From Candidatus Marinacidobacterales bacterium (lineage in GTDB: Bacteria; Acidobacteriota; Vicinamibacteria; Marinacidobacterales; SMYC01): a DNA stretch of 64,000 nt. Of the stretch, positions 1-64,000 are shown one piece after another (position 1 is the stretch's first letter; each line of letters opens with the position of its first letter). Both the position numbers and the translations under genes were made by a program. The stretch lies in contig CBDCYI010000005.1 in NCBI GenBank assembly GCA_965224085.1, forward strand, positions 832,001 through 896,000. The letters run 5' to 3'. The notes below the pieces were generated by a model. That model saw nothing but the letters and a program-made list of their open reading frames with translations. It searched no databases and was not told the origin of the DNA.

Positions 1-14
1 TTTGCAACAGGCTC
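1..14 (-). mobile_element. Terminal inverted repeat of a further IS-A copy running off the window edge
   Basis: tttgcaacaggctc is identical to the IS-A end at 2030-2043 and is followed by TAGCTA (15-20). Confidence 0.75.
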
Positions 15-1678
15 TAGCTAGAGGCTGTTGCAAAAGCCCGTTTAGCGTCAAGGCGTTCATTTGTTTGAGCACAGGAGTGAGGCCGTTGGTTGTACTGCTT
101 GTTAGGAACGCGCCTGTCGGGCACGGTCGAGCGTATTTTGCTTGTTGATGTCCGCGAGTTCTCGCAGACAATCCTGCAAGCTCTGCCATGCGGCGACGCC
201 TTCGCGGATACGCTTGTGTGCGGCTTGGGGCACATAGTAGCCGGTAGTCTTGCCGTGCTTGCCACGAAAATTGATATAGAGGTGAGGGCCATGCTTTGGC
301 CCGGGCCCGTGGCACCGACAAGTGGGCGTACCGCAGGTACGATAGGTTTCGGAGGGTGTGCCGAAGATCGCCCTTCGCGCATATTGTTGAATCTGTTGTA
401 GGAGCTGGTCCCGACGTTTACGTGGATCGGAATGAAGGGTTCGGCATTTTCGCTGTCCTTTCTTCGCCGCTTGACTCGAGCGATCGATATGAGGTTTTGG
501 CTGATAACGCACCACCCGACGTAACGCTTGAATCCTCGGTCGCCCTTGTAGGTGGCGCGAAGCATAGCGAAGCGGTGCTTGAGGGTGCTGATGCGGGACT
601 CGACGCCCCCGCGCCACTTGAGGGCTCGACGGAACCAGCGCTTTTTTTGAACCTTGGCTCGTTTTTTCGAGGGTCGTCCTCGAGCCGGCAACACCACTTT
701 CTTTACACCGAGATCTATGGCCTTGCGTTCATTGTCTGCCGAAAAGAATCCGCGGTCAGCGGTCGCCATCTCCGGCGCACGAGCGAACTGTTTTTTGTGT
801 TGCTCCAGCGCGGGCATCCACTGAGTTTGGTCCGCCGGATTGCCTGCGGCAACTTCGTAGTGGCTAACAATGCCGTTCTCCACCTCATCAATTCGCACGA
901 GTCGTCCAAACTCGGTCGGCTTCCATGTTTTGCCTTTTCGGATCACGGCCGTATGCTCCTCGAACAGGCTGACGATCTTGTCCGGATGGTGACGATGGCC
1001 CCCTAAAACACGGGCCTTTGTCTGAGCTAACACCTTTTTGCACAGTGGCAGATAATGTTCGAGTTGGCTCTGATTGCTTATGATGCTCACCAGCGAACCC
1101 ACGACCGGAAGCTTTCCGCTCTTGAGCGACTGAATAACCTCGTCGGCTTGCCGGACCACGCTGCGCGCCGTGCCCATGAGCTTGCGATAACTTTGCTTGA
1201 ACTTGACTTGGCTCGATTCGGTGAACGACTTGCTGGCGCGGTCGATCTCAAGCTGCCTGTTTTTCGTTGATCGGCTGTGGTCCACCACCTTGAGCGCACC
1301 TTGAGCACAAGCCTTTGCAATACACTTCAGACTACGGGTGAGCACCCGGATGCCATCGGCAAGCAGTGAGCTATCTGTGGGGTAATGGATGTTGCTCTCC
1401 ACTACCGTCGTATCCGTGCGTAACTTGCGTCCCGTAGCCACCTTTTCGTCTCGAGCCTGAGCGACCACACGGGCATGGATTTTCTCTACGAACGCATCAC
1501 CGAGTAGGGAAAAGTTGCGACTGAATGTGGAGTAGTTGGGAATCGAATCGTCGTCGAAGCGAGTGAAGCGCCGATACACGAGGCTAGAACGGATCTCCCG
1601 CTCGAGGACTCGGAAGGACCATCCTTTGATGTGCTTGAGTACACAGCTGCGGAGCAAGCGGTCAGGCGCGATACTCAC
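14..1678 (-). CDS. DDE transposase (IS5/ISNCY-like). The frame stays open to about 1870 upstream; the C-terminal ~140 aa are probably read-through
   Basis: Motifs LRTDTTVVESNIHYPTDSSLL, ATADRGF, WRGGVESRISTLK. Confidence 0.85.
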   Translation of the reverse strand: MSIAPDRLLRSCVLKHIKGWSFRVLEREIRSSLVYRRFTRFDDDSIPNYSTFSRNFSLLGDAFVEKIHARVVAQARDEKVATGRKLRTDTTVVESNIHYPTDSSLLADGIRVLTRSLKCIAKACAQGALKVVDHSRSTKNRQLEIDRASKSFTESSQVKFKQSYRKLMGTARSVVRQADEVIQSLKSGKLPVVGSLVSIISNQSQLEHYLPLCKKVLAQTKARVLGGHRHHPDKIVSLFEEHTAVIRKGKTWKPTEFGRLVRIDEVENGIVSHYEVAAGNPADQTQWMPALEQHKKQFARAPEMATADRGFFSADNERKAIDLGVKKVVLPARGRPSKKRAKVQKKRWFRRALKWRGGVESRISTLKHRFAMLRATYKGDRGFKRYVGWCVISQNLISIARVKRRRKDSENAEPFIPIHVNVGTSSYNRFNNMREGRSSAHPPKPIVPAVRPLVGATGPGQSMALTSISIFVASTARLPATMCPKPHTSVSAKASPHGRACRIVCENSRTSTSKIRSTVPDRRVPNKQYNQRPHSCAQTNERLDAKRAFATASS

Positions 1679-2043
1679 CCGGCCGGTACGCGGTGAGAGC
1701 GGGAAACGACCAGCGAGCGATTCTCTCGTCAGTTCTATCAGCTCGGGGTCCTCGAGGAGCGTGTCGACGGGTTCGAGTAGATCATCCTTGATGAGCGACG
1801 CCTGTTTGGAGAAGTTGACGTAGAAGAGGGCGGACTGCCTGGTAACGGTCCCTATAACGCCTAATAAATATCATCCCTTAGGCTACAAGTCAAGAAAAAA
1901 ACGACCAAATACAAAATAGTTGGGAAAATTCTTGCGGATCGATCCAGGCGCGTTTGGCGCCGGCAAATCACAGATCTGTCAGCTGCCCGATTGGACGCGG
2001 ATTGAAACCAACGGTGAAAGCGGTTACGTTTTGCAACAGGCTC
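21..2043 (-). mobile_element. IS-A: IS5/ISNCY-like insertion sequence, 2023 bp
   Basis: Terminal IRs GAGGCTGTTGCAAAA (21-35) and TTTTGCAACAGGCTC (2029-2043); TAGCTA direct repeat on both sides; contains a DDE transposase. Confidence 0.9.
102..447 (-). pseudogene. DUF6788-like small Cys/His protein carried by IS-A, ATG out of frame
   Basis: RTCGTPTCRCHGPGPKHGPHLY motif in ORF 102..617; the nearby ATG (MPNPSFRS) is frameshifted relative to it. Confidence 0.6.
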
Positions 2044-2049
2044 TAGCTA

Positions 2050-3733
2050 GTTCCTGTCCAGAAACACCATAACTTGTGGTGTACGAGAGGCCTATCGAAG
2101 ATGTGGGTATTATACGTTTTCAGTCGGCACCTCGTAGGCTCGGAAGCGAATGAAAATCTTGGACGAAACGAGAGGCGAATCGTCAGCAATCCATGGCTAT
2201 AAACGCAGTAAGAGCAATCATTATTATCGTAATAGGTGCCTTGCCATTACCAACAGGTTGCAGGTGATGATGGAACTCCATACGTAGGATTTGAAAGAAG
2301 GCAATGAGCGCCATGTGCATCGGTCGAGACCAAAGACTCGTTTCAAGAACGAAATGACGCCTTCGATTCCGCAGCGAAATCGCCGTAGGCGTTGATAGAC
2401 CCAGGAACTCTTGACCATATCGGTCACCGCGAAGTGAGCCTTGGTAAAGGCAACATCTTCAACTCCCTTGCCTTTGATGGCTTCCAAGTTTGCCTTTGAA
2501 GAAAACGCGCCATCGTAGGCAACCTGGCGCGGGGCCCGTTCGTAGAGTTCGACTTGACGGTCGATCATGGTTTCCGCGAGAGTTGAATCGGACGGATTCC
2601 CATCCAAGATCACGCAATCCAAAATCATCGAGGACGAGCCACCAGTCAAACACACCTTGTGACCGTAGAGAGTCTCGCGCCGGTCTTTGCGAATAATGTC
2701 GGTGTGTTCTTCGAAGATCGAAACGACCTTTTCCTCCGCAGGCACACGCTCTTCATCAATCACTCTACGCCGAGTTTGGTTGATGACTTTTTCGGTGAGG
2801 ACGAGAAAGTGCTTAAAATCCGCGGCGATCTTCTCCGCACTCGCTCGCTTCACCGGCTCGGTCAAGCCGGACTCGTCCAACTGGTCTGCAACGCGTTGAG
2901 CGGAGCGATAGGTTTCTTCCGACACCTTCAGTAGATCTCGATAGACGCGACGCCTTTGTTCCTTATCCTTCGCGTTTAGAACTCCCAGTCGACGTCTCTT
3001 CGCTCGACGCGTTCGATTGCCGAAGACCACTACTGTACCCAGCAGTTCGCGAGTTCGGCACATGAGGCGAGTGAGAACTCGGACGCAGTCATAAAGAAGC
3101 TCGGAGTCCGTAGGAGAATGAATATTCGACTCCACTACCGTGCAGTCCACTCGTACTTTTCTTCCTTTTTCGATCGCGGTCTTCTCGGCAACACTCACCA
3201 ACTCTCGGTTGATTTTCTCCAGCGTTTCGAACTTCACGGCTTTGATGTTTGCTGCTAGGGTCGACTTCGACGGGCTCGGCTCTATGATGCCGAGCTGGCA
3301 AAACGTCCGATAGCTTCGAGAGTCTGCCAAGTGAAACGCCAGCTCCCGATAGGTGAACTGATTCAGCTGCTTGACCAACAACGCCCGGAGAACCTGCTCC
3401 GCGCTCATTCCCCCACGACCAACATCGCTCCCTGCCGATGGGGTGACCGACCTCAGGTCTTGCAGTACCAGCTCATTGAGCTTAGGATGGGCATCGAGCA
3501 GCGATGATATCGTTTCGAGCTCGCGTGCGTGCTCCAGCTCCAGCCAGGGCTCGCGAAGGCTTGGTTGTGGGTTGATCGTTTTTCGCATTTAGGGCTGGTC
3601 TCCTTTGGAGTTAAGTCGTTTAGAATCTGCGTTTTTGTCGACTCGATACTAAACGACACTCCCTCAGAAGGCTAGCCCTAAATTTGCGATTACCCCTTTT
3701 TTCTCAACCTCTTACACCTGTCAGGACGGGTAC
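2050..3733 (-). mobile_element. IS-B copy 1: ISNCY/IS5-like insertion sequence, 1684 bp
   Basis: Imperfect IRs GTACCCGTCCTGACA / GTTCCTGTCCAGAAA; TAGCTA on both sides; near-identical to 14025-15708. Confidence 0.92.
2224..3588 (-). CDS. ISNCY/IS5-like DDE transposase, 454 aa
   Basis: VRVDCTVVESNIHSPTDSELL, VAYDGAF, FRCGIEGVISFLKR. Confidence 0.92.
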   Translation of the reverse strand: MRKTINPQPSLREPWLELEHARELETISSLLDAHPKLNELVLQDLRSVTPSAGSDVGRGGMSAEQVLRALLVKQLNQFTYRELAFHLADSRSYRTFCQLGIIEPSPSKSTLAANIKAVKFETLEKINRELVSVAEKTAIEKGRKVRVDCTVVESNIHSPTDSELLYDCVRVLTRLMCRTRELLGTVVVFGNRTRRAKRRRLGVLNAKDKEQRRRVYRDLLKVSEETYRSAQRVADQLDESGLTEPVKRASAEKIAADFKHFLVLTEKVINQTRRRVIDEERVPAEEKVVSIFEEHTDIIRKDRRETLYGHKVCLTGGSSSMILDCVILDGNPSDSTLAETMIDRQVELYERAPRQVAYDGAFSSKANLEAIKGKGVEDVAFTKAHFAVTDMVKSSWVYQRLRRFRCGIEGVISFLKRVFGLDRCTWRSLPSFKSYVWSSIITCNLLVMARHLLR

Positions 3734-3743
3734 TAGCTAGTAC

Positions 3744-6700
3744 CCGATGCGGTCCACATATACGTCGTCTTTACGATCAAAGGCGGCACTTGGTTCGCGA
3801 TACCTGTCTTCAGGTAGTCCTTGAAGTCGTAGGTCGCGTCTCCCAAAAGCACCACGTAGCGCAGGGACGGCCGACGCCAGTTGTGGTACGCGTAGCGCAG
3901 GAACTCGCGAAGCGCTTCGGGCGATGTCTCTCCAAAGCCGAACTCCGCGTAAACGTCCTCGATCGCCACCGACTTCACTTTCAGTCCTTGTTGGCGGCGC
4001 TGCTTCAGAAGAGGCCTTGCGGCGCCGAGGAAAGCTCGCGGGCCGACCAACAGATATTCGGCGCGGTGGCTTCGGCTCTTCAAAGCACTCGAAGGCATCG
4101 CGCGCACTTCCGGTCGGCGGACGGACTCCGCGCTCACCGCGTAGTAGGTTTCTCCCGTTTCCGCTCGGAAGCGCACACGGCTCGCATCGTTCTGGACGCC
4201 GCTCAGCCAACGCGGGTGCACGCCGCTCAGCTCGAGCACGTGGGCATCGGGGCCCAAACCGCTCACTTCCGCGACACCCGACTCCTTCCACACGCCTTCG
4301 AGCTCACCGTTTTTGGCCACAGGCACGCGCGGGTAGCTCAGCGCGAAGCGGTCGAGCGGACCATCGAGTACGCAGCACCCGTGTCGCCCACGTTTTCGAC
4401 TTCCAGAGTGTTCGTCCCTTCTGTCAGAACACCAGGCAGCAACGCCACGTCGATGCGGCGCGACGCCTTGCCGTCCCAGCTCGACTCACCGAGCAAGCTT
4501 CCATTCACGTAGACGCGCACGTGGTGGTCCGGGTCCGCTTCGAAATCGCTCACGCCTTGGAGCCACACACTCAAACCCGCGCTCTCACTCGTCGACGCAA
4601 GCGCACTCACTTCGAACGGGTAGCTCTTCGTTACCGGGGCAAATAGCAGGTCCCATAGCCATAGATCGGGAGCGGCTTTCTCAGTGAGGGCGGCTTGGTA
4701 ATACCGGTTTTGCTCTTGCGCCACGCCCTCCATGTAAAACGTCGTCGGCTCTCCGGAGGGCGATGCCATGCTGCCCGCCATCATCGTCCCGCTTCGGCCT
4801 ACTTCGAGCTCATACACCGCTTCGTTGCCATACGGGTTCAACGAAGCGCCTTCGCTCATGAAATACAGCGTCGAGCCCGGTTGGAAGCGCGGTCGATCGG
4901 GCTCCAAGCGGAACGCCACAGCCTTACCTTGACGGCTCAAGCGCAGCGAGCGCGCGGAAACACTGCGGCTTCCGCTGAGCACGTTCTCGTAGCGCACCGC
5001 GTAGAGACCTCGCTCGGTTGTCGCGAAGCGTCTCACCACTCTTCGTTCGTCGTGGCTTCGTCGCCTTCGGTAGCGGCGGCCTCGTCGTCCGACGGTCGCT
5101 TCTTCCGTTGGATCCGGCGTACGGAACGAGACCCGCACCACGAGTCGACGTGCCAACAGGAGCTGGCCTCTCGTCCCGTCCCAGCGCAGCGGTGCGAGCT
5201 CCACCAGAGCTTTTTTTACCTCGCCTTGGAAGCCGACTTCCAAGAGCCGTGCCGCGCTCGACGGGCTCAGTCCTTCGCCGCGGAACGCCGTGCGCGCTCG
5301 GCGGTTCACCGCACGCACCGTGCCGTCGAACGACGCCACCAACTCCGGTATCGCTGCTTGCGACGGGCGCAAGCTCGTGAACGCTTCGACGTCGCGCGCC
5401 CAAACCGACACCATCTCGACTTTGCGGCCCGCGATCGCTTCGATCCATTGACGCTTGACCGGGAGCGCCGGGGCGCTCGCTTCTCCAAGCTCCACGAAGC
5501 CCGGGATGCTCAGCCGTACCGAGCCGTCTTCTTGGGGCAGCGCGTAGAAGCCGTTCGTCGTCAGCTCGATCTGGATTTGGTCGCGCCCGCGCGGCGTCAC
5601 ACGCCATGTGCTCGACGCCGGCTCGCCATACGTAATGAGTGCATCTTCGGACTCTGTTGACGGTGGCGGCCCGTTATTGGGCTCGCTAGGCTCGTCGCTC
5701 AACGACGTATCGCCCTCGCGCGGTACAGCGCTCACCGGTCCGTGTCTCTCGGTCCGCCCCGAGCTCGCGCCCACCACCGAGGAGCCGAGCCCCGGGATCG
5801 CGCTCGACGTGATCCGCTCGAACTGGCCCGCTTCGCTTTCGGAGCGATACAGGTGGAAGCCGAGGTTATCGAGCTCCGTCGCGGTCTCCCACTCGAGCTC
5901 CACCGCACCGTCGACCCCGTGCGCCGAGAACGACAGCAAATCGACTTCCGTCGTCTCGATGCCCTTGTTGTAGAACCCGCAGTTCGGGTTCGGGGTGGGG
6001 TCGGGCGACGGCGTCACCGTCGCGTCCGGCCAAATCTGGTTGTTGTACTGCGCCTTGATGTAGCACGCCGAGTGAGCGGCGTCGGCGAAGCGCACTTCGT
6101 CGAGGATGCCGTTGAACATCTCGCCGGGCGGGTTCGATGCTCTGAGATGGCGCCCCATCATCGCGAACTGTCCGGTCGTTTCCCATGTCCCGGTGGTGAG
6201 GTCCGCGATGGGGCCCCCGTCCAGCACGCCGTCGATGTAGATACTCTGTGTGTCCGCCCCGACGTCCCGCACGGCGACCACATAGTGCCAGGTGTTCAGA
6301 GTCACAGAGCCTGTCGAGGCAAGAGAGTTAGCCCCCGTGGATGGCCCGAAGCTAGACCTCACTCGGTTGGTACTGTCGATACGAAAATGATACAGCGTCC
6401 TTGGACTGATCTCGTCACCGTCGGCGCTGTCGTAATCGTCGTATCGGAGGATAACTTGATGATTCGCCGAGCCCCTCGTGTTGACCCAAGCGGAGAACGT
6501 CACGGACGTGCTCTCGGTCATATGAAGCGACGCATCGTCGCCCAAATTGAACCAATCGTTCGACCCGTCGAAATCCAAGCTGCCGTTCGCCTGGCCCGCT
6601 ACTTGATCGGTGGTGGTCATACCCCCGTTCATCGTGCCGTTGTTGCCGGTGCCGGTGCTGTCCGCGATCTGAGGTGCCGCGCCCGAGGGGTCTTCACTCA

Positions 6701-9554
6701 AATGCCACACGGCCTGGTAGCTCATCGGACTCCACACGTCGGCGGGTTTTTGGGTCTGGGTCGAGGAGGTGATGTCGGTGTTGCCGTAGACGATCTGGAT
6801 GACGGTGTTGGAGCCGGCCATGTTGGTGTTCACCGACGGGAGCCGCACCCATGCGACGAGGTGGCCCGTGGCCGCGTTCCAGCTCTCGACCTCGTGGTCG
6901 AGGATGCACGGGGCGAGGCCGGCGCCGCCGCACGTCGTCGCGTCCACCGCGGTGAAGATGATGTCGTCGCCTTGAGGATCGGTGACGTGATCCCGAAGGT
7001 TGGTGTCGACGGAGTTGAACAGCATCGGGAAGTTCGTGAGCGTCGTCCCGCAGCTCGGATCGTCGATCTTGGTGCGGTCGATGGTGATGTTCTTGAAGTA
7101 GCTGTAAGGGCCAATCGAGCGGAACTCGTCCGCCCCGATGTCAGGCGTCGTCGCGTGACGCGAGTGCTGGTCGAAGTCTTCGGTGACGGGAAGGTCGGCA
7201 TCTTCGTCGAGATCGGCGCCGACGGTACCGAAGAGCGCTTCGGTGGTGTCCACGAGGTGCAGGTTCTCGGTGCCGTTACCGATGTTGAGGAAGTACGACG
7301 CGTACGCCGTTTGGTTCGTCACGCTTCCCGCGCCAAACATAGCGGCCGTCCCATCCGACGAGACGTTGTTGCTGCTGTTGGCGAGGTCGAAGGTTCCGGT
7401 GAAATTGTCCGTAATTCCATCGGTCGCGCTCATATCGAGCACGAGGTTGTTCCTCGCGATGAGGGTGCCGTTGTTTTGCTTTATGCCGAAGGCTTGAGCA
7501 CCGCCGTTGCCGTCGATGTTGTCTAGGTTGAAGATCGTGTTGTTGTGGAGGAACACCGTACCTCCCGCGTCGTTCACTTGCACACCGATGACGTTGTTGC
7601 CGGTTGCTGAGTTCTCCGACATGTCGTAGACGACCGAGTTCGAGAGCTTGACGTTCCCGCCCTCGAGGGAGAAGCCCCGAACTGCGCCGACCCCCGCGGC
7701 TACGTCGTGGAGGTCGTGCACGATGATGCTGTCGAGCAGAACATCCGTCGCGACGGACTCAACTCGGACCCCATCGATGCCGGATGCATTCGTGAGACCC
7801 GAGCCGTCGATCTCAATACCTGTGACGCGCACGTGCTCGTCCGAAATGTTGATGATGTCCTCCTCGACGCCCGGGGACGCGAACGAGGGCGCGATGCGAC
7901 ATCCGGAGCCCGCCACTCCGTTGTGCCGCTGGGACGTCCCGACCTCGTTCGTGGCGCTCGGCGCGTAGAGGTGGATGTACGTGTCCGGGCCGGTGGTGTA
8001 GCCGTCGATGGTGACGCCCGCTGTCTCCACGATGGGGCCGTCGTCGTAGCACGTCCAGTTGAGCTGGAAGCCGTTCCCGGCGAGATCCGCGGTGCCCAGG
8101 TGGAGGGCGTCGGAGCTTTGCGCCTCGGCGTCGGAAACCAAGTTGAACGCGCGGTAGATGTCGACGCTTGCGAGGGGGCCGAAGTTGATGTTGGTGTCGC
8201 CCGGCGTGCCGCCGCCCGCCCCCGAGTCCTGGAGCCTGAACTGCGTGGACGAGATGCGCTCGGCGATGTAATACCGCCTGGCACCGACCTGGACCTCGTC
8301 GCCCACGCCGATCCGATCGGCGGCCGGGGTGTCGAGTGCCATCAGACCCGCGGTAGCTGAGCCCGTCGACGAGTACAACGGCCCCGGGGCGGTCCCGATC
8401 GAGTAGTACATCTTCCGCTGGAACGCGAGCACGGCCCAGCTTATGTCCGCGGAGGCGCCGGTGAAGGTTCGCTGGAGCTGCAGCTGGGTCGGACTGTTGA
8501 TGTTCTGGGTGAACCAGGAGACGCCGGGAATGTCGTTCGCGACGTAGGGCGACTTTCCCCCTCTTTGCCACGCTCCTCCCCCGGCGATCGACCAGGACGG
8601 GCTCACGGGCGGGGTGAGCGTCGCGTTCAGAGGACCAGCCTGGCCACCGGGGAAGTTCATGTCGCCGCTCCTGACCGTCGTCCCGTCGGTGAACTCGACC
8701 AGGTACCAGGTGAGGTCCATGGTTAACCCGCCCCCGGTGGCATCGCGGTCGAAGACGAGGGTCGTCGGGCTGGTGATCCGGCCTCGGACCAGGCCCCTCC
8801 CGATTTGCGGGGCGGTGACAGCTCCGATTTCGTAGGTGTAGAGGAGCCACGACTTCGAGGTGTCGACGGCAGCGATGGGCCCGGCGGTGGGTATCGTTCG
8901 GGTCGTGGCTGTCACGGACGAGGTGCCCGAGGCGAGGCTGAGGCTCCCGCTCTGGACGCTGGCGCCCGTGAACTGGATCACCTGCCACTGAACCTCGTTG
9001 TTCGGCCCACCGTTGCGCGCATCTAGCCGGAGGGTCGTGGGGTTCGTTAGCTCCGCCCGCAGCCATTCGTTGGCGTCGTAGCTACTGCCGCCACTCCGGT
9101 AGCTAATCAGGGGGAAGGAGCTCGCCAGGTCGACCGGCGTGCCGAGGTTGACGTCGATGGGGAGAGGGGGAATAAAAGGGTTGATCTGGCCGCGCTGCAC
9201 GTTCACGCCGGAGGAGAACTCGGCCACGTACCATTCGATCGTGACGCTGCCACTGGTTCCTGTTCGGCGGAAGTCGAGCGTCGCGCCGCCGCCGATGATC
9301 TGGCCCATCACCAGCCCGTTGGGTGGGGCTGCCTGGTTGTTGCGCATGTTGAAGACGAGAAAGGAGCGGTTGAGGGTCACCGGGTTGAATGCGGGCGCCG
9401 TGACCTGGACGAACGTGGAGCCGCCGGGGAGGACGACACTGCCGTTCTGGACCGACTGGATCGTCGCCGCCTGGACCGGCTGGACGAGAGCAACTGCGCC
9501 CACGAGCGACAGGCAGAGATAGCCGGCGACGCGCATCCAGTGCCTCGGAGTCAT
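3744..9554 (-). pseudogene. Giant secreted multidomain protein, copy 1: signal peptide, four ~90-aa repeats, beta-helix, DUF2341-like, LamG, Ig-like, C25 propeptide and peptidase region; frameshifted and 3'-truncated
   Basis: ORFs 4338..9896 and 3733..4326 are joined by a 1-nt deletion near 4358 relative to the paralog (gagc-gga vs gagcagga). Likely start is ATG 9554 (MTPRHW...VQPVQA signal). The C25 motif YVVLLGDATYD is present; the gene ends at the IS-B junction before the catalytic His/Cys. Confidence 0.8.
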
Positions 9555-9600
9555 CGTCCGTTCTTCAGCCCGCAAAATTCGCCCCCATCGTCGGGAATCT

Positions 9601-9616
9601 TGCAAAGAATACGCCA
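9601..9616 (-). promoter_or_regulatory. Sigma-54 (-24/-12) promoter of C25 gene copy 1
   Basis: Minus strand TGGCGT-ATTCT-TTGCA, exact consensus spacing, 47 bp upstream of ATG 9554. Confidence 0.75.
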
Positions 9617-9693
9617 AGACCGTCGCTCGGGGACTCATGTAAACCGTTATGTTTGAGTAATTTGTACCGGCAAAACGTACACGCGGCAGTGTC

Positions 9694-9735
9694 TGTGTGG
9701 GGAGTATCGGGGCGGACGATGGGGATTCGCCTACA
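9694..9735 (-). promoter_or_regulatory. Putative enhancer (UAS) for a sigma-54 activator
   Basis: Minus strand TGTAGGCGAATCCCCAT...TCCCCACA; conserved upstream of paralog 2 and of the kinase operon. Confidence 0.6.
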
Positions 9736-9774
9736 AACCACCGATGCCGCGTTCGTGAAAGTCTATTCTTGAAT

Positions 9775-9811
9775 ATCGAATGTTGAACATTCGATTTTCG
9801 TGATCTAGAAT
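9775..9811 (+). promoter_or_regulatory. Inverted-repeat operator and -10 box of the ATPase gene
   Basis: ATCGAATGTT-G-AACATTCGAT (9775-9795); TAGAAT (9806-9811) just before ATG 9818. Confidence 0.55.
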
Positions 9812-9817
9812 GGCAGG

Positions 9818-11023
9818 ATGATTCTACGCCCAGAGCCAGTCTCGAGGATTCGCCGCGCACTCCGTCGAAGCCGGGTGGTGGCTTTGATAGGCCCACGCCA
9901 GTGCGGCAAGACCACGCTCGCTAGGCAAATCGTTCCGGAAGACTCGCTCAATTACTTCGACCTCGAACAACCCGAAAGTCTCGCGCGGCTGGACGAGCCG
10001 ATGACCGCGCTCCGGAAGCTCCGCGGTGTCGTCGTGATCGATGAGGTGCAACGGCGTCCCGAGCTCTTTCCGATCCTGCGGGCTCTCGCCGACAGGCGAC
10101 CGCTGCCAGCACGTTTTCTCGTTCTCGGTAGTGCTTCTCCCGGGCTGATGCGCCAATCTTCGGAATCTCTAGCGGGACGTGTCGAGACCATTACCTTGTC
10201 GGGTCTCAGCCTCGGGGAGGTCGGCGCGGACGCGGTGTCGCAGCACTGGCTACGCGGCGGGTATCCTCGTTCCTATCTTGCGGCGAGCCTTCCCGACAGC
10301 TATCGGTGGCGGCGCTCATTCGTTCAGACGTTTTTGGAGCGTGATTTGCCGCAGCTAGGTGTCACGATCCCGTCGGTAGCGCTCTTTCGATTCTGGACGA
10401 TGCTCGCTCACTATCACGGTCAGATCTGGAATGCGGCGGAGCCGGCTCGCTCACTGGGCGTGAGTGAACCGACGGTGCGTCGTTATCTCGATCTGTTGAC
10501 CGGGTTGTTCATGGTGAGGCAGTTGAAGCCATGGCGGGCGAATCTCGCGAAGCGTCAAGTGAAGGCGCCCAAGATATATCTCAGAGATAGCGGTCTCTTG
10601 CACCAATTGCTAGGCATTCGAACGCGCAAGGATTTGTTGTCCCATCCGAAGTCGGGCGCGTCATGGGAAGGCTACGCGCTCGAGGAGCTGCTGAAGATCG
10701 CGGATGTGGACGCGTACTACTTCTGGGCCACCCACGGTGGAGCCGAACTCGACCTGCTGCTCGTCGCCAACGGACGCAAGATCGGCGTCGAGTTCAAGCG
10801 TGTCGATGCCCCGAGGTTGACGCGCTCGATGCACATCGCGCTCGACGATCTCGGCCTCGACCACCTCGCTGTCATCTATCCGGGAGAAAAGGAGTATCCT
10901 CTCGGCGATCGCGTCACCGTCTTATCCGTCGCTACGCTCGGCTCCGTCGACGTGATGACGACTCTGATAACCGGCAAAAGGCGCTCCGCGGCGAGGGCGC
11001 TTCACGGTCGTCGCAAGAAGTAA
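9818..11023 (+). CDS. AAA_14 / DUF4143 family ATP-binding protein
   Basis: Walker A GPRQCGKT, Walker B VIDEVQ, LGSAS, C-terminal ELDLL...GVEFK. Confidence 0.9.
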   Translation: MILRPEPVSRIRRALRRSRVVALIGPRQCGKTTLARQIVPEDSLNYFDLEQPESLARLDEPMTALRKLRGVVVIDEVQRRPELFPILRALADRRPLPARFLVLGSASPGLMRQSSESLAGRVETITLSGLSLGEVGADAVSQHWLRGGYPRSYLAASLPDSYRWRRSFVQTFLERDLPQLGVTIPSVALFRFWTMLAHYHGQIWNAAEPARSLGVSEPTVRRYLDLLTGLFMVRQLKPWRANLAKRQVKAPKIYLRDSGLLHQLLGIRTRKDLLSHPKSGASWEGYALEELLKIADVDAYYFWATHGGAELDLLLVANGRKIGVEFKRVDAPRLTRSMHIALDDLGLDHLAVIYPGEKEYPLGDRVTVLSVATLGSVDVMTTLITGKRRSAARALHGRRKK

Positions 11024-11081
11024 CAGTCGCGTCATCCCTTCAACGCTACTGCAGATACCTCCCGTGGGCGAAACGACCTAG

Positions 11082-13083
11082 CCCATGTTTCCCTTTTAGG
11101 TCTCTAAGTCATCATAAACAAAGGACTGAGATCCGCGGTTTGTCTCTACGCTGACAGCACCTCCTCGGAGAAGGCTGGCGGGTCGCGTTCAACGATTCCG
11201 AGTGCAGTCAGGATCGAGTTGGCGCGAGCGGTGCCGCGCGTGACGACGCGCTTGGTCCGCCCAGAACCCAGCTGTAAGTCGACGAGCCGGACCGAGCGTA
11301 GCGCTTGTAGTGCCTCGGTTGCGGACAGGTCGAGTTCGGCGACCTTGAGCTTTTTCTCAAGAGCCCGATGCACAAGGAAGGCCAGCGTAGCTACGAAAAG
11401 ATGTGCCTCCACACGCTCATCGGTCTGGTGGTAAACGGGACGCATCTCAATGACATCCTTAAGGCATGAGAAGGCTCGCTCGACCTCGTTTAGGTCCTTG
11501 TAAAGGCGCACGGCGTCGACCGGAGAGAGGTTTTGCTCCTCGGTTTGAATAACGTACTTACCCTCGTAGGCTTGCTCGCGCTTGAGGTTGACCGGGTGCT
11601 CGAAGAAGCGGAAGCGAGCGTTTTTGTACTCCCAGTCGTAGTAACGGTGACCGTGGTGGCGTGCCTGTATGCGCGCGGCGGCGGCACCGATTTTCTCGGG
11701 GGCTTTCAATCGTCCCTCGCGCACGCGGCGCTCGAGGGCCTCGAATGCCGCACGGGCACGTCCCATGGCCCGCAGCCTCTGCCCGCGCTCGTAGGCGAGC
11801 CTTTCGTCGCTGTGAACGACGAAGATGCGCACGCCAGACTGCTCGGAGCGGACTTCTTGCACACGAGTCTTAGGTGGCTCGGCTTTTTCGCTCACCGTGA
11901 TGCCACCAGGGCAGTCGATCCACTCTCCGCTGGCGCGCTCGATGTAACGATAGACCTCCTCGCGCCGTCGTCTTTGCAGCCCGACGAGATAGCCCTGCTT
12001 GCGCGAGCGCACCACCGCCAGGCTGTCGCTCGTTACCATCCCTCGGTCGCCGACAAAAACCACGCGGTGCAAACCGAATCGTTCGTTGAGATCGTTGAGC
12101 ACCTGCGGCACCGTTTTCGCGTCACGCCAGTTGCCGGCGAAAACATGGTGGGCGATCGGCCAACCGTCCACCATCACCAGACCGACAAGCACTTGCCGGT
12201 TACGCGGTCTGCGGTCGCGACTGTAGCCATGGGCGCCGAGCCCCGGAGGGCCTTGACCTTCGAAGTACGTCGACGTCAGGTCGTAAAACACCATGTCAAC
12301 CTCAAGCGAAAACAGATCCCGCAAGCGCAAAAACAGCTCTTTCTCGATCTGTTCTTTGCGGGCATGCAGCTGGTCGAGCGTTCGGTACCATTGCTTGAGT
12401 TGGCAAAACTCCACGCGAACCCGCGGGGAGCGACTCGCTCGCCGCTCCCCATCATCGCGCCACTGCGGCACCCACCGCCGCCCCTGCCGGTCGCAGACGA
12501 AGTCGGTCTCGAGCCAGCGCGCCAGACCGTGCTCGCTTGACGGAGCACATAGCCGGTTGGCGACCAGCACCAAAGCTCGCTCGCTTAGCGCCACTCCGTC
12601 GCGCTTGCCGCGGCCTCCGAGCCGGTCGAGAATCTGCTCCAGTCCGAGCTCGCGCCACAGCGTCGCCGTCACCACCATCGGACCCCAATCCCACGCGTCT
12701 GCCCCCGCGATCTGCTCGGCTGCTCGCTCGGTGTCGGCCGGTTCACCGGCCCCAAGCAACCGATTGAGGGAGTCGAGATTGGCAACTAGGAGATCCTTGC
12801 GCCCCAAGTTGCACACTACGCGTTGCTTCGGCTTGCCGTGCTCCCGATACGACTCGACCAGGCGGACATACTCATGTTGAACCCCTTTGCCGCCTGCGGC
12901 CCGAACGATGCGGAAGAACATAACCTGTCCTCACGCATACTACATATCATTGTCCACGATTACAACGTATTAATGGCGCTCAAAGCACAATATCTGTCTC
13001 TACGTTTTGGGCAAATTCAACCCCCGTTCCTTTGAATTCAGTCACTTACGAGCGTTAGGGTGCCCATAAAGGGTAAACATGGG
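11082..13083 (-). mobile_element. IS1634-family element
   Basis: IRs CCCATGTTTCCCTTTTA and reverse complement CCCATGTTTACCCTTTA; CTAG on both flanks (11078-11081, 13084-13087). Confidence 0.85.
11146..12921 (-). CDS. IS1634-family transposase, 591 aa
   Basis: VFYDLTSTYFEG, GYSRD, VGDRGM, YKDLNEVERAF, RPVYH. Confidence 0.92.
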   Translation of the reverse strand: MFFRIVRAAGGKGVQHEYVRLVESYREHGKPKQRVVCNLGRKDLLVANLDSLNRLLGAGEPADTERAAEQIAGADAWDWGPMVVTATLWRELGLEQILDRLGGRGKRDGVALSERALVLVANRLCAPSSEHGLARWLETDFVCDRQGRRWVPQWRDDGERRASRSPRVRVEFCQLKQWYRTLDQLHARKEQIEKELFLRLRDLFSLEVDMVFYDLTSTYFEGQGPPGLGAHGYSRDRRPRNRQVLVGLVMVDGWPIAHHVFAGNWRDAKTVPQVLNDLNERFGLHRVVFVGDRGMVTSDSLAVVRSRKQGYLVGLQRRRREEVYRYIERASGEWIDCPGGITVSEKAEPPKTRVQEVRSEQSGVRIFVVHSDERLAYERGQRLRAMGRARAAFEALERRVREGRLKAPEKIGAAAARIQARHHGHRYYDWEYKNARFRFFEHPVNLKREQAYEGKYVIQTEEQNLSPVDAVRLYKDLNEVERAFSCLKDVIEMRPVYHQTDERVEAHLFVATLAFLVHRALEKKLKVAELDLSATEALQALRSVRLVDLQLGSGRTKRVVTRGTARANSILTALGIVERDPPAFSEEVLSA

Positions 13084-14024
13084 CTAGCCTGTTGTGCGGC
13101 AACTGGCCAGCGGCCGAGTACTCTGGACGTGAGAAAGAATCCAGATTTTGTGCTGAGGGCGACGTCCAGGACTCGATGATGATCGCGCAAAGGCGGATTG
13201 GTCGGTGGCCTTGAGTTTCGATGGTGTGCAGTGAAACGTCCGGCTGGGTGGTCAATCGCCGATCAGTTGGCGCTTATGCCGGTGCGAGTTTCGATATGAA
13301 CTTCGGCCTCCATCTGAGGCGATTCCATTGCTGGATATTGTAAGTGAGGGCGGTCCACAGAGATTCGGTGCGCACTTTGGTGATTCCGCGCACGCTAAAC
13401 TGCCGCAGGCCGAACTTGGTTTTGATCCAGAGGTTCGGAAACTCGGCCACCTGCGAGCGTGTCTTGTAGATTTCCTTGGCCTCGTCGGTCTGCATCTTGC
13501 ATCGGAACTCGACGATGTCGGGCAAAGGTTCACTCCGCTCGATCGAGCGGCCGTGCCGCGTACGAGGACAACATTGATCTTTGGCCGGACAGCTCTGACA
13601 GTCTTGCTTCGACACCTTGTATCGATAGCGCATCGAGCTATGGCTTTCGAGCTTAGCGTCGTAGCGTAGGTGCTTGCCCTGCGGGCACACATACGTGTTC
13701 GTCCCCTTATCGAAGACAAACTTCGACGCCTCGTATTCCTCACTCACTCCGTGGTGCTTATACGACTTACCCCGATTGAGCACTGCTGCCTTGTTGTCGG
13801 ATTGGGGGCCGATAAGCTCGATGTCACGCTTCGTCATCTCCGTAATGTTGTTGTTACTGATGTAGCCCCCATCCACGACCATCTGCTCGGGTGCACGCTG
13901 CATGCTCTGTTCAATCCGCTCTATCGCTGGTGTCAGCTGCCGATAATCGCTGCCCGCCTGCGTGGCTTCGATGTCGACAATCAAGCCATGCGCGGCATCC
14001 GTTGAGACCTGCACGTTGTAGCTA

Positions 14025-15708
14025 GTACCCGTCCTGACAGGTGTAAGAGGTTGAGAAAAAAGGGGTAATCGCAAATTTAGGGCTAGCCTTCTGAGGGAGT
14101 GTCGTTTAGTATCGAGTCGACAAAAACGCAGATTCTAAACGACTTAACTCCAAAGGAGACCAGCCCTAAATGCGAAAAACGATCAACCCACAACCAAGCC
14201 TTCGCGAGCCCTGGCTGGAGCTGGAGCACGCACGCGAGCTCGAAACGATATCATCGCTGCTCGATGCCCATCCTAAGCTCAATGAGCTGGTACTGCAAGA
14301 CCTGAGGTCGGTCACCCCATCGGCAGGGAGCGATGTTGGTCGTGGGGGAATGAGCGCGGAGCAGGTTCTCCGGGCGTTGTTGGTCAAGCAGCTGAATCAG
14401 TTCACCTATCGGGAGCTGGCGTTTCACTTGGCAGACTCTCGAAGCTATCGGACGTTTTGCCAGCTCGGCATCATAGAGCCGAGCCCGTCGAAGTCGACCC
14501 TAGCAGCAAACATCAAAGCCGTGAAGTTCGAAACGCTGGAGAAAATCAACCGAGAGTTGGTGAGTGTTGCCGAGAAGACCGCGATCGAAAAAGGAAGAAA
14601 AGTACGAGTGGACTGCACGGTAGTGGAGTCGAATATTCATTCTCCTACGGACTCCGAGCTTCTTTATGACTGCGTCCGAGTTCTCACTCGCCTCATGTGC
14701 CGAACTCGCGAACTGCTGGGTACAGTAGTGGTCTTCGGCAATCGAACGCGTCGAGCGAAGAGACGTCGACTGGGAGTTCTAAACGCGAAGGATAAGGAAC
14801 AAAGGCGTCGCGTCTATCGAGATCTACTGAAGGTGTCGGAAGAAACCTATCGCTCCGCTCAACGCGTTGCAGACCAGTTGGACGAGTCCGGCTTGACCGA
14901 GCCGGTGAAGCGAGCGAGTGCGGAGAAGATCGCCGCGGATTTTAAGCACTTTCTCGTCCTCACCGAAAAAGTCATCAACCAAACTCGGCGTAGAGTGATT
15001 GATGAAGAGCGTGTGCCTGCGGAGGAAAAGGTCGTTTCGATCTTCGAAGAACACACCGACATTATTCGCAAAGACCGGCGCGAGACTCTCTACGGTCACA
15101 AGGTGTGTTTGACTGGTGGCTCGTCCTCGATGATTTTGGATTGCGTGATCTTGGATGGGAATCCGTCCGATTCAACTCTCGCGGAAACCATGATCGACCG
15201 TCAAGTCGAACTCTACGAACGGGCCCCGCGCCAGGTTGCCTACGATGGCGCGTTTTCTTCAAAGGCAAACTTGGAAGCCATCAAAGGCAAGGGAGTTGAA
15301 GATGTTGCCTTTACCAAGGCTCACTTCGCGGTGACCGATATGGTCAAGAGTTCCTGGGTCTATCAACGCCTACGGCGATTTCGCTGCGGAATCGAAGGCG
15401 TCATTTCGTTCTTGAAACGAGTCTTTGGTCTCGACCGATGCACATGGCGCTCATTGCCTTCTTTCAAATCCTACGTATGGAGTTCCATCATCACCTGCAA
15501 CCTGTTGGTAATGGCAAGGCACCTATTACGATAATAATGATTACTCTTACTGCGTTTATAGCCATGGATTGCTGACGATTCGCCTCTCGTTTCGTCCAAG
15601 ATTTTCATTCGCTTCCGAGCCTACGAGGTGCCGACTGAAAACGTATAATACCCACATCTTCGATAGGCCTCTCGTACACCACAAGTTATGGTGTTTCTGG
15701 ACAGGAAC
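14025..15708 (+). mobile_element. IS-B copy 2 (complete)
   Basis: 1684 bp; clean 6-bp target duplication TAGCTA at 14019-14024 and 15709-15714. Confidence 0.95.
14170..15534 (+). CDS. ISNCY/IS5-like DDE transposase, 454 aa
   Basis: Protein identical to 2224..3588. Confidence 0.92.
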   Translation: MRKTINPQPSLREPWLELEHARELETISSLLDAHPKLNELVLQDLRSVTPSAGSDVGRGGMSAEQVLRALLVKQLNQFTYRELAFHLADSRSYRTFCQLGIIEPSPSKSTLAANIKAVKFETLEKINRELVSVAEKTAIEKGRKVRVDCTVVESNIHSPTDSELLYDCVRVLTRLMCRTRELLGTVVVFGNRTRRAKRRRLGVLNAKDKEQRRRVYRDLLKVSEETYRSAQRVADQLDESGLTEPVKRASAEKIAADFKHFLVLTEKVINQTRRRVIDEERVPAEEKVVSIFEEHTDIIRKDRRETLYGHKVCLTGGSSSMILDCVILDGNPSDSTLAETMIDRQVELYERAPRQVAYDGAFSSKANLEAIKGKGVEDVAFTKAHFAVTDMVKSSWVYQRLRRFRCGIEGVISFLKRVFGLDRCTWRSLPSFKSYVWSSIITCNLLVMARHLLR

Positions 15709-16515
15709 TAGCTAGGGGCCGAGCCGCCCTCGGCTTGCTTCATCACACGCGCGTCCGGATCGGTCGTGCTTGCGCGGTCGACCCGGCTTTTCGCCGCTTT
15801 CAGCTTGTCGTATTCCTTCAACGCTGATTCCAGATGCTCCTTTCTCTCTCGCGCGGCGCGTTGATGTGCAGCTTGTCCCTGGCGCGTTGAATCTTCCTCC
15901 GTCTGCTTTTCAAGAGCCTCGACTGCCTTACGCGCATGCTCCAGATATTCCTCGACTCGACCCTTCGTGCGGAAACTATTCCCCGATGCGTTCGCCCGAA
16001 TCCGCGTCCCATCCAGCATGACTCGCTCGAGCGTGATCAATCCGTCCGCACTCAAAAGACCCAACGTTTGTACAAACAATTCGTGCAGCGCCTCGGCATG
16101 GGTCACCCGAAAGTCCGATAGCGTATGGGCACTGATGCTCTGCATTCCCGTCAGCCATTGATACGCCGGGTGATGCTCGCACAGCCGCTCAATCGCGCGC
16201 GCCGAACTCACCGACTGACTGTAGCTGTAGACCCAAAGGCTCACCAGTAGATGCGGATCGAATGCAGGCCGCCCTGCACCACCCTCGACCGAGTGGACCT
16301 GCTCCGTATACCCGCTGAGGTCCAGCCGACCCACGAACTCCCAGATCGCTCGCGCTGCGTGATCCTCTGGAATCAACTGCTCAACGTCCACCGTCCGCAA
16401 CAGCAGCTGCGCCCGATCCACAACCTTCAACCGAGCTTGTGTCGCGCGCGCTCCTTCATCACCGTCATCGCCACGTTTTCGCGGACTCGGCATACCAGGT
16501 AGCGATGCTTGCTTC

Positions 16516-16707
16516 TCACCCACGTTTACCACGCTTCACCCGCGGCGTCCGACGAACTATCAGTGTGTTCCGATCCTCGACGACCCACTCAAGCTCCTCG
16601 CCAGGCTCCATCTCCAGCGCCTGCGCCAAAGGCGACGGGCAAATCACATAGAACTGACGCGTATCGTTGGCTCGCTTTATCACCTGCAGCTTCGTCACGT
16701 ATCCCAT
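16516..16707 (-). CDS. AbrB/MazE-like small DNA-binding protein inside the IS1182 element
   Basis: QFYVICPSPLAQALEMEPGEELEWVVED pattern; overlaps the transposase start. Confidence 0.7.
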   Translation of the reverse strand: MGYVTKLQVIKRANDTRQFYVICPSPLAQALEMEPGEELEWVVEDRNTLIVRRTPRVKRGKRG

Positions 16708-16858
16708 GATGGGCTTACGCTAAAGCATAGCGATAACACTAGTCAAGTATTAATTTTTTCTCACGTCCTCGGTCCGGACAGAGTAGCTTGAGAAACTACT
16801 TTAACTGTAGGCTCTGCGCTTCGATACAGCGCTAGCCAGCTCGTCTCGGCGTCGCACT

Positions 16859-19800
16859 TTACCTAAGCGTCATAGCGGGGTCGCCGAAGAGGTTGTAGAT
16901 GCTCAGAAGCTCGGGGAAAGCGCCCGTTTCGGCGTAGGCTTCTTGCGCGGCGAGCACCGCGTCGCCCAGACGCTCGTGGTTTCCATCGACCAGCTCACGT
17001 AGTAGCGCTTGGTGGAATCGGTGCGCGGGGTCGTTCACGCTCAGCCCGCTCGGCGAGAACGCGGCGATGGCGCCCTTGTCCGTCGCCTTCACCAGCTCTT
17101 CGCTCAGCGAGTCGAGCGTCGGGAGGTGGAAGAAGCCGTTCAAGCAGTTCATGGTCAGCAGAATCGGTTGCTGCGCCTGGCTCGAAAGCGAGGCGACATC
17201 GGTGTAGTTGAAGACGTTCTCCGATGCCCACACCACGATGCCTCCATGGCCGATGTAGCTCACGATCGAGGCCCCCCCGTCGAAGCTCTGTAGGATCGCT
17301 TCGCGCGTCGCTGCCGTTCCGAGCTCGCTCAACGCGATCGTCTCCGTGGGTCGCGAGGCGAGCACTCCCGTCGTTAACGTGCTCGCGTTCGCTTCAAAGT
17401 TACCCGCCGTGTCCGCATTGTCCGCGACCAGTACGACGCGACCCGATAGGGTCGCGTCGCCCCGCTCATAACCCAAAATCTTAGCGACCATCTCTTCCGC
17501 TTCGCCCACCGAGCTCGCCGCGAGCCGACCAAGCGCGATATCCGGCAGCAAATCCTCACCGTTGACCGCCGCGTAGGCCGGGTCCGACGCCGTCCACATG
17601 TACGTCGTCTTCACGATCAAAGGCGGCACTTGGTTCGCGATACCTGTCTCCAGGTAGTCCTTAAAGTCGTACGTCGCGTCTCCCAAGAGCACCACGTAGC
17701 GCAGCGACGGCCGGCGCCAGTTGTGATACGCGTAGCGCAGGAACTCGCGAAGCGCTTCGGGCGACGTCTCTCCAAAGCCGAACTCCGCGTAGACGTCCTC
17801 GAGCGCGACCGACTTCACTTTCAGTCCTTGTTGCCGGCGCTGCTTGAGAAGAGGCGTTGCCGCCCCTAGGAAAGCTCGCTGGCCGACCAAGAGATATTCA
17901 GCGCGGTTCCCTCGGCTCTTCAAACGCGTCGTGGGCATCGCCCGCACTTCGGGTCGGCGTACCGATGCCGCGCTCACCGCGTAGTAGGTTTCGCCGGACT
18001 CCGCTCGGAAGCGCACACGGCTCGCATCGTTTTGGACGCCGCTCAGCCAACGCGGGTGCGCACGGCTCAGCTCGAGCACGTGGGCTTCGGGGCCCAAACC
18101 GCTCACTTCCGCGGTGCCGGACTCCTTCCACACGCCTTCGAGCTCACCGTTGTCAGCAACAGGCACGCGCGGGTAGCTCAGCGCGAAGCGGTCGAGCAGG
18201 ACCATCGAGTACGCAGCACCCGTGTCGCCCACGTTCTCGACCTCGAGCGTGTTCTCTCCTTCAACGAGCACACCCGGCAGCAGCGCGACATCGAGACGCC
18301 GCGACGTTTTGCCGTCCCAGCTCGACTCACCCACCAAGCTTCCATTCACGTACACGCGCACGTGGTGGTCCGGGTCGGCCTCGAAGTCGGTTACGCCTTG
18401 AAGCCATACGGTCAAGCTCGAGCTGTCCGTCGTTGACGCGAGCGCGCTCACTTCGAACGGGTAGCTCTTCGTCACCGGTGCGAATAGAAGGTCCCATAGC
18501 CATAGATCGGGAGCGGCTTTCTCAGTGAGGGCGGCTTGGTAGTAGCGATTCTGCTCTTGCTCCACGCGCTTCATGTAAAACGTCGTTGGGCCGCCTGACG
18601 GCGCTGCCGATCGGCTCTGCATCCTCGCGCCCGTCCGGCCCATCTCGAGCTCGTAGACGGCCTCGTTGCCGTACGGATTCAACGAAGCGCCTTCGCTCAT
18701 AAAGTACAACGTCGAGCCCGGTTGGAAGCGCGGCCGGTTGGGCTCCAAGTGGAACGCCACCGCTTTTCCTTGACGGCTCAGTCTCAGCGAGCGGGCGGGC
18801 ACACTGCGGCTTCCGCTCATCACATCTTCGTAGCGCACCGCGTAGAGACCTGGCTCCACCGCTGCGAGCCGTTTCGCCACGCTTCTTTCGTCGTGGCTTC
18901 GTCGCCTTCGGTAGCGGCGGCCTCGTCGTCCGCGCGTGGCTTCTTCGGAAGGATCCGGCGTCCGGAACGACACGCGCACCACGAGTCGACGTGCCAACAG
19001 GAGCTGGCCTCGCGTCCCATCCCAGCGCAGCGGCGCCAGCTCCACCAGAGCTTTTTTCACTTCGCCTTGGAAACCCACTTCCAAAAGACGCGCCGCGCTC
19101 GAGGGGCTCAGTCCTTCGCCGCGGAACGCCGTGCGCGCTCGGCGATTCAACGCGCGTACCGTGCCGTCGCGCGACGCCACGAGCTCCGGCATCGCCGCTT
19201 GCGACGGGCGCAAGCTCGTGAACGCCTCCACATCGCGCGCCCTCACCGAGACCAGCTCGACTTTGCGGCCCGCGATCGCTTCCACCCACTGGCGCTTCAC
19301 TGGCAGCGCCGGAGCGCTCGCTTCGCCCAGCTCCGCGAAGCCCGGGATGCTCAGACGCACCGAAGGTCGTGCACGATGATGCTGTCGAACCGAACGTCCG
19401 TCGCGACCGTCTCGGCTCGGAACCCATCGATACCGCGCGCATTGGTGATGCCCGACCCATCGAGCTCGATCCCCGTGAAGCGTACGTGCTGGTCCGTAAT
19501 GTTGATGATGTCCACGTCGGCGCCGGGCGATGCGATCACGGGTGCGATGCGACATCCAATTCCCGCCACTCCCTCGTGCCGCTGGGGACTTCCGACCTCA
19601 CCGAGCGAGAACGGTGCATAGAGATGGATGTACGCGTCCGCGCCGGTGGTGTAGCCGTCGATGAGGACGCCCGCTGTTTCCTGGATGGGGCCGTCTTCGT
19701 AGCAGGGCCAGTTGAGCTGGTAGCCGTTGGTGGCGAGGTCCGCGGTGTTCAAGTGGAAGGCGTCGGAGCTCTCCGCCTCGGCCTCGGTGACCGAGTTGAA

Positions 19801-21213
19801 CGCACGGTAGATCTCGAGGTTCGAGCTAGCGAACGAGACGTTCGGGTCCGCCGGCGTGCCACCGCCCGCTGCCGAGTCCTGGATCCGAAACTGCGTCGAC
19901 GAGATGCGGCTCGAGATGTAATACCGCCTCGTCGAGGCGCCGACCCGAATTTCGTCGCCTACGCCGACCCGCTTCGCCGCGGGAGCGTCGAGCGTCAGCA
20001 AGCCCGCGGCCGCGGAGCCCGTCGACACGTGGAGCGCCGCGGTCTCCGTCCCGATCGAGTAGTACAACCTCGGCGTGAACGCGACCACGGCCCATCCGAA
20101 GTCCGCGGTGGTGCCCCCGGTCAATTGGCGTCTCAGCCTCACTTGGGTGGGGTTGATGACGTTCTGTTGGAACCAGGCGACCCCAGGAATGTCGTTCGAC
20201 TGGTAGGGCGACTTGCCCCCTATCTGCAGGTACCCGCCCGCGGCCATCGACCAGGCCGGGTCCACCTGGGGGGCGAACGTTGCGACCTTGTTCGTCTGGG
20301 TGTTGGTGAAGTTCATGTTGCCGTGCCGCACCGTCGTGCCGTCGGTGAACTCGACCAGGTACCACGTGAGGTTGATGGATACACTGCCCCCGGTGCGGTC
20401 CCGATCGAAGTTGAGGTTCGTCGGGCTCGTGATCCGGCCGCGGACCAGGCCCCTCCCGATCCTCGGGTTCGTTCCGCCACTACCCGTTTCGAGGCTGTAG
20501 AGGAGCCACGACTTCGTGGTGTCGACGGCGGGGGTGAGGGTCGCGTTCTGGGATGCGGAGCTCGCACCGAAGTTGACGTTCCCGCTCTGGACCCTGGCGC
20601 CGGTGTACTCGACCACCTGCCACGCGATCCGGGCCCCACCGCCGGTGTGATCCAGTCGGAGGTTCGTGGGGCTCGTCAGCTCCGCCCGAATGAAGTCGTC
20701 CCGGTCGAAGTCGCCGCCGGCTTCCCGGATCGTGACGATGGGGAAGGATTTCGACAGGTCGACCGCCGTTGTGAGGGTGACGTCGAAATTCGGCTGCGGA
20801 GCCGCATAGACCTCGCCGTGCTGGACGAACACGCCCGAGGAGAACTCGGCCACCTTCCAGTGGATCGTCATAGCGGTGCCGCCGCTCGCGCATTGGGCTC
20901 TTTCGAACCGGAGCGTCGTGCCACCGGGGAGGATCCGGCCCGTCGCCTTCGTTCTGCCTGCCCAGAGCCCGTTGTTGCGTTGGCTAAAGACGAGAAAGGA
21001 ACGGTCGCGGGTTACCGGGTTGAATTGAGGCGCGGTGACGTCGACGATGCAGGTCGTGTTGGCCATGGTGAAAGACCCTTTCTGCACCTTGTGGATCGTC
21101 GCCGCCTGAGCCGGCGGGGCGAGAGCAGCTGCGCCCACGAGCGCCAGGCAGAGGAGACCCGCTCCGCGAATGGCCTGCCCCGGAACCGTCCTCCGTTCAT
21201 CAGCGATCGTCAT
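16859..21213 (-). pseudogene. Giant secreted multidomain protein, copy 2, with a complete C25 cysteine peptidase domain; internal out-of-frame deletion
   Basis: ORF 19351..21213 (signal peptide, repeats) joins ORF 16859..19555 out of frame near 19362; ~2.2 kb present in copy 1 (about 5522-7710) is missing. Catalytic motifs SYIGHGG and MNCLNG, end YNLFGDPAM. Confidence 0.82.
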
Positions 21214-21233
21214 TGCTCCCCTTCGTCGCTATT

Positions 21234-21249
21234 TGCAATGAACGCGCCA
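21234..21249 (-). promoter_or_regulatory. Sigma-54 promoter of C25 gene copy 2
   Basis: Minus strand TGGCGC-GTTCA-TTGCA, followed by RBS-like GAAGGGGAG and ATG 21213. Confidence 0.78.
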
Positions 21250-21327
21250 ACACCGAGGCTCGTCGATTCTTGTAAATGATTACGTTTGAACGTGTTGAGC
21301 TCGGAGAAAATCCATGGCGGCAGCGTG

Positions 21328-21368
21328 GTGTGGGAATTTCTGGGCAAAACGATGGTGATTTGCCTACA
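21328..21368 (-). promoter_or_regulatory. Putative enhancer (UAS)
   Basis: Minus strand TGTAGGCAAATCACCAT...TTCCCACA, with the same 119-bp offset from the -24 box as in copy 1. Confidence 0.6.
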
Positions 21369-21498
21369 CCCGTCCGCGACAGGATGCTCGGCGTGGGACG
21401 GTACTCGAGAAGCTAAGCCGGCCCTACAGAGTGTAATGTGTTAGGGGCGGACACGATCCGCCGCGCGCCGATACCCGTCTATCTTTCGTACACGTGCT

Positions 21499-21532
21499 TT
21501 GAATCTAGCCAAAATATAGCTATAATATAGCC
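21499..21532 (+). promoter_or_regulatory. Sigma-70 promoter with operator repeats of the TA operon
   Basis: TTGAAT-16 bp-TATAAT; overlapping TATAGC repeats and the palindrome TATAGCTATA; ATG at 21536. Confidence 0.65.
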
Positions 21533-21535
21533 AGA

Positions 21536-21829
21536 ATGCGGCACGAGGTAACCCTCGCTCCCGCGGCCGTGGAGGACTTGAGCAAGCTCAAAGCAACGAT
21601 GCGTGCGCGCGTCCGAGATGCGATTGAGACGCACTTGCGTCACGAGCCGGAAAAGGCGACGCGCAGTCGAATCAAACAGCTGCGCGGATGGTCTCACCCG
21701 CAGTACCGGCTCCGAGTCGACGAAGTCCGCATCTTTTACGACGTGTCCGACGGAGTCGTCGAGGTTCTAGCCATTGTTCCAAAGTCTCGGGCAGCGGCAT
21801 GGCTCGAACAGTTGGGGGATGAAGAATGA
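21536..21829 (+). CDS. RelE/ParE-family type II toxin
   Basis: 97 aa; IKQLRG, YRLRVDEVRIFYDV. Confidence 0.88.
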   Translation: MRHEVTLAPAAVEDLSKLKATMRARVRDAIETHLRHEPEKATRSRIKQLRGWSHPQYRLRVDEVRIFYDVSDGVVEVLAIVPKSRAAAWLEQLGDEE

Positions 21830-22083
21830 AAAAAATAGCGCTCTCTGAAGTCAAAGACGACCTCTCCAGATATTTGCGGCTCGCTGAGAAAGAAGACGTG
21901 ATCATCACTCGACACGGAAAGCCCGCGGGAGTTCTTATCGGTTTCAAGTCGGAAGACGAATGGTTCGACTATCGGTTGGAGAACGACCCACGCTTTCTTG
22001 CAAGAATCGAGACGGCCCGCGCGAGCCTTCGAGCAGGGCGAGGCGTGAAACTCGAAGATGTCGAATTGGGCGACGAGTCGTAA
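21826..22083 (+). CDS. Phd/YefM-family antitoxin
   Basis: LSEVKDDLSRYL, VIITRHGKPAGVL; ATGA overlap with the toxin. Confidence 0.9.
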   Translation: MKKIALSEVKDDLSRYLRLAEKEDVIITRHGKPAGVLIGFKSEDEWFDYRLENDPRFLARIETARASLRAGRGVKLEDVELGDES

Positions 22084-22127
22084 CACTCTCGCCACGAGCC
22101 ACCCCAGCAGCGGATGAATCGGTCCGG

Positions 22128-22200
22128 ACATGTCCTCGACGGTTGAGTCGTCCGGAAGCCCATTGAGCACTTGGGTGACGAATTTCTTGCCCGATGACAT
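22128..22200 (-). pseudogene. N-terminal fragment of a small, possibly antitoxin-like protein
   Basis: MSSGKKFVTQVLNGLPDDSTVEDM, then an abrupt change to unrelated sequence. Confidence 0.4.
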
Positions 22201-22264
22201 GCTTCGAGCCTCTCCAGATTGTATCGTGTAGCGCCAGGCCGAGTCCCGGAAACGAGGTCACAAG

Positions 22265-23728
22265 TTAGCGTGTACCCACGATCGCCTCGCCCGGGAACAC
22301 TCCCTCTCGGATTTCGCCGTCGGTGAGCACGTGGACGCCGTTCACAAAAACGTGAGCGATGCCCGCGGACGGGAGGTCGCCTTTTTCGAACGTCGACCGA
22401 TCGAGGATCGTGTCGGGGTCGAAGAGCGTCAAGTCTGCGTCCGCGCCGACTTGCACGCGGCCTTTGGTTTTCATTTGTGTGGTCGTCCCCTGAAGGCGCT
22501 GGGCGGGAAGCAGCGTCATCTTCGAAAGTGCATCCATCAAGCTGAGCGTTTGGCGGTCGCGCGCATAGTGGCCGAGAACGCGTGAGAAAGTGCCGGCGCC
22601 TCGCGGGTGGGCGGGGCCGTAAAGAAACGGGATGCCGTCGCTTGCGACCATGACGTCCGTTTGCGCGACGATCCACGCGTTGGTCTCCTCGTTGCGGCCG
22701 TGGCTGATGAGCCATCCGCCTTCGCTGCGGTAGCGCGCGAAGCTCTCTCGGGTCAACCGCTCGCCCGTCGCCGGCCATTGCAAGCGCGCGAAGCGCTCAT
22801 TGGGCCAGGACTCCCACGCGTCGTAGGACGCGGACTCGATCCGCGTGGAGCCGGCGGTGTACGGATAGGCTTCCGTCGTCACGTCGATCCCGCGTGCCAC
22901 GGCGCCGCGGATGAGATCGAGCACGACAGGGGCCAGCTCGCCCGCGCTCGAGTTCAAGTGCACGAAATGAAGGGTTGCGCCGGTCGACGCCGCGTTCGCC
23001 AAACATTCCTGAAACGCGCCGAGCGTGCCGCCATTCCCTCGCCCGCGGGTGTGAACGTAGATAGGGACGTCTTGCTCTTTCGCGAGCTTGAAGAGATCGA
23101 AGATCTCGGATCTCGACGCGCCCGGGGTGTAGGTGATACCGAGCCCAAAGCCGAGGCCTCCGTCCTCGAGCCCTTGCTTCATGAGCTCGCGGAGCCTTCG
23201 GCGTTCGGACTCGGTCGTGTCCTTCGACTCGAAGTCTTCGTAGTCGAGAAGATCGGTGCGCTCCGGTGAAAGGGTCGCCCAGCTCTCGAGGTCGGCGCCG
23301 TGGAACAACTTGAGACGAGCTCCAAGGTGGCCCACGGTAGCGCCGTAGTGGATGACGGATTGGCCCGCTTGTTTTTTGAGCCAGCTGTCCATCGGAAAAA
23401 TACCGAACTCCATTTCGAGCGCGGTCGTCACGCCGTCCGCGAGCTGCAGTTTGCGAGAGACGGGGTCCTGGCCGTGCGCATGAAGATCGATGAATCCCGG
23501 CGCGACCACGAGACCGGCCGCGTCGATCGTCCGGGCGCCCGTAAGCGGCTCTTCACGGATCGCGACGATCTTGCCGTCGGCGATACCAACGCTTCGGACA
23601 GCGTCGAGACCGGTCTCGGGATCCATGACGCGGCCGCCCGCAAGCACGATCTCGAAGTCCTGAGCATCGATGGACAGGGCGAGCGCGAGTGTCGCCGCGC
23701 AGACGAGCAAGAACCGAAAGCATTTCAC
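22265..23728 (-). CDS. Secreted amidohydrolase (N-acyl-D-amino-acid deacylase-like)
   Basis: PGFIDLHAHG, EAYPYTAGST, HPRGAGTF, GADADLTLFD; signal peptide after GTG 23728. Confidence 0.88.
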   Translation of the reverse strand: MKCFRFLLVCAATLALALSIDAQDFEIVLAGGRVMDPETGLDAVRSVGIADGKIVAIREEPLTGARTIDAAGLVVAPGFIDLHAHGQDPVSRKLQLADGVTTALEMEFGIFPMDSWLKKQAGQSVIHYGATVGHLGARLKLFHGADLESWATLSPERTDLLDYEDFESKDTTESERRRLRELMKQGLEDGGLGFGLGITYTPGASRSEIFDLFKLAKEQDVPIYVHTRGRGNGGTLGAFQECLANAASTGATLHFVHLNSSAGELAPVVLDLIRGAVARGIDVTTEAYPYTAGSTRIESASYDAWESWPNERFARLQWPATGERLTRESFARYRSEGGWLISHGRNEETNAWIVAQTDVMVASDGIPFLYGPAHPRGAGTFSRVLGHYARDRQTLSLMDALSKMTLLPAQRLQGTTTQMKTKGRVQVGADADLTLFDPDTILDRSTFEKGDLPSAGIAHVFVNGVHVLTDGEIREGVFPGEAIVGTR

Positions 23729-23791
23729 GGGTGGCCTCCCGACGTGAGAGTCCATTCGAAATCATACTATCACCGCAGTTCCGTAGACTTT

Positions 23792-24900
23792 CTAGACGGA
23801 AGAGTGGACTCGACGATCGGTAGATTTCTCCGCCCGCTCTATAAAGAGTCGAGGCCACATGAAGCGCGGCAGTCCCATGGCGAATCTCGCGGCTCGGGTA
23901 ACACCATGCGCGACTTGAAAAGGCAGACGGTAGAGCTCGTTGAAAGGCCCTCCGACGCCGACCGTGCCTTCGATCGCGTTCGGCCAGTGCTGACGAAGTT
24001 CTTTCAGAACACCCGCGGGGTGACGTAGGTAGCTTCCTATCGTCCCGCGCTGTTTGAAACCGGCTCCCCACTGACGGACTACGGTGGGAACGAGCCAGGA
24101 AGGAAGCTCCCGGGCGCGCTCTTTCACCGGGGTCCCGAGAAGGCGCGCCCCGAGTAGCTGATGAGCCAGTCCAAGCGTGCAGGCCACATAGTCCGTGCGC
24201 CGCCGGTCCCCGCTCATGAAATACTCCCAGTCGAAGTGCGCGGGTCGAGACTCGAGCGCCGCCCCGACATCACAAAGCCAAAGGGGACGCGCGACACCGT
24301 GGCGCAACAGGTGCAAGCAAAGCAAGCGAAGATGGTCCTCGGGGCCAGCAGGCGCACCTCGACGCCGCCGAGATTCAGCTGCCGCGCGCGGCCGAACACT
24401 TCTTCAAGGCGGCGATCGTCCAACTCGAGAAATCCTCGATGCAGATCGACCGGCCCCGGTATGGCCGCGTTCAAGGCCATCCGCGCCGTCCTGTGCTGCT
24501 CCGGCCGCACGTAGAGGTCGATGTCACCGTAGGGGCGCAGACCCTGCTCCGGGTACAACTGAGCCGCCGCAAAGCCTTTGGCGAGGAGGGGTTCCACTCC
24601 CGCCTCGCGAAGCACGGCGAGTGCTTTTTGAATTTGGGATTCGTGGATCGCTGTCTGAAGGGTGTGGAGGCGGTAGCCTTGTTTGAGCTCGATCGCAGCC
24701 GGGCAGCTCTGAAGTTTGGTGTCACGCACGCGCCACCAGCCCAAGGCCGCGGCCCCTGAGCCAAGAAGCAATGGTGTGATTTCCTTGAGCTCAGCCGGTG
24801 AGAGATCTAGAGGAAGCTGTTTGCGGCGCCACGCGCCATCGAGCACGGCAGCCACGAGCTTGCCGCGTCGCGCCCACTCCGCGGTCTGAGAGCTGTCCAT
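23792..24900 (-). pseudogene. Nucleotidyltransferase family protein (NTP_transf_5-like), one frameshift near 24340
   Basis: LLAKG, GLRPYGDIDLYV, VDLH in ORF 24214..25077; continues as LCLHLLRHG..LWLCDV in ORF 23792..24325. Confidence 0.82.
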
Positions 24901-24937
24901 CAAAGGTGAACCACAGACCGCTAGCTTTGGCGAGATC

Positions 24938-25453
24938 TCACAAGCAGCCACCAAGTCCGTCGCAGACGCCGGTGATGCAGTCAAACGGAGGACATGAGAG
25001 ACTCGGTGTGCCGGCGTCCTCACCGCCGCAACTGGTAACGCAGGTTGCTGAGGCTTCTGCTGGCGTCGGCGCCACAATCGAAGTGACCAAGGGTAGGAGG
25101 ACCGTGAGTCCCCCTACCAGGCCCAATCTCCGTACCAATTCCCGACGTCCAAAGCGTGCGACCTCCGGCGGTCCGCTTATCCGCTCCTGCAGCAAGCGGG
25201 CCTTGGCTAGCTTGTCGAGCGCCAACCACACCACCGTCTCATCCATCTTGCCAGGCGGTGCCTTCAACTCTTTCTGCAAAAGCGTGGACATTCTTTTGAC
25301 GCTCGTTCGGCCGTCGCAGTGCTTGAAGACGAAGGCAGCGGTCTGATTCAGGCAGTGGGCTCGGTGACGGTCCAAGTCGTAGACCAACGTCTCCTCGGGC
25401 AATTCTTTGATCACCAGCCCATCTTCGCGAACCCGTGGCTTCTTCGATTTCAT
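24938..25453 (-). CDS. PqqD/RRE-domain protein fused to an RR-hydrophobic-AxA segment and a Cys-rich C-terminal peptide
   Basis: ETLVYDLDRHRAHCLNQTAAFVFKHCDG (PqqD-like); GRRELVRRLG..VTSIVAPTPAEA; tail with six Cys. Confidence 0.85.
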   Translation of the reverse strand: MKSKKPRVREDGLVIKELPEETLVYDLDRHRAHCLNQTAAFVFKHCDGRTSVKRMSTLLQKELKAPPGKMDETVVWLALDKLAKARLLQERISGPPEVARFGRRELVRRLGLVGGLTVLLPLVTSIVAPTPAEASATCVTSCGGEDAGTPSLSCPPFDCITGVCDGLGGCL

Positions 25454-25481
25454 CCGTTCGTCTCTTTCTCCGGTCTTTGCT

Positions 25482-26309
25482 TTAGTGACGGCTCACGCAA
25501 CTCGTCAATAGAGATTCGGCCATCTCGCTGGCCTCGCCCCTCACGCCCTTCAGGACCAACGTGTCCGAGACGATCTGCTGCAGCGTGGCGAGCGAGGCCT
25601 CGGGTCTTCGCCGAACGGGCACCGTGTTGGCCATCAGCTCGAGCATGGCCCTGCCAGGGCTCAGTCGGGTGGGGCGCCAGCGCGCCCCGGGCCGGTATTG
25701 GGGCAGCACGACGAGGTCCACGGGAAGGGGTTTCTTGCCTTGAAGGCTACCCAGGGCTTCGGCCGGTAGATTTCTCGCTCGGGTGCCGTTGTTTTCACGC
25801 ATCGAAAGCGGCTTGGGATACGGATGCACGCGCCCTCGATCATCGAACACCGCAAATTCATCGGAATAGTACGTCGCTCCAGCTCGCAACAGCTCCGCCA
25901 CCAAGGTCGTTTTGCCGCTGAAACTGCGCCCTGGGATAACAATGGCCCGTCCGCGCCAACCTACGACGCCCGCGTGCACAAAGACTCTGCGACGCGCCGC
26001 CGAAGCTACGTCGAGCCGTAAGTCGGATTCGAGAACTTCGAGGACCTTGTCGAGATCCATGGTGCGCGCCCGCCTTGCCACTCCCGAGTACAGCAAGTTG
26101 TACCGTCGAACGTGCGGTCGCACGCGGCCGCCAACCCTAAGCGAGTACATCGTGTCGACGACCGGGGTCCGGGAGGCCTTCCACCCAGGTGGAAGGTGCT
26201 CGGGAAGCCGCTCCAAAACCTCCGGCTTGCTGACTCGGATCCCGATGCGCACTTCGTACGAAACGAAGCATGTACCGGCCGCCCACCCGAGGCGGTCTAA
26301 CTTCGCCAT
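25482..26309 (-). CDS. HPr kinase-related P-loop kinase
   Basis: FVHAGVV, GRSFSGKTT, YYSDEFA. Confidence 0.85.
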   Translation of the reverse strand: MAKLDRLGWAAGTCFVSYEVRIGIRVSKPEVLERLPEHLPPGWKASRTPVVDTMYSLRVGGRVRPHVRRYNLLYSGVARRARTMDLDKVLEVLESDLRLDVASAARRRVFVHAGVVGWRGRAIVIPGRSFSGKTTLVAELLRAGATYYSDEFAVFDDRGRVHPYPKPLSMRENNGTRARNLPAEALGSLQGKKPLPVDLVVLPQYRPGARWRPTRLSPGRAMLELMANTVPVRRRPEASLATLQQIVSDTLVLKGVRGEASEMAESLLTSCVSRH

Positions 26310-26443
26310 TCACGTGGAGCGTTTCTTGAACCGGGGCATCAAGTTTGGCAGCGTGGGCATATGGGTTCTCTGTTTCCTCCGATGCGCGTATGAGCGTCAT
26401 CAACGCGGGTCCATCGAATGGAGTTCTCTGAACACGTTGGACA

Positions 26444-26459
26444 TGCAAGCTCCGCGCCA
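26444..26459 (-). promoter_or_regulatory. Sigma-54 promoter of the kinase-PqqD-nucleotidyltransferase operon
   Basis: Minus strand TGGCGC-GGAGC-TTGCA. Confidence 0.75.
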
Positions 26460-26554
26460 ATCTTTGGAAGCTGGCGAGCTCAGCCCTAAACAACTCACCA
26501 TCAACAGCTTCGCGGCGTGATCCCGCACGACAAAGGGAAGGAGGTACTAGTGAA

Positions 26555-26571
26555 GCGGGGATATCCCTACA
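26555..26571 (-). promoter_or_regulatory. Putative enhancer (UAS) matching those of the C25 genes
   Basis: Minus strand TGTAGGGATATCCCCGC, 112 bp from the -24 box. Confidence 0.6.
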
Positions 26572-26674
26572 GCAGCGCGCCAAATTTGGGAACGAACTTC
26601 GTTTCCCGGTTTCTCGGTCCGCCCCGGGCAAGGGAGCGCGGAGCGACCGAGCACATAGTGCTAGAATCCCCTCC

Positions 26675-27895
26675 GTGCGACCGTGGTCTCTACTAGCCTT
26701 GGCTCTAGCGCTGGCCCAGTGTGCGGGCCCACAGGACGACGGGAACGAGTCGGTGCCCATGTTCACTTTCGGAGACGATCTCGAGTTTCTGCGACAGCGT
26801 AACGACGTGATCCTGCTCGCGTCAGGCGACGCGCAAGTCGCCGTCGTCGCCGCGTACCAGGGACGCGTCATGACGAGCACGTCGGGAGGCCTCGGCGGCC
26901 CAAGCTTCGGCTGGCTCAACCGCGAGCACATCGCGGCCGCCAAGCGCGTCCCCCATATCAACGTGTTCGGGGGCGAAGACCGCTTCTGGCTCGGCCCGGA
27001 AGGCGGTCAGTTCTCGATCTTTTTCAAGGAAGGCGATAGCTTCGACCTTGAGCATTGGCAAACGCCCGAGCCTATCGACTGGGGCGCGTGGGAGGTGACC
27101 GAGGAAGGTCCGTCGCATGCGCGCTTCCAAAAAACCATCGAGCTCGTGAACTATTCTGGAACGACGCTGGCGCTCATCGCCGATCGCACTGTTCGCTTGC
27201 TCGACGAAGCCGACCGGCGCCTCGATATCGAGCTCGGCGAGCAAACGATATACGTCGCTTTCGAGTCGGAGAACACGATTACGAATAGCGGCGACCAAGC
27301 ATGGAGCAAAAAGACCGGGCTCGTTTCCATTTGGATTCTCGGCATGTTCAAGCCGTCGCCTTCGACGACGATCGTCATCCCTTTCGTCGAGGGCGCGGAC
27401 GCGACCCATGGTCCCATCGTCAACGACGCCTATTTCGGGAAAGTGCCGGGCGACCGGCTCCGACAAGAGCCCGGGGTGATGTTGTTTCGTGGCGATGGCG
27501 CGTACCGGAGCAAGATCGGCGTGTCCCGCCGTCGCGCGGTCCCCATCGTCGGGAGCTACGACGCCGAAAACGGCGTTCTCACACTCGTACATTACTCGCT
27601 CCTAGAGGCCGCGACGGATTACGTCAACAGCATGTGGGAGATTCAAGACGAGCCCTTTGCGGGGGACGTCGTGAACAGCTACAACGACGGTCCGCCCGAG
27701 CCGGGCGCTAAGCCGCTCGGGCCGTTCTACGAGCTCGAGACCTCGTCCGCTGCCGCAGAGCTCGCACCGGGCGAGAGCCTCACCCACGTGCATCAAACGT
27801 TTCACTTCCAAGGGCCGGTACAAGAGCTCGACGCGATCGCGCAAACGACACTCAACGTCTCGCTCGGGCAAATCACCGCCGCGTTCTCGCCGTGA
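26675..27895 (+). CDS. DUF6786-like exported protein or lipoprotein
   Basis: QGRVMTST, GGEDRFWLGPEGGQFS, NSYNDGP, GPFYELETSS; N-terminal signal with Cys. Confidence 0.7.
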   Translation: MRPWSLLALALALAQCAGPQDDGNESVPMFTFGDDLEFLRQRNDVILLASGDAQVAVVAAYQGRVMTSTSGGLGGPSFGWLNREHIAAAKRVPHINVFGGEDRFWLGPEGGQFSIFFKEGDSFDLEHWQTPEPIDWGAWEVTEEGPSHARFQKTIELVNYSGTTLALIADRTVRLLDEADRRLDIELGEQTIYVAFESENTITNSGDQAWSKKTGLVSIWILGMFKPSPSTTIVIPFVEGADATHGPIVNDAYFGKVPGDRLRQEPGVMLFRGDGAYRSKIGVSRRRAVPIVGSYDAENGVLTLVHYSLLEAATDYVNSMWEIQDEPFAGDVVNSYNDGPPEPGAKPLGPFYELETSSAAAELAPGESLTHVHQTFHFQGPVQELDAIAQTTLNVSLGQITAAFSP

Positions 27896-28845
27896 ACCCA
27901 TTCGAGACCGCAGAGATCGGGCACACGAACTTGCTCGTCAGCCGGCTGGGTCTCGGCGGCGCACCGCTCGGCGGTCTGTTCACGAGCGTCGGTGAAACCA
28001 CCGCACAAGACACGGTTCTCGCAGCCTACGACGCGGGGCTGCGCTACTTCGACACAGCACCGTTCTACGGGCACGGTATGTCCGAAACGCGGCTCGGGAG
28101 CGTCCTCTGCCACTACCCTCGCGATGACTTCACCCTCTCGACCAAAGTGGGGCGCGTGCTCGTGCCGCCGGATGCCGGCGGCATAGAGGACCACCAATAT
28201 AAGGATGTGTTGCCCTTGAACCCAGAATTCGACTTCAGCGCGGACGGCATCCGGCGCTCGTTCGAATCGAGCTTGGAGCGGCTCGGCCTCGACCGCATCG
28301 ACATCGCGCTCATCCACGATCCGGACGATCACTACGAGCAAGCGCTTTGTGAAGCCTTCCCCGCCCTCGCCCGCATGCGGGAGGAAGGCATCGTAAGCGC
28401 CGTCGGTGCGGGTATGAATCAGTGGGAGATGCTCTACGACTTCGCGCGCGAGGCGGACTTCGACTGCTTTTCGCTCGCGGGCCGCTACACGCTTCTCGAC
28501 CAGAGTGCGGATGCCAAGCTTCTGCCGGAATGCGAGAATCGCGGCATCTCGATCATTCTCGGCGGTCCGTACAATAGCGGTGTCCTCGCCGGCGGCGAGC
28601 ACTACAATTACGAGACGGCGCCGCCCGCGATTGTCGCAGGGAAAAAGAAGCTCGAAACGCTTTGCGCCGAGCACGACGTACCGTTGAAAGCGGCCGCGCT
28701 TCAGTTCCCGCTGCGACACCCCGCCATCGTTTGTGTCCTCGCGGGGGCGCGCACCGCGTCCGAAGTGCGCGAGAATGTCGAGATGATGGCCCACCCTATC
28801 CCACGCCGTTTCTGGGACGCTTTGACGGAGGAGCTCCATGTCTAG
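27892..28845 (+). CDS. Aldo/keto reductase (D-threo-aldose 1-dehydrogenase-like)
   Basis: FDTAPFYGHG, STKVGR, IHDPD, GGPYNSG. Confidence 0.9.
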   Translation: MNPFETAEIGHTNLLVSRLGLGGAPLGGLFTSVGETTAQDTVLAAYDAGLRYFDTAPFYGHGMSETRLGSVLCHYPRDDFTLSTKVGRVLVPPDAGGIEDHQYKDVLPLNPEFDFSADGIRRSFESSLERLGLDRIDIALIHDPDDHYEQALCEAFPALARMREEGIVSAVGAGMNQWEMLYDFAREADFDCFSLAGRYTLLDQSADAKLLPECENRGISIILGGPYNSGVLAGGEHYNYETAPPAIVAGKKKLETLCAEHDVPLKAAALQFPLRHPAIVCVLAGARTASEVRENVEMMAHPIPRRFWDALTEELHV

Positions 28846-29761
28846 ATTTTTTGGCTTTTTTTTCTATGCGGGTCTCGTGGCTTGTGCATCCGAGAAGAAG
28901 GAGGAGACGGTCCTGGCCGGCTTCGACACGGGTATGATCGGACGGTGGGATGTTACCGTCCAAGGAGAGGACAGCTACCCGCTCTGGTTCGAGCTGCTGG
29001 ATCACGGAAGCGAGCTTGCCGGGCGTCTTCAACCTCGCGGCGGACATGCGCTCCCCTTCGACGCCGTCCAGGCATCCGGCAGCTCGCTGACCTTGCAAGT
29101 CGGCAAGACGATCTACGTGGGCACTTTCAACGTCAATCGATGGCGCGGTACGGGAACGCGCGACGAGACGACCTTCACGTGGACGGCCGTCCGAGCGCCC
29201 GAGCTCCCCGCTCCGGACAATCCTACGTGGGGTGATCCTACCGAGCTTTTCAACGGAAAGGACTTGACCGGTTGGGTGCCGCAGCTCGGCGACCGTCCGA
29301 ATGAATGGCGAGCGGAAGACGGCGTTCTCTTGAACGAAGAATCGGGCGACAATCTCATGACGGCCGCGAAGTTCATGAACTTCAAGCTCCACATCGAAGT
29401 CAACGTCCCCCCCGAAAGCAATAGCGGGATCTACCTACGGGGACGGCACGAGGTCCAAGTTCAAGACGACCACGGGAAGGAGCCCCACAGCCAGAACATG
29501 GGGGGCATCTATGGACAAGTCACGCCGACGTCCAATGCTGCACTCCCGGCAAATGAGTGGCAGGTCTTCGATATCACGCTCCTCGGCCGTTGGGTTACCG
29601 TCGCGTTGAACGGCGAGACCATCATCGACCATCAGGAGATCCCCGGGATCACGGGCGGTGCTCTCGACGCGAATGAAGGCGAGCCGGGGCCGATCCTCCT
29701 ACAGGGCGATCACGGCCGCGTGCTCTACCGAAACATCGTTCTCACGCCGACAACATCATGA
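28838..29761 (+). CDS. DUF1080 (3-keto-disaccharide hydrolase-like) lipoprotein
   Basis: LFNGKDLTGW, NSGIYLRG, LQGDHG..YRNI; lipobox LVAC. Confidence 0.88.
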   Translation: MSRFFGFFFYAGLVACASEKKEETVLAGFDTGMIGRWDVTVQGEDSYPLWFELLDHGSELAGRLQPRGGHALPFDAVQASGSSLTLQVGKTIYVGTFNVNRWRGTGTRDETTFTWTAVRAPELPAPDNPTWGDPTELFNGKDLTGWVPQLGDRPNEWRAEDGVLLNEESGDNLMTAAKFMNFKLHIEVNVPPESNSGIYLRGRHEVQVQDDHGKEPHSQNMGGIYGQVTPTSNAALPANEWQVFDITLLGRWVTVALNGETIIDHQEIPGITGGALDANEGEPGPILLQGDHGRVLYRNIVLTPTTS

Positions 29762-30759
29762 TTGCTCTCGCTCTGGCCACATCGTTCGTCTTGACGCCCC
29801 AGCCGTCGGGAACGAAGGTGCGGCTCCAAGCGGTAAGCGTTTCAGGCGAAGCTGTTATTTGGGCAAGTGGCCTCGAAGGCACTTTTGTGCGTTCCATCGA
29901 CGGCGGGGCGAGCTGGAGTTCCGGCGTCGTCAACGGCGCGGAAGAGCTCCAATTCCGAGACGTCCACGCGGTCGACGCCGACACCGCCTATTTGATGAGC
30001 GCCGGCCCCGGCGAAGCCTCGCGCATTTACAAAACGGAGGACGGCGGCGCGACTTGGGCAACACAGTTCGTGAACGGCGTGCCGGAAGCGTTTTTCGACG
30101 GCATGGATTTTTGGGATGCTGAGAGCGGGCTCGCCTATAGTGATTCCGTCGGAGGCGAGATGGTCTTGATCCGCACGCGCGACGGCGCAACGTGGGAGCG
30201 GATCGACCCGGCGGGCCTCCCGCACCCGCTCCCCGGAGAAGGCGCCTTCGCCGCAAGTGGCACGTGCGTCACCGTGCTCGGCGAGCAGACGGCCTTCGTC
30301 GCCATGGGCGTCGGCGGGGCGCGCGTTCTAAAGACCACGGATCGTGGCGACAGCTGGGAGGTCATCGAAACCCCGGTGCCGCACGGCAACGAGACATCGG
30401 GGCTGACCTCGATCACGTTCCTCGCGAACGGAAGCGGCGTCGCGGCCGGCGGTGACATTTCGGCGCCCGAGAACTACGCCGACAACGTGGCGATCTCGGA
30501 GGATTTCGGCGATAGCTGGTGGCTCGTGGCGGGCCCGACCTTCCCGGGGCCCGTTTACGGAATCGCCTATGTCCCCGGAGCCCCAACCCTCACGATCGTA
30601 GCTGTCGGCCCCGGTGGCGCCAGCTACTCGACCGACGATGGCGGAAGCTGGGCGTCGATTGCGGACGAAAGCTACTGGAGCCTCGCTTTCACGGACGGGG
30701 GCGTTGGCTTTCTCGTCGGTCCCGACGGGCGCCTGACGCGCATCGATTTCGAGCTCTGA
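29758..30759 (+). CDS. YCF48/BNR-repeat beta-propeller protein
   Basis: Asp-box repeats SIDGGASW, TEDGGATW, TTDRGDSW, STDDGGSW. Confidence 0.85.
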   Translation: MIALALATSFVLTPQPSGTKVRLQAVSVSGEAVIWASGLEGTFVRSIDGGASWSSGVVNGAEELQFRDVHAVDADTAYLMSAGPGEASRIYKTEDGGATWATQFVNGVPEAFFDGMDFWDAESGLAYSDSVGGEMVLIRTRDGATWERIDPAGLPHPLPGEGAFAASGTCVTVLGEQTAFVAMGVGGARVLKTTDRGDSWEVIETPVPHGNETSGLTSITFLANGSGVAAGGDISAPENYADNVAISEDFGDSWWLVAGPTFPGPVYGIAYVPGAPTLTIVAVGPGGASYSTDDGGSWASIADESYWSLAFTDGGVGFLVGPDGRLTRIDFEL

Positions 30760-30850
30760 TCGAACCCATTGCAATTCCACGAGGGGCCTGCCAAGCTAGC
30801 GCGGTTTAGGATTCCGCGTTGTCCTTTCGAAACTCAGACCAAGAGTCGTC

Positions 30851-32569
30851 ATGAATATTGATTTGATCCTGGAAATGGTTTTTCACCTCGTCGGTGGATT
30901 GGGCATTTTCTTGCTCGGCATGAAGTACATGCAGCAGGGCCTTCAAGTGATTGCCGGCTCTCGAATCCGACGCGCGATCAGCTTCGTCACGTCCAACCGG
31001 TTCCTCGCGGTCGGAATCGGGGTTTTCGTCACGACCCTCGTTCAGTCGAGCTCCGTTACTTCGGTCATGGTGATCGGTCTCGTCAATAGTGAGCTGATGG
31101 CGCTCACGGAAGCCATCGGCGTCATCATCGGCGCCAATATCGGCACGACGATCACGGGATGGATATTGGCGCTGAAGATCGGGAAATACGGTCTTCCGAT
31201 ACTTGGACTGGCTGCCTTCGGGTGGCTGTTCCTCAAACCCGAAAAGCTGCGTTACACCGCGCTCTCGACTCTCGGAATCGGGATGGTCTTTTTTGGTCTC
31301 GAGCTCATGAAGGACGGCTTCACCCCGGTTCGCGATCTTCCGGATTTCGCGGCCTTGTTCCATTTGTTTGAGGCGACGGATTACTTCGGTGTTCTGAAAT
31401 CCGCCCTCGTAGGATGCCTGGTGACGCTCATCGTTCAGTCTTCGTCCGCCACGTTGGGGATAACGATCGCCCTCGCCAATACTGGCGTGATCGATTTTCA
31501 AACGGCCGGCGCACTGGTGCTCGGCGAAAATATCGGGACGACGATCACGGCTTTCTTGGCGTCTCTCGGCGCGGACGACATCAACGCGAAACGTACGGCC
31601 TATTTTCACGTCGTCTTCAACGTTTCGGGCGTGGCTGTCATCACGGCCCTCTTTCTTCCCGTCTACTTGCCTTTCATCCGAAACGTCGTCTTGGCGGGGG
31701 TGGACCCGAACATGGTGAACGCCGATGGGAACTATCCCTATATGACGGCGGCGATCGCCACCGTACACTCCACCTTCAATGTGATCACTGCCCTCCTGTT
31801 CGTTTCTTTGATCACACCTATCGCGAACATTCTGAAGAGGCTCGTGAAAGACAAGGTCCAACCGACGAGAACGCATCTCACCCATCTGGATTTTCAGTTG
31901 GTCAGCTCGCCATTGACGGCGATCGAGCAATCGCGCTATGAGATCCAGCGAACGGATGAACACGTCAGAAACATGATGAACGATTTGCGTCTCGTGATTA
32001 CCGACCCGAAGACGGACAAAAGCGTGGCCGACAAGATATTCAAGGAAGAGGCTACGATTGACGACGTTCAAATCGAGGTCACGAAGTTCTTGACCGATCT
32101 GCTCTCGGCGGAGCTGAGTCAAAACGTCGCAGAAGAAGCGCGTGCACAATTGAGATTGGCCGACGAGTTCGAATCCGTGAGTGACTATATTTCGAACGTT
32201 CTCACGCTTTACTTGCGAATGCGTGAAGCAAGCGTGAATTTCACGGACGCACAGCAAGAAGAGCTGTTGGGACTACACGACCTGATAGCTTCCTATTACG
32301 ACGCCGTCCACGCGGGTCTCGATCACGCTTCCGAACACTACTTGGCGGAAATTCGCCAAAGAAGTCGCGAAATCACGGATGAGATAAGAGAGCTCAGAGA
32401 CCGACACTGGAATCGACTGTCCGAGGAAACCGTAGATCCGCTTATCAGTACCTCCTATATGGATATTGCGACTTCCTATCGCAGAATCAAGGATCACCTT
32501 TTGAACATCGGTGAGGCGGTCGTCGGCGGTAAAACCGTTGCCCAACCACCGCCGAGCTCAGCAGCGTGA
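30851..32569 (+). CDS. Na+/phosphate cotransporter family protein with PhoU-like domain
   Basis: QSSS twice, GANIGTT and GENIGTT, helical C-terminus. Confidence 0.92.
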   Translation: MNIDLILEMVFHLVGGLGIFLLGMKYMQQGLQVIAGSRIRRAISFVTSNRFLAVGIGVFVTTLVQSSSVTSVMVIGLVNSELMALTEAIGVIIGANIGTTITGWILALKIGKYGLPILGLAAFGWLFLKPEKLRYTALSTLGIGMVFFGLELMKDGFTPVRDLPDFAALFHLFEATDYFGVLKSALVGCLVTLIVQSSSATLGITIALANTGVIDFQTAGALVLGENIGTTITAFLASLGADDINAKRTAYFHVVFNVSGVAVITALFLPVYLPFIRNVVLAGVDPNMVNADGNYPYMTAAIATVHSTFNVITALLFVSLITPIANILKRLVKDKVQPTRTHLTHLDFQLVSSPLTAIEQSRYEIQRTDEHVRNMMNDLRLVITDPKTDKSVADKIFKEEATIDDVQIEVTKFLTDLLSAELSQNVAEEARAQLRLADEFESVSDYISNVLTLYLRMREASVNFTDAQQEELLGLHDLIASYYDAVHAGLDHASEHYLAEIRQRSREITDEIRELRDRHWNRLSEETVDPLISTSYMDIATSYRRIKDHLLNIGEAVVGGKTVAQPPPSSAA

Positions 32570-32755
32570 TGGGCGCGCCGCAGGCGACACGCGCGTCCGG
32601 CGAGCTATGCGTCGACCGCCATGGGACGACAGCGTGTAAGGAGATAGGCCTGCACCGCCGCATCTAGACCTTTAGGGGTTCTGGGATGTTCGGTGGCTCG
32701 CATCTTCGGGTTGCACTATCATTGACGCCCGTATTTCGTGGAGCCCGTCTCCTGG

Positions 32756-32940
32756 ATGGTTGCCAAGAAGCTCGCCTGCGTCGCTCTCGTCGTCCTTTCT
32801 GCCCGGCTCCTCGCCGGATGCCTTGCCGGAACTCGCTCCGATCTCGTTCGCGGCGAGAATCCACGCCACGAATACGCGCTTGTCGGCGCGCCGGATCACG
32901 ACGTCGTCGCCTATGCCGAGTTTTGTAAACGCGAGCTCGC
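32756..32940 (+). pseudogene. N-terminal fragment of a putative lipoprotein
   Basis: MVAKKLACVALVVLSARLLAGC..., abuts the truncated minus-strand gene near 32935. Confidence 0.35.
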
Positions 32941-33334
32941 TCGGAGAAAAGCCGACCGTGCCAACGTCGGACATGAACGCGAACGGATATTCGAAGATCG
33001 TGTCGTCGAGGAGTGTCACGACGACATGCTCTGGTGATCCGTCCCCGTCGCGCCGGATGCGCCCGCTCGTCAGTTGCGAGAAACGGGTCATGAAGTTGAT
33101 GTCGGAGTAGGGGTAGTCGGTGTTCCAGCCATAGCCGGAAGGCTCGCCGCGGACGCTCTCATAGAGGATGCGGCAAAACGTGAAGAGGTCGTTCGATGGA
33201 GTATTCGGCTGGGCGAATCGCGGCGGTACGCGGTTCCACCATCCGCGGCCCTGGCCGAGCGCGACACCGCCGAGGACGAGGGCCGAAAGCCCGAGCCCTA
33301 TCAGCCACGACCGAATGCGCGCGGAGCGAAGCAT
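32935..33334 (-). pseudogene. DUF4159-family protein, 3'-truncated
   Basis: FTFCRILY, GWNTDYPYSDIN, FEYPFAFMSDVG; the family-like sequence stops at GFSPSE. Confidence 0.7.
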
Positions 33335-33373
33335 GTGTTTGCGCCCTCGCCACCATGATACCCAAACGACGCG

Positions 33374-33640
33374 TCATTTGCGACGCGTGCGCTCGGGCTC
33401 GGCATGGAGCGCGCGCTGAAGCCGCTTCGGCATGACGAGACGATAGCTCTCCTGAACGAGCTCTTCGACTTCACGCCACTCGAGCGGCGCCCCATCGAGG
33501 CGTAACGACGTCCAACCGTGCTTGCCGATATCCATCACCGTTTTCGGCATCTTGGCATCCATGATGAAGTGGATCGTCGTTACGAGGTGCACGAACAAAT
33601 CCGTGGAAATGCCTCCGAGCGACGTGACCCGCCAGTGGTC
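33374..33640 (-). pseudogene. Chimeric remnant: Gfo/Idh/MocA-like fragment joined to an MmcQ/YjbR C-terminus
   Basis: GGISTDLFVHLVTTIHFIM followed by IGKHGWTSLRLDG..WREVEELVQESYRLV. Confidence 0.5.
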
Positions 33641-33710
33641 AAAATCACGATCACTGTATCAGACGCGAGGCGTTTGACCCCACTCCCATACCAAGGATAG
33701 TTTCAGCCTT

Positions 33711-33764
33711 ATGCAGATCATCCGCAGGCGCAAGACTTACGACGTCGCCGTGATCGGCTCCGGA
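33711..33764 (+). pseudogene. N-terminal stub of an FAD-dependent (GMC-like) oxidoreductase cut by IS-B copy 3
   Basis: MQIIRRRKTYDVAVIGSG, then IS sequence. Confidence 0.6.
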
Positions 33765-35450
33765 GAGGTTGAGAAAAAGGGAGTAATCGCAAATTTAGGG
33801 CTAGTCTTCTGAGGGGTTGTCCGCTTAGAATCGAAGTCGTCAAAAACAAGAGTCTAAACGACTTAACTCCAAAGGAGACCAGCCCTAAATGCGAAAAACA
33901 ATCATTCCACAACCAAGCCTATGCGAGCCCTGGCTGGAGGTGGAGCACGCGCGCGAGCTCGAAGCGATCTCGTCGGTGCTCGATGCCCATCCTAAGCTCA
34001 ATGAGCTGGTACTGCAAGACCTGAGGTCGGTCACCCCATCGGCAGGGAGCGATGTTGGTCGTGGGGGAGTGAGCGCGGAGCAGGTTCTCCGGGCGTTGTT
34101 GGTCAAGCAGCTGAATCAGTTCACCTATCGGGAGCTGGCGTTTCACTTGGCAGACTCTCGAAGCTATCGGACGTTTTGCCAGCTCGGCATCATAGAGCCG
34201 AGCCCGTCGAAGTCGACCCTAGCAGCAAACATCAAAGCCGTGAAGTTCGAAACGCTGGAGAAAATCAACCGAGAGCTGGTGAGTGTTGCCGAGAAGACCG
34301 CGATCGAAAAAGGAAGAAAAGTACGAGTGGACTGCACGGTAGTGGAGTCGAATATTCATTCTCCTACGGACTCCGAGCTTCTTTATGACTGCGTCCGAGT
34401 TCTCTTTATGACTGCGTCCGAGTTCTCACTCGCCTCATGTGCCGAACTCGCGAACTGCTGGGTACAGTAGTGGTCTTCGGCAATCGAACGCGTCGAGCGA
34501 AGAGACGTCGACTGGGAGTTCTAAACGCGAAGGATAAGGAACAAAGGCGTCGCGTCTATCGAGATCTACTGAAGGTGTCGGAAGAAACCTATCGCTCCGC
34601 TCAACGCGTTGCAGACCAGTTGGACGAGTCCGGCTTGACCGAGCCGGTGAAGCGAGCGAGTGCGGAGAAGATCGCCGCGGATTTTAAGCACTTTCTCGTC
34701 CTCACCGAAAAAGTCATCAACCAAACTCGGCGTAGAGTGATTGATGAAGAGCGTGTGCCTGCGGAGGAAAAGGTCGTTTCGATCTTCGAAGAACACACCG
34801 ACATTATTCGCAAAGACCGGCGCGAGACTCTCTACGGTCACAAGGTGTGTTTGACTGGTGGCTCGTCCTCGATGATTTTGGATTGCGTGATCTTGGATGG
34901 GAATCCGTCCGATTCAACTCTCGCGGAAACCATGATCGACCGTCAAGTCGAACTCTACGAACGGGCCCCGCGCCAGGTTGCCTACGATGGCGCGTTTTCT
35001 TCAAAGGCAAACTTGGAAGCCATCAAAGGCAAGGGAGTTGAAGATGTTGCCTTTACCAAGGCTCACTTCGCGGTGACCGATATGGTCAAGAGTTCCTGGG
35101 TCTATCAACGCCTACGGCGATTTCGCTGCGGAATCGAAGGCGTCATTTCGTTCTTGAAACGAGTCTTTGGTCTCGACCGATGCACATGGCGCTCATTGCC
35201 TTCTTTCAAATCCTACGTATGGAGTTCCATCATCACCTGCAACCTGTTGGTAATGGCAAGGCACCTATTACGATAATAATGATTGCTCTTACTGCGTTTA
35301 TAGCCATGGATTGCTGACGATTCGCCTCTCGTTTCGTCCAAGATTTTCATTCGCTTCCGAGCCTACGAGGTGCCGACTGAAAACGTATAATACCCACATC
35401 TTCGATAGGCCTCTCGTACACCACAAGTTATGGTGTTTCTGGACAGGAAC
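33764..35450 (+). mobile_element. IS-B copy 3: left IR missing, divergent 5' part
   Basis: Begins at AGAGGTTGAG, 21 bp inside the normal end; right IR intact and followed by TAGCTA. Confidence 0.9.
33889..35276 (+). pseudogene. IS-B transposase frameshifted by a 23-bp tandem duplication
   Basis: ctttatgactgcgtccgagttct at 34381-34403 and 34404-34426. Confidence 0.9.
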
Positions 35451-35456
35451 TAGCTA

Positions 35457-37391
35457 GAGCCTGTTGCAAAACGTAACCGCTTTCACCGTTGGTTTCAATC
35501 CGCGTCCAATCGGGCAGCTGACAGATCTGTGATTTGCCGGCGCCAAACGCGCCTGGATCGATCCGCAAGAATTTTCCCAACTATTTTGTATTTGGTCGTT
35601 TTTTTCTTGACTTGTAGCCTAAGGGATGATATTTATTAGGCGTTATAGGGACCGTTACCAGGCAGTCCGCCCTCTTCTACGTCAACTTCTCCAAACAGGC
35701 GTCGCTCATCAAGGATGATCTACTCGAACCCGTCGACACGCTCCTCGAGGACCCCGAGCTGATAGAACTGACGAGAGAATCGCTCGCTGGTCGTTTCCCG
35801 CTCTCACCGCGTACCGGCCGGGTGAGTATCGCGCCTGACCGCTTGCTCCGCAGCTGTGTACTCAAGCACATCAAAGGATGGTCCTTCCGAGTCCTCGAGC
35901 GGGAGATCCGTTCTAGCCTCGTGTATCGGCGCTTCACTCGCTTCGACGACGATTCGATTCCCAACTACTCCACATTCAGTCGCAACTTTTCCCTACTCGG
36001 TGATGCGTTCGTAGAGAAAATCCATGCCCGTGTGGTCGCTCAGGCTCGAGACGAAAAGGTGGCTACGGGACGCAAGTTACGCACGGATACGACGGTAGTG
36101 GAGAGCAACATCCATTACCCCACAGATAGCTCACTGCTTGCCGATGGCATCCGGGTGCTCACCCGTAGTCTGAAGTGTATTGCAAAGGCTTGTGCTCAAG
36201 GTGCGCTCAAGGTGGTGGACCACAGCCGATCAACGAAAAACAGGCAGCTTGAGATCGACCGCGCCAGCAAGTCGTTCACCGAATCGAGCCAAGTCAAGTT
36301 CAAGCAAAGTTATCGCAAGCTCATGGGCACGGCGCGCAGCGTGGTCCGGCAAGCCGACGAGGTTATTCAGTCGCTCAAGAGCGGAAAGCTTCCGGTCGTG
36401 GGTTCGCTGGTGAGCATCATAAGCAATCAGAGCCAACTCGAACATTATCTGCCACTGTGCAAAAAGGTGTTAGCTCAGACAAAGGCCCGTGTTTTAGGGG
36501 GCCATCGTCACCATCCGGACAAGATCGTCAGCCTGTTCGAGGAGCATACGGCCGTGATCCGAAAAGGCAAAACATGGAAGCCGACCGAGTTTGGACGACT
36601 CGTGCGAATTGATGAGGTGGAGAACGGCATTGTTAGCCACTACGAAGTTGCCGCAGGCAATCCGGCGGACCAAACTCAGTGGATGCCCGCGCTGGAGCAA
36701 CACAAAAAACAGTTCGCTCGTGCGCCGGAGATGGCGACCGCTGACCGCGGATTCTTTTCGGCAGACAATGAACGCAAGGCCATAGATCTCGGTGTAAAGA
36801 AAGTGGTGTTGCCGGCTCGAGGACGACCCTCGAAAAAACGAGCCAAGGTTCAAAAAAAGCGCTGGTTCCGTCGAGCCCTCAAGTGGCGCGGGGGCGTCGA
36901 GTCCCGCATCAGCACCCTCAAGCACCGCTTCGCTATGCTTCGCGCCACCTACAAGGGCGACCGAGGATTCAAGCGTTACGTCGGGTGGTGCGTTATCAGC
37001 CAAAACCTCATATCGATCGCTCGAGTCAAGCGGCGAAGAAAGGACAGCGAAAATGCCGAACCCTTCATTCCGATCCACGTAAACGTCGGGACCAGCTCCT
37101 ACAACAGATTCAACAATATGCGCGAAGGGCGATCTTCGGCACACCCTCCGAAACCTATCGTACCTGCGGTACGCCCACTTGTCGGTGCCACGGGCCCGGG
37201 CCAAAGCATGGCCCTCACCTCTATATCAATTTTCGTGGCAAGCACGGCAAGACTACCGGCTACTATGTGCCCCAAGCCGCACACAAGCGTATCCGCGAAG
37301 GCGTCGCCGCATGGCAGAGCTTGCAGGATTGTCTGCGAGAACTCGCGGACATCAACAAGCAAAATACGCTCGACCGTGCCCGACAGGCGCG
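35457..37391 (+). mobile_element. IS-A copy 2, right end truncated
   Basis: Reverse complement of 109-2043; lacks the last 88 bp including the IR. Confidence 0.9.
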
Positions 37392-37435
37392 GACGCCTTC
37401 TGGATGATCGCGCTTCACGTAGAAGCGCAGGTTGA
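35822..37435 (+). CDS. IS-A transposase copy 2
   Basis: Identical to 14..1678 up to the truncation junction. Confidence 0.85.
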   Translation: MSIAPDRLLRSCVLKHIKGWSFRVLEREIRSSLVYRRFTRFDDDSIPNYSTFSRNFSLLGDAFVEKIHARVVAQARDEKVATGRKLRTDTTVVESNIHYPTDSSLLADGIRVLTRSLKCIAKACAQGALKVVDHSRSTKNRQLEIDRASKSFTESSQVKFKQSYRKLMGTARSVVRQADEVIQSLKSGKLPVVGSLVSIISNQSQLEHYLPLCKKVLAQTKARVLGGHRHHPDKIVSLFEEHTAVIRKGKTWKPTEFGRLVRIDEVENGIVSHYEVAAGNPADQTQWMPALEQHKKQFARAPEMATADRGFFSADNERKAIDLGVKKVVLPARGRPSKKRAKVQKKRWFRRALKWRGGVESRISTLKHRFAMLRATYKGDRGFKRYVGWCVISQNLISIARVKRRRKDSENAEPFIPIHVNVGTSSYNRFNNMREGRSSAHPPKPIVPAVRPLVGATGPGQSMALTSISIFVASTARLPATMCPKPHTSVSAKASPHGRACRIVCENSRTSTSKIRSTVPDRRGRLLDDRASRRSAG

Positions 37436-37895
37436 CCTCGTCGAAATCGCGGTGGAACGGGATGGGGATCCCGCCAACGCGCGTCTTCAGGAACCGAAAG
37501 CCGACCATCGAGACGAACGTCTTGCCTCGCCACGCGTCGAGCTCGGTCCCCTGAGGCAAAAGCGCTCCGAGCACCTCCGGTCCTTGGAGCTCTTCCTCGA
37601 GCCAATAGCCGATCTCAACGCGTTTATTGAGCCAGTCGACCCGGGAGAAGCCGATGATCCCCGCGATCTCTCCCCGGTACCGGATACAGCATTGAAAGCC
37701 GTCGCCGTCCGCATACTGCTTGTGCGAGGCGCGGGCGAACGCTTTCGAATCCTCCACCGAGGACGCCGCGTCGACCCAAGGAAGCCACTCTCTTAAATAC
37801 ATGCGCGAGACCTCGACGAGCGCGAAGATCTCGTCGGCATCGCGCATCTCGACCATCTCGAGCGTCGTATGGTCATCGACCACATGCACGAACAT
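37392..37895 (-). pseudogene. Fused remnants: RimJ/RimL-type GNAT N-terminal part plus a DUF2071 (YqjF-like) internal fragment
   Basis: YLREWLPWV..VEIGYWL, then GTELDAWRGKTFVSMVGFRF..FDEVNLRFYV. Confidence 0.7.
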
Positions 37896-38063
37896 TATTT
37901 ATCCAGGCGTCTCAACATCGCGACCCATTCGATAGGACGCCTTACTTCAGTTCCGCCATGATACAGCGACCTCAGAGCCCTGTGCTTGGACTCCGGCTCC
38001 GGGTGGAGACGTCGTCTCTCGGAATTGACCAGGCGCCGCGTGATCTGCTAGAACGACGAGCCA

Positions 38064-39062
38064 ATGCGTATTGATTCGAATCAACTCATGGCTTGGACAG
38101 CGCTGCTATTTGCAGCGACAGCGCTCGGTGCCTGCAACGATGCTCAGATCCTTCGAGCGTCTCATCAATGGCCCGACGGCGACGTACGCGGGGAGCTTCT
38201 CGAGATCATCCGTAGCGAGCTCCAGGCAGAGAACACGGGTCTCGAGATGCGGATCTACCCGGGGCAGTCGCTTTTCGAAGCAACGGAGCAGTGGGCGGCG
38301 ATGACCCGCGGCCGTCTCGATATTTCCGTCTTTCCGCTCGCTTATGCCGCGGGCCGGCACGCCGAGTTCAACGTAACGCTCATGCCGGGATTGGTGAAGA
38401 GTCACGAGCACGCCCAGCGTGTCAACGCCTCGCCGTACATGGACGTGATCCGGAAGCGCATGGAAGAGCAGGGAGTCATCGTTCTCGCCGACGCTTGGCT
38501 CGCGGGCGGTTTTGCGTCGAAGAATGGCTGCATTCGCGAGCCTGACGACGTACGAGGGCAGACGATCCGCGGTGCGGGTAAGGCGTTCGAGCAGATGCTT
38601 CTCGGCGCGGGCGGTTCGATCACGTCCATGCCGAGCTCCGAGATTTACACCGCGATGCAGACCGGCGTTTTGGACGCAACGATTACGAGCAGCATCAGCT
38701 TCGTCTCCTTTCGTCTCTACGAGCAAGTGCAATGCTTCACTGCGCCAGGAGAAACCGCCCTTTGGTTCATGTACGAGCCGATCTTGATGGCCAAGCAAAG
38801 CTTCGACGCTTTGACCGACGACCAACAGGCCGCTCTCATGCGCGCGTCGAAAAAGGCGGAGAGCTTTTTCATGGAGCAAGCGAAAGAGCTCGACCGCAAA
38901 GCCGAAGAAGCGTTTCGGCAAGCGGGCGTCGAAGTGGCTCATTTGAGCGAAGAAGGCCTCGAGGCCTGGTACGCGCTCGCGCGAGAAACGTCGCACAAAC
39001 TCTTCGCCGAAGAAGTCGAGGGCGGCCGGGCGCTTCTCGATCAAGCGCTCGCGGTCGAATGA
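38064..39062 (+). CDS. dctP: TRAP transporter substrate-binding protein
   Basis: IYPGQSLF, MPSSEIYTAMQTGVLDA; first gene of the TRAP trio. Confidence 0.9.
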   Translation: MRIDSNQLMAWTALLFAATALGACNDAQILRASHQWPDGDVRGELLEIIRSELQAENTGLEMRIYPGQSLFEATEQWAAMTRGRLDISVFPLAYAAGRHAEFNVTLMPGLVKSHEHAQRVNASPYMDVIRKRMEEQGVIVLADAWLAGGFASKNGCIREPDDVRGQTIRGAGKAFEQMLLGAGGSITSMPSSEIYTAMQTGVLDATITSSISFVSFRLYEQVQCFTAPGETALWFMYEPILMAKQSFDALTDDQQAALMRASKKAESFFMEQAKELDRKAEEAFRQAGVEVAHLSEEGLEAWYALARETSHKLFAEEVEGGRALLDQALAVE

Positions 39063-39072
39063 GAGCCGCTCG

Positions 39073-39573
39073 TTGAATCGCTCGCGCTTCATCGCCAGCG
39101 TTCGAAAGGCTTCCGAGTTCGCCGGCATCCTCGCCGCTGCCATGATCGGGATTTCGGTGCTGGTGGTCTGCCATCTCGTGTTCACGCGCTATGTCTTGCG
39201 CTCTCCGACCGTATGGCAGACCGAGCTCGTGACCTATTTACTTGTCGGTGCCACATTGATTGGAAGTCCCTACGTCCTGAAGATAGGTGGCCACGTGAGC
39301 GTCGACCTCCTGCCTCACTATCTTTCCGCCGACGGCAAGAAACGGCTCGCGTTCGTAAGCTCGCTCACGGGAATCTTCTTTTGCGGCGTGCTCCTTGTGT
39401 CGGGTCTCGACCTTTGGCACGAAGCCTGGGCTGGTCGTTGGCTCTCCGAGACCGTTTGGGCGGCGCCGCTCTTCATCCCGTATGCAGCACTCCCCCTGGG
39501 TTTTGGCCTGATGCTGCTTCAATATATTGCCGACCTGGCCACCCTGCTCCGAGGCGAGGCCGAAACGTCATGA
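39073..39573 (+). CDS. dctQ: TRAP transporter small permease
   Basis: Four TM segments; RYVL, GGHVSVDLL. Confidence 0.9.
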   Translation: MNRSRFIASVRKASEFAGILAAAMIGISVLVVCHLVFTRYVLRSPTVWQTELVTYLLVGATLIGSPYVLKIGGHVSVDLLPHYLSADGKKRLAFVSSLTGIFFCGVLLVSGLDLWHEAWAGRWLSETVWAAPLFIPYAALPLGFGLMLLQYIADLATLLRGEAETS

Positions 39574-40892
39574 GCCCACTCGTCACGGGTGTGCTCATCG
39601 GTATCGTCACCGTCGTCGTTTTGTTGTCGGGCGTTCCCGTCGCGGTCGGACTCGGCGTCGTGGCCATTTCCTTTCTTCTCATCTTCGAAGGGCCGTCGAG
39701 CTTGACGCTCATGGCGGAGCTTTTCTTCGGCAAGCTCGACGATTTCACCCTTCTCGCCATCCCGATGTTCATCGTGATGGGCGCGGCCATCGCCGCCTCG
39801 CAAGCCGGTGCCGATCTATACGACGCACTCGATCGTTGGCTCTACAAGATTCCAGGCGGGCTCGTGATCTCGAACCTCGGAGGCTGTGCCCTCTTCTCCG
39901 CGCTTTCCGGCTCCTCGCCCGCGACGTGCGCCGCAATCGGCAAGATGGGCATCCCCGCCATGCGCGAGCGCGGCTTCAGCGACAGCCTCGCCGCGGGCGC
40001 CATCGCGGCGGGCGGAACCTTGGGCATTCTCATCCCACCGAGCATCACAATGATCGTCTACGGCATCGCGACGGAGACGTCCATCGGCCGGCTCTTTCTC
40101 GCCGGCGTGATCCCCGGCCTGATGCTGACGACGCTCTTCATGATCTGGGCGCTCTTCGCCACCTGGCGCTTTGGTAGTGCCGCGGTCGAGGAGCGCGACG
40201 TGAGCTTTACCTTACAAGAAAAATTCCAGGCGCTCCCCAAAGTCTTGCCTTTTCTCACTATTATCGTCGCTGTCGTCTACGTGCTCTATGGAGGCGTCGC
40301 AACGCCGTCCGAGACCGCCGGGGTGGGCGCCTTCCTCGTTATCTTGCTGGTGATGCTGATCTATCGTGTGTGGCGGCCGTCAGCGCTCTGGAAGATCATG
40401 AAAGACTCGACGCGCGAGTCCGTGATGATCTTGTTCATCATCGCCGCATCCGGCCTCTTCAGCTTCATGTTGTCGAGCTTATACGTGACTCAGTCGCTCG
40501 CCGAGCTCATCGTGTCCCTGGACGCGGGCCGCTGGGTGTTGATGTTCTTCATAAACATCTTCTTGCTCGTCTCGGGCTTCTTTCTGCCTCCCGTGGCGGT
40601 CATTCTCATGGCCGCACCGATTCTGCTCCCCATCATCACCGAGGCGGGCTTCGACCCCTACTGGTTCGCCGTGGTCCTCACCGTGAACATGGAGATTGGC
40701 CTCATCACGCCGCCCGTAGGCTTGAACCTCTACGTGATCAACAGCATCGTGCCGGACATCGGACTGCCTCAAGTGCTAAAAGGCGCGCTCCCCTTTATGC
40801 TGTGTATGGTGCTGGGCATCGTCCTGCTCTGTTTCTTCCCGCAACTAGCTACGTGGCTCCCAAACACTCTGATGGGCGCGAGCCAACCCTGA
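39570..40892 (+). CDS. dctM: TRAP transporter large permease
   Basis: LAIPMF, SGSSPAT, GTLGILIPPSI, GLITPPVGLNL. Confidence 0.93.
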   Translation: MSPLVTGVLIGIVTVVVLLSGVPVAVGLGVVAISFLLIFEGPSSLTLMAELFFGKLDDFTLLAIPMFIVMGAAIAASQAGADLYDALDRWLYKIPGGLVISNLGGCALFSALSGSSPATCAAIGKMGIPAMRERGFSDSLAAGAIAAGGTLGILIPPSITMIVYGIATETSIGRLFLAGVIPGLMLTTLFMIWALFATWRFGSAAVEERDVSFTLQEKFQALPKVLPFLTIIVAVVYVLYGGVATPSETAGVGAFLVILLVMLIYRVWRPSALWKIMKDSTRESVMILFIIAASGLFSFMLSSLYVTQSLAELIVSLDAGRWVLMFFINIFLLVSGFFLPPVAVILMAAPILLPIITEAGFDPYWFAVVLTVNMEIGLITPPVGLNLYVINSIVPDIGLPQVLKGALPFMLCMVLGIVLLCFFPQLATWLPNTLMGASQP

Positions 40893-40992
40893 AAGAAAGA
40901 GAGCCAAACTCCGCCGTTTATGCTCCGTCTTCTCGTCATCGTCGTCTCTCGGGTGATCCGAGCCGCTCGAAGGAGGTTAACCCGCCGCACTC

Positions 40993-41150
40993 TTGTGGCT
41001 CGTCTTCGTCTCCCGCGGCGGTTTTACTCAGGACCTCGTCCTTCAAGGCAGCTTGGTGACGATGGCCGATGACGGCGTGATCGAGGATGGTAGCGTGTGG
41101 ATCCGAGACGGTGTCATCGATGCGGTTTTCGAAACGGACAGAGCGGTCGA
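40993..41150 (+). pseudogene. Amidohydrolase-like N-terminal fragment
   Basis: LVTMADDGVIEDGSVWIRDGVIDAV with no catalytic domain following. Confidence 0.45.
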
Positions 41151-41338
41151 GGAGGCGGTCGGGGCGAAGGAGGGGGCGCGCCTCCGCACCGCTAGAATCG
41201 GCGTCGGATGCGCATGACCCTTTCGCGTGGGCAGTGTGGAATTCCACGTTCGTTCACTGGCGCCAAGTAGGTCAAAGACCTCGTAGCCAGCAGGAAACCG
41301 ATCTCGCCGCTTTCGGCTACGACGCGACCGATAGAGTT

Positions 41339-41491
41339 TCATCGTTGGCTTCGGGCTTCATTGGCGAATGATACGGCTTTATTCAGGATGAAGAGCGGGA
41401 AGTGAGACCACTCCGCGCCGCGGAGGAGGAGGTAACGGACAACGGCATGGGCCAGGGCCCCGCCGAAAAGTGCGGCGAACCATCGCGCCAT
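41339..41491 (-). pseudogene. N-terminal fragment of a membrane protein (possibly ferric-reductase-like)
   Basis: MARWFAALFGGALAHAVVRY..HFPLFILNKAVS, then stops. Confidence 0.35.
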
Positions 41492-41567
41492 GACCGGCTG
41501 CCACAGGCGGCTTTGCTTCGAGAACTCACTCGACGTCAAAGGGCGAATACTAGCCCCCGACCTGAGC

Positions 41568-42293
41568 TCAGTTGACGCCGCGCCAGGACACCTTGCTGCC
41601 GAACCAGTATCGAAGCACGACGGCGTGTTGCGGGCGCCAGTTTCCGCCACGGCCTTGCGTATGCTGGAATTGATACGCGAGTCGAAGCTGCCGCTCTCGC
41701 GCAAAATTCCAGAGGAAACCGACGCGCGTCCGGACGCGGAAGAAACCACGCGCATTGTCGAAGAAGAAATCCAGTTGGCCCCACGGCTCATTTCGAATTC
41801 CGTCTCCACGAAGCTCCAGCCTCGTCCGGTACACGTTGAAGTCCGGGATCGCGTCTCCGCGGAAATGGCGTTCGTAGAACAAACCACCACGAAATCGCAC
41901 ATCGTTGTTCCGGAACCGGAGAAGTGTCTTTCGAAGCAGGAGCTGAACCCGCTCGTCGATCACCACATCGTCGAACTCGGTTGCGTGTCCTATCAGGAAG
42001 AACCGGCCGCGGAAGTCCCAGTCCTCGGAAAAACGGACGGTCGCGTCGGTCGTCACGCGGGTCATGAACGAGGAGTTTAGCTCCTGCTCGTCGGTCCGTA
42101 GGGACGGCGTGACCACCCACGCAACCTTTTCCCACGTACGAATCGTGTAGATGAACTCGGCCCAGACAGCGAGCTCGTCCCAGAAACGCGCGTCCTGAGC
42201 CTGCCCCGAACGGGGAATGGAAAGAACCAGCAACAAGGCGCCCACGATTAACCCACGTTTCGTTGCCACCGTGTGATCCATCAGCCAACGCAT
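41568..42293 (-). CDS. Outer-membrane beta-barrel protein (DUF2490-like)
   Basis: Signal peptide; alternating aromatic strands; YRTRLEL, RVRTRVG. Confidence 0.7.
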   Translation of the reverse strand: MRWLMDHTVATKRGLIVGALLLVLSIPRSGQAQDARFWDELAVWAEFIYTIRTWEKVAWVVTPSLRTDEQELNSSFMTRVTTDATVRFSEDWDFRGRFFLIGHATEFDDVVIDERVQLLLRKTLLRFRNNDVRFRGGLFYERHFRGDAIPDFNVYRTRLELRGDGIRNEPWGQLDFFFDNARGFFRVRTRVGFLWNFARERQLRLAYQFQHTQGRGGNWRPQHAVVLRYWFGSKVSWRGVN

Positions 42294-42565
42294 CCATTGT
42301 CATTTTATAGTCCCTGACGCCTGGGAAGGCACGCATCAGTTCGGGGGCCTGGATGTCGACCGCCTTGCTGTGATCGATCGTTCCGTCGAGTTCCTGCGCC
42401 AGCTACGCTATCCACAACTTCTGGTTATATCTCACTTGCGGACCTCGAATTTTCGAACAGGCTGTGGTTGCTAAAGGGGATTCAATCGTGCAGAATGCCG
42501 CTCTTAATTCTGACGTCTAGGTAGACGGCTCACGAATGATAAGCGGTTAGCTGGGAGGAATTCAC

Positions 42566-44483
42566 TTGTCGCTCAAATATTGCTCGAAAGCGCGCTTTGA
42601 TCTATTGGCCGGTGTGTTGTTGTCTTTGACAACCTGTGCGGTTTTCGTATCAGCTCAGGAGCTGGTGGTGACCGAAGAGGATTTCGCGGAGGAAAGAGTC
42701 TACTCGCCCTACGCCGGAAGGGCGTATGCCGACCAGGTCTTTTTCGGCGACATGCATTTTCATACCGACCTTTCGTTCGATGCGGGGGCTGATCGGAACC
42801 ACGCTGGACGCGCATGACGGGTTTCGGATGGCGCGGGGCGAGAAAGTGTTTTCCAATACCGGCCAACAGGTGCAGCTTATCCGGCCATTGGACTTCCTGG
42901 CGATCACGGACCACGCTGAGATGATCGGCCTTGCGCCTGCGATCCGCGAATCGAGCCCGGTTCTGTTGGCAGAACCCTGGGGCAGATGGATGCATGAGAG
43001 GTTCAACGCCGGTCAGGAAGGCCGGATGGAAGCGGTGAGAGATGTCGTCACTAGAGGAACGTCGGGGGAAAACCCCTTCAGTTCTGACGAGCTGACACGT
43101 TCCATCTGGGGGCAGTTCATTGAAATCGCGGATCAGTACAACGAACCCGGTCGTTTCACCGCAATGATCGGCTTTGAATGAACATCTACACCTAACGGCA
43201 ACAATCTCCATCGTGTCGTTGTGTTCAGAGATGGCGCCGACAAGACCAGTCAGACCGTACCCTTCTCGTTGTTTGACAGTGATGACCCAGAGGACCTGTG
43301 GTCGTACTTGGCAACCTATGAGGAAAAGACAGGTGGGAGTGCCATGGCTATTCCTCACAATGGCAATCTCAGCAACGGCTTGATGTTCTCCGACAAGGTC
43401 CACTCGGGCGGAGCGATGGACCGGGCCTATGCTCAAGCACGGATTCGCTGGGAGCCCATCATGGAGATCTCGCAGATAAAAGGAGATGGCGAGACCCACC
43501 CGCTCTTGTCGACTGAGGACGAGTTCGCAAACTATGAAACCTGGGATGTCAGCAATATCGATGGGTCAGCGCCCAAGCAAGAGTGGATGCTGCAATATGA
43601 GTATGGCCGGTCGGCGCTCAAGCTCGGGCTCAAACTCGGCAACCAACTTGGTATAAACCCCTATCAATTTGGATTGACCGCAGCCACAGACGCTCACACT
43701 GCACTGGCGACGACCCGGGAGGAAAATTATTTCGGTAAGTATGCGCAGACCGAGCCATCCCCTGAGCGACACAACCGCGAGGTAATTCCCGCCGATGATC
43801 CCGCGCTGAGAGTGTTTACTTCGCAGGAAGTGGCTTCCGGCCTCACCGCTGTTTGGGCTCGAGAGAATACGCGTGAAGCGTTGTTCGATGCGATGAAGCG
43901 CAAAGAGGTGTATGGGACCACCGGGACTCGAATCAAGGTTCGCGTCTTCGGTGGGTGGGACTTCGAGGCCGATGAAGTGGTGCGGCCTGATTTTGTTTCC
44001 GAAGGCTACCGTCGTGGCGTGCCCATGGGTGGATCCCTGTTTGAAGCGCCCGATGGCGGAGCGCCGAGTTTCATGATCCGCGCGCTGAGTGATCCGGACG
44101 GCGCCAACCTCGATCGGATCCAGATCATCAAGGGCTGGCTCGCTGACGATGGAGAATTACACGAGCGCATCTACGACGCGGCCGTTTCCGATGGCCGGCA
44201 GATCGGTGTGGACGGCCGTGCCAGCCGGCCGGTCGGCAACACGGTGGATGTGGATAACGCGACGTATACGAATTCCATTGGTGATGCGTTTCTGACGGCG
44301 TACTGGCGGGACCCGGACTTTGATGCCGTCGAACACGCGTTCTACTACGTACGCGTATTGGAGATCCCGACGCCCCGCTGGACGACGTACGACGCCGCGT
44401 ATTTCGGGATAGCCCGCCCGGATAACGTGCCTGCCACCATCCAAGACCGAGTTTACACCTCGCCCATCTGGTATACGCCATAG
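42566..44483 (+). pseudogene. DUF3604 (PHP-like) domain protein with a frameshift and an in-frame stop
   Basis: FFGDMHFHT, LDFLAITDHAE, IPHNGNLSNG, TSPIWYTP; frameshift in a G run near 42785; TGA at 43179-43181. Confidence 0.85.
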
Positions 44484-44519
44484 GCACGTCACCGGTCGGC
44501 GATACAGGCGAATGCAAGC

Positions 44520-44968
44520 ATGGCCATCGCCGGGCGGTACGGGACGACGAGCCTCGTCGAGATAGAGTGTGACACCGCCTTGTGAGAGGCGCGCGTTCAA
44601 GAACGGGGCCAGCTCGTCCCACGACGCGACGCGGTCGAGCTCCCAGGCGCGCGCCGAGGCCGAGCCGGGCTCGAGACTAACTCCCGCCACGGGAAAGCCG
44701 AACGATCGAGGCGCTTTAGGCACAAACAGGATGGCTTCGCGCTTGGGGCCGGCGAGCGCGAGGATAGCGGACGGTTGCGATGCGAGCCCGGTGAAATAGA
44801 AGAAGGACGCATCTTGTTTGAAACCGTTGGCTCGGAGCCCGGCGGCGGTGGAGCGCGCATGGAGAACAACGATGCCATCAGCGTGACGTGCCCATAGCCG
44901 CTCTCGACGTTCGCGAACTCGCTCGTCGGGACGGTCTGCAGGACGGCAAGAAGCATCAGTGCTAGCAC
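44520..44968 (-). pseudogene. Aminopeptidase P N-terminal-like fragment
   Basis: Signal peptide, then in another frame FKQDASFFYFTGL..AILFVP; no catalytic domain. Confidence 0.55.
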
Positions 44969-45021
44969 GTCAAGGTTCTGTTGAAACTCCTTCGAGGCTC
45001 CTACGATAAACTACCCAGGAT

Positions 45022-46251
45022 ATGACAAGACATCAAAGAGGGGTCGTCGTCACCGGGGCGGGCGTATGCTGCCACTTTGGCGATGATCTCGAGCGGATTA
45101 CGGCGGATCTTCGCTGTGGCAACAACACTCCGTTCCCGGTCTACGAACCTGCCGTGCAATATGGCGGCCGGTGCCGAATCATCGGCCTTTACCCCGGCGA
45201 TCTCGATGCGGCGTCGCTCGGGCTCAGCAAGCAACAGGAGCGCTTCATGGGCCGCACCGCGCGCCTGGCGCTCAAAGCCGCGCGCCGCGCGCTCGCCGAG
45301 TCGGGCGTCGAGACGGAAAGGCTCGCGGTCGTCGCCGGAAGCGGCGCAGGGGATGTCGCAACCCACCGTGAGATTGCCGAAAAGCTCGAGAAATCGGGGA
45401 TGCGACGCGTATCCGCGACCGTCATCCCGAAGCTCATGGCCTCGACGGTATCGGCGAACCTCGTGAGCGCTCTTCGCACCAAGGGTCCGTCGTTTTCCGC
45501 GAGCGCGGCCTGTTCCGGAGGTGCTTACAACATCCTTCTCGCAGCCGGCCTCATCGAGACCGGCGTTGTAGACGCGGCGCTCGCGGGCGGTGTCGAGGTC
45601 GCGGACCCGCATTTCTATGCGGGCTTCGATTCGATGCGAGCCTATAACGGGCTAAGCAACGACGAGCCCGAGCGTGCCTCGCGTCCCTACGCGAAGGATC
45701 GTGCCGGGTTCATCTTCTCCGAAGGTGCCGGCATGATCGTGCTCGAGGCGCGGGAGGTTGCGGAAAAACGAGCGGCGCCGATCTTGGGCGTGCTGAAAGG
45801 CTACGGGATGAGCTCCGACGGCACGGGGGAGATGGTAGCGCCTTCCTCGGACGGCGCCGAGGCGGCCATGGCGCAGGCGCTTACCCATGCAGGGGTCGAA
45901 GCTACGGACATCGACTACGTCAACACCCACGGCACGTCCACGCCCCTCGGCGATCTATCTGAAGTACGCGCCATGCGCCGCGTCTTCGCCAAGCGCAAAC
46001 CTTATTACTCGTCCACCAAAGGCTATACCGGGCACCCTGTCAGCGCCGCAGGTGCCATCGAAGCTATTTTCACCATGGCGATGATCCGCGGTGGGTGGAT
46101 CGCGCCATCGGTGAACGCGACACCTCTCGACCCGGAGCTCGAGGACTATCAGCCCGTTCTCGAGCCCATGGAAGCCCACCTCCGCCTTGCTTTATCGAAC
46201 TCCTTTGGATTTGGCGGCACGAACGCATGCCTCGTATTGGGAGCGTCCTGA
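45022..46251 (+). CDS. Beta-ketoacyl-ACP synthase (FabB/FabF family)
   Basis: SAACSGG, NTHGTST, STKGYTGH, NSFGFGGTN. Confidence 0.93.
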   Translation: MTRHQRGVVVTGAGVCCHFGDDLERITADLRCGNNTPFPVYEPAVQYGGRCRIIGLYPGDLDAASLGLSKQQERFMGRTARLALKAARRALAESGVETERLAVVAGSGAGDVATHREIAEKLEKSGMRRVSATVIPKLMASTVSANLVSALRTKGPSFSASAACSGGAYNILLAAGLIETGVVDAALAGGVEVADPHFYAGFDSMRAYNGLSNDEPERASRPYAKDRAGFIFSEGAGMIVLEAREVAEKRAAPILGVLKGYGMSSDGTGEMVAPSSDGAEAAMAQALTHAGVEATDIDYVNTHGTSTPLGDLSEVRAMRRVFAKRKPYYSSTKGYTGHPVSAAGAIEAIFTMAMIRGGWIAPSVNATPLDPELEDYQPVLEPMEAHLRLALSNSFGFGGTNACLVLGAS

Positions 46252-46256
46252 CGAGA

Positions 46257-46673
46257 ATGACAAAAACGGACCGACGCATCGAGCTCGAATGGGTCTCGAG
46301 TCAGCGTTTCGAGGCCAAAAGCGACAACGGCCTCGAAACGACTCTCGACGGCAACAGAAAAGACGGCTTCTCGCCCATGGACAGTCTTTTATCATCGCTC
46401 TCGGCTTGCATGGGCATCGATGTCGTCATGATCCTCGAAAAAATGCGCACCGGGCTCACCGGATTGCGCATATCCATTGAAGGCGAACGTATGGACGAGC
46501 CACCACGCTACTTTCACCGTGTTCGAATACACTTCGAGATCCAGGGCGACGTGGCGCGTGACAAGGCGCAACGGGCCGTCGACCTATCGTTCAAAAAATA
46601 TTGCAGCGTGTTCCACAGCTTGCGAAAAGACCTCGACGTCGACACCACGATCGATATCCAGGAGGCCAGATGA
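46257..46673 (+). CDS. OsmC/YhfA family protein
   Basis: SPMDSLLSSLSACMGIDV, KYCSV. Confidence 0.9.
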   Translation: MTKTDRRIELEWVSSQRFEAKSDNGLETTLDGNRKDGFSPMDSLLSSLSACMGIDVVMILEKMRTGLTGLRISIEGERMDEPPRYFHRVRIHFEIQGDVARDKAQRAVDLSFKKYCSVFHSLRKDLDVDTTIDIQEAR

Positions 46674-46694
46674 GCCGCGCGTAGGAAAGGTCAC

Positions 46695-47261
46695 GTGATC
46701 GCGACCGCAGACCATCTCATCGTTTTCACGTTCGCCGTGCTACTCCCTTCTTATGCTCGGTACAACTACCCGAGGTTCAAACGTGCCCTCGAGTCGGGAG
46801 AGCCTGGCATCCGAAGCCGTCAATATCGGCGCACCCTTCTTCGGCAATGGGGCCTGGAGATTCTGGCGCTGACGATATGGTTGTCTTCCGGCCGGAGCCT
46901 CGGCGCGCTCGGCCTCGGCGTGCCCGCCGGCACGGCGTTCTTCATTGGGCTCGTTCTCGCGGCCGGGCTCGCTCAGTTTTGGCGCACACAGATCCGGGCG
47001 GCCCTCGGTCACGACAAGGCGCGTCGGCGGCTCGTCGAGCAGCTTCGCGCCATCGCACCGATTCTGCCCACGAGCGCTTTGGAGCTTCGTCTGTTCACGG
47101 CGCTTTCGCTCACGGCGGGCATCTGTGAGGAAATTCTTTTCCGAGGCTATTTGATCTGGTATCTCGAGATCACTATCGGGATCGCGGGGGCCATGATCCT
47201 ATCGAGCATCGTCTTCGGCATCGGCCACATTTATCAAGGCCGAAGACAAGCGTTCAAAGTG
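46695..47261 (+). pseudogene. CPBP (Abi/CAAX) intramembrane metalloprotease, 3'-truncated by IS110 sequence
   Basis: AGICEEILFRGY and FGIGHIYQG present; the final His motif is missing. Confidence 0.8.
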
Positions 47262-48331
47262 GGTCAGACTGCAAACATATCTACGGCCTCAGTGACGAGC
47301 TTCTTGTGTGCTCCGGGCCATGACGGAAAATCCGCGCGCGAGGAGCCAATCACTTTGAGCGACCTCTGAGGGCCAGTGTTGCTATCGGCTTGACCCCGCG
47401 CCGGTCCGACCGGTACGCCATCAGTTGGATGGGTATCGTCGCAGCCTCTGTTGGAAGAGAACATGGAAAACACGAAAGTGGAGCCTCTATGCGGCCGCAG
47501 GCACCGACTGGAATTCACTCTCGCGGGTGGAGACGGCCCAGACTATCCGGGCGAGTTTGTTGGCGACAGCAATCGCGGCTTTGTTGTGTCCCCGCGAGCG
47601 GTGGAGCTTCCGCGCCCAGGCGCGGAGCTTGTCGGGCGGGCTCTTGCTGACGTTGGCCGCTCGGAGCATGGCGCGTCCCCCCTGCGTGAGGAGCGTACGG
47701 AGGTAGGAGTCGCCACGCTTGGTGATGCGCCCGAGGCGGCGAATGTCACCACTGGAGTTCTCTTTGGGAACGAGGCCGAGGTAACTCGAGAAGCGGCGTC
47801 CCGATGGGAAGCGGCGCAGATCCCCAACGAAGCCGACGATGGCGGTCGCGGTCAGAAGTCCGATGCCGGGAATGGTGAGAAGTCGTTGCACCTCAGGAAG
47901 CTGCTTGGTGAGCGCCTTGAGCTCGTGCTCGATGCCAGCGCACTTGTCCTTGAGGTCTCGAATCTCGGAGCACGCATCACGCAGGTGCGGACGGAGCACG
48001 TCGGGCAAATCAGAATCAGCGTCTTCGACGAGCTCGGAGATGGCGGGCACGACGAAGTGAGCGCCCTTGGGGATGAAGAGTCCGAGCTCGCGCGGGATCC
48101 CGCGTACGGCATTGATGCGTGCGGTCCGTGTGGAGAGCCATCCTGTGGAGCGCGGCGAGGGTGTGCTGGCGCACGGACTTGATGGGCACCGAAAGAATCT
48201 CCTCGTTCCGGTGAGCCTCGAGCAAAGCTTTGGTGTCCGCGCGGTCGTTCTTGCTCCCGCGTCGATACGGCCTTACGAGGTGAGGTGGGAGCAGGACGAC
48301 GTCGTGTCCCAACCGTCGCAACGTCCTTGCC
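47262..48331 (-). mobile_element. IS110-family (IS1111-like) remnant with frameshifted, 5'-truncated transposase and a ~225-bp 3' noncoding region
   Basis: KNDRAD, TIPGIGLLTA, YLGLVPKENSSG, GRITKRGDSYLR, AVANKLAR; frameshift near 48145. Confidence 0.88.
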
Positions 48332-49012
48332 GCGATGGCATTCATTGCAGTTTGCGGCGAGCATCGGCGCGATGTCCCGATGGTAGGTGACTTCGGAGGG
48401 GCCGTTGTTGGGCCAGGCCTCGAAAACACAACCTACTGGCTCCGTCTCGAAAATTTTGGGGCGTCTCCCTTCCGACGCGGCCGCGATCGCGTCTCGAAGA
48501 TCATGGGACGACACTTGGCTACGTACACGACCGGGCGTGAGGTACAGGTCGTTGATGCGGCCGCGATAGAGCATGCGGTCCTGTCCATCGACGACGAATG
48601 CTTCCGGCACCGCCTTTGGAGCGAGGCGTCGCGCGAGGTCACCCGAGCTGTCCCACAGGATAGGGAAGCGCATTCCAAAGTCGTCCCGGAATGCGCGTGC
48701 CTCATGCGGGGTTACGAGAGGATCCGAGATCACTCCGTAGAACGCCACGCCCCGTCGTTTCGCGTCGATGGACAGCGCATCGAGATCGGGCGCGAGTCGG
48801 CGCGAGATGGGGCAACCCGTTTCGAGCACGACGAGCACGACGGCGCCATACTCCGCGTCGGCTCCGAGGCGGTGGTGCTTACCGTCGACATCGAGAAGGC
48901 GCACATCCAGTATGCCCGCCGTTTTTGGTGAGACCGCCGCCATGGGCGCGAAGCCGCCGAGCGCCAATAGCGAAACGAGGGTTGCCACGATTGAGAAAAA
49001 AGTACGGGTCAT
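48332..49012 (-). pseudogene. Redoxin (AhpC/TSA-like) plus CxxCH domain protein, truncated by IS110
   Basis: GCPIS, PEAFVVD..YRGRIND, VGC, TYHRDIAPMLAANCNECHR. Confidence 0.75.
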
Positions 49013-49590
49013 TTCGCCTCCTTCGGAGATAAGCCATCGAGCAATGTGCGGAAGGCAAGAGCGGGCGCATCTCGCCGGGCGACGGTGCCGTCATTGACCG
49101 CCGACCAAGCCGCGTAGATGAGAGCGTCGACGGCGATCGCCACCCACGGTGTAGGAACGTCGCTTGCGATGCTTCCTTCGGACTTCGCGGCCTCGATCAA
49201 GCCTTCGAGCTCGCGCCGCTGCCGCTCAATCTCAGGCCGCACGTCCGGGTCATTCTCGAGATGGGATTCCATCAAGAGAAAGCGGTAGCGCTCGCCAAGC
49301 GGGACGACAACGCCAAATATCAGCTCTAGTGCGTGGCGCGCCGACGTCGCTTGGTGCTCGATGGGCGCGGTGCGCTCGTCTATCTCGCGGATCGACTCGA
49401 GGGTGAGCGCTTTCAAGAGCTTTTCACGTGAAGAGAAATGGCGGTAGAGGGTCGCCCGCCCAACGCCCGCCTCCTCCGCGATCCGGCTGAAGGACGCGCC
49501 CGGGTTTGCAAGAAGCACCGAAACGCTGGCCTCGAGCACCGCTCGTCGTGCTCTGGACGTTTCGTCTCTAATGAGACAATAATATCTCAA
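49009..49590 (-). CDS. TetR/AcrR family regulator (start uncertain)
   Basis: IAEEAGVGRATLYRHFSSR. Confidence 0.88.
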   Translation of the reverse strand: MRYYCLIRDETSRARRAVLEASVSVLLANPGASFSRIAEEAGVGRATLYRHFSSREKLLKALTLESIREIDERTAPIEHQATSARHALELIFGVVVPLGERYRFLLMESHLENDPDVRPEIERQRRELEGLIEAAKSEGSIASDVPTPWVAIAVDALIYAAWSAVNDGTVARRDAPALAFRTLLDGLSPKEAK

Positions 49591-49597
49591 CTGAGAC
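49564..49597. promoter_or_regulatory. Candidate TetR operator
   Basis: TGAGA-N8-TCTCA palindrome with flanking GTCTC and TGAGAC half-sites. Confidence 0.5.
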
Positions 49598-50090
49598 GCT
49601 AAATCAACATTTTGGATTTGGATTTTTGGCGATGGCGGATCTCTCAGTCGCAGCGCATCGTCTCCACGGGGTGACTGATACTCTAATAACGGATAGGAGA
49701 TCGTTTTGTCGCCACGATGCGCCTAGCTTTCGTATCGCGGTTGTCGCTCTGATGGCGATTTTTTCGCCCTTCGTGCTGACCCCGCTGGGCGACAGCGTGG
49801 TCCCCTGGCTGCTCGAGACCCCTCAACGGGTGGCGTGGACGGCGTTCGGCTTCTTGCTCTTCGTCGAGCTCGGTGCCTTGGCCGTTGGCGTCGTCTTGCA
49901 CCGCAGCGCTAAACACGAGAGCGCGCCCGCCGACACTTAGGCACGCGTCGGACAGCTTTCGGCAGCGCGAATCCATCGTCCCTATGAGAGCGATATAAAT
50001 CGCGACACCGGTCACGAGGCACACGAGCGGCTCGGACGATTAGCCGCGAGCAACCCACTCCCGATCGAGCCCGTTGACCGCTAGACTAAA

Positions 50091-52016
50091 CGGAAGTTCC
50101 CGGCTTAGGCCAGACGTAATGTATTGAACGCGTGGAGTTTTTCATCAGGGAAGGTTTCCCGGCACTGGGAACAAACCGAGCAGTTGCATTGCGCGTTGTT
50201 GTGTTGAGTTGGCTTCGGTCACCATCTGGAATGGTGGAGCGGTCGGGTCGGCTTTGAGTTGGCAAAGGTTGAGACTGCGGGTAGCAAGCTCGGCAAGAAG
50301 CGTGGGGAAACTGTGAATAGGTAATCCGTCAGATGTGCGACGGACGCTCTTTTTGTTTTTGGCCGAAGTCGAGGGCAGAGCTGGCAAGACGGGGTCTCGG
50401 GTCTCGCGGTCGGCGTCAAGTTGCTCGTCGACGAAAAGTAGTGGAGCAAGGGCCTTTTTCATGTGCCATTGCACATAGTAGGCGAGCAAGCACAAGAAGA
50501 TGTGTGCCCGCACGCGTTGGGCATCGCGATGGCGGATGGGTCGTACTAAGGTCGATGCCCTTCAAACAACGAAAGGCTTGTTCAACCTGAGAGAGCCGCT
50601 TGTAGCTGCGCACGGTGTCCTCGGCCGAGAGATGCTCAAGCGGCTCGCTGGTGCGGATTACGTAGATGCCGTCGCGTTCCGATTCTCGGCGAATGCTTTC
50701 CTCGCGTCTGCTGTAGCTAAAAAGGCTATCTTCGATCTTCAGTGTGAAGTGCTTGCCCACTTTGTAATGGTTGAGCACCTTTCCGACCTTCTTGCCAATT
50801 TCAGCTTTGTCCAAAGGAGTTTTCGTTCGCCGGGCAACCTGTCGGCGGATCTTGTCGAACTTGGCCTCGGTCGCTTCAAGCAGGGCCTGGCGCTTCCTTC
50901 GCCTCTCTTCGGCCAGCAGAGGGTTGTAGCAAGCAATCAGTCGCTCACCGGGAAAATCAATAGAAGTGATCTCCGCCAGGTTTTTTTGGTCGAACAGCGA
51001 CAGCTGCAAACACTCCGTGTCCAGTAGTTTGCGAATCGCTGTCGAACGCAAGGCTGAGATCCAGCCAAGTCCTGGGTATTGCCTTAGAGCCTTAATCTGA
51101 GTCTGAGTGAGCAAGCCCCGGTCACCAACCAGCACCACCTGTTGAAGCTCAAAACGCTCACGAAGCTTTTGTACTTGATCCGGTAGTGTCGTCGGATCCC
51201 CTGTGCTCCCCGGGTAGACCTCCACGGCCACGGGACGTCCTTCGTGGTCCGTTAACACTCCATAGACAACGATGGGTTTGCCCTTTTTACCATCTCGGCC
51301 GTAGCCGAAAAGAGCCAGTGGACAGGTGCGTCCTTCATAGTAGCTACTGCTCACATCGTAAAGCACCTGTGCACCCTCGGAAAGGTGTCGACTCGCCAGC
51401 TTCTTTTCGATCCGAGACTGGCGCTGGATCAACCAATCCATTGCCGCATAGAGATCATCTTCGTCCGCATCGACCACGCCGAGCTCTTGCGCCAGCGTTG
51501 TCGTGTGCCACAGTCGTGTCGTGCCCAACTTCGAGCTGGGATGAATGAGTTGCTCGGCAATCATGGCGATAACCAGATCGCGTTCGCGACATCGTTTCGA
51601 CGCGATGAGTCTATCGAGTTCCAGTTGGTGGATGGTGCCGAGCACTGCCTCGACATGGCCGTGGGGCAGTGTCCGCTGCACGACGAACACATCCGACGGA
51701 GCCATCAAGGGCTCGTCTCTCAGTAAGCGTCGCAGGGCTTCGACCTTGGCCTTGGGCCACTCCGTCAGATTGGCGATGGTGCGCTTTCGGATGCGCTTTC
51801 CCTCTCGCCAACCCTCGCGCAACAAGATGGCTGGCCGGGAGTTCCGGTTGGGAACGATGTCGACATACATGGCAACAATAATACACATAAAAAGCTTAAT
51901 ATCAATATAAAACAGATCAATACATGGGAAAACTTGTGGGGCCACATTTTCTCGTTTCCCACTTAGAATCAATGAATTACACCCCGTTCTAGGTGTTTCT
52001 GTTAGGGGAACTTCTG
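50091..52016 (-). mobile_element. Second IS1634-family element
   Basis: IRs CGGAAGTTCC / GGAACTTCTG; 6-bp target duplication ACTAAA (50085-50090, 52017-52022). Confidence 0.88.
50145..51870 (-). pseudogene. IS1634-family transposase, frameshift near 50545
   Basis: LYDVSSSYYEG, VGDRG, YKRLSQVEQAF; RAHIFLCLLAYYV in the next frame. Confidence 0.88.
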
Positions 52017-52174
52017 ACTAAAGTGACGCGGCTCGCACTCTTTCCGCTGTGAACGGAATTTGTCGCAGCCGTCTCCCCGTCAGGTTAAACAAGGCGTTGC
52101 CGGCTCGCGTATCGGCTCAGGGACCAGTATCTTTGAGGTTGCGAGAGCCCGAAGTTTCTTAGGACGGGCGCTCC

Positions 52175-52585
52175 TTACGGTTGTTTCTCGCGCTCGGCCG
52201 CTTTGCTTTTGAGCGCACGCCCTTTGTCCGGAGTCGGATCGTCCACGGAGCCGTAGATGCCGCGACCTTCGTGTTCTTCGGGGAGATATTCCGTGATCGG
52301 TTGTCCCTCTTCGTTCACGAAGAGCAGACAATGACAGTATTTGTAGATCTGCATGTCGTCGCACGGGCAGAGCCATGTCCGATGCTTGATCTCTTCTTGC
52401 TTGTCGGGGTAGAAACGGCACGGGCATAGCGGTCTTCCCAGCTCGTCGACATGCCGGGCAAGACCGAGCACCACCGCCTCGGTGATCGTTTCGTCGGGAT
52501 GCGTGGTAGTGCCCGATTTCTTGGTGTAGCTGTCTACGAGATTTTCCATGCGCGCCATGCTCCGCGCACTTGGTCTTTTCGCCAT
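52175..52585 (-). CDS. Ferredoxin-thioredoxin reductase catalytic subunit-like protein
   Basis: CPC, CPC and CHC motifs (PLCPCR, WLCPCD, YCHCLLF). Confidence 0.9.
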   Translation of the reverse strand: MAKRPSARSMARMENLVDSYTKKSGTTTHPDETITEAVVLGLARHVDELGRPLCPCRFYPDKQEEIKHRTWLCPCDDMQIYKYCHCLLFVNEEGQPITEYLPEEHEGRGIYGSVDDPTPDKGRALKSKAAEREKQP

Positions 52586-52600
52586 CTTCTCTACCCTATG

Positions 52601-52710
52601 CTTAGTGCTCTCTCTCTTGACCTTGCGCGAAGCTCGCGGGGCGTGTCGTCGGCCTACTCAGGCCGGGCTCGCTCCGCTCGCGGGGTGCAGATGACCTTTC
52701 AGCATCCTGC
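52601..52710 (-). repeat. ~110-bp structured intergenic repeat, copy 1
   Basis: Homologous to 59912-60028; two internal hairpins. Confidence 0.8.
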
Positions 52711-52719
52711 CAGTGCCCA

Positions 52720-53457
52720 TTATATCTTTTCCATCTCGGTGCGGCGGATCCAGCCGGCGAGGCCGTTCGCGAGCGTGACCTGGAACCAGTCTTCACGCTC
52801 CGCTATCACGCGAACTTTGAGACCTTCGTGAACTTCCGCAAGGCGCGGACTGCCTTCGCCCGGGCCACTGCGCACATAGGCGTTGTCCGTGAGCACGATG
52901 GCTTCGACGCGATTCGCTTCGGCATTCAACTTAGCCAGGAGTGTCGCCCCCGATAAGAACGCCGTCGAACCACACAGGACGAGCGCCGAGATGGCCGCGG
53001 TGCGCCAGCTCGGCCACGCGTCGTAAAGAAAGATCGTCAACAAGGCGCCTGCTAGCACGAAAGAAAGACTCAGTACCCGTGCAAGGGTGTCGGGACGCAC
53101 GCGCTGGTAAAGCCTGACAAGCCAGCGGATCACGAGCGGTAGAGGCGCGGGCTCGACCGCGTCCGCGATCAGCTCAGTGGCAAAGGTCAAGTTTGTTCTC
53201 GTCTCTTCGTCGCCTGGCATGAGCTTGAGCGCACGCTCGTAGTTCAGAACCGCAAGGCCAATCTTTCCCGCCTTGAAATAGGCGTTGCCGAGGTTGTAGT
53301 AGAGAACGCCGTCTTCGATCGACAGGGCGCGCATCGCTTCGTACGCGACGATGGCGTCGTCGAAACGCTGCTCTTGGTAATGCGCCTCCGCGCGCGCGAA
53401 GGCCTCTTGCGGAGATTCAATCGCGACTTGAAGCAAGATCACGACGAACCAGGACAT
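52720..53457 (-). CDS. batE: BatE-like TPR and SH3 protein
   Basis: YYNLGNAYFK, VRSGP..HEGLKV..GWI. Confidence 0.85.
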   Translation of the reverse strand: MSWFVVILLQVAIESPQEAFARAEAHYQEQRFDDAIVAYEAMRALSIEDGVLYYNLGNAYFKAGKIGLAVLNYERALKLMPGDEETRTNLTFATELIADAVEPAPLPLVIRWLVRLYQRVRPDTLARVLSLSFVLAGALLTIFLYDAWPSWRTAAISALVLCGSTAFLSGATLLAKLNAEANRVEAIVLTDNAYVRSGPGEGSPRLAEVHEGLKVRVIAEREDWFQVTLANGLAGWIRRTEMEKI

Positions 53458-53458
53458 C

Positions 53459-55255
53459 TTAGAACTGCCGCTCCATCGAAACGATGAGCGCTTCGGCGCG
53501 CCTGAGCAGCGCGGTCATCTCCTCCTTCGTCCGAGCGCCCGGCGTGAAGCGCGCTTCTTCGCAGGCCGCAAGCACGGTGGCAAACCCCGTTCGGAGAACG
53601 TCATCGACGCGGCTTGCTTCGAGATGCTCGTCGATGCTCTCCATCGTGAGCCCCGAAGGACTCACGGATTTCTTGTCACCAACATAGCGATAGAGAGCCG
53701 CCGCGATTTCTTCGTAGAAATCCTTCGAGCCTTTCGACGCGAGCTTCGAGGCACTCTTCAGCCGTCCTCGAGCCATCCCGTGCGCGCGCCGGCTGCGGAA
53801 GAGCGTCGAGTGCGTCTTTTCTCGCTCTTTCCTTTTGAGGTAGAGCATGAAGCCGACGTTCCAAAACACGGGAAAGACCAGGCTCGCATAGAAAAGAAAG
53901 CTTCCGTAGAACCGTAATGTCGACACGCCCAGGCTGGCGGGCGCATCTTTGAGATAACGAATGTCCTCGCGAAGCAATTTGACATCCCCGCGAGGCGTCA
54001 CGATAGACGTCGCAGCGTTCGCCGAAGTCGAGGCGGCGGTGCCGGACACGCGCAGCAGCACGGGTCCCGCGGAGGCATTGGCATATTTGCTCGTGCTCGG
54101 GTCGAAATATTGAAAATTCCACGGCCCGATTTCCTTCGTGCCAGAGGACTCGGGCACGAGCACGTATTCCCACGTCTTCTCTCCAGCGAAGCCTGCCCCC
54201 GTTGCGCGGAGCTGTTCGTCCATTTTTGGATCGAAAGTGCGAAAGCCGGGCGTGTCCGGAAGCTCGGGAAGCTCGAGCGAGCGCAGATTGCCGCGGCCCC
54301 GGAGCGCGAGGGTCAGTGTCACCGGGTTCCCCGCTTCGACATCGTCATGGCTCAACAACGCGTGGAGCTCGTAGTCTCCCACCGCACCGGTGAAATCGCG
54401 GCCACGCCCCTCCGGCGGGAGCGGTTTCACATCGAGCGTCACCGCGCTCGAACGCAGCACGATCGGCCGTGAGGCTCTCGCGAAAAAGGCGTCGAACGGG
54501 TCCGAGGAGTTGATCCGAAAAGCCATCGACAACGTCAAAGGCGGGATCGTGCCCCCCCCCGTTCTCGCGGGGAAGACGACCCGCTGTTTCATCGGGAAGG
54601 TCAGGTATTCCTGTCCGTTCACGACCTGCCGCTCGATGCTCGGGTTCCCGAGATCGACTTCCTCGACCCAGAACCCGGTCAAGGGAGGGTCGTCATCCAC
54701 TTGAGGGCCGTGCGGCATGTACTTGCTGAACACGCGATAGGTGACGACCACGCCCTCGCCCTGATAGACCGAGCGCTTGGACACGTCGGCCCGGACGAAA
54801 ACGTCCTCGGCCTTAATCTCGGGCTCGCGCCGTCTTTGCTGGCCGAACGGATCGAAACTGCGGCTTCGAGGACGGCGCGGCAGAACCGACCCAGCTACCA
54901 CCTCGACGCGGATGGGCGCGGTCTCGTACGTCCGCCCCTCGACGTCGACAGGAATGGCCAGGATAGTAAAGGTCCCCTCCGACTGCGGTAGCAGTTGATA
55001 AGTGAACGAGCTCGTCGAGGACGTCCGACCGTTCACGATCGAGAATCGGCTGGACGTCGAAGGCCCACTGACCCGAAACCCGTCGATGCTCGGAAACCGC
55101 GGCGTCCCTTTGCCGCCGTTCACCGAAACGGTGAGCTCCAATACGTCGTCGATCCCAATCCGCCGAGCGTTGACGGTGGCCTCCACCGTTACCCGCTGCC
55201 CAAAAGCCAACCCCGCCGCGAGAACGACCAAGCCAACCAAAAGAAAACGCCTCAT
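53459..55255 (-). CDS. batD: BatD-like protein
   Basis: SIVNG, VKPLP..FTGAVG, GRGNL, YFDP; operon context. Confidence 0.87.
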   Translation of the reverse strand: MRRFLLVGLVVLAAGLAFGQRVTVEATVNARRIGIDDVLELTVSVNGGKGTPRFPSIDGFRVSGPSTSSRFSIVNGRTSSTSSFTYQLLPQSEGTFTILAIPVDVEGRTYETAPIRVEVVAGSVLPRRPRSRSFDPFGQQRRREPEIKAEDVFVRADVSKRSVYQGEGVVVTYRVFSKYMPHGPQVDDDPPLTGFWVEEVDLGNPSIERQVVNGQEYLTFPMKQRVVFPARTGGGTIPPLTLSMAFRINSSDPFDAFFARASRPIVLRSSAVTLDVKPLPPEGRGRDFTGAVGDYELHALLSHDDVEAGNPVTLTLALRGRGNLRSLELPELPDTPGFRTFDPKMDEQLRATGAGFAGEKTWEYVLVPESSGTKEIGPWNFQYFDPSTSKYANASAGPVLLRVSGTAASTSANAATSIVTPRGDVKLLREDIRYLKDAPASLGVSTLRFYGSFLFYASLVFPVFWNVGFMLYLKRKEREKTHSTLFRSRRAHGMARGRLKSASKLASKGSKDFYEEIAAALYRYVGDKKSVSPSGLTMESIDEHLEASRVDDVLRTGFATVLAACEEARFTPGARTKEEMTALLRRAEALIVSMERQF

Positions 55256-55274
55256 AAAAGCCCTGAATCCTGAC

Positions 55275-55994
55275 CTACCAATACCGCCCCTTTCCCCGCG
55301 CCTTCGCTTTCTGTTTTTCCTGCTGCTCCATTTGTTGCTGCAGCTCCATCTGGGCGAGCGCTTGAAGAATTTGCTCGGCCTCTTCTTGGCTCATTTCCAT
55401 CGGCCGCGGCTCGGCATTCTGCTCATCGGCATCCTGCTCCTGCGGAGAAGGCTCGGGAGATTTTTCTTGCTCGGTTTGCTCTTCCGAGCTCGCGTCCTCC
55501 TCCTGGTTCTTGTCGTGCGACTGGTCTTCCTCTTCTTTATCCTTGTCCGAGTCGCCGCCACCGCCTTCCTGCTGCTGTTGTTGCTCGGAAAGCTTCTTCA
55601 AAGCAAGCTCGAGATTCTGCCGCGCGTCAATATCATCGGGGTCGACACGTAGCGCGTCGCTATACGACTTGACGGCGTCCTCCCACTCTTCACGGGTGTA
55701 GTGGATGTTGCCCACATTGAAATGCGCGCGCCGCTTGAGCTCGGGCTCGGCATCTAGCGCCATCTTGTACTGCTCGAGCGCTTTGTCGAGATCTTCTTTG
55801 CGAAACTGAACGTTTCCAATGTTGTAGTGGAGCTCGCGTGCATCCGGGTGCCCGACCTGCGCTTGGGTGTAGCTCGTCAGCGCCTCGTCCAGATCCCCGG
55901 CCACATAAGCCTCGTTACCTTCTTTGTTGCTGCCCTCTTCTACAGGCCCGAGAATCTGGGCCACGACCAACAGAGTCAAGCTCCAAAGTTTCAT
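55275..55994 (-). CDS. batC: BatC-like TPR protein
   Basis: TPRs (YNIGN, FNVGN, ARQNLELA), Q/E-rich linker, terminal W. Confidence 0.82.
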   Translation of the reverse strand: MKLWSLTLLVVAQILGPVEEGSNKEGNEAYVAGDLDEALTSYTQAQVGHPDARELHYNIGNVQFRKEDLDKALEQYKMALDAEPELKRRAHFNVGNIHYTREEWEDAVKSYSDALRVDPDDIDARQNLELALKKLSEQQQQQEGGGGDSDKDKEEEDQSHDKNQEEDASSEEQTEQEKSPEPSPQEQDADEQNAEPRPMEMSQEEAEQILQALAQMELQQQMEQQEKQKAKARGKGRYW

Positions 55995-56998
55995 ACAACC
56001 TCCCGTCGTTGCCTCGGTAGGAGCGTATCTGCAAGCAAGAAAGCGATGGCTAATGCCAGCGCCCAATAGTAGCGCTCCCGGTAGCGCGTGAAGAGCTGCG
56101 ACTCCAAGTCCGCACCTTCCATGCCCATCACGAGCGACGTAATACCTTCTATCTCTTCGTCCTTCTCCGAAACGCGAAAATACTCGCCGCCGGTCGCGAG
56201 CGCGAGCTCACCCAGCGTCTTCTCATCGAGACGGCTCAATACCGGCTGCCCCTCCGCGTCACGCACGTAGTCCGAAACCTCGCCACGCTCGTTCCGTACG
56301 GGAATCGGCTCGCCGCCCGGCGTTCCCACGCCGACGGCATGGATCACGATCCCATCTTGGCGCGCCTCTTCGGCCACTGCCAACACGTCCCCGCTTTGCT
56401 GCTCCCCGTCCGTTAGCAGGACGATCACGCGATGTGTGGCGTTGCGAGAGACGAAACCGCGCTTCGCGGCCTCGAGCGCTTGCACGATATTCGTCCCCGG
56501 CTCGGAAATGACTCCCGTCGCCACGGTGTCGAGGAAGAGGCGCGCGGCACCGTAATCGAGCGTCAAAGGGCATTGGACGAAAGAGGTCCCCGAGAAAACA
56601 ACGAGGCCGAGGCGGTTTCCCTGCAGTTGGTCCATGAGCTGCGAGGCGATATAGCGCGCGCGCTCCATCCGCGAAGGAGCCACGTCGGTCGCGTCCATGC
56701 TGAATGACGTGTCGAGTACGAGAAACACATCCACGCCGCGTGCGAAGACTTCCTGCTGCCCTTGACCCCATTGGGGACGTGCGATAGCGAGCACGAGGAA
56801 GAATACCGCCGCACCCACGAGAGCGGGCTTCACAAGCTCACGCGTCGCGCTCACACGGAGCGAGAGCCGCTCGAGAAGCGCCAGATCACCGAGCTTTTCG
56901 ATCGCCTGACGGCGCCTCTTCTTGCTCCAGATGAGAAACCACGCGAGCGCCGGCAGAAGTAGCCACAAATAGAACGCGTCGGGCGTCGCGAATTGCAT
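55991..56998 (-). CDS. batB: BatB-like VWA protein
   Basis: ARPQWG, DTSFSM, PLTLDY, LTDGE. Confidence 0.88.
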   Translation of the reverse strand: MQFATPDAFYLWLLLPALAWFLIWSKKRRRQAIEKLGDLALLERLSLRVSATRELVKPALVGAAVFFLVLAIARPQWGQGQQEVFARGVDVFLVLDTSFSMDATDVAPSRMERARYIASQLMDQLQGNRLGLVVFSGTSFVQCPLTLDYGAARLFLDTVATGVISEPGTNIVQALEAAKRGFVSRNATHRVIVLLTDGEQQSGDVLAVAEEARQDGIVIHAVGVGTPGGEPIPVRNERGEVSDYVRDAEGQPVLSRLDEKTLGELALATGGEYFRVSEKDEEIEGITSLVMGMEGADLESQLFTRYRERYYWALALAIAFLLADTLLPRQRREVV

Positions 56999-57987
56999 CA
57001 GGGATACCTCGCGAGCCTTGTTTTCGACAAGAGCGCTTCAGCGACAAGAAAGCCGAGCGCGAGCATCATAAAATACGGCGCGAGCTCCGAATAGAGCACA
57101 TATTGAATTTGCTCGATCTCTGTCCGCTCGAGCGCGTCGATTTCCTCGTAGACCGCTTCGAGAGATTCCGCATCGCGCGCTCGGAAAAACTGCGCGCCCG
57201 TGATCGTAGCGATCTCCGTTAGCGTTTCCTCATCGATCGAGATCTCGACGTTGCGGTAGACGGTGCCGTAGAGAGGATCGCGGAACGGGTAGGGCACCTC
57301 GCCGCCCCTGCCGACACCCACTGCGTAGACGCGGATGCCAAACGTCTTGGCGAGCTGGGCCGCGGTAATGGGATCGACTTCGCCCGCGGTGTTCTCGCCA
57401 TCGGTAAGAAGGATCATGATGCGGGACTCGGCATCGGATTCTTTCAACCGGTTGACCGCGGAGGCGATCGCGTTCCCGATGGCGGTGCCGTCGGCAATGG
57501 CGCCGATCTGAACGTCCTCCAGCTGCGCCAAGAGGATGTCGTGATCGAGAGTGAGCGGCGTTTTCGTGATCGCGTGACGCGCGAAAACCGTCATCCCGAG
57601 GCGATCGTTATCACGCCGCTTGATGAAATCGGAGACGACGTCCTTGCCGACCGACAGACGGTTGTTGGGTTTGAAGTCTTCCGCGAGCATGCTGCTCGAG
57701 ACATCGATGACGAGCATGATGTCGACGCCCTCGGCATGGATCTCTTCGCCCGCGGCGCCTTGCTGAGGCCGAGCGAGCGCTAGGATCAGGAGCGCCAATG
57801 AGAGCATCCTGAGCGCGAAAGGGACCCACACGAGACGCGCGGAGAGCGAGTGCTCTAGCCGCGCTAGACCCGAAACATCCGAATAGCGGAGCGCGGGGGT
57901 CCGGGCACCGAAGCGCACGCGCACATAGATGAGAAGCGGGACGATCGCGAGCAAGAGTGCGAGCCACGGGTAAGCGAGCCGCGTCAT
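56998..57987 (-). CDS. batA: BatA-like VWA protein
   Basis: LARPQ, DVSSSM, GTAIG, LLTDGEN, IDEETL. Confidence 0.9.
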   Translation of the reverse strand: MTRLAYPWLALLLAIVPLLIYVRVRFGARTPALRYSDVSGLARLEHSLSARLVWVPFALRMLSLALLILALARPQQGAAGEEIHAEGVDIMLVIDVSSSMLAEDFKPNNRLSVGKDVVSDFIKRRDNDRLGMTVFARHAITKTPLTLDHDILLAQLEDVQIGAIADGTAIGNAIASAVNRLKESDAESRIMILLTDGENTAGEVDPITAAQLAKTFGIRVYAVGVGRGGEVPYPFRDPLYGTVYRNVEISIDEETLTEIATITGAQFFRARDAESLEAVYEEIDALERTEIEQIQYVLYSELAPYFMMLALGFLVAEALLSKTRLARYP

Positions 57988-58967
57988 GCGGGCGCCTCCA
58001 TGGGCTCGTTGCTCGATGAAGGTGAAGACGGCGAGCGCGGCGGCGCCGGCTTCGTCGCCCGCACGAGCGCGCGCGCAAGGGCAAAAGAGCTCCGCGCCTC
58101 GTCCTGCTCGGGCATCGTTTTCGCAAACTTCACGAGATCGGCCGCCTCGAGGATGTCGCGGAGGCCTTTGACCGGCTGGTCCCGAAGGTCAGAAAGGATC
58201 TCGTCGGTCGTCCGCTCTAAATACGGTACGTCGAAACGTCTGCCAGCATAACGCTTCATGATGTCGGTCAGTTCCGTGAAAAAGAGCTCGAGCCTGAAAT
58301 TCTCGATGAGTTTTCTCTCCGCCAGGCGTGCGAGCGCGGCTTCCGCTTCGACATCAGGACGCGGCGGAGGCGGGGTCCAGACCGGAGCGGCCTTGGAATC
58401 GAGCTCTTTCCGAAATTTTCTATAAATAATGTAGGCGATGGCCGCCAGAAGGAGCGCCGCCAGAAGCCACCACAGAAGGCTCCAATCTCTCGATACGGTC
58501 AGGACCGCCTGACGCTTGATGTCGTGGATGTCGGTCACGTCCGGCGTCAAAGATGTCACGACGCGGATGGGGACGGGGTCGGTCTCGAGGACCGCTATCT
58601 CGCCGTCGTTCCCCTGGTAGCTCACTTGAAGAGCGCCCACTTCGAGATCGGCCGGAAGCTGATAGGCAGCGACGCGGTAATGCAGTCGGGTCTCGACCGG
58701 GGACACTTCCTCCCGCCAGTGCTCGATGACAGAGAACGGCTCGATCTCTGTTTCCGGCGGCGGCACGAAATGGCCTTCCGGTGGATGCGTGATGGCGAGC
58801 GTCAGGGTCACGTCGTCTCCAACCTCCACTTCCGAAACATCGGTCGAAGCTGACACGGACCACTCGATGGGGCCTTCGGGGATTTCGGCCGCCTCCTCGC
58901 GCGCGCATGCCACGGCGCCGATAACTATGACCAACCAACAAGCCGCGCGTGTCATCGTTGTCGTCAT
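57984..58967 (-). CDS. Bat-operon membrane-anchored hypothetical protein
   Basis: DIHDIK, single TM, ERTTDEI, ADLVKFAK; usual position between DUF58 and batA. Confidence 0.8.
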   Translation of the reverse strand: MTTTMTRAACWLVIVIGAVACAREEAAEIPEGPIEWSVSASTDVSEVEVGDDVTLTLAITHPPEGHFVPPPETEIEPFSVIEHWREEVSPVETRLHYRVAAYQLPADLEVGALQVSYQGNDGEIAVLETDPVPIRVVTSLTPDVTDIHDIKRQAVLTVSRDWSLLWWLLAALLLAAIAYIIYRKFRKELDSKAAPVWTPPPPRPDVEAEAALARLAERKLIENFRLELFFTELTDIMKRYAGRRFDVPYLERTTDEILSDLRDQPVKGLRDILEAADLVKFAKTMPEQDEARSSFALARALVRATKPAPPRSPSSPSSSNEPMEAPA

Positions 58968-58969
58968 CT

Positions 58970-59851
58970 CTAGTGTCTAAGGCGCCTCGCGCGCATCTCG
59001 AAAAAGCGCATGAGCGGACGGTCATAGGGCACATCGGTCTGGACGTCGATGCGATCGATCGCCATGCTCTTGAGCTCGTCCTGTTGTTTCCGGCGGCGCG
59101 CCTCGAAGCCGGCCCGATAGGCTTTCATGGCTTTGCGATCGGACGTATCGAGCAAGAGGGTCCGGCCTGTCTCGGCATCTTCGAGCTCGACGAGGCCGAC
59201 GCCTGGAATCTTGCTCTCTCCGGGATCGGAGATGAATATCGACACCACGTCGTGTTTTTGGGCGGCGATGCGCAGCGGCTTCTCGAACTTCGAGTCGATA
59301 AAATCCGAGAGTACGAAAACCACCGCGCGTTTGCGCGCGATGCGATTCAAGTACTCGCACGCCTTGGCCACGTTGGTCCCCTTCCCTCTCGGCTCGAAGA
59401 AGAGTAAATCGCGGATGACGCGGAGCACGTGGCCGCGGCCTTTACGGGGGGGGATGTACATCTCGACATCGTCCGTGAACACGATGGCGCCGACGCGATC
59501 GTTGTTCTTGATGGCGCTGAACGCGATCAGGGCGCCAATCTCCGCCGCGACTTCGCGCTTGAACCGGGACCGCGTCCCGAAATCGGCGGAGCCACTGGCG
59601 TCGAGCATGAGCAAGACGGTGAGCTCCCGCTCTTCCGTGAATTTCTTGACGTGAAGATTTCCGGTGCGGGACGTGACGTTCCAGTCGATGGTCCGGATGT
59701 CATCTCCTATTTGATACTCGCGCACCTCGGAGAACTCCATCCCGCGCCCTTTGAAGATACTGTGATATTCCCCGGCGAGCGCGTCCGTAACCAAACGCCG
59801 AGTCTTGATCTCGATATGCCGAACCTTCTCGAGAACCTCGCGAGCAAGCAT
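58970..59851 (-). CDS. DUF58 domain protein
   Basis: GMEFSEVREYQIGDDIRTIDWNV; likely start MLARE at 59851. Confidence 0.92.
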   Translation of the reverse strand: MLAREVLEKVRHIEIKTRRLVTDALAGEYHSIFKGRGMEFSEVREYQIGDDIRTIDWNVTSRTGNLHVKKFTEERELTVLLMLDASGSADFGTRSRFKREVAAEIGALIAFSAIKNNDRVGAIVFTDDVEMYIPPRKGRGHVLRVIRDLLFFEPRGKGTNVAKACEYLNRIARKRAVVFVLSDFIDSKFEKPLRIAAQKHDVVSIFISDPGESKIPGVGLVELEDAETGRTLLLDTSDRKAMKAYRAGFEARRRKQQDELKSMAIDRIDVQTDVPYDRPLMRFFEMRARRLRH

Positions 59852-59911
59852 TGAGAAACAGCTAATAGCGCAGCCAGCCGGTAGCCGGCGAAAAACGCAC
59901 GGGCCCCACCA

Positions 59912-60028
59912 GCAGGGTGCTGAAAGGCTCATCTGCACCCTGCGCTCGCTTCGCTCCCCCGGCCCGAAAGGGCCGACGGCACGCCAGCCGAGCTCGGTGC
60001 AAGTTCAAGAGAGAGCGAGCATTGAGCA
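59912..60028 (+). repeat. ~115-bp structured intergenic repeat, copy 2
   Basis: gcagggtgctgaaaggctcatctgcaccc...tcaagagagag matches the reverse complement of 52601-52710. Confidence 0.8.
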
Positions 60029-60030
60029 CA

Positions 60031-61017
60031 CTATGGAACCTCTACCGTGTCGAAAATGCGCTGAATGATCTCCTCGGGCTTCACGTTCTCCGCTTCGGCC
60101 TCGTAGGAAAGGATCAAACGATGGCGCAGAACGTCCGGCCCCACGGACTTCACATCCTCGGGTGTCACGTAACCGCGCGAGCGGATGAACGCGTGGGCCC
60201 GAGCCGCTTGCGCGAGAAAAAGCGTCGCCCTTGGCGAAGCGCCGAACTCGATGAGCGGTGCCAAATCGAGCCCGAGCTCGTCCGGGTTGCGGGTCGCAAA
60301 GACGATCTCGATGATGTACTCCTTGACGCGCTCGTCCATGTATACATTTTCGACGACCGTGCGGGCCTTGATGATGTCGGTGGCGTCGACGACTTTCCTC
60401 GTGCGCGGCTGGTCCTCCTTCGACATGCGGTCGAGGATCTCACGCTCTTGTTTGCGGTTGGGATAGTCGAGCTTGAGCTTGAGCATGAAGCGGTCGACTT
60501 GCGCTTCAGGAAGCGGGTAGGTTCCCTCCTGCTCGATGGGATTTTGTGTCGCGAGCACGACAAAGGGCTCCTCGAGCGGGTAGGTCGTATCGCCGATCGT
60601 GACTTGACGCTCCTGCATCGACTCGAGAAGCGCGCTCTGCACTTTCGCGGGCGCTCGATTGATCTCGTCCGCGAGCAGGAAGTTGGTGAAGATGGGTCCC
60701 TTCTTCGGAACGAACACGCCCTCTTTCTGGTTGTAGATGAGCGTCCCGACGAGGTCTGCCGGCAGCAAATCCGGCGTGAATTGGATCCGCTGAAACCGAG
60801 CGTGGATGGCGTCCGCGAGACTTTGCACGGCGAGCGTTTTCGCAAGCCCGGGAACGCCCTCGAGTAGGACGTGGCCCCGGCTGAGAAGGCCGATTAACAG
60901 CCGGTCCAGCATGTTCTGCTGGCCCACGATGACTTTGCGAAGCTCCGTCAGCAAGGTCTGGACGAAGACGGCTTCTTTTTTGACGGCGTCGTTGATCGCT
61001 TGAATTCCCGTTTCCAT
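60031..61017 (-). CDS. moxR: MoxR-family AAA+ ATPase
   Basis: LLEGVPGLAKT, IQFTPDLLPAD, LADEINRA, GASPR. Confidence 0.95.
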   Translation of the reverse strand: METGIQAINDAVKKEAVFVQTLLTELRKVIVGQQNMLDRLLIGLLSRGHVLLEGVPGLAKTLAVQSLADAIHARFQRIQFTPDLLPADLVGTLIYNQKEGVFVPKKGPIFTNFLLADEINRAPAKVQSALLESMQERQVTIGDTTYPLEEPFVVLATQNPIEQEGTYPLPEAQVDRFMLKLKLDYPNRKQEREILDRMSKEDQPRTRKVVDATDIIKARTVVENVYMDERVKEYIIEIVFATRNPDELGLDLAPLIEFGASPRATLFLAQAARAHAFIRSRGYVTPEDVKSVGPDVLRHRLILSYEAEAENVKPEEIIQRIFDTVEVP

Positions 61018-61146
61018 GACGACTGGGATTATAGCAGAAACACTTTTGCGGCCGCTTAACTCCTTCGCATGCAGCAGCTTGCGTCATTTGCCTTGAGCGA
61101 TCCAAAGCTATATGGTGAGCTTCGAGAAGAAGGAGGGTCAAAGGCC

Positions 61147-62203
61147 ATGACGAAGCAATTTTTTTTTATGTACAGCACTGTTGGGGCTGTTCGCCGTCGC
61201 GGTCGTTTGGGCGCAGAAGGCCGACGTCGTCGCGGGCGAGATGGCCACCGGCGCGAAACACCTTCTCGGCGCGCTAGACGCCGAGCAGCAGAAAACAGCC
61301 ACCATCCCATTCGCCGATGAAGAGCGCTACAACTTCCACTACATCCCGCGCGCGCGTCTCGGCATGTCCTACAAAGATATGGAGCCGGGCCAACGAAAAG
61401 TCGGCCTTTCGCTGCTCGCGAGCGGCCTCAGCGGCCGCGGCATGTCCCAAGCGCTCGACATCATGTATCTCGAGCAAATCCTGTTCGAGCTCGAAAAACA
61501 CCCTCGGCGGGATCCCGACGCCTATTTCTTTACCATCTTCGGGACGCCCGGGGAGTCAGAAGATTGGGGTTGGCGTTTCGAAGGCCACCACCTGTCGCTC
61601 AACTTCACTCTACGCGACGGTCGCATCGTCTCGGCGGCGCCAGCCTTTTGGGGCGTGAATCCAGCCAACGTTGTCGACGGCCCCAATAGAGGGATGCGCG
61701 TTCTCGAGAGCGAAGAGGTTTTGGGTCGCGCGCTCTTGAAATCTTTCGAGAACCGGAACAACGTGATCATCATGGCGGAAGCGCCGAGAGACATCGTCAC
61801 GACCACGGACCGCCGTGTCGAACTGGGAGCACCCGCAGGCGTTTCGCACGAGGACATGAACGCCGCCCAGAGAGAAGCGCTGCTTGCGCTCGTGTCTCAC
61901 TACGCGCAGCGGATGCGCCGGGAAATCGGGCAGTCAACGCTCGAGCGGATTCGCGAGGCGGGTGTCGAGAACATTCACTTCGCCTGGGCTGGCGGCGACG
62001 AGCCGGGAGAGCCGCATTACTACCGTATCCACGGCCCGACATTTCTCGTCGAGTACGACAATACGCAGAACGACGCGAACCACATCCACACCGTATGGCG
62101 CAACCTGGACGCGGACTTCGGGGACGTAGACCTACTATCCGACCACTATGCCCGAAGCCCTCACCACCAGCCCGGCGACCTAGGGGCGCGCGCCGGACAC
62201 TGA
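61147..62203 (+). CDS. DUF3500 domain protein; signal peptide out of frame at a T9 run
   Basis: WRFEGHHLSLN, YYRIHGP, EYDNTQNDANHIH; ATG 61147 after AGGAGG is in frame only with T8. Confidence 0.8.
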
Positions 62204-62431
62204 GCCAAGCGCCAAACACTTCAAAGATGAGGAGCGCGGGAGGCCTCCCGCCGTCGGGGCGGCGGGAGTGCTCCACACGGTTGGGGAGCGACGTTTTGTT
62301 TCAGCATTCAAAGCACCCGGGGCTCGTTCGAGCACGTTGGGGCAAGACTAACCTATCCGACCGTCTATTGCTGTGACGCGGAGCAGGGGCGGAAGCACCA
62401 CGCAAAATGAGGGTGAAAATCCCCCGCCCTG

Positions 62432-63049
62432 TCAGAACCGGATGCCGATGCTTACAGAGGCCTCGACGTTATGCACCCGTGCCTCGGGGTTCGTGAGACC
62501 GATGATGTCTCCGATGGTCCCGAGCCCAAAATCGTCGAGCCCGAACGTCGTCACGTGATCGCGCACGTCGAATCGTAGCGCGAGGCGGCTGACGTTGAAC
62601 TTGATGCCCCCACCGAAATTCCATCCGAACCTCGCGTTGCTCAACGACAGGAAGTCCGCTAGATTGATATCGACATAGTGCAAGCCGATCCCGCCCGTGA
62701 CGAATGGGGAGATCGGGCCCGGCAAGACGATGATGAGAACGTTGGCCTCGGTGTAAAGAAGGTTCGCCGCCACTTCCTGATTGAAGGCGCCGACGACGAC
62801 CGCAGACGGGTTGAAGGTCAAGCTCCCCTCGAATCCAATCGGGAAACCATACTTGCCGACGCGAATGCCGTAAATCGGGCTGTTCTGGAACGACGCTCTT
62901 AGGTCAAGATTGGGATCCGTCAGGACGTTGAAGTTTCCGCCGAAGCCCGCGCCGAGAATAAAAGTGAGCTCGTTATGGGCGCGAGCCTCCCGCGGGGCAA
63001 CGCTCGAGCACAATAGAGCAGCGGCACAAACAAAGAACCACTTTTTCAA
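62432..63049 (-). CDS. Outer-membrane beta-barrel (OmpA-like) protein
   Basis: Signal peptide, PFVTGGIG, GWNFGGG, terminal IRF; TTG start after GAGGAGG. Confidence 0.8.
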   Translation of the reverse strand: MKKWFFVCAAALLCSSVAPREARAHNELTFILGAGFGGNFNVLTDPNLDLRASFQNSPIYGIRVGKYGFPIGFEGSLTFNPSAVVVGAFNQEVAANLLYTEANVLIIVLPGPISPFVTGGIGLHYVDINLADFLSLSNARFGWNFGGGIKFNVSRLALRFDVRDHVTTFGLDDFGLGTIGDIIGLTNPEARVHNVEASVSIGIRF

Positions 63050-63138
63050 CGAAGCCTCCTCGTGTCTTAACCGGCGAACGCGCGGACTATAGCCTGAAAC
63101 GACCACGGCCGCTAGCATCGTATTAGAATGTTTGCGAC

Positions 63139-64000
63139 ATGAGACTGTCGGTAGGGCTGTGGATATCCTTCGTCGCGCTCGGTCGCAACTTTTTGCGAAG
63201 CGCGCTTGCCATGGTCGGGCTCATCATCGGCGTCGCGGCGGTGCTTACGATGGTGGCGCTCGGCGCCGGGGCGCGAGAGAGCGTCACCGACGATATGAGC
63301 TCGGCAGGAACGAATCTCGTTTTCATTCGCGCGGGCAACTACACGCGTGGAGGCGACGCGGTCAATATTCGCTCTGGCTACGGCAAAGCCACAACACTCA
63401 CGCTCGAGGACGCCGCAGCACTCGCGGAGCTCGCGAGCGTCGCCTATCTCACACCCGAGGTCGACGACCGAGCATTAATAATATCGACATCCGGCACATC
63501 CGACGAACGCGAGCATTTCGCGCCCCTCGTTGGGTGTGGCCCCGAGCTCGCGAGCGTCTACGAGCTCGAGCTCACCTCGGGGCGGTTTCTGGAAACCCAC
63601 GACTTGAGCGGCGAGGACAACGTCGCCGTGTTGAGCCGCACCGTCAGAGACGGGCTCTTCGAAACGACGGTGGATCCGGTGGGGCGGACGATCACGATTG
63701 GAGGCGAAGCCGCCAAAGTGATAGGAGTCGTGGACACGAGCGATGCCGCGGCACATCTCGACAGCGTGTTCGTGCCGCATCCGTTCTTGCAACGCGCGCT
63801 CGGGATCGAATACTTGCACGGCATCGCGATCGCGGCAGACCAAGCCGGCGACGCTTCGGCGATCGCGGAGGAGGTGCGCGCTCTCTTGCGGGAGCGCCAC
63901 GGCCTCGACGACTCCGAAGCGGCGGAGACGCTCCCGAAAGCCACGGGTGACTTCGCGATGAAGCTCGCGGCCGGTGTCCCCGACGATTTCACCGTGCGCA
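63139..64000 (+). CDS. MacB/FtsX-like ABC transporter permease (runs off the window)
   Basis: Own translation: MRLSVGLWISFVALGRNFLRSALAMVGLIIGVAAVLTMVALGAGA..SAGTNLVFI. Confidence 0.85.
   Translation, partial: MRLSVGLWISFVALGRNFLRSALAMVGLIIGVAAVLTMVALGAGARESVTDDMSSAGTNLVFIRAGNYTRGGDAVNIRSGYGKATTLTLEDAAALAELASVAYLTPEVDDRALIISTSGTSDEREHFAPLVGCGPELASVYELELTSGRFLETHDLSGEDNVAVLSRTVRDGLFETTVDPVGRTITIGGEAAKVIGVVDTSDAAAHLDSVFVPHPFLQRALGIEYLHGIAIAADQAGDASAIAEEVRALLRERHGLDDSEAAETLPKATGDFAMKLAAGVPDDFTVR

Follow-up and report, generated by a model that had tools for sequence, protein, structure and literature searches.

Two described systems serve here for comparison: the lasso peptide clusters, where enzymes of the HPr-kinase type phosphorylate a C-terminal Ser of the precursor, and the T9SS with its C25 protein PorU. 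The 64,000-nucleotide stretch of Candidatus Marinacidobacterales DNA that we analyzed (the window) holds two giant genes with a C25 domain, C25_1 and C25_2, and an operon for an HprK-like kinase, a PqqD/RRE protein with a Cys-rich tail (PqqD-Cys) and an NTP_transf_5 nucleotidyltransferase, together the trio (Table 1). Against PorU, the analogy to a sortase-like T9SS enzyme drawn in an earlier, model-made note on this sequence proved weak, since the C25 proteins fall under the PorU cut-offs (203 vs 420 bits) and here the giant protein itself carries the C25 domain at its very C-terminus; the catalytic dyad His and Cys of C25_2 do align with RgpB and PorU. On the lasso side, PqqD-Cys has its best fold matches in TbiB1, a lasso B1 protein, and in PqqD (TMt 0.62–0.77), and the Pfam families near the trio, in the window and in the relatives' loci, included neither a lasso cyclase nor a B2 peptidase. 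We think it reasonably likely that a five-promoter sigma-54 set, one C25/trio module, a probable selenoprotein kinase and the mechanism proposed below form a single explanation of this locus.

Table 1. Features of the window, by position.
Feature	Position	Strand	Remarks
IS transposase gene	2224..3588	-	DUF772 + DDE_Tnp_1, 454 aa; sits at C25_1 break-off
C25_1	3733..9554	-	1738-aa ORF 4338-9554, then 1-nt frame break about 4357
Sigma-54 type promoter of C25_1, TGGCGTATTCTTTGCA	9601..9616	-	
Upstream box of C25_1, TGTAGGCGAATCCCC	9721..9735	-	119 bp from -24 box
C25_2	16859..21213	-	ORF A 19351-21213 and ORF B 16859-19555, mutually out of frame
Sigma-54 type promoter of C25_2, TGGCGCGTTCATTGCA	21234..21249	-	
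Upstream box of C25_2, TGTAGGCAAATCACC	21354..21368	-	119 bp from -24 box
ParE-like toxin + Phd/YefM antitoxin pair	21536..22083	+	inserted between operon and C25_2
Amidohydrolase gene (PRK09061-type)	22265..23755	-	486 bits, cut-off 340; signal-peptide-like N-terminus
NTP_transf_5 nucleotidyltransferase gene	23792..24900	-	frameshift about 24343 beside CCCC run
PqqD/RRE protein	24938..25453	-	PF05402, 27.6 bits; PqqD/RRE domain about residues 10-95
HprK/PEPCK-fold P-loop protein	25482..26360	-	292 residues, U at residue 17
SECIS-like hairpin	26279..26295	-	6 bp stem, 5-nt loop, begins 14 nt past UGA
In-frame UGA, proposed selenocysteine codon	26310..26312	-	
Sigma-54 type -24/-12 promoter of HprK-like operon, TGGCGCGGAGCTTGCA	26444..26459	-	
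Upstream box of HprK-like operon, TGTAGGGATATCCCC, with palindrome GGGATATCCC	26557..26571	-	112 bp before -24 box

Across genomes, a tblastn search of 78 PqqD-Cys loci located HprK in 44, NTP_transf_5 in 58 and C25 in 29; in 26 of those 29 the C25 and PqqD genes share a strand. Where at least 9 kb of sequence flanked the PqqD gene on each side, C25 lay within 10 kb in 21 of 37 loci, usually in one same-strand cluster, and the cross-genome co-occurrence proposed earlier is thereby borne out. The usual order is HprK-like, PqqD-Cys, NTP_transf_5 and a giant protein ending in C25; for the window's own order, C25 and trio lie within about 5 kb in only 3 of 8 carriers. Among 30 carrier genomes, 20 have C25, with a C25 gene in the locus in 13 and elsewhere in 7. 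The module genes are usually together in Acidobacteriota, Methylomirabilota and Nitrospinota, often in exopolysaccharide loci. These counts support a linkage of C25 genes with the HprK-like, PqqD and NTP_transf_5 genes far above chance.

The trio and the C25 proteins could still serve separate surface or matrix functions, brought together here by a common activator and elsewhere by common exopolysaccharide islands, with no direct biochemical link. Such a reading fits the Blastocatellia clusters, which sit among genes for Wzy_C, GT4, Wza, Wzc, TPR and nuclease-type giant proteins, so that closeness could reflect island membership, as well as the 9 Gemmatimonadota genomes that have the trio without any C25 gene and the C25 genes that are multi-copy (up to 20 paralogs per genome, many without a nearby trio) and distant from the trio. 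However, in 7 genomes the sole C25 gene sits beside the trio, with a chance of about 0.3–0.7% each, the gaps between NTP_transf_5 and C25 are just 49–126 nt on the same strand, and PqqD-Cys pairs directly with C25 where kinase and nucleotidyltransferase are both absent (loci L013, L017 and L023). We consider separate functions unlikely, and favor the reading that the C25 genes and the trio operon would be two halves of a single conserved module.

Within the trio, PqqD-Cys has 1908 relatives. Its RRE domain is followed by an RR motif, a hydrophobic segment, AxA and then a tail of about 37 aa with 6 Cys; the invariant positions are the RR motif, P121, A128, P129 and three Cys, and the number of Cys in the tail is even in 24 of 24. 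The HprK-like protein, with N-terminus MPTLPNLMPRFKKRST-U-MAKLDRLGWA... and Walker A GRSFSGKTT, scores 69 bits against TIGR04352, whose cut-off is 200. An AlphaFold2 model of a Cys-form homologue (pLDDT 95.6) matched PEP carboxykinase and HPr kinase chains in Foldseek, with E from 5e-5 and TMq 0.26–0.49 among those quoted. When the kinase of locus L073 was modeled with RRE residues 1–100, the complex scored 0.74 and the best of 3 controls 0.13, with at least 97% of contacts in agreement between runs and a partner pLDDT of at least 78; solved complexes attain this mark in 116 of 157 cases, mismatched pairs in 2 of 215. The modeling supports, rather than shows, docking of the kinase on the RRE domain.

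The conventional call for the kinase gene begins at 26309, gene callers having taken the UGA for the edge of the gene. The gene appears to start about 16 codons earlier and to read through this codon; in 43 of 49 loci a UGA stands in frame at exactly this place. In an alignment of 43 sequences the hairpin beyond it is paired in 258 of 258 cells, compared with 35–62% when the partner is shifted by 1–3 columns, none of 500 shuffles attains the observed values, and 9 sequences show a CG-to-UA double change. Of 49 distinct UGA loci, 48 retain every pair of the hairpin, versus 2 of 8 sense-codon loci; the codons of these two, GGA and TGG, are both a single step away from TGA. The genome has tRNA-Sec, SelB, SelA and SelD; within the order 52 of 55 genomes encode SelB, whose presence is for that reason not discriminating. 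Contigs of runs X1 and X5 cover the UGA, with no discrepancy there among the differences listed. From this pattern we infer Sec insertion at the UGA, most likely via the SECIS-like hairpin, and the kinase is probably an undescribed selenoprotein. As to the site itself, the hairpin is largely fixed by the conserved residues DRLGWA, with only 3–4 positions free to vary. The 40 read-through homologues have Cys in 16, Ser in 6, Ala in 4, Gly, Arg and Pro in 3 each, Thr and Glu in 2 each and Gln in 1, the 24 non-Cys residues being unusual for a catalytic Sec.

Were the UGA a true stop, the ORF of 11–26 codons that it closes, ending Ser-Thr, could encode a RiPP-type precursor as the kinase's own substrate, with the kinase translated by termination-reinitiation. 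An in-frame start codon upstream in all 43 UGA loci, the conserved P-R-L-K ... S-T motif of the peptide and the phosphorylation known from lasso clusters speak for such an arrangement, and a UGA abutting the next coding codon would fit translational coupling. In contrast, the codon after the UGA is a non-start codon in 11 of the 43 loci (ATT, ATA, ATC, CTG, CTC or CAG), and those with CAG have no start codon ahead of DRLGWA. The UGA is also invariably in frame at one codon position, gives way to a sense codon, most often Cys, in the 40 homologues and in 8 loci at the DNA level, and is accompanied by a hairpin that covaries and decays upon its loss. A true stop seems to us quite improbable, and we keep to read-through with selenocysteine as the favored reading.

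The promoters bear on how the two halves would be expressed. In the window, TGGCGY-N5-TTGCA matches at the three promoters of Table 1, all on the minus strand (shuffle expectation 0.02; at least 3 matches in 0 of 100 shuffles), and TGTAGG-N5-CMCC at the three upstream boxes, again all on the minus strand (shuffle expectation 0.05). The boxes and spacings reported in the earlier note were all recovered in place, and its proposal of sigma-54 control agrees with the GG-N10-GC geometry of the -24/-12 boxes and with a genome that has an rpoN gene and 30 Sigma54_activat (PF00158) matches. Since both patterns were defined post hoc, from three sites already seen, we scanned the whole 6.87 Mb genome. 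There the sigma-54 pattern has 11 matches and the upstream box 13, and exact pairs on one strand at a distance of 50–300 bp number 5 (C5:822065(+), 841616(-), 853249(-), 858459(-) and 124226(-)), with spacing always 112–122 bp; when 1 mismatch per element is allowed, the other 29 pairs spread across 63–195 bp. Four of the five promoters stand before paralogous genes for giant secreted proteins with a C25 cysteine-peptidase domain at the end, and the fifth before the HprK-like operon. The motif pair is rare; the cognate enhancer-binding protein was not found, none of the 30 Sigma54_activat matches lying within tens of kb.

The window's two C25 promoters are homologous from the upstream box through into the signal peptide and so make one independent case. 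All four C25-type promoters are homologous across about 250 bp, so that the 'regulon' comes down to one independent promoter and its conservation in relatives. The HprK upstream box is kept as TGTAGGGAATTCCCC in a same-genus genome, whose orthologous intergenic region has otherwise diverged, with indels, and in the ortholog in genome G053 the promoter block GATTGGCGCGGAG.TTGCA and the upstream box are perfectly conserved blocks. Another genome (G038, locus L084) likewise has sigma-54 boxes ahead of HprK. In Blastocatellia loci the box is rarely found ahead of the trio, and sigma-54 control is for this reason taken as lineage-specific. We further scored the genome's 132 TGGC-N7-TTGCW sites against a 16-mer consensus derived from the four C25-type boxes; among the 128 non-C25-type sites the HprK promoter comes out best, with 4 mismatches, a small lead over the next site with 5, and most have 7–9.

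That the shared boxes are a duplication remnant or chance, the C25 promoters being mutual copies and the HprK match accidental, accords with the homology of four of the five promoters, the post hoc patterns and the one-mismatch margin of the ranking, but is very improbable given that 6.87 Mb hold no further exact pairs, that the HprK upstream region is, boxes apart, unalignable with the C25 upstream regions, that box, spacing class and promoter are retained in the G053 ortholog despite indels, and that L073 has sigma-54 boxes ahead of both its HprK and its C25 gene. The scan supports a box pair specific to the C25/HprK-operon gene set, in which the box upstream of the operon would be a candidate enhancer-binding-protein site, and we infer co-regulation of the C25 genes and the trio by one activator. 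A second TGTAGGG lies 60 bp farther upstream of the C25_2 upstream box.

The system in this genome looks partly decayed, with both C25 genes of the window and the nucleotidyltransferase gene disrupted. The two giant C25 genes described earlier are present on one strand, and neither is intact. The 1738-aa ORF of C25_1 has DUF2341, Laminin_G_3 and Propeptide_C25 domains, and of the 374 positions of its C25 domain just the first 97 remain, homology stopping about 3745; a second 454-aa ORF, with Pfam scores identical to those of the IS transposase, lies at 14170-15534(+). In C25_2, ORF A (620 aa) carries the signal peptide and ORF B a Propeptide_C25 and the C25 domain at the extreme C-terminus, about 725 central residues present in C25_1 being absent at the junction; contigs of runs X3 and X5 span 19115-20859 with no indel. 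The genome's one apparently unbroken full-length C25 gene is on contig C4, with TGGCACAAAATTTGCT about 130 nt upstream. Nor did the operon turn out to be three intact genes: the NTP_transf_5 frame switches from -1 to -3 at 24340-24346, and an amidohydrolase gene, which may close the operon, begins 37 nt past the NTP_transf_5 gene on the same strand. Over the frameshift site contigs of runs X1 and X5 have no indel, and one lesser contig of run X4 (depth 12 of 47.5) has one extra base behind 24344. At 2 of 7 distinct places from the same order (L087 and L088), an amidohydrolase gene 45–47% identical to this one lies 3–4 kb away from HprK. The earlier note overlooked several of these broken genes, as well as the UGA with its SECIS-like hairpin and the two members of the promoter set that fall outside the window. 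With its genes broken here, the module may be non-functional in this organism.

In this lineage the two halves would be transcribed separately and appear joined by a common enhancer-binding protein. The RRE protein could be a bitopic or exported precursor whose RRE domain lies in the cytoplasm and is followed by a signal anchor of the twin-arginine type, with an AxA site, and by a tail of 35–45 aa rich in disulfides. The kinase, seated on the RRE domain, would modify this protein before export together with the nucleotidyltransferase, and outside the cytoplasm the tail may be a substrate, anchor or cofactor working alongside the C25 proteins. Phosphorylation, ligation and every other chemical step of this scheme are presumed, as is the link between the tail and the C25 proteins. 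The finding would amount to a gene module with no function assigned, conserved in several soil-bacterial phyla, that ties C25 surface proteins to the kinase, RRE protein and nucleotidyltransferase.

The association of C25 genes with the trio (HprK-like kinase, PqqD-Cys and NTP_transf_5 nucleotidyltransferase genes) was followed across genomes by scanning one genome per species for PqqD-Cys. This gave 78 loci in Acidobacteriota (mostly Blastocatellia/Pyrinomonadaceae), Gemmatimonadota, Methylomirabilota and Nitrospinota, in which the other trio genes and C25 were then sought by tblastn with the window proteins. HprK was found at 44, NTP_transf_5 at 58 and C25 at 29 of the 78 loci; where at least 9 kb was present on both sides, C25 was found at 21 of 37, and it lay on the strand of the PqqD gene in 26 of 29 cases. 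In the commonest order the HprK gene is followed by PqqD-Cys, NTP_transf_5 and, after a gap of 49–126 nt, a gene for a protein of 1000–2100 aa ending in C25, and Pfam searches of 71 neighbouring proteins confirmed this conserved four-gene neighbourhood. Some loci depart from this layout, with the C25 gene placed first or forming a pair with PqqD-Cys only. The Blastocatellia loci are surrounded by GT4, Wzy_C, Wza, Wzc, TPR and CBM genes as well as genes for ExeM/NucH-like giant proteins.

For a base rate, C25 was counted at E ≤ 1e-40 in 30 searched carrier genomes, and was present in 20, within the trio locus in 13 of these and elsewhere in 7. In seven genomes of 2.7–7.6 Mb (G055, G061, G066, G071, G073, G076, G078), the sole C25 gene is the one in the trio locus. 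At the same threshold, none was found in nine Gemmatimonadota genomes and one Pyrinomonadaceae metagenome-assembled genome among the 30. In the window's own order, the HprK gene occurs in 8 and C25 in 23 of 55 genomes (7 and 22 of 54 without the unpublished G003), all eight HprK carriers have C25, and in only three of the eight do the two lie within ∼5 kb, these being counts over related genomes and hence not over independent samples. The gene-neighbourhood co-occurrence that the earlier note had proposed as its own check is borne out: the linkage of C25 with the trio exists and is strong, though not obligatory. Titles and abstract openings of open-access papers and preprints yielded no mention of such a link.

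The gene content of the window, taken from an ORF listing and Pfam/NCBIfam scans, is given in the table; the window is C5:832001–896000, and the source genome has 6.87 Mb in 12 contigs at 60% G+C. Genomes of its order carry the label Acidobacteriota, and a 'Candidatus Marinacidobacterales' metagenome-assembled genome holds the closest named relative of the locus. Two other genomes of the order have a counterpart of the amidohydrolase gene that follows the operon, 45–47% identical and 3–4 kb away from HprK (L087 13581–15083; L088 14568–15941). IS transposase genes are unusually many in the window, and a split DUF3604 gene is another broken gene.

Features of the window and the evidence for each
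Feature	Position	Strand	Evidence and remarks
IS transposase gene	14–1678
IS transposase gene	2224–3588	-	ORF and Pfam; 454-aa ORF with Pfam scores identical to those of 14170–15534
Peptidase_C25 fragment	3733–4326	-	ORF and Pfam; first 97 of 374 positions only
C25_1 ORF, 1738 aa	4338–9554	-	ORF and Pfam; DUF2341, Laminin_G_3, Propeptide_C25
Block of IS genes and DUF4143 ATPase gene			between C25_1 and C25_2
IS transposase gene	11146–12921
IS transposase gene	13274–14074
IS transposase gene	14170–15534	+	454-aa ORF
IS transposase gene	15708–16532
C25_2, overlapping ORFs of 620 and 898 aa	16859–21213	-	second ORF with Propeptide_C25 and full C25 reaching the last residue
ParE/Phd pair	21536–22083	+	Pfam
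Amidohydrolase, PRK09061-type	22265–23755	-	profile scans; signal-like N-terminus; follows the operon
NTP_transf_5 gene, two pieces	23792–24900	-	Pfam
PqqD protein, 171 aa	24938–25453	-	Pfam
HprK-like ORF, 275 aa	25482–26309	-	sole family match TIGR04352 'HprK-related kinase A', 69 bits against a cut-off of 200
IS transposase gene	33889–35276		ORFs that look like a frameshifted copy of the 454-aa kind
IS transposase gene	35822–37435
DUF3604 gene, two ORFs	42726–43181 and 43221–44483	+	profile positions 23–160 and 175–591
IS transposase gene	47487–48050
IS transposase gene	50416–51972
BatA/BatB/BatD, TPR, DUF58 and MoxR operon	53459–61017	-	aerotolerance-type; ordinary, without relation to the finding

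Several genes of the module are broken in this genome. C25_1 has a frame change at ∼4357, and its homology to intact relatives ends at ∼3745, beside a transposase gene. C25_2 matches C25_1 over residues 31–618 at 59% identity and over 1345–1732 at 88%, with ∼725 residues missing between the aligned parts and the two halves joined out of frame. The NTP_transf_5 gene has a frame change at 24340–24346, beside a CCCC run, and the C25 paralogs outside the window are each split in two ORFs, leaving one C25 gene of the genome, on contig C4, that is full-length and apparently unbroken. The breaks were checked over 16800–26700 against contigs of four public sequencing runs from three studies. A 10.4-kb contig of run X1, which may be the sample behind the window assembly, covers 19334–26700 with two differing letters and no gap; the C25_2 junction is crossed by contigs of X3 and X5 and the NTP_transf_5 break by one of X5, all without indels. 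A lesser X4 contig has an extra base behind 24344, which would shift the reading frame at the NTP_transf_5 break. Long-read assembly error can be dismissed for the C25_2 and NTP_transf_5 frameshifts since the runs reproduce the window there, and these breaks are thus real in the main population. Among C25_1 and the two outside paralogs, one break, at a run of seven G, could be an assembly error. At locus L016, the kinase, PqqD-Cys and nucleotidyltransferase genes are all unbroken. The module is probably impaired in this organism.

C25 genes and the trio operon share a specific promoter set. The earlier note had described, before C25_1, C25_2 and the operon, a sigma-54 −24/−12 box (TGGCGY-N5-TTGCA) with an upstream box (TGTAGG-N5-CMCC), and had held that gene duplication does not account for the shared signals. 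Each pattern has three exact matches in the window, just where that note had placed them, against shuffle expectations of 0.02 for the sigma-54 box and 0.05 for the upstream box, and all three sites (TGGCGT or TGGCGC-N5-TTGCA) carry GG/GC doublets spaced as in TGGCAC-N5-TTGCW. Since the patterns were derived from the window sites themselves, they were tested on the whole genome, where 11 sigma-54 matches and 13 upstream-box matches form just five same-strand pairs, all 112–122 bp apart: the three window sites and two others, at C5:822065 (10 kb before the window) and C5:124226, both of which precede further C25 paralogs. Allowing one mismatch per element gave 29 further pairs, spread over 63–195 bp, that look like noise.

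Homology among the four C25-type upstream regions runs from the box across the promoter and into the signal peptide, so that four of the five pairs are explained by paralogy. The upstream region of the HprK gene does not align with those of the C25 genes outside the boxes. At 4 mismatches out of 16, the HprK site is the closest of 128 other sigma-54-like sites in the genome to the C25 box consensus, the runner-up having 5 mismatches and most sites 7–9. In G053, a genome of the same genus, the orthologous HprK intergenic region has diverged, with indels, and GCGCGCTGCTGTAGGGA..TCCCC and GATTGGCGCGGAG.TTGCA are intact as perfect blocks 122 bp apart. A sigma-54 box also precedes the HprK gene in G038, where a palindromic GTGGTGTTTACCCCAC lies ∼105 bp upstream, and at the related locus L073 such boxes precede both the HprK gene and the C25 gene. 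About 130 nt before the start of the full-length C25 gene on C4 (1256 aa) stands TGGCACAAAATTTGCT, a sigma-54 box close to consensus (L083 4241–4256; C4 ∼950.2 kb), and the TGTAGG box is absent from the 240 nt before the gene. We conclude that the shared boxes are real and more than chance, and that they comprise one paralogous promoter family and one independent promoter. In two genomes of the same genus that have no HprK gene, G051 (L092) and G054 (L094), the box-plus-promoter pair TGTAGGGTAATCACC occurs once each; in G051 (L092 1501–1862), the 75-aa ORF that comes after it belongs to no known family.

The genome encodes RpoN (Sigma54_DBD, 224.9 bits) and has 30 enhancer-binding protein matches to PF00158. 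The search for the cognate activator, which had been suggested together with the genome scan, placed none of the 30 near the loci. A weak lead to a candidate activator is a GGDEF-GAF-Sigma54_activat protein of 998 aa (C5:144176–147172; L081 4176–7172, - strand). Its gene is preceded by CGTAGGGTTCCCCCC and, 99 bp further on, by GGGCACACAATTTGCA, each of the two elements having one mismatch; the gene is followed by one for a Reg_prop/Y_Y_Y protein and lies ∼20 kb from the C25 paralog at C5:118.7–124.2 kb.

The kinase gene is probably recoded at its start, a feature absent from the earlier note: an in-frame UGA (26310–26312, - strand), a covarying hairpin and a conserved extension of 14–16 residues lie together at 26279–26360 (-). 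At one locus after another, an in-frame TGA directly abuts the first conserved codons of the gene, xK[LIV]DRLGWA, and is itself preceded by a conserved peptide, hPR[LF]K-x-x-S-T, so that there is coding conservation on both sides. Of 49 loci, 43 have TGA here; the others are L073 (TGT), L087 (TCG), L088 (TCC), the divergent genes of L059 and L064, and L090, which was counted as non-TGA via an indel mis-registration and is TGA by eye. RNAalifold on the 60 nt from the TGA gives a 6-bp hairpin that starts 14 nt downstream. All 258 of its 258 cells are paired, with one pair changing from CG to UA in nine sequences and to UG in one; none of 500 column shuffles reaches the observed pairing, and slid partners pair in 35–62% of cells. 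Much of the stem is also dictated by the residues D-R-L-G-W-A, a caveat on the covariation; at the stem positions left free (the third base of Arg, the third base of Ala/Thr and the first base of the next codon), complementarity is retained. For the 63 nt of the window itself, the minimum free energy fold is unremarkable (z −1.2) and pairs the region in a longer stem; the case for the hairpin rests on the alignment. An Rfam scan over 21000–27000 gave no match for the hairpin, its only hit being a chance-level Ysr141 (E 3.4).

A sample of 401 genomes of the phylum added six new UGA loci and five sense-codon loci at the DNA level, leaving out a seventh UGA locus, L100 (the same contig as L012), and the sense-form loci L105 and L106, whose register was not found by the motif. 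The hairpin keeps all its pairs in 48 of 49 UGA loci versus 2 of 8 sense-codon loci, having decayed in the other six; the two that keep it have GGA and TGG, each one step from TGA.

The main rival to selenocysteine takes the UGA as the stop of a separate short ORF, one with Ser-Thr at its end and coupled to the kinase gene. In the 43 TGA loci, the next codon is ATG in 32, ATT/ATA/ATC in 5, CTG/CTC in 3 and CAG in 3, and an in-frame ATG, GTG or TTG lies upstream of the TGA in all 43, most commonly at a distance of 14 codons. A profile-free search with the read-through protein among 1.84 billion representatives returned 7963 cluster representatives at E ≤ 0.001, and by our count 51 of the best 150 start exactly at the residue after the UGA. 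Among 40 read-through homologues, picked by eye as those whose match begins before that residue, the UGA position is held most commonly by Cys (16) and in the other 24 by Ser (6), Ala (4), Gly (3), Arg (3), Pro (3), Thr (2), Glu (2) or Gln (1); because so many replacements are not Cys, these sequences argue that the residue is not indispensable.

The genome has the selenocysteine machinery: tRNA-Sec, SelB (364.9 bits), SelA (550.1 bits) and SelD (279.6 bits). SelB was rejected as a discriminator, being nearly as common in the whole order (52 of 55 genomes, with the unpublished G003 among the three lacking it) as in the carriers (29 of 30), and its presence is required without being diagnostic. 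In bacterial selenoprotein genes of the E. coli fdhF type, the SECIS element directly follows the UGA. The kinase gene resembles these in its in-frame UGA, a hairpin 14 nt downstream with a G-rich loop, Cys homologues and the presence of selA, selB, selC and selD; unlike them, it has its putative selenocysteine outside a redox motif, within a short extension at the N-terminus of a P-loop kinase-like protein, and many relatives have a residue other than Cys there. On balance, comparative sequence evidence makes it likely that the kinase UGA encodes selenocysteine, and a new selenoprotein family within the module is probable.

The kinase has the Walker A sequence GRSFSGKTT, and its family counts 7338 members at E ≤ 1e-30 among 8000 candidates scored. 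Its best-scoring curated family is TIGR04352 'HprK-related kinase A' (with TIGR04355 'kinase B'); since the window kinase and its relatives reach 69, 59, 52 and 62 bits against the cut-off of 200, the trio kinase is a sister family of TIGR04352 and not a member. The RRE assignment of the PqqD protein is supported by PF05402 at 27.6 bits (cut-off 23.4), and the N-terminal piece of the nucleotidyltransferase scores 56.3 bits with PF14907 (cut-off 31.2), intact relatives reaching 89.6–107.5. In the scans, the kinase, PqqD-Cys and NTP_transf_5 proteins were covered by no curated model. Source names for the kinase and PqqD-Cys families, where given, are 'hypothetical', 'PqqD family protein' and, once, a wrong transporter name, and in the ESM Atlas a PqqD homologue led only to clusters labelled 'hypothetical protein, PqqD'.

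A search with the PqqD protein found 1908 relatives at E ≤ 0.001, almost all matching over its full length, and its features were read from an alignment of 24 of them (A2). Beyond its RRE domain the protein continues as an export-type segment and a disulfide-type tail: the PqqD domain is followed by an RR segment, a hydrophobic stretch, A-P-T-P-A-x-A and a Cys-rich tail. The RR is invariant within S/N-R-R-x-h-h-R/K, and the tail of 35–50 residues holds 6, 8 or 10 Cys, the count being even in all 24 sequences. The RRE domain itself has two nearly invariant Cys, at residues 34 (AHCLN) and 46 (HCDG) of the window protein. In the structural models, the first of these, residue 31 in L073 numbering, falls within the predicted contact surface with the kinase; the pair could conceivably have a redox or metal function together with the kinase Sec/Cys.

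Structure prediction of the L073 kinase, a Cys form, gave a pLDDT of 95.6 with the N-terminal extension packed on the body; among solved structures the closest in fold are PEP carboxykinases and HPr kinases (E 5e-5 to 1.5e-3), with a low TMq of 0.26–0.49. The PqqD protein model is confident only at residues 10–95, which form three strands (13–17, 22–26, 31–35) and three helices (37–44, 52–63, 72–84). Its best fold matches are PqqD and the lasso B1 proteins TbiB1 and 6jx3, with TMt 0.74–0.77 and rmsd 2.6–2.7 Å to TbiB1 at a Foldseek E-value of only 0.03. A complex of the L073 kinase with RRE residues 1–100, modelled with alignments as input, scored 0.74 versus 0.13 for the best of three controls; of 157 solved complexes 116 attain this mark, as against 2 of 215 mismatched pairs, counts that apply here only roughly, as our own alignments were used. 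The runs share at least 97% of contacts, with a partner pLDDT of at least 78, and the interface sets kinase residues 230–257 against RRE residues 11–31, i.e. the three strands. That the N-terminal extension serves as a leader-like RRE ligand was rejected on this placement. The model supports kinase–RRE binding but does not show it, and we know of no solved complex of such a pair.

In the C25 proteins, the catalytic dyad is kept. The second ORF of C25_2 scores 257.4 bits with Peptidase_C25, and in an alignment with RgpB and PorU its YIGHGG and TMNCLNG fall on their His and Cys motifs, which we take to hold the catalytic residues. Across loci, C25 is the last domain of giant proteins of 1000–2100 aa, preceded by variable N-terminal domains such as LTD, Laminin_G_3, DUF5122 beta-propeller, beta-helix and PATR, and some Acidobacteriota genomes have up to 20 copies. 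These proteins are like PorU and the gingipains in the aligned dyad and in having Propeptide_C25; unlike PorU, they score below the PorU cut-offs (NF033707, 203.4 bits in the window and 252 and 231 in relatives against 420; 110 against 450). Unlike in T9SS substrates, nothing follows the C25 domain, which leaves no room for a T9SS C-terminal sorting domain.

All parts of the module are in known superfamilies; the known kinds of system that it relates to are RRE-guided tailoring, C25 peptidases and sigma-54 control of surface proteins, and its likeness to other systems is partial. In lasso-peptide clusters of the paeninodin and pseudomycoidin types, an HPr-kinase-like precursor kinase, a nucleotidyltransferase and an RRE/PqqD-like B1 protein are tailoring genes, and the kinase and nucleotidyltransferase kinds decorate the precursor. 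The same three protein kinds adjoin in the trio, and the best structural matches of its RRE domain are lasso B1 proteins. The trio differs from the lasso clusters in that its RRE domain continues into a signal anchor and Cys-rich tail, its kinase bears an N-terminal extension with Sec/Cys, and the partner is a giant C25 protein. Lasso cyclase (Asn-synthetase-like) and B2 peptidase (transglutaminase-like) were absent from Pfam results for 19 window proteins and 71 proteins of 14 related loci, and no obvious short precursor gene was found beside the trio in the window or those loci. PEP-CTERM/exosortase systems have secreted matrix proteins, exopolysaccharide loci and the PrsK/PrsR sigma-54 activator. 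The module shares with them sigma-54 control of secreted matrix proteins in exopolysaccharide loci, and PrsT-kind TPR proteins lie near the trio as weak, sub-threshold matches. Among the same 19 and 71 proteins, no exosortase or PEP-CTERM signal was found, and the sorting candidate here would instead be the C25 domain in cis.

How the parts may work together can be sketched as follows. A single activator acting on the TGTAGG box would turn on the C25 paralogs and the operon jointly. In the cytoplasm, the RRE protein would be modified by the nucleotidyltransferase and by the kinase docked on its RRE domain, the RR-type segment would carry the tail across the membrane, and the tail would stay anchored or be cut at AxA. 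The C25 proteins might then use, process or be anchored via the tail. The fullest joint reading, which as a whole we think unlikely to hold, would make this a new peptide-maturation and surface-display system, widespread in soil bacteria, in which a Sec-bearing HprK/PEPCK-fold enzyme and a nucleotidyltransferase dock on an RRE fused in cis to an exported disulfide-rich peptide. In the same reading, the modified peptide would be acceptor, anchor or activator for giant adhesin-like proteins with their own C-terminal C25 'sortase', and the N-terminal Sec/Cys would be a catalytic or relay nucleophile and no bystander.

The kinase family has thousands of members. If the UGA encodes selenocysteine, it would be an HPr-kinase-like selenoprotein family of which titles and abstract openings of open-access papers and preprints gave no description, and gene callers would be systematically cutting the kinase N-terminus, as the starts just after the UGA suggest. 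Synteny with the trio gives a first functional handle on the giant proteins with C-terminal C25. With an RRE that carries an exported Cys-rich peptide and is predicted to dock a kinase, RRE-guided chemistry would reach past the classical RiPP clusters.
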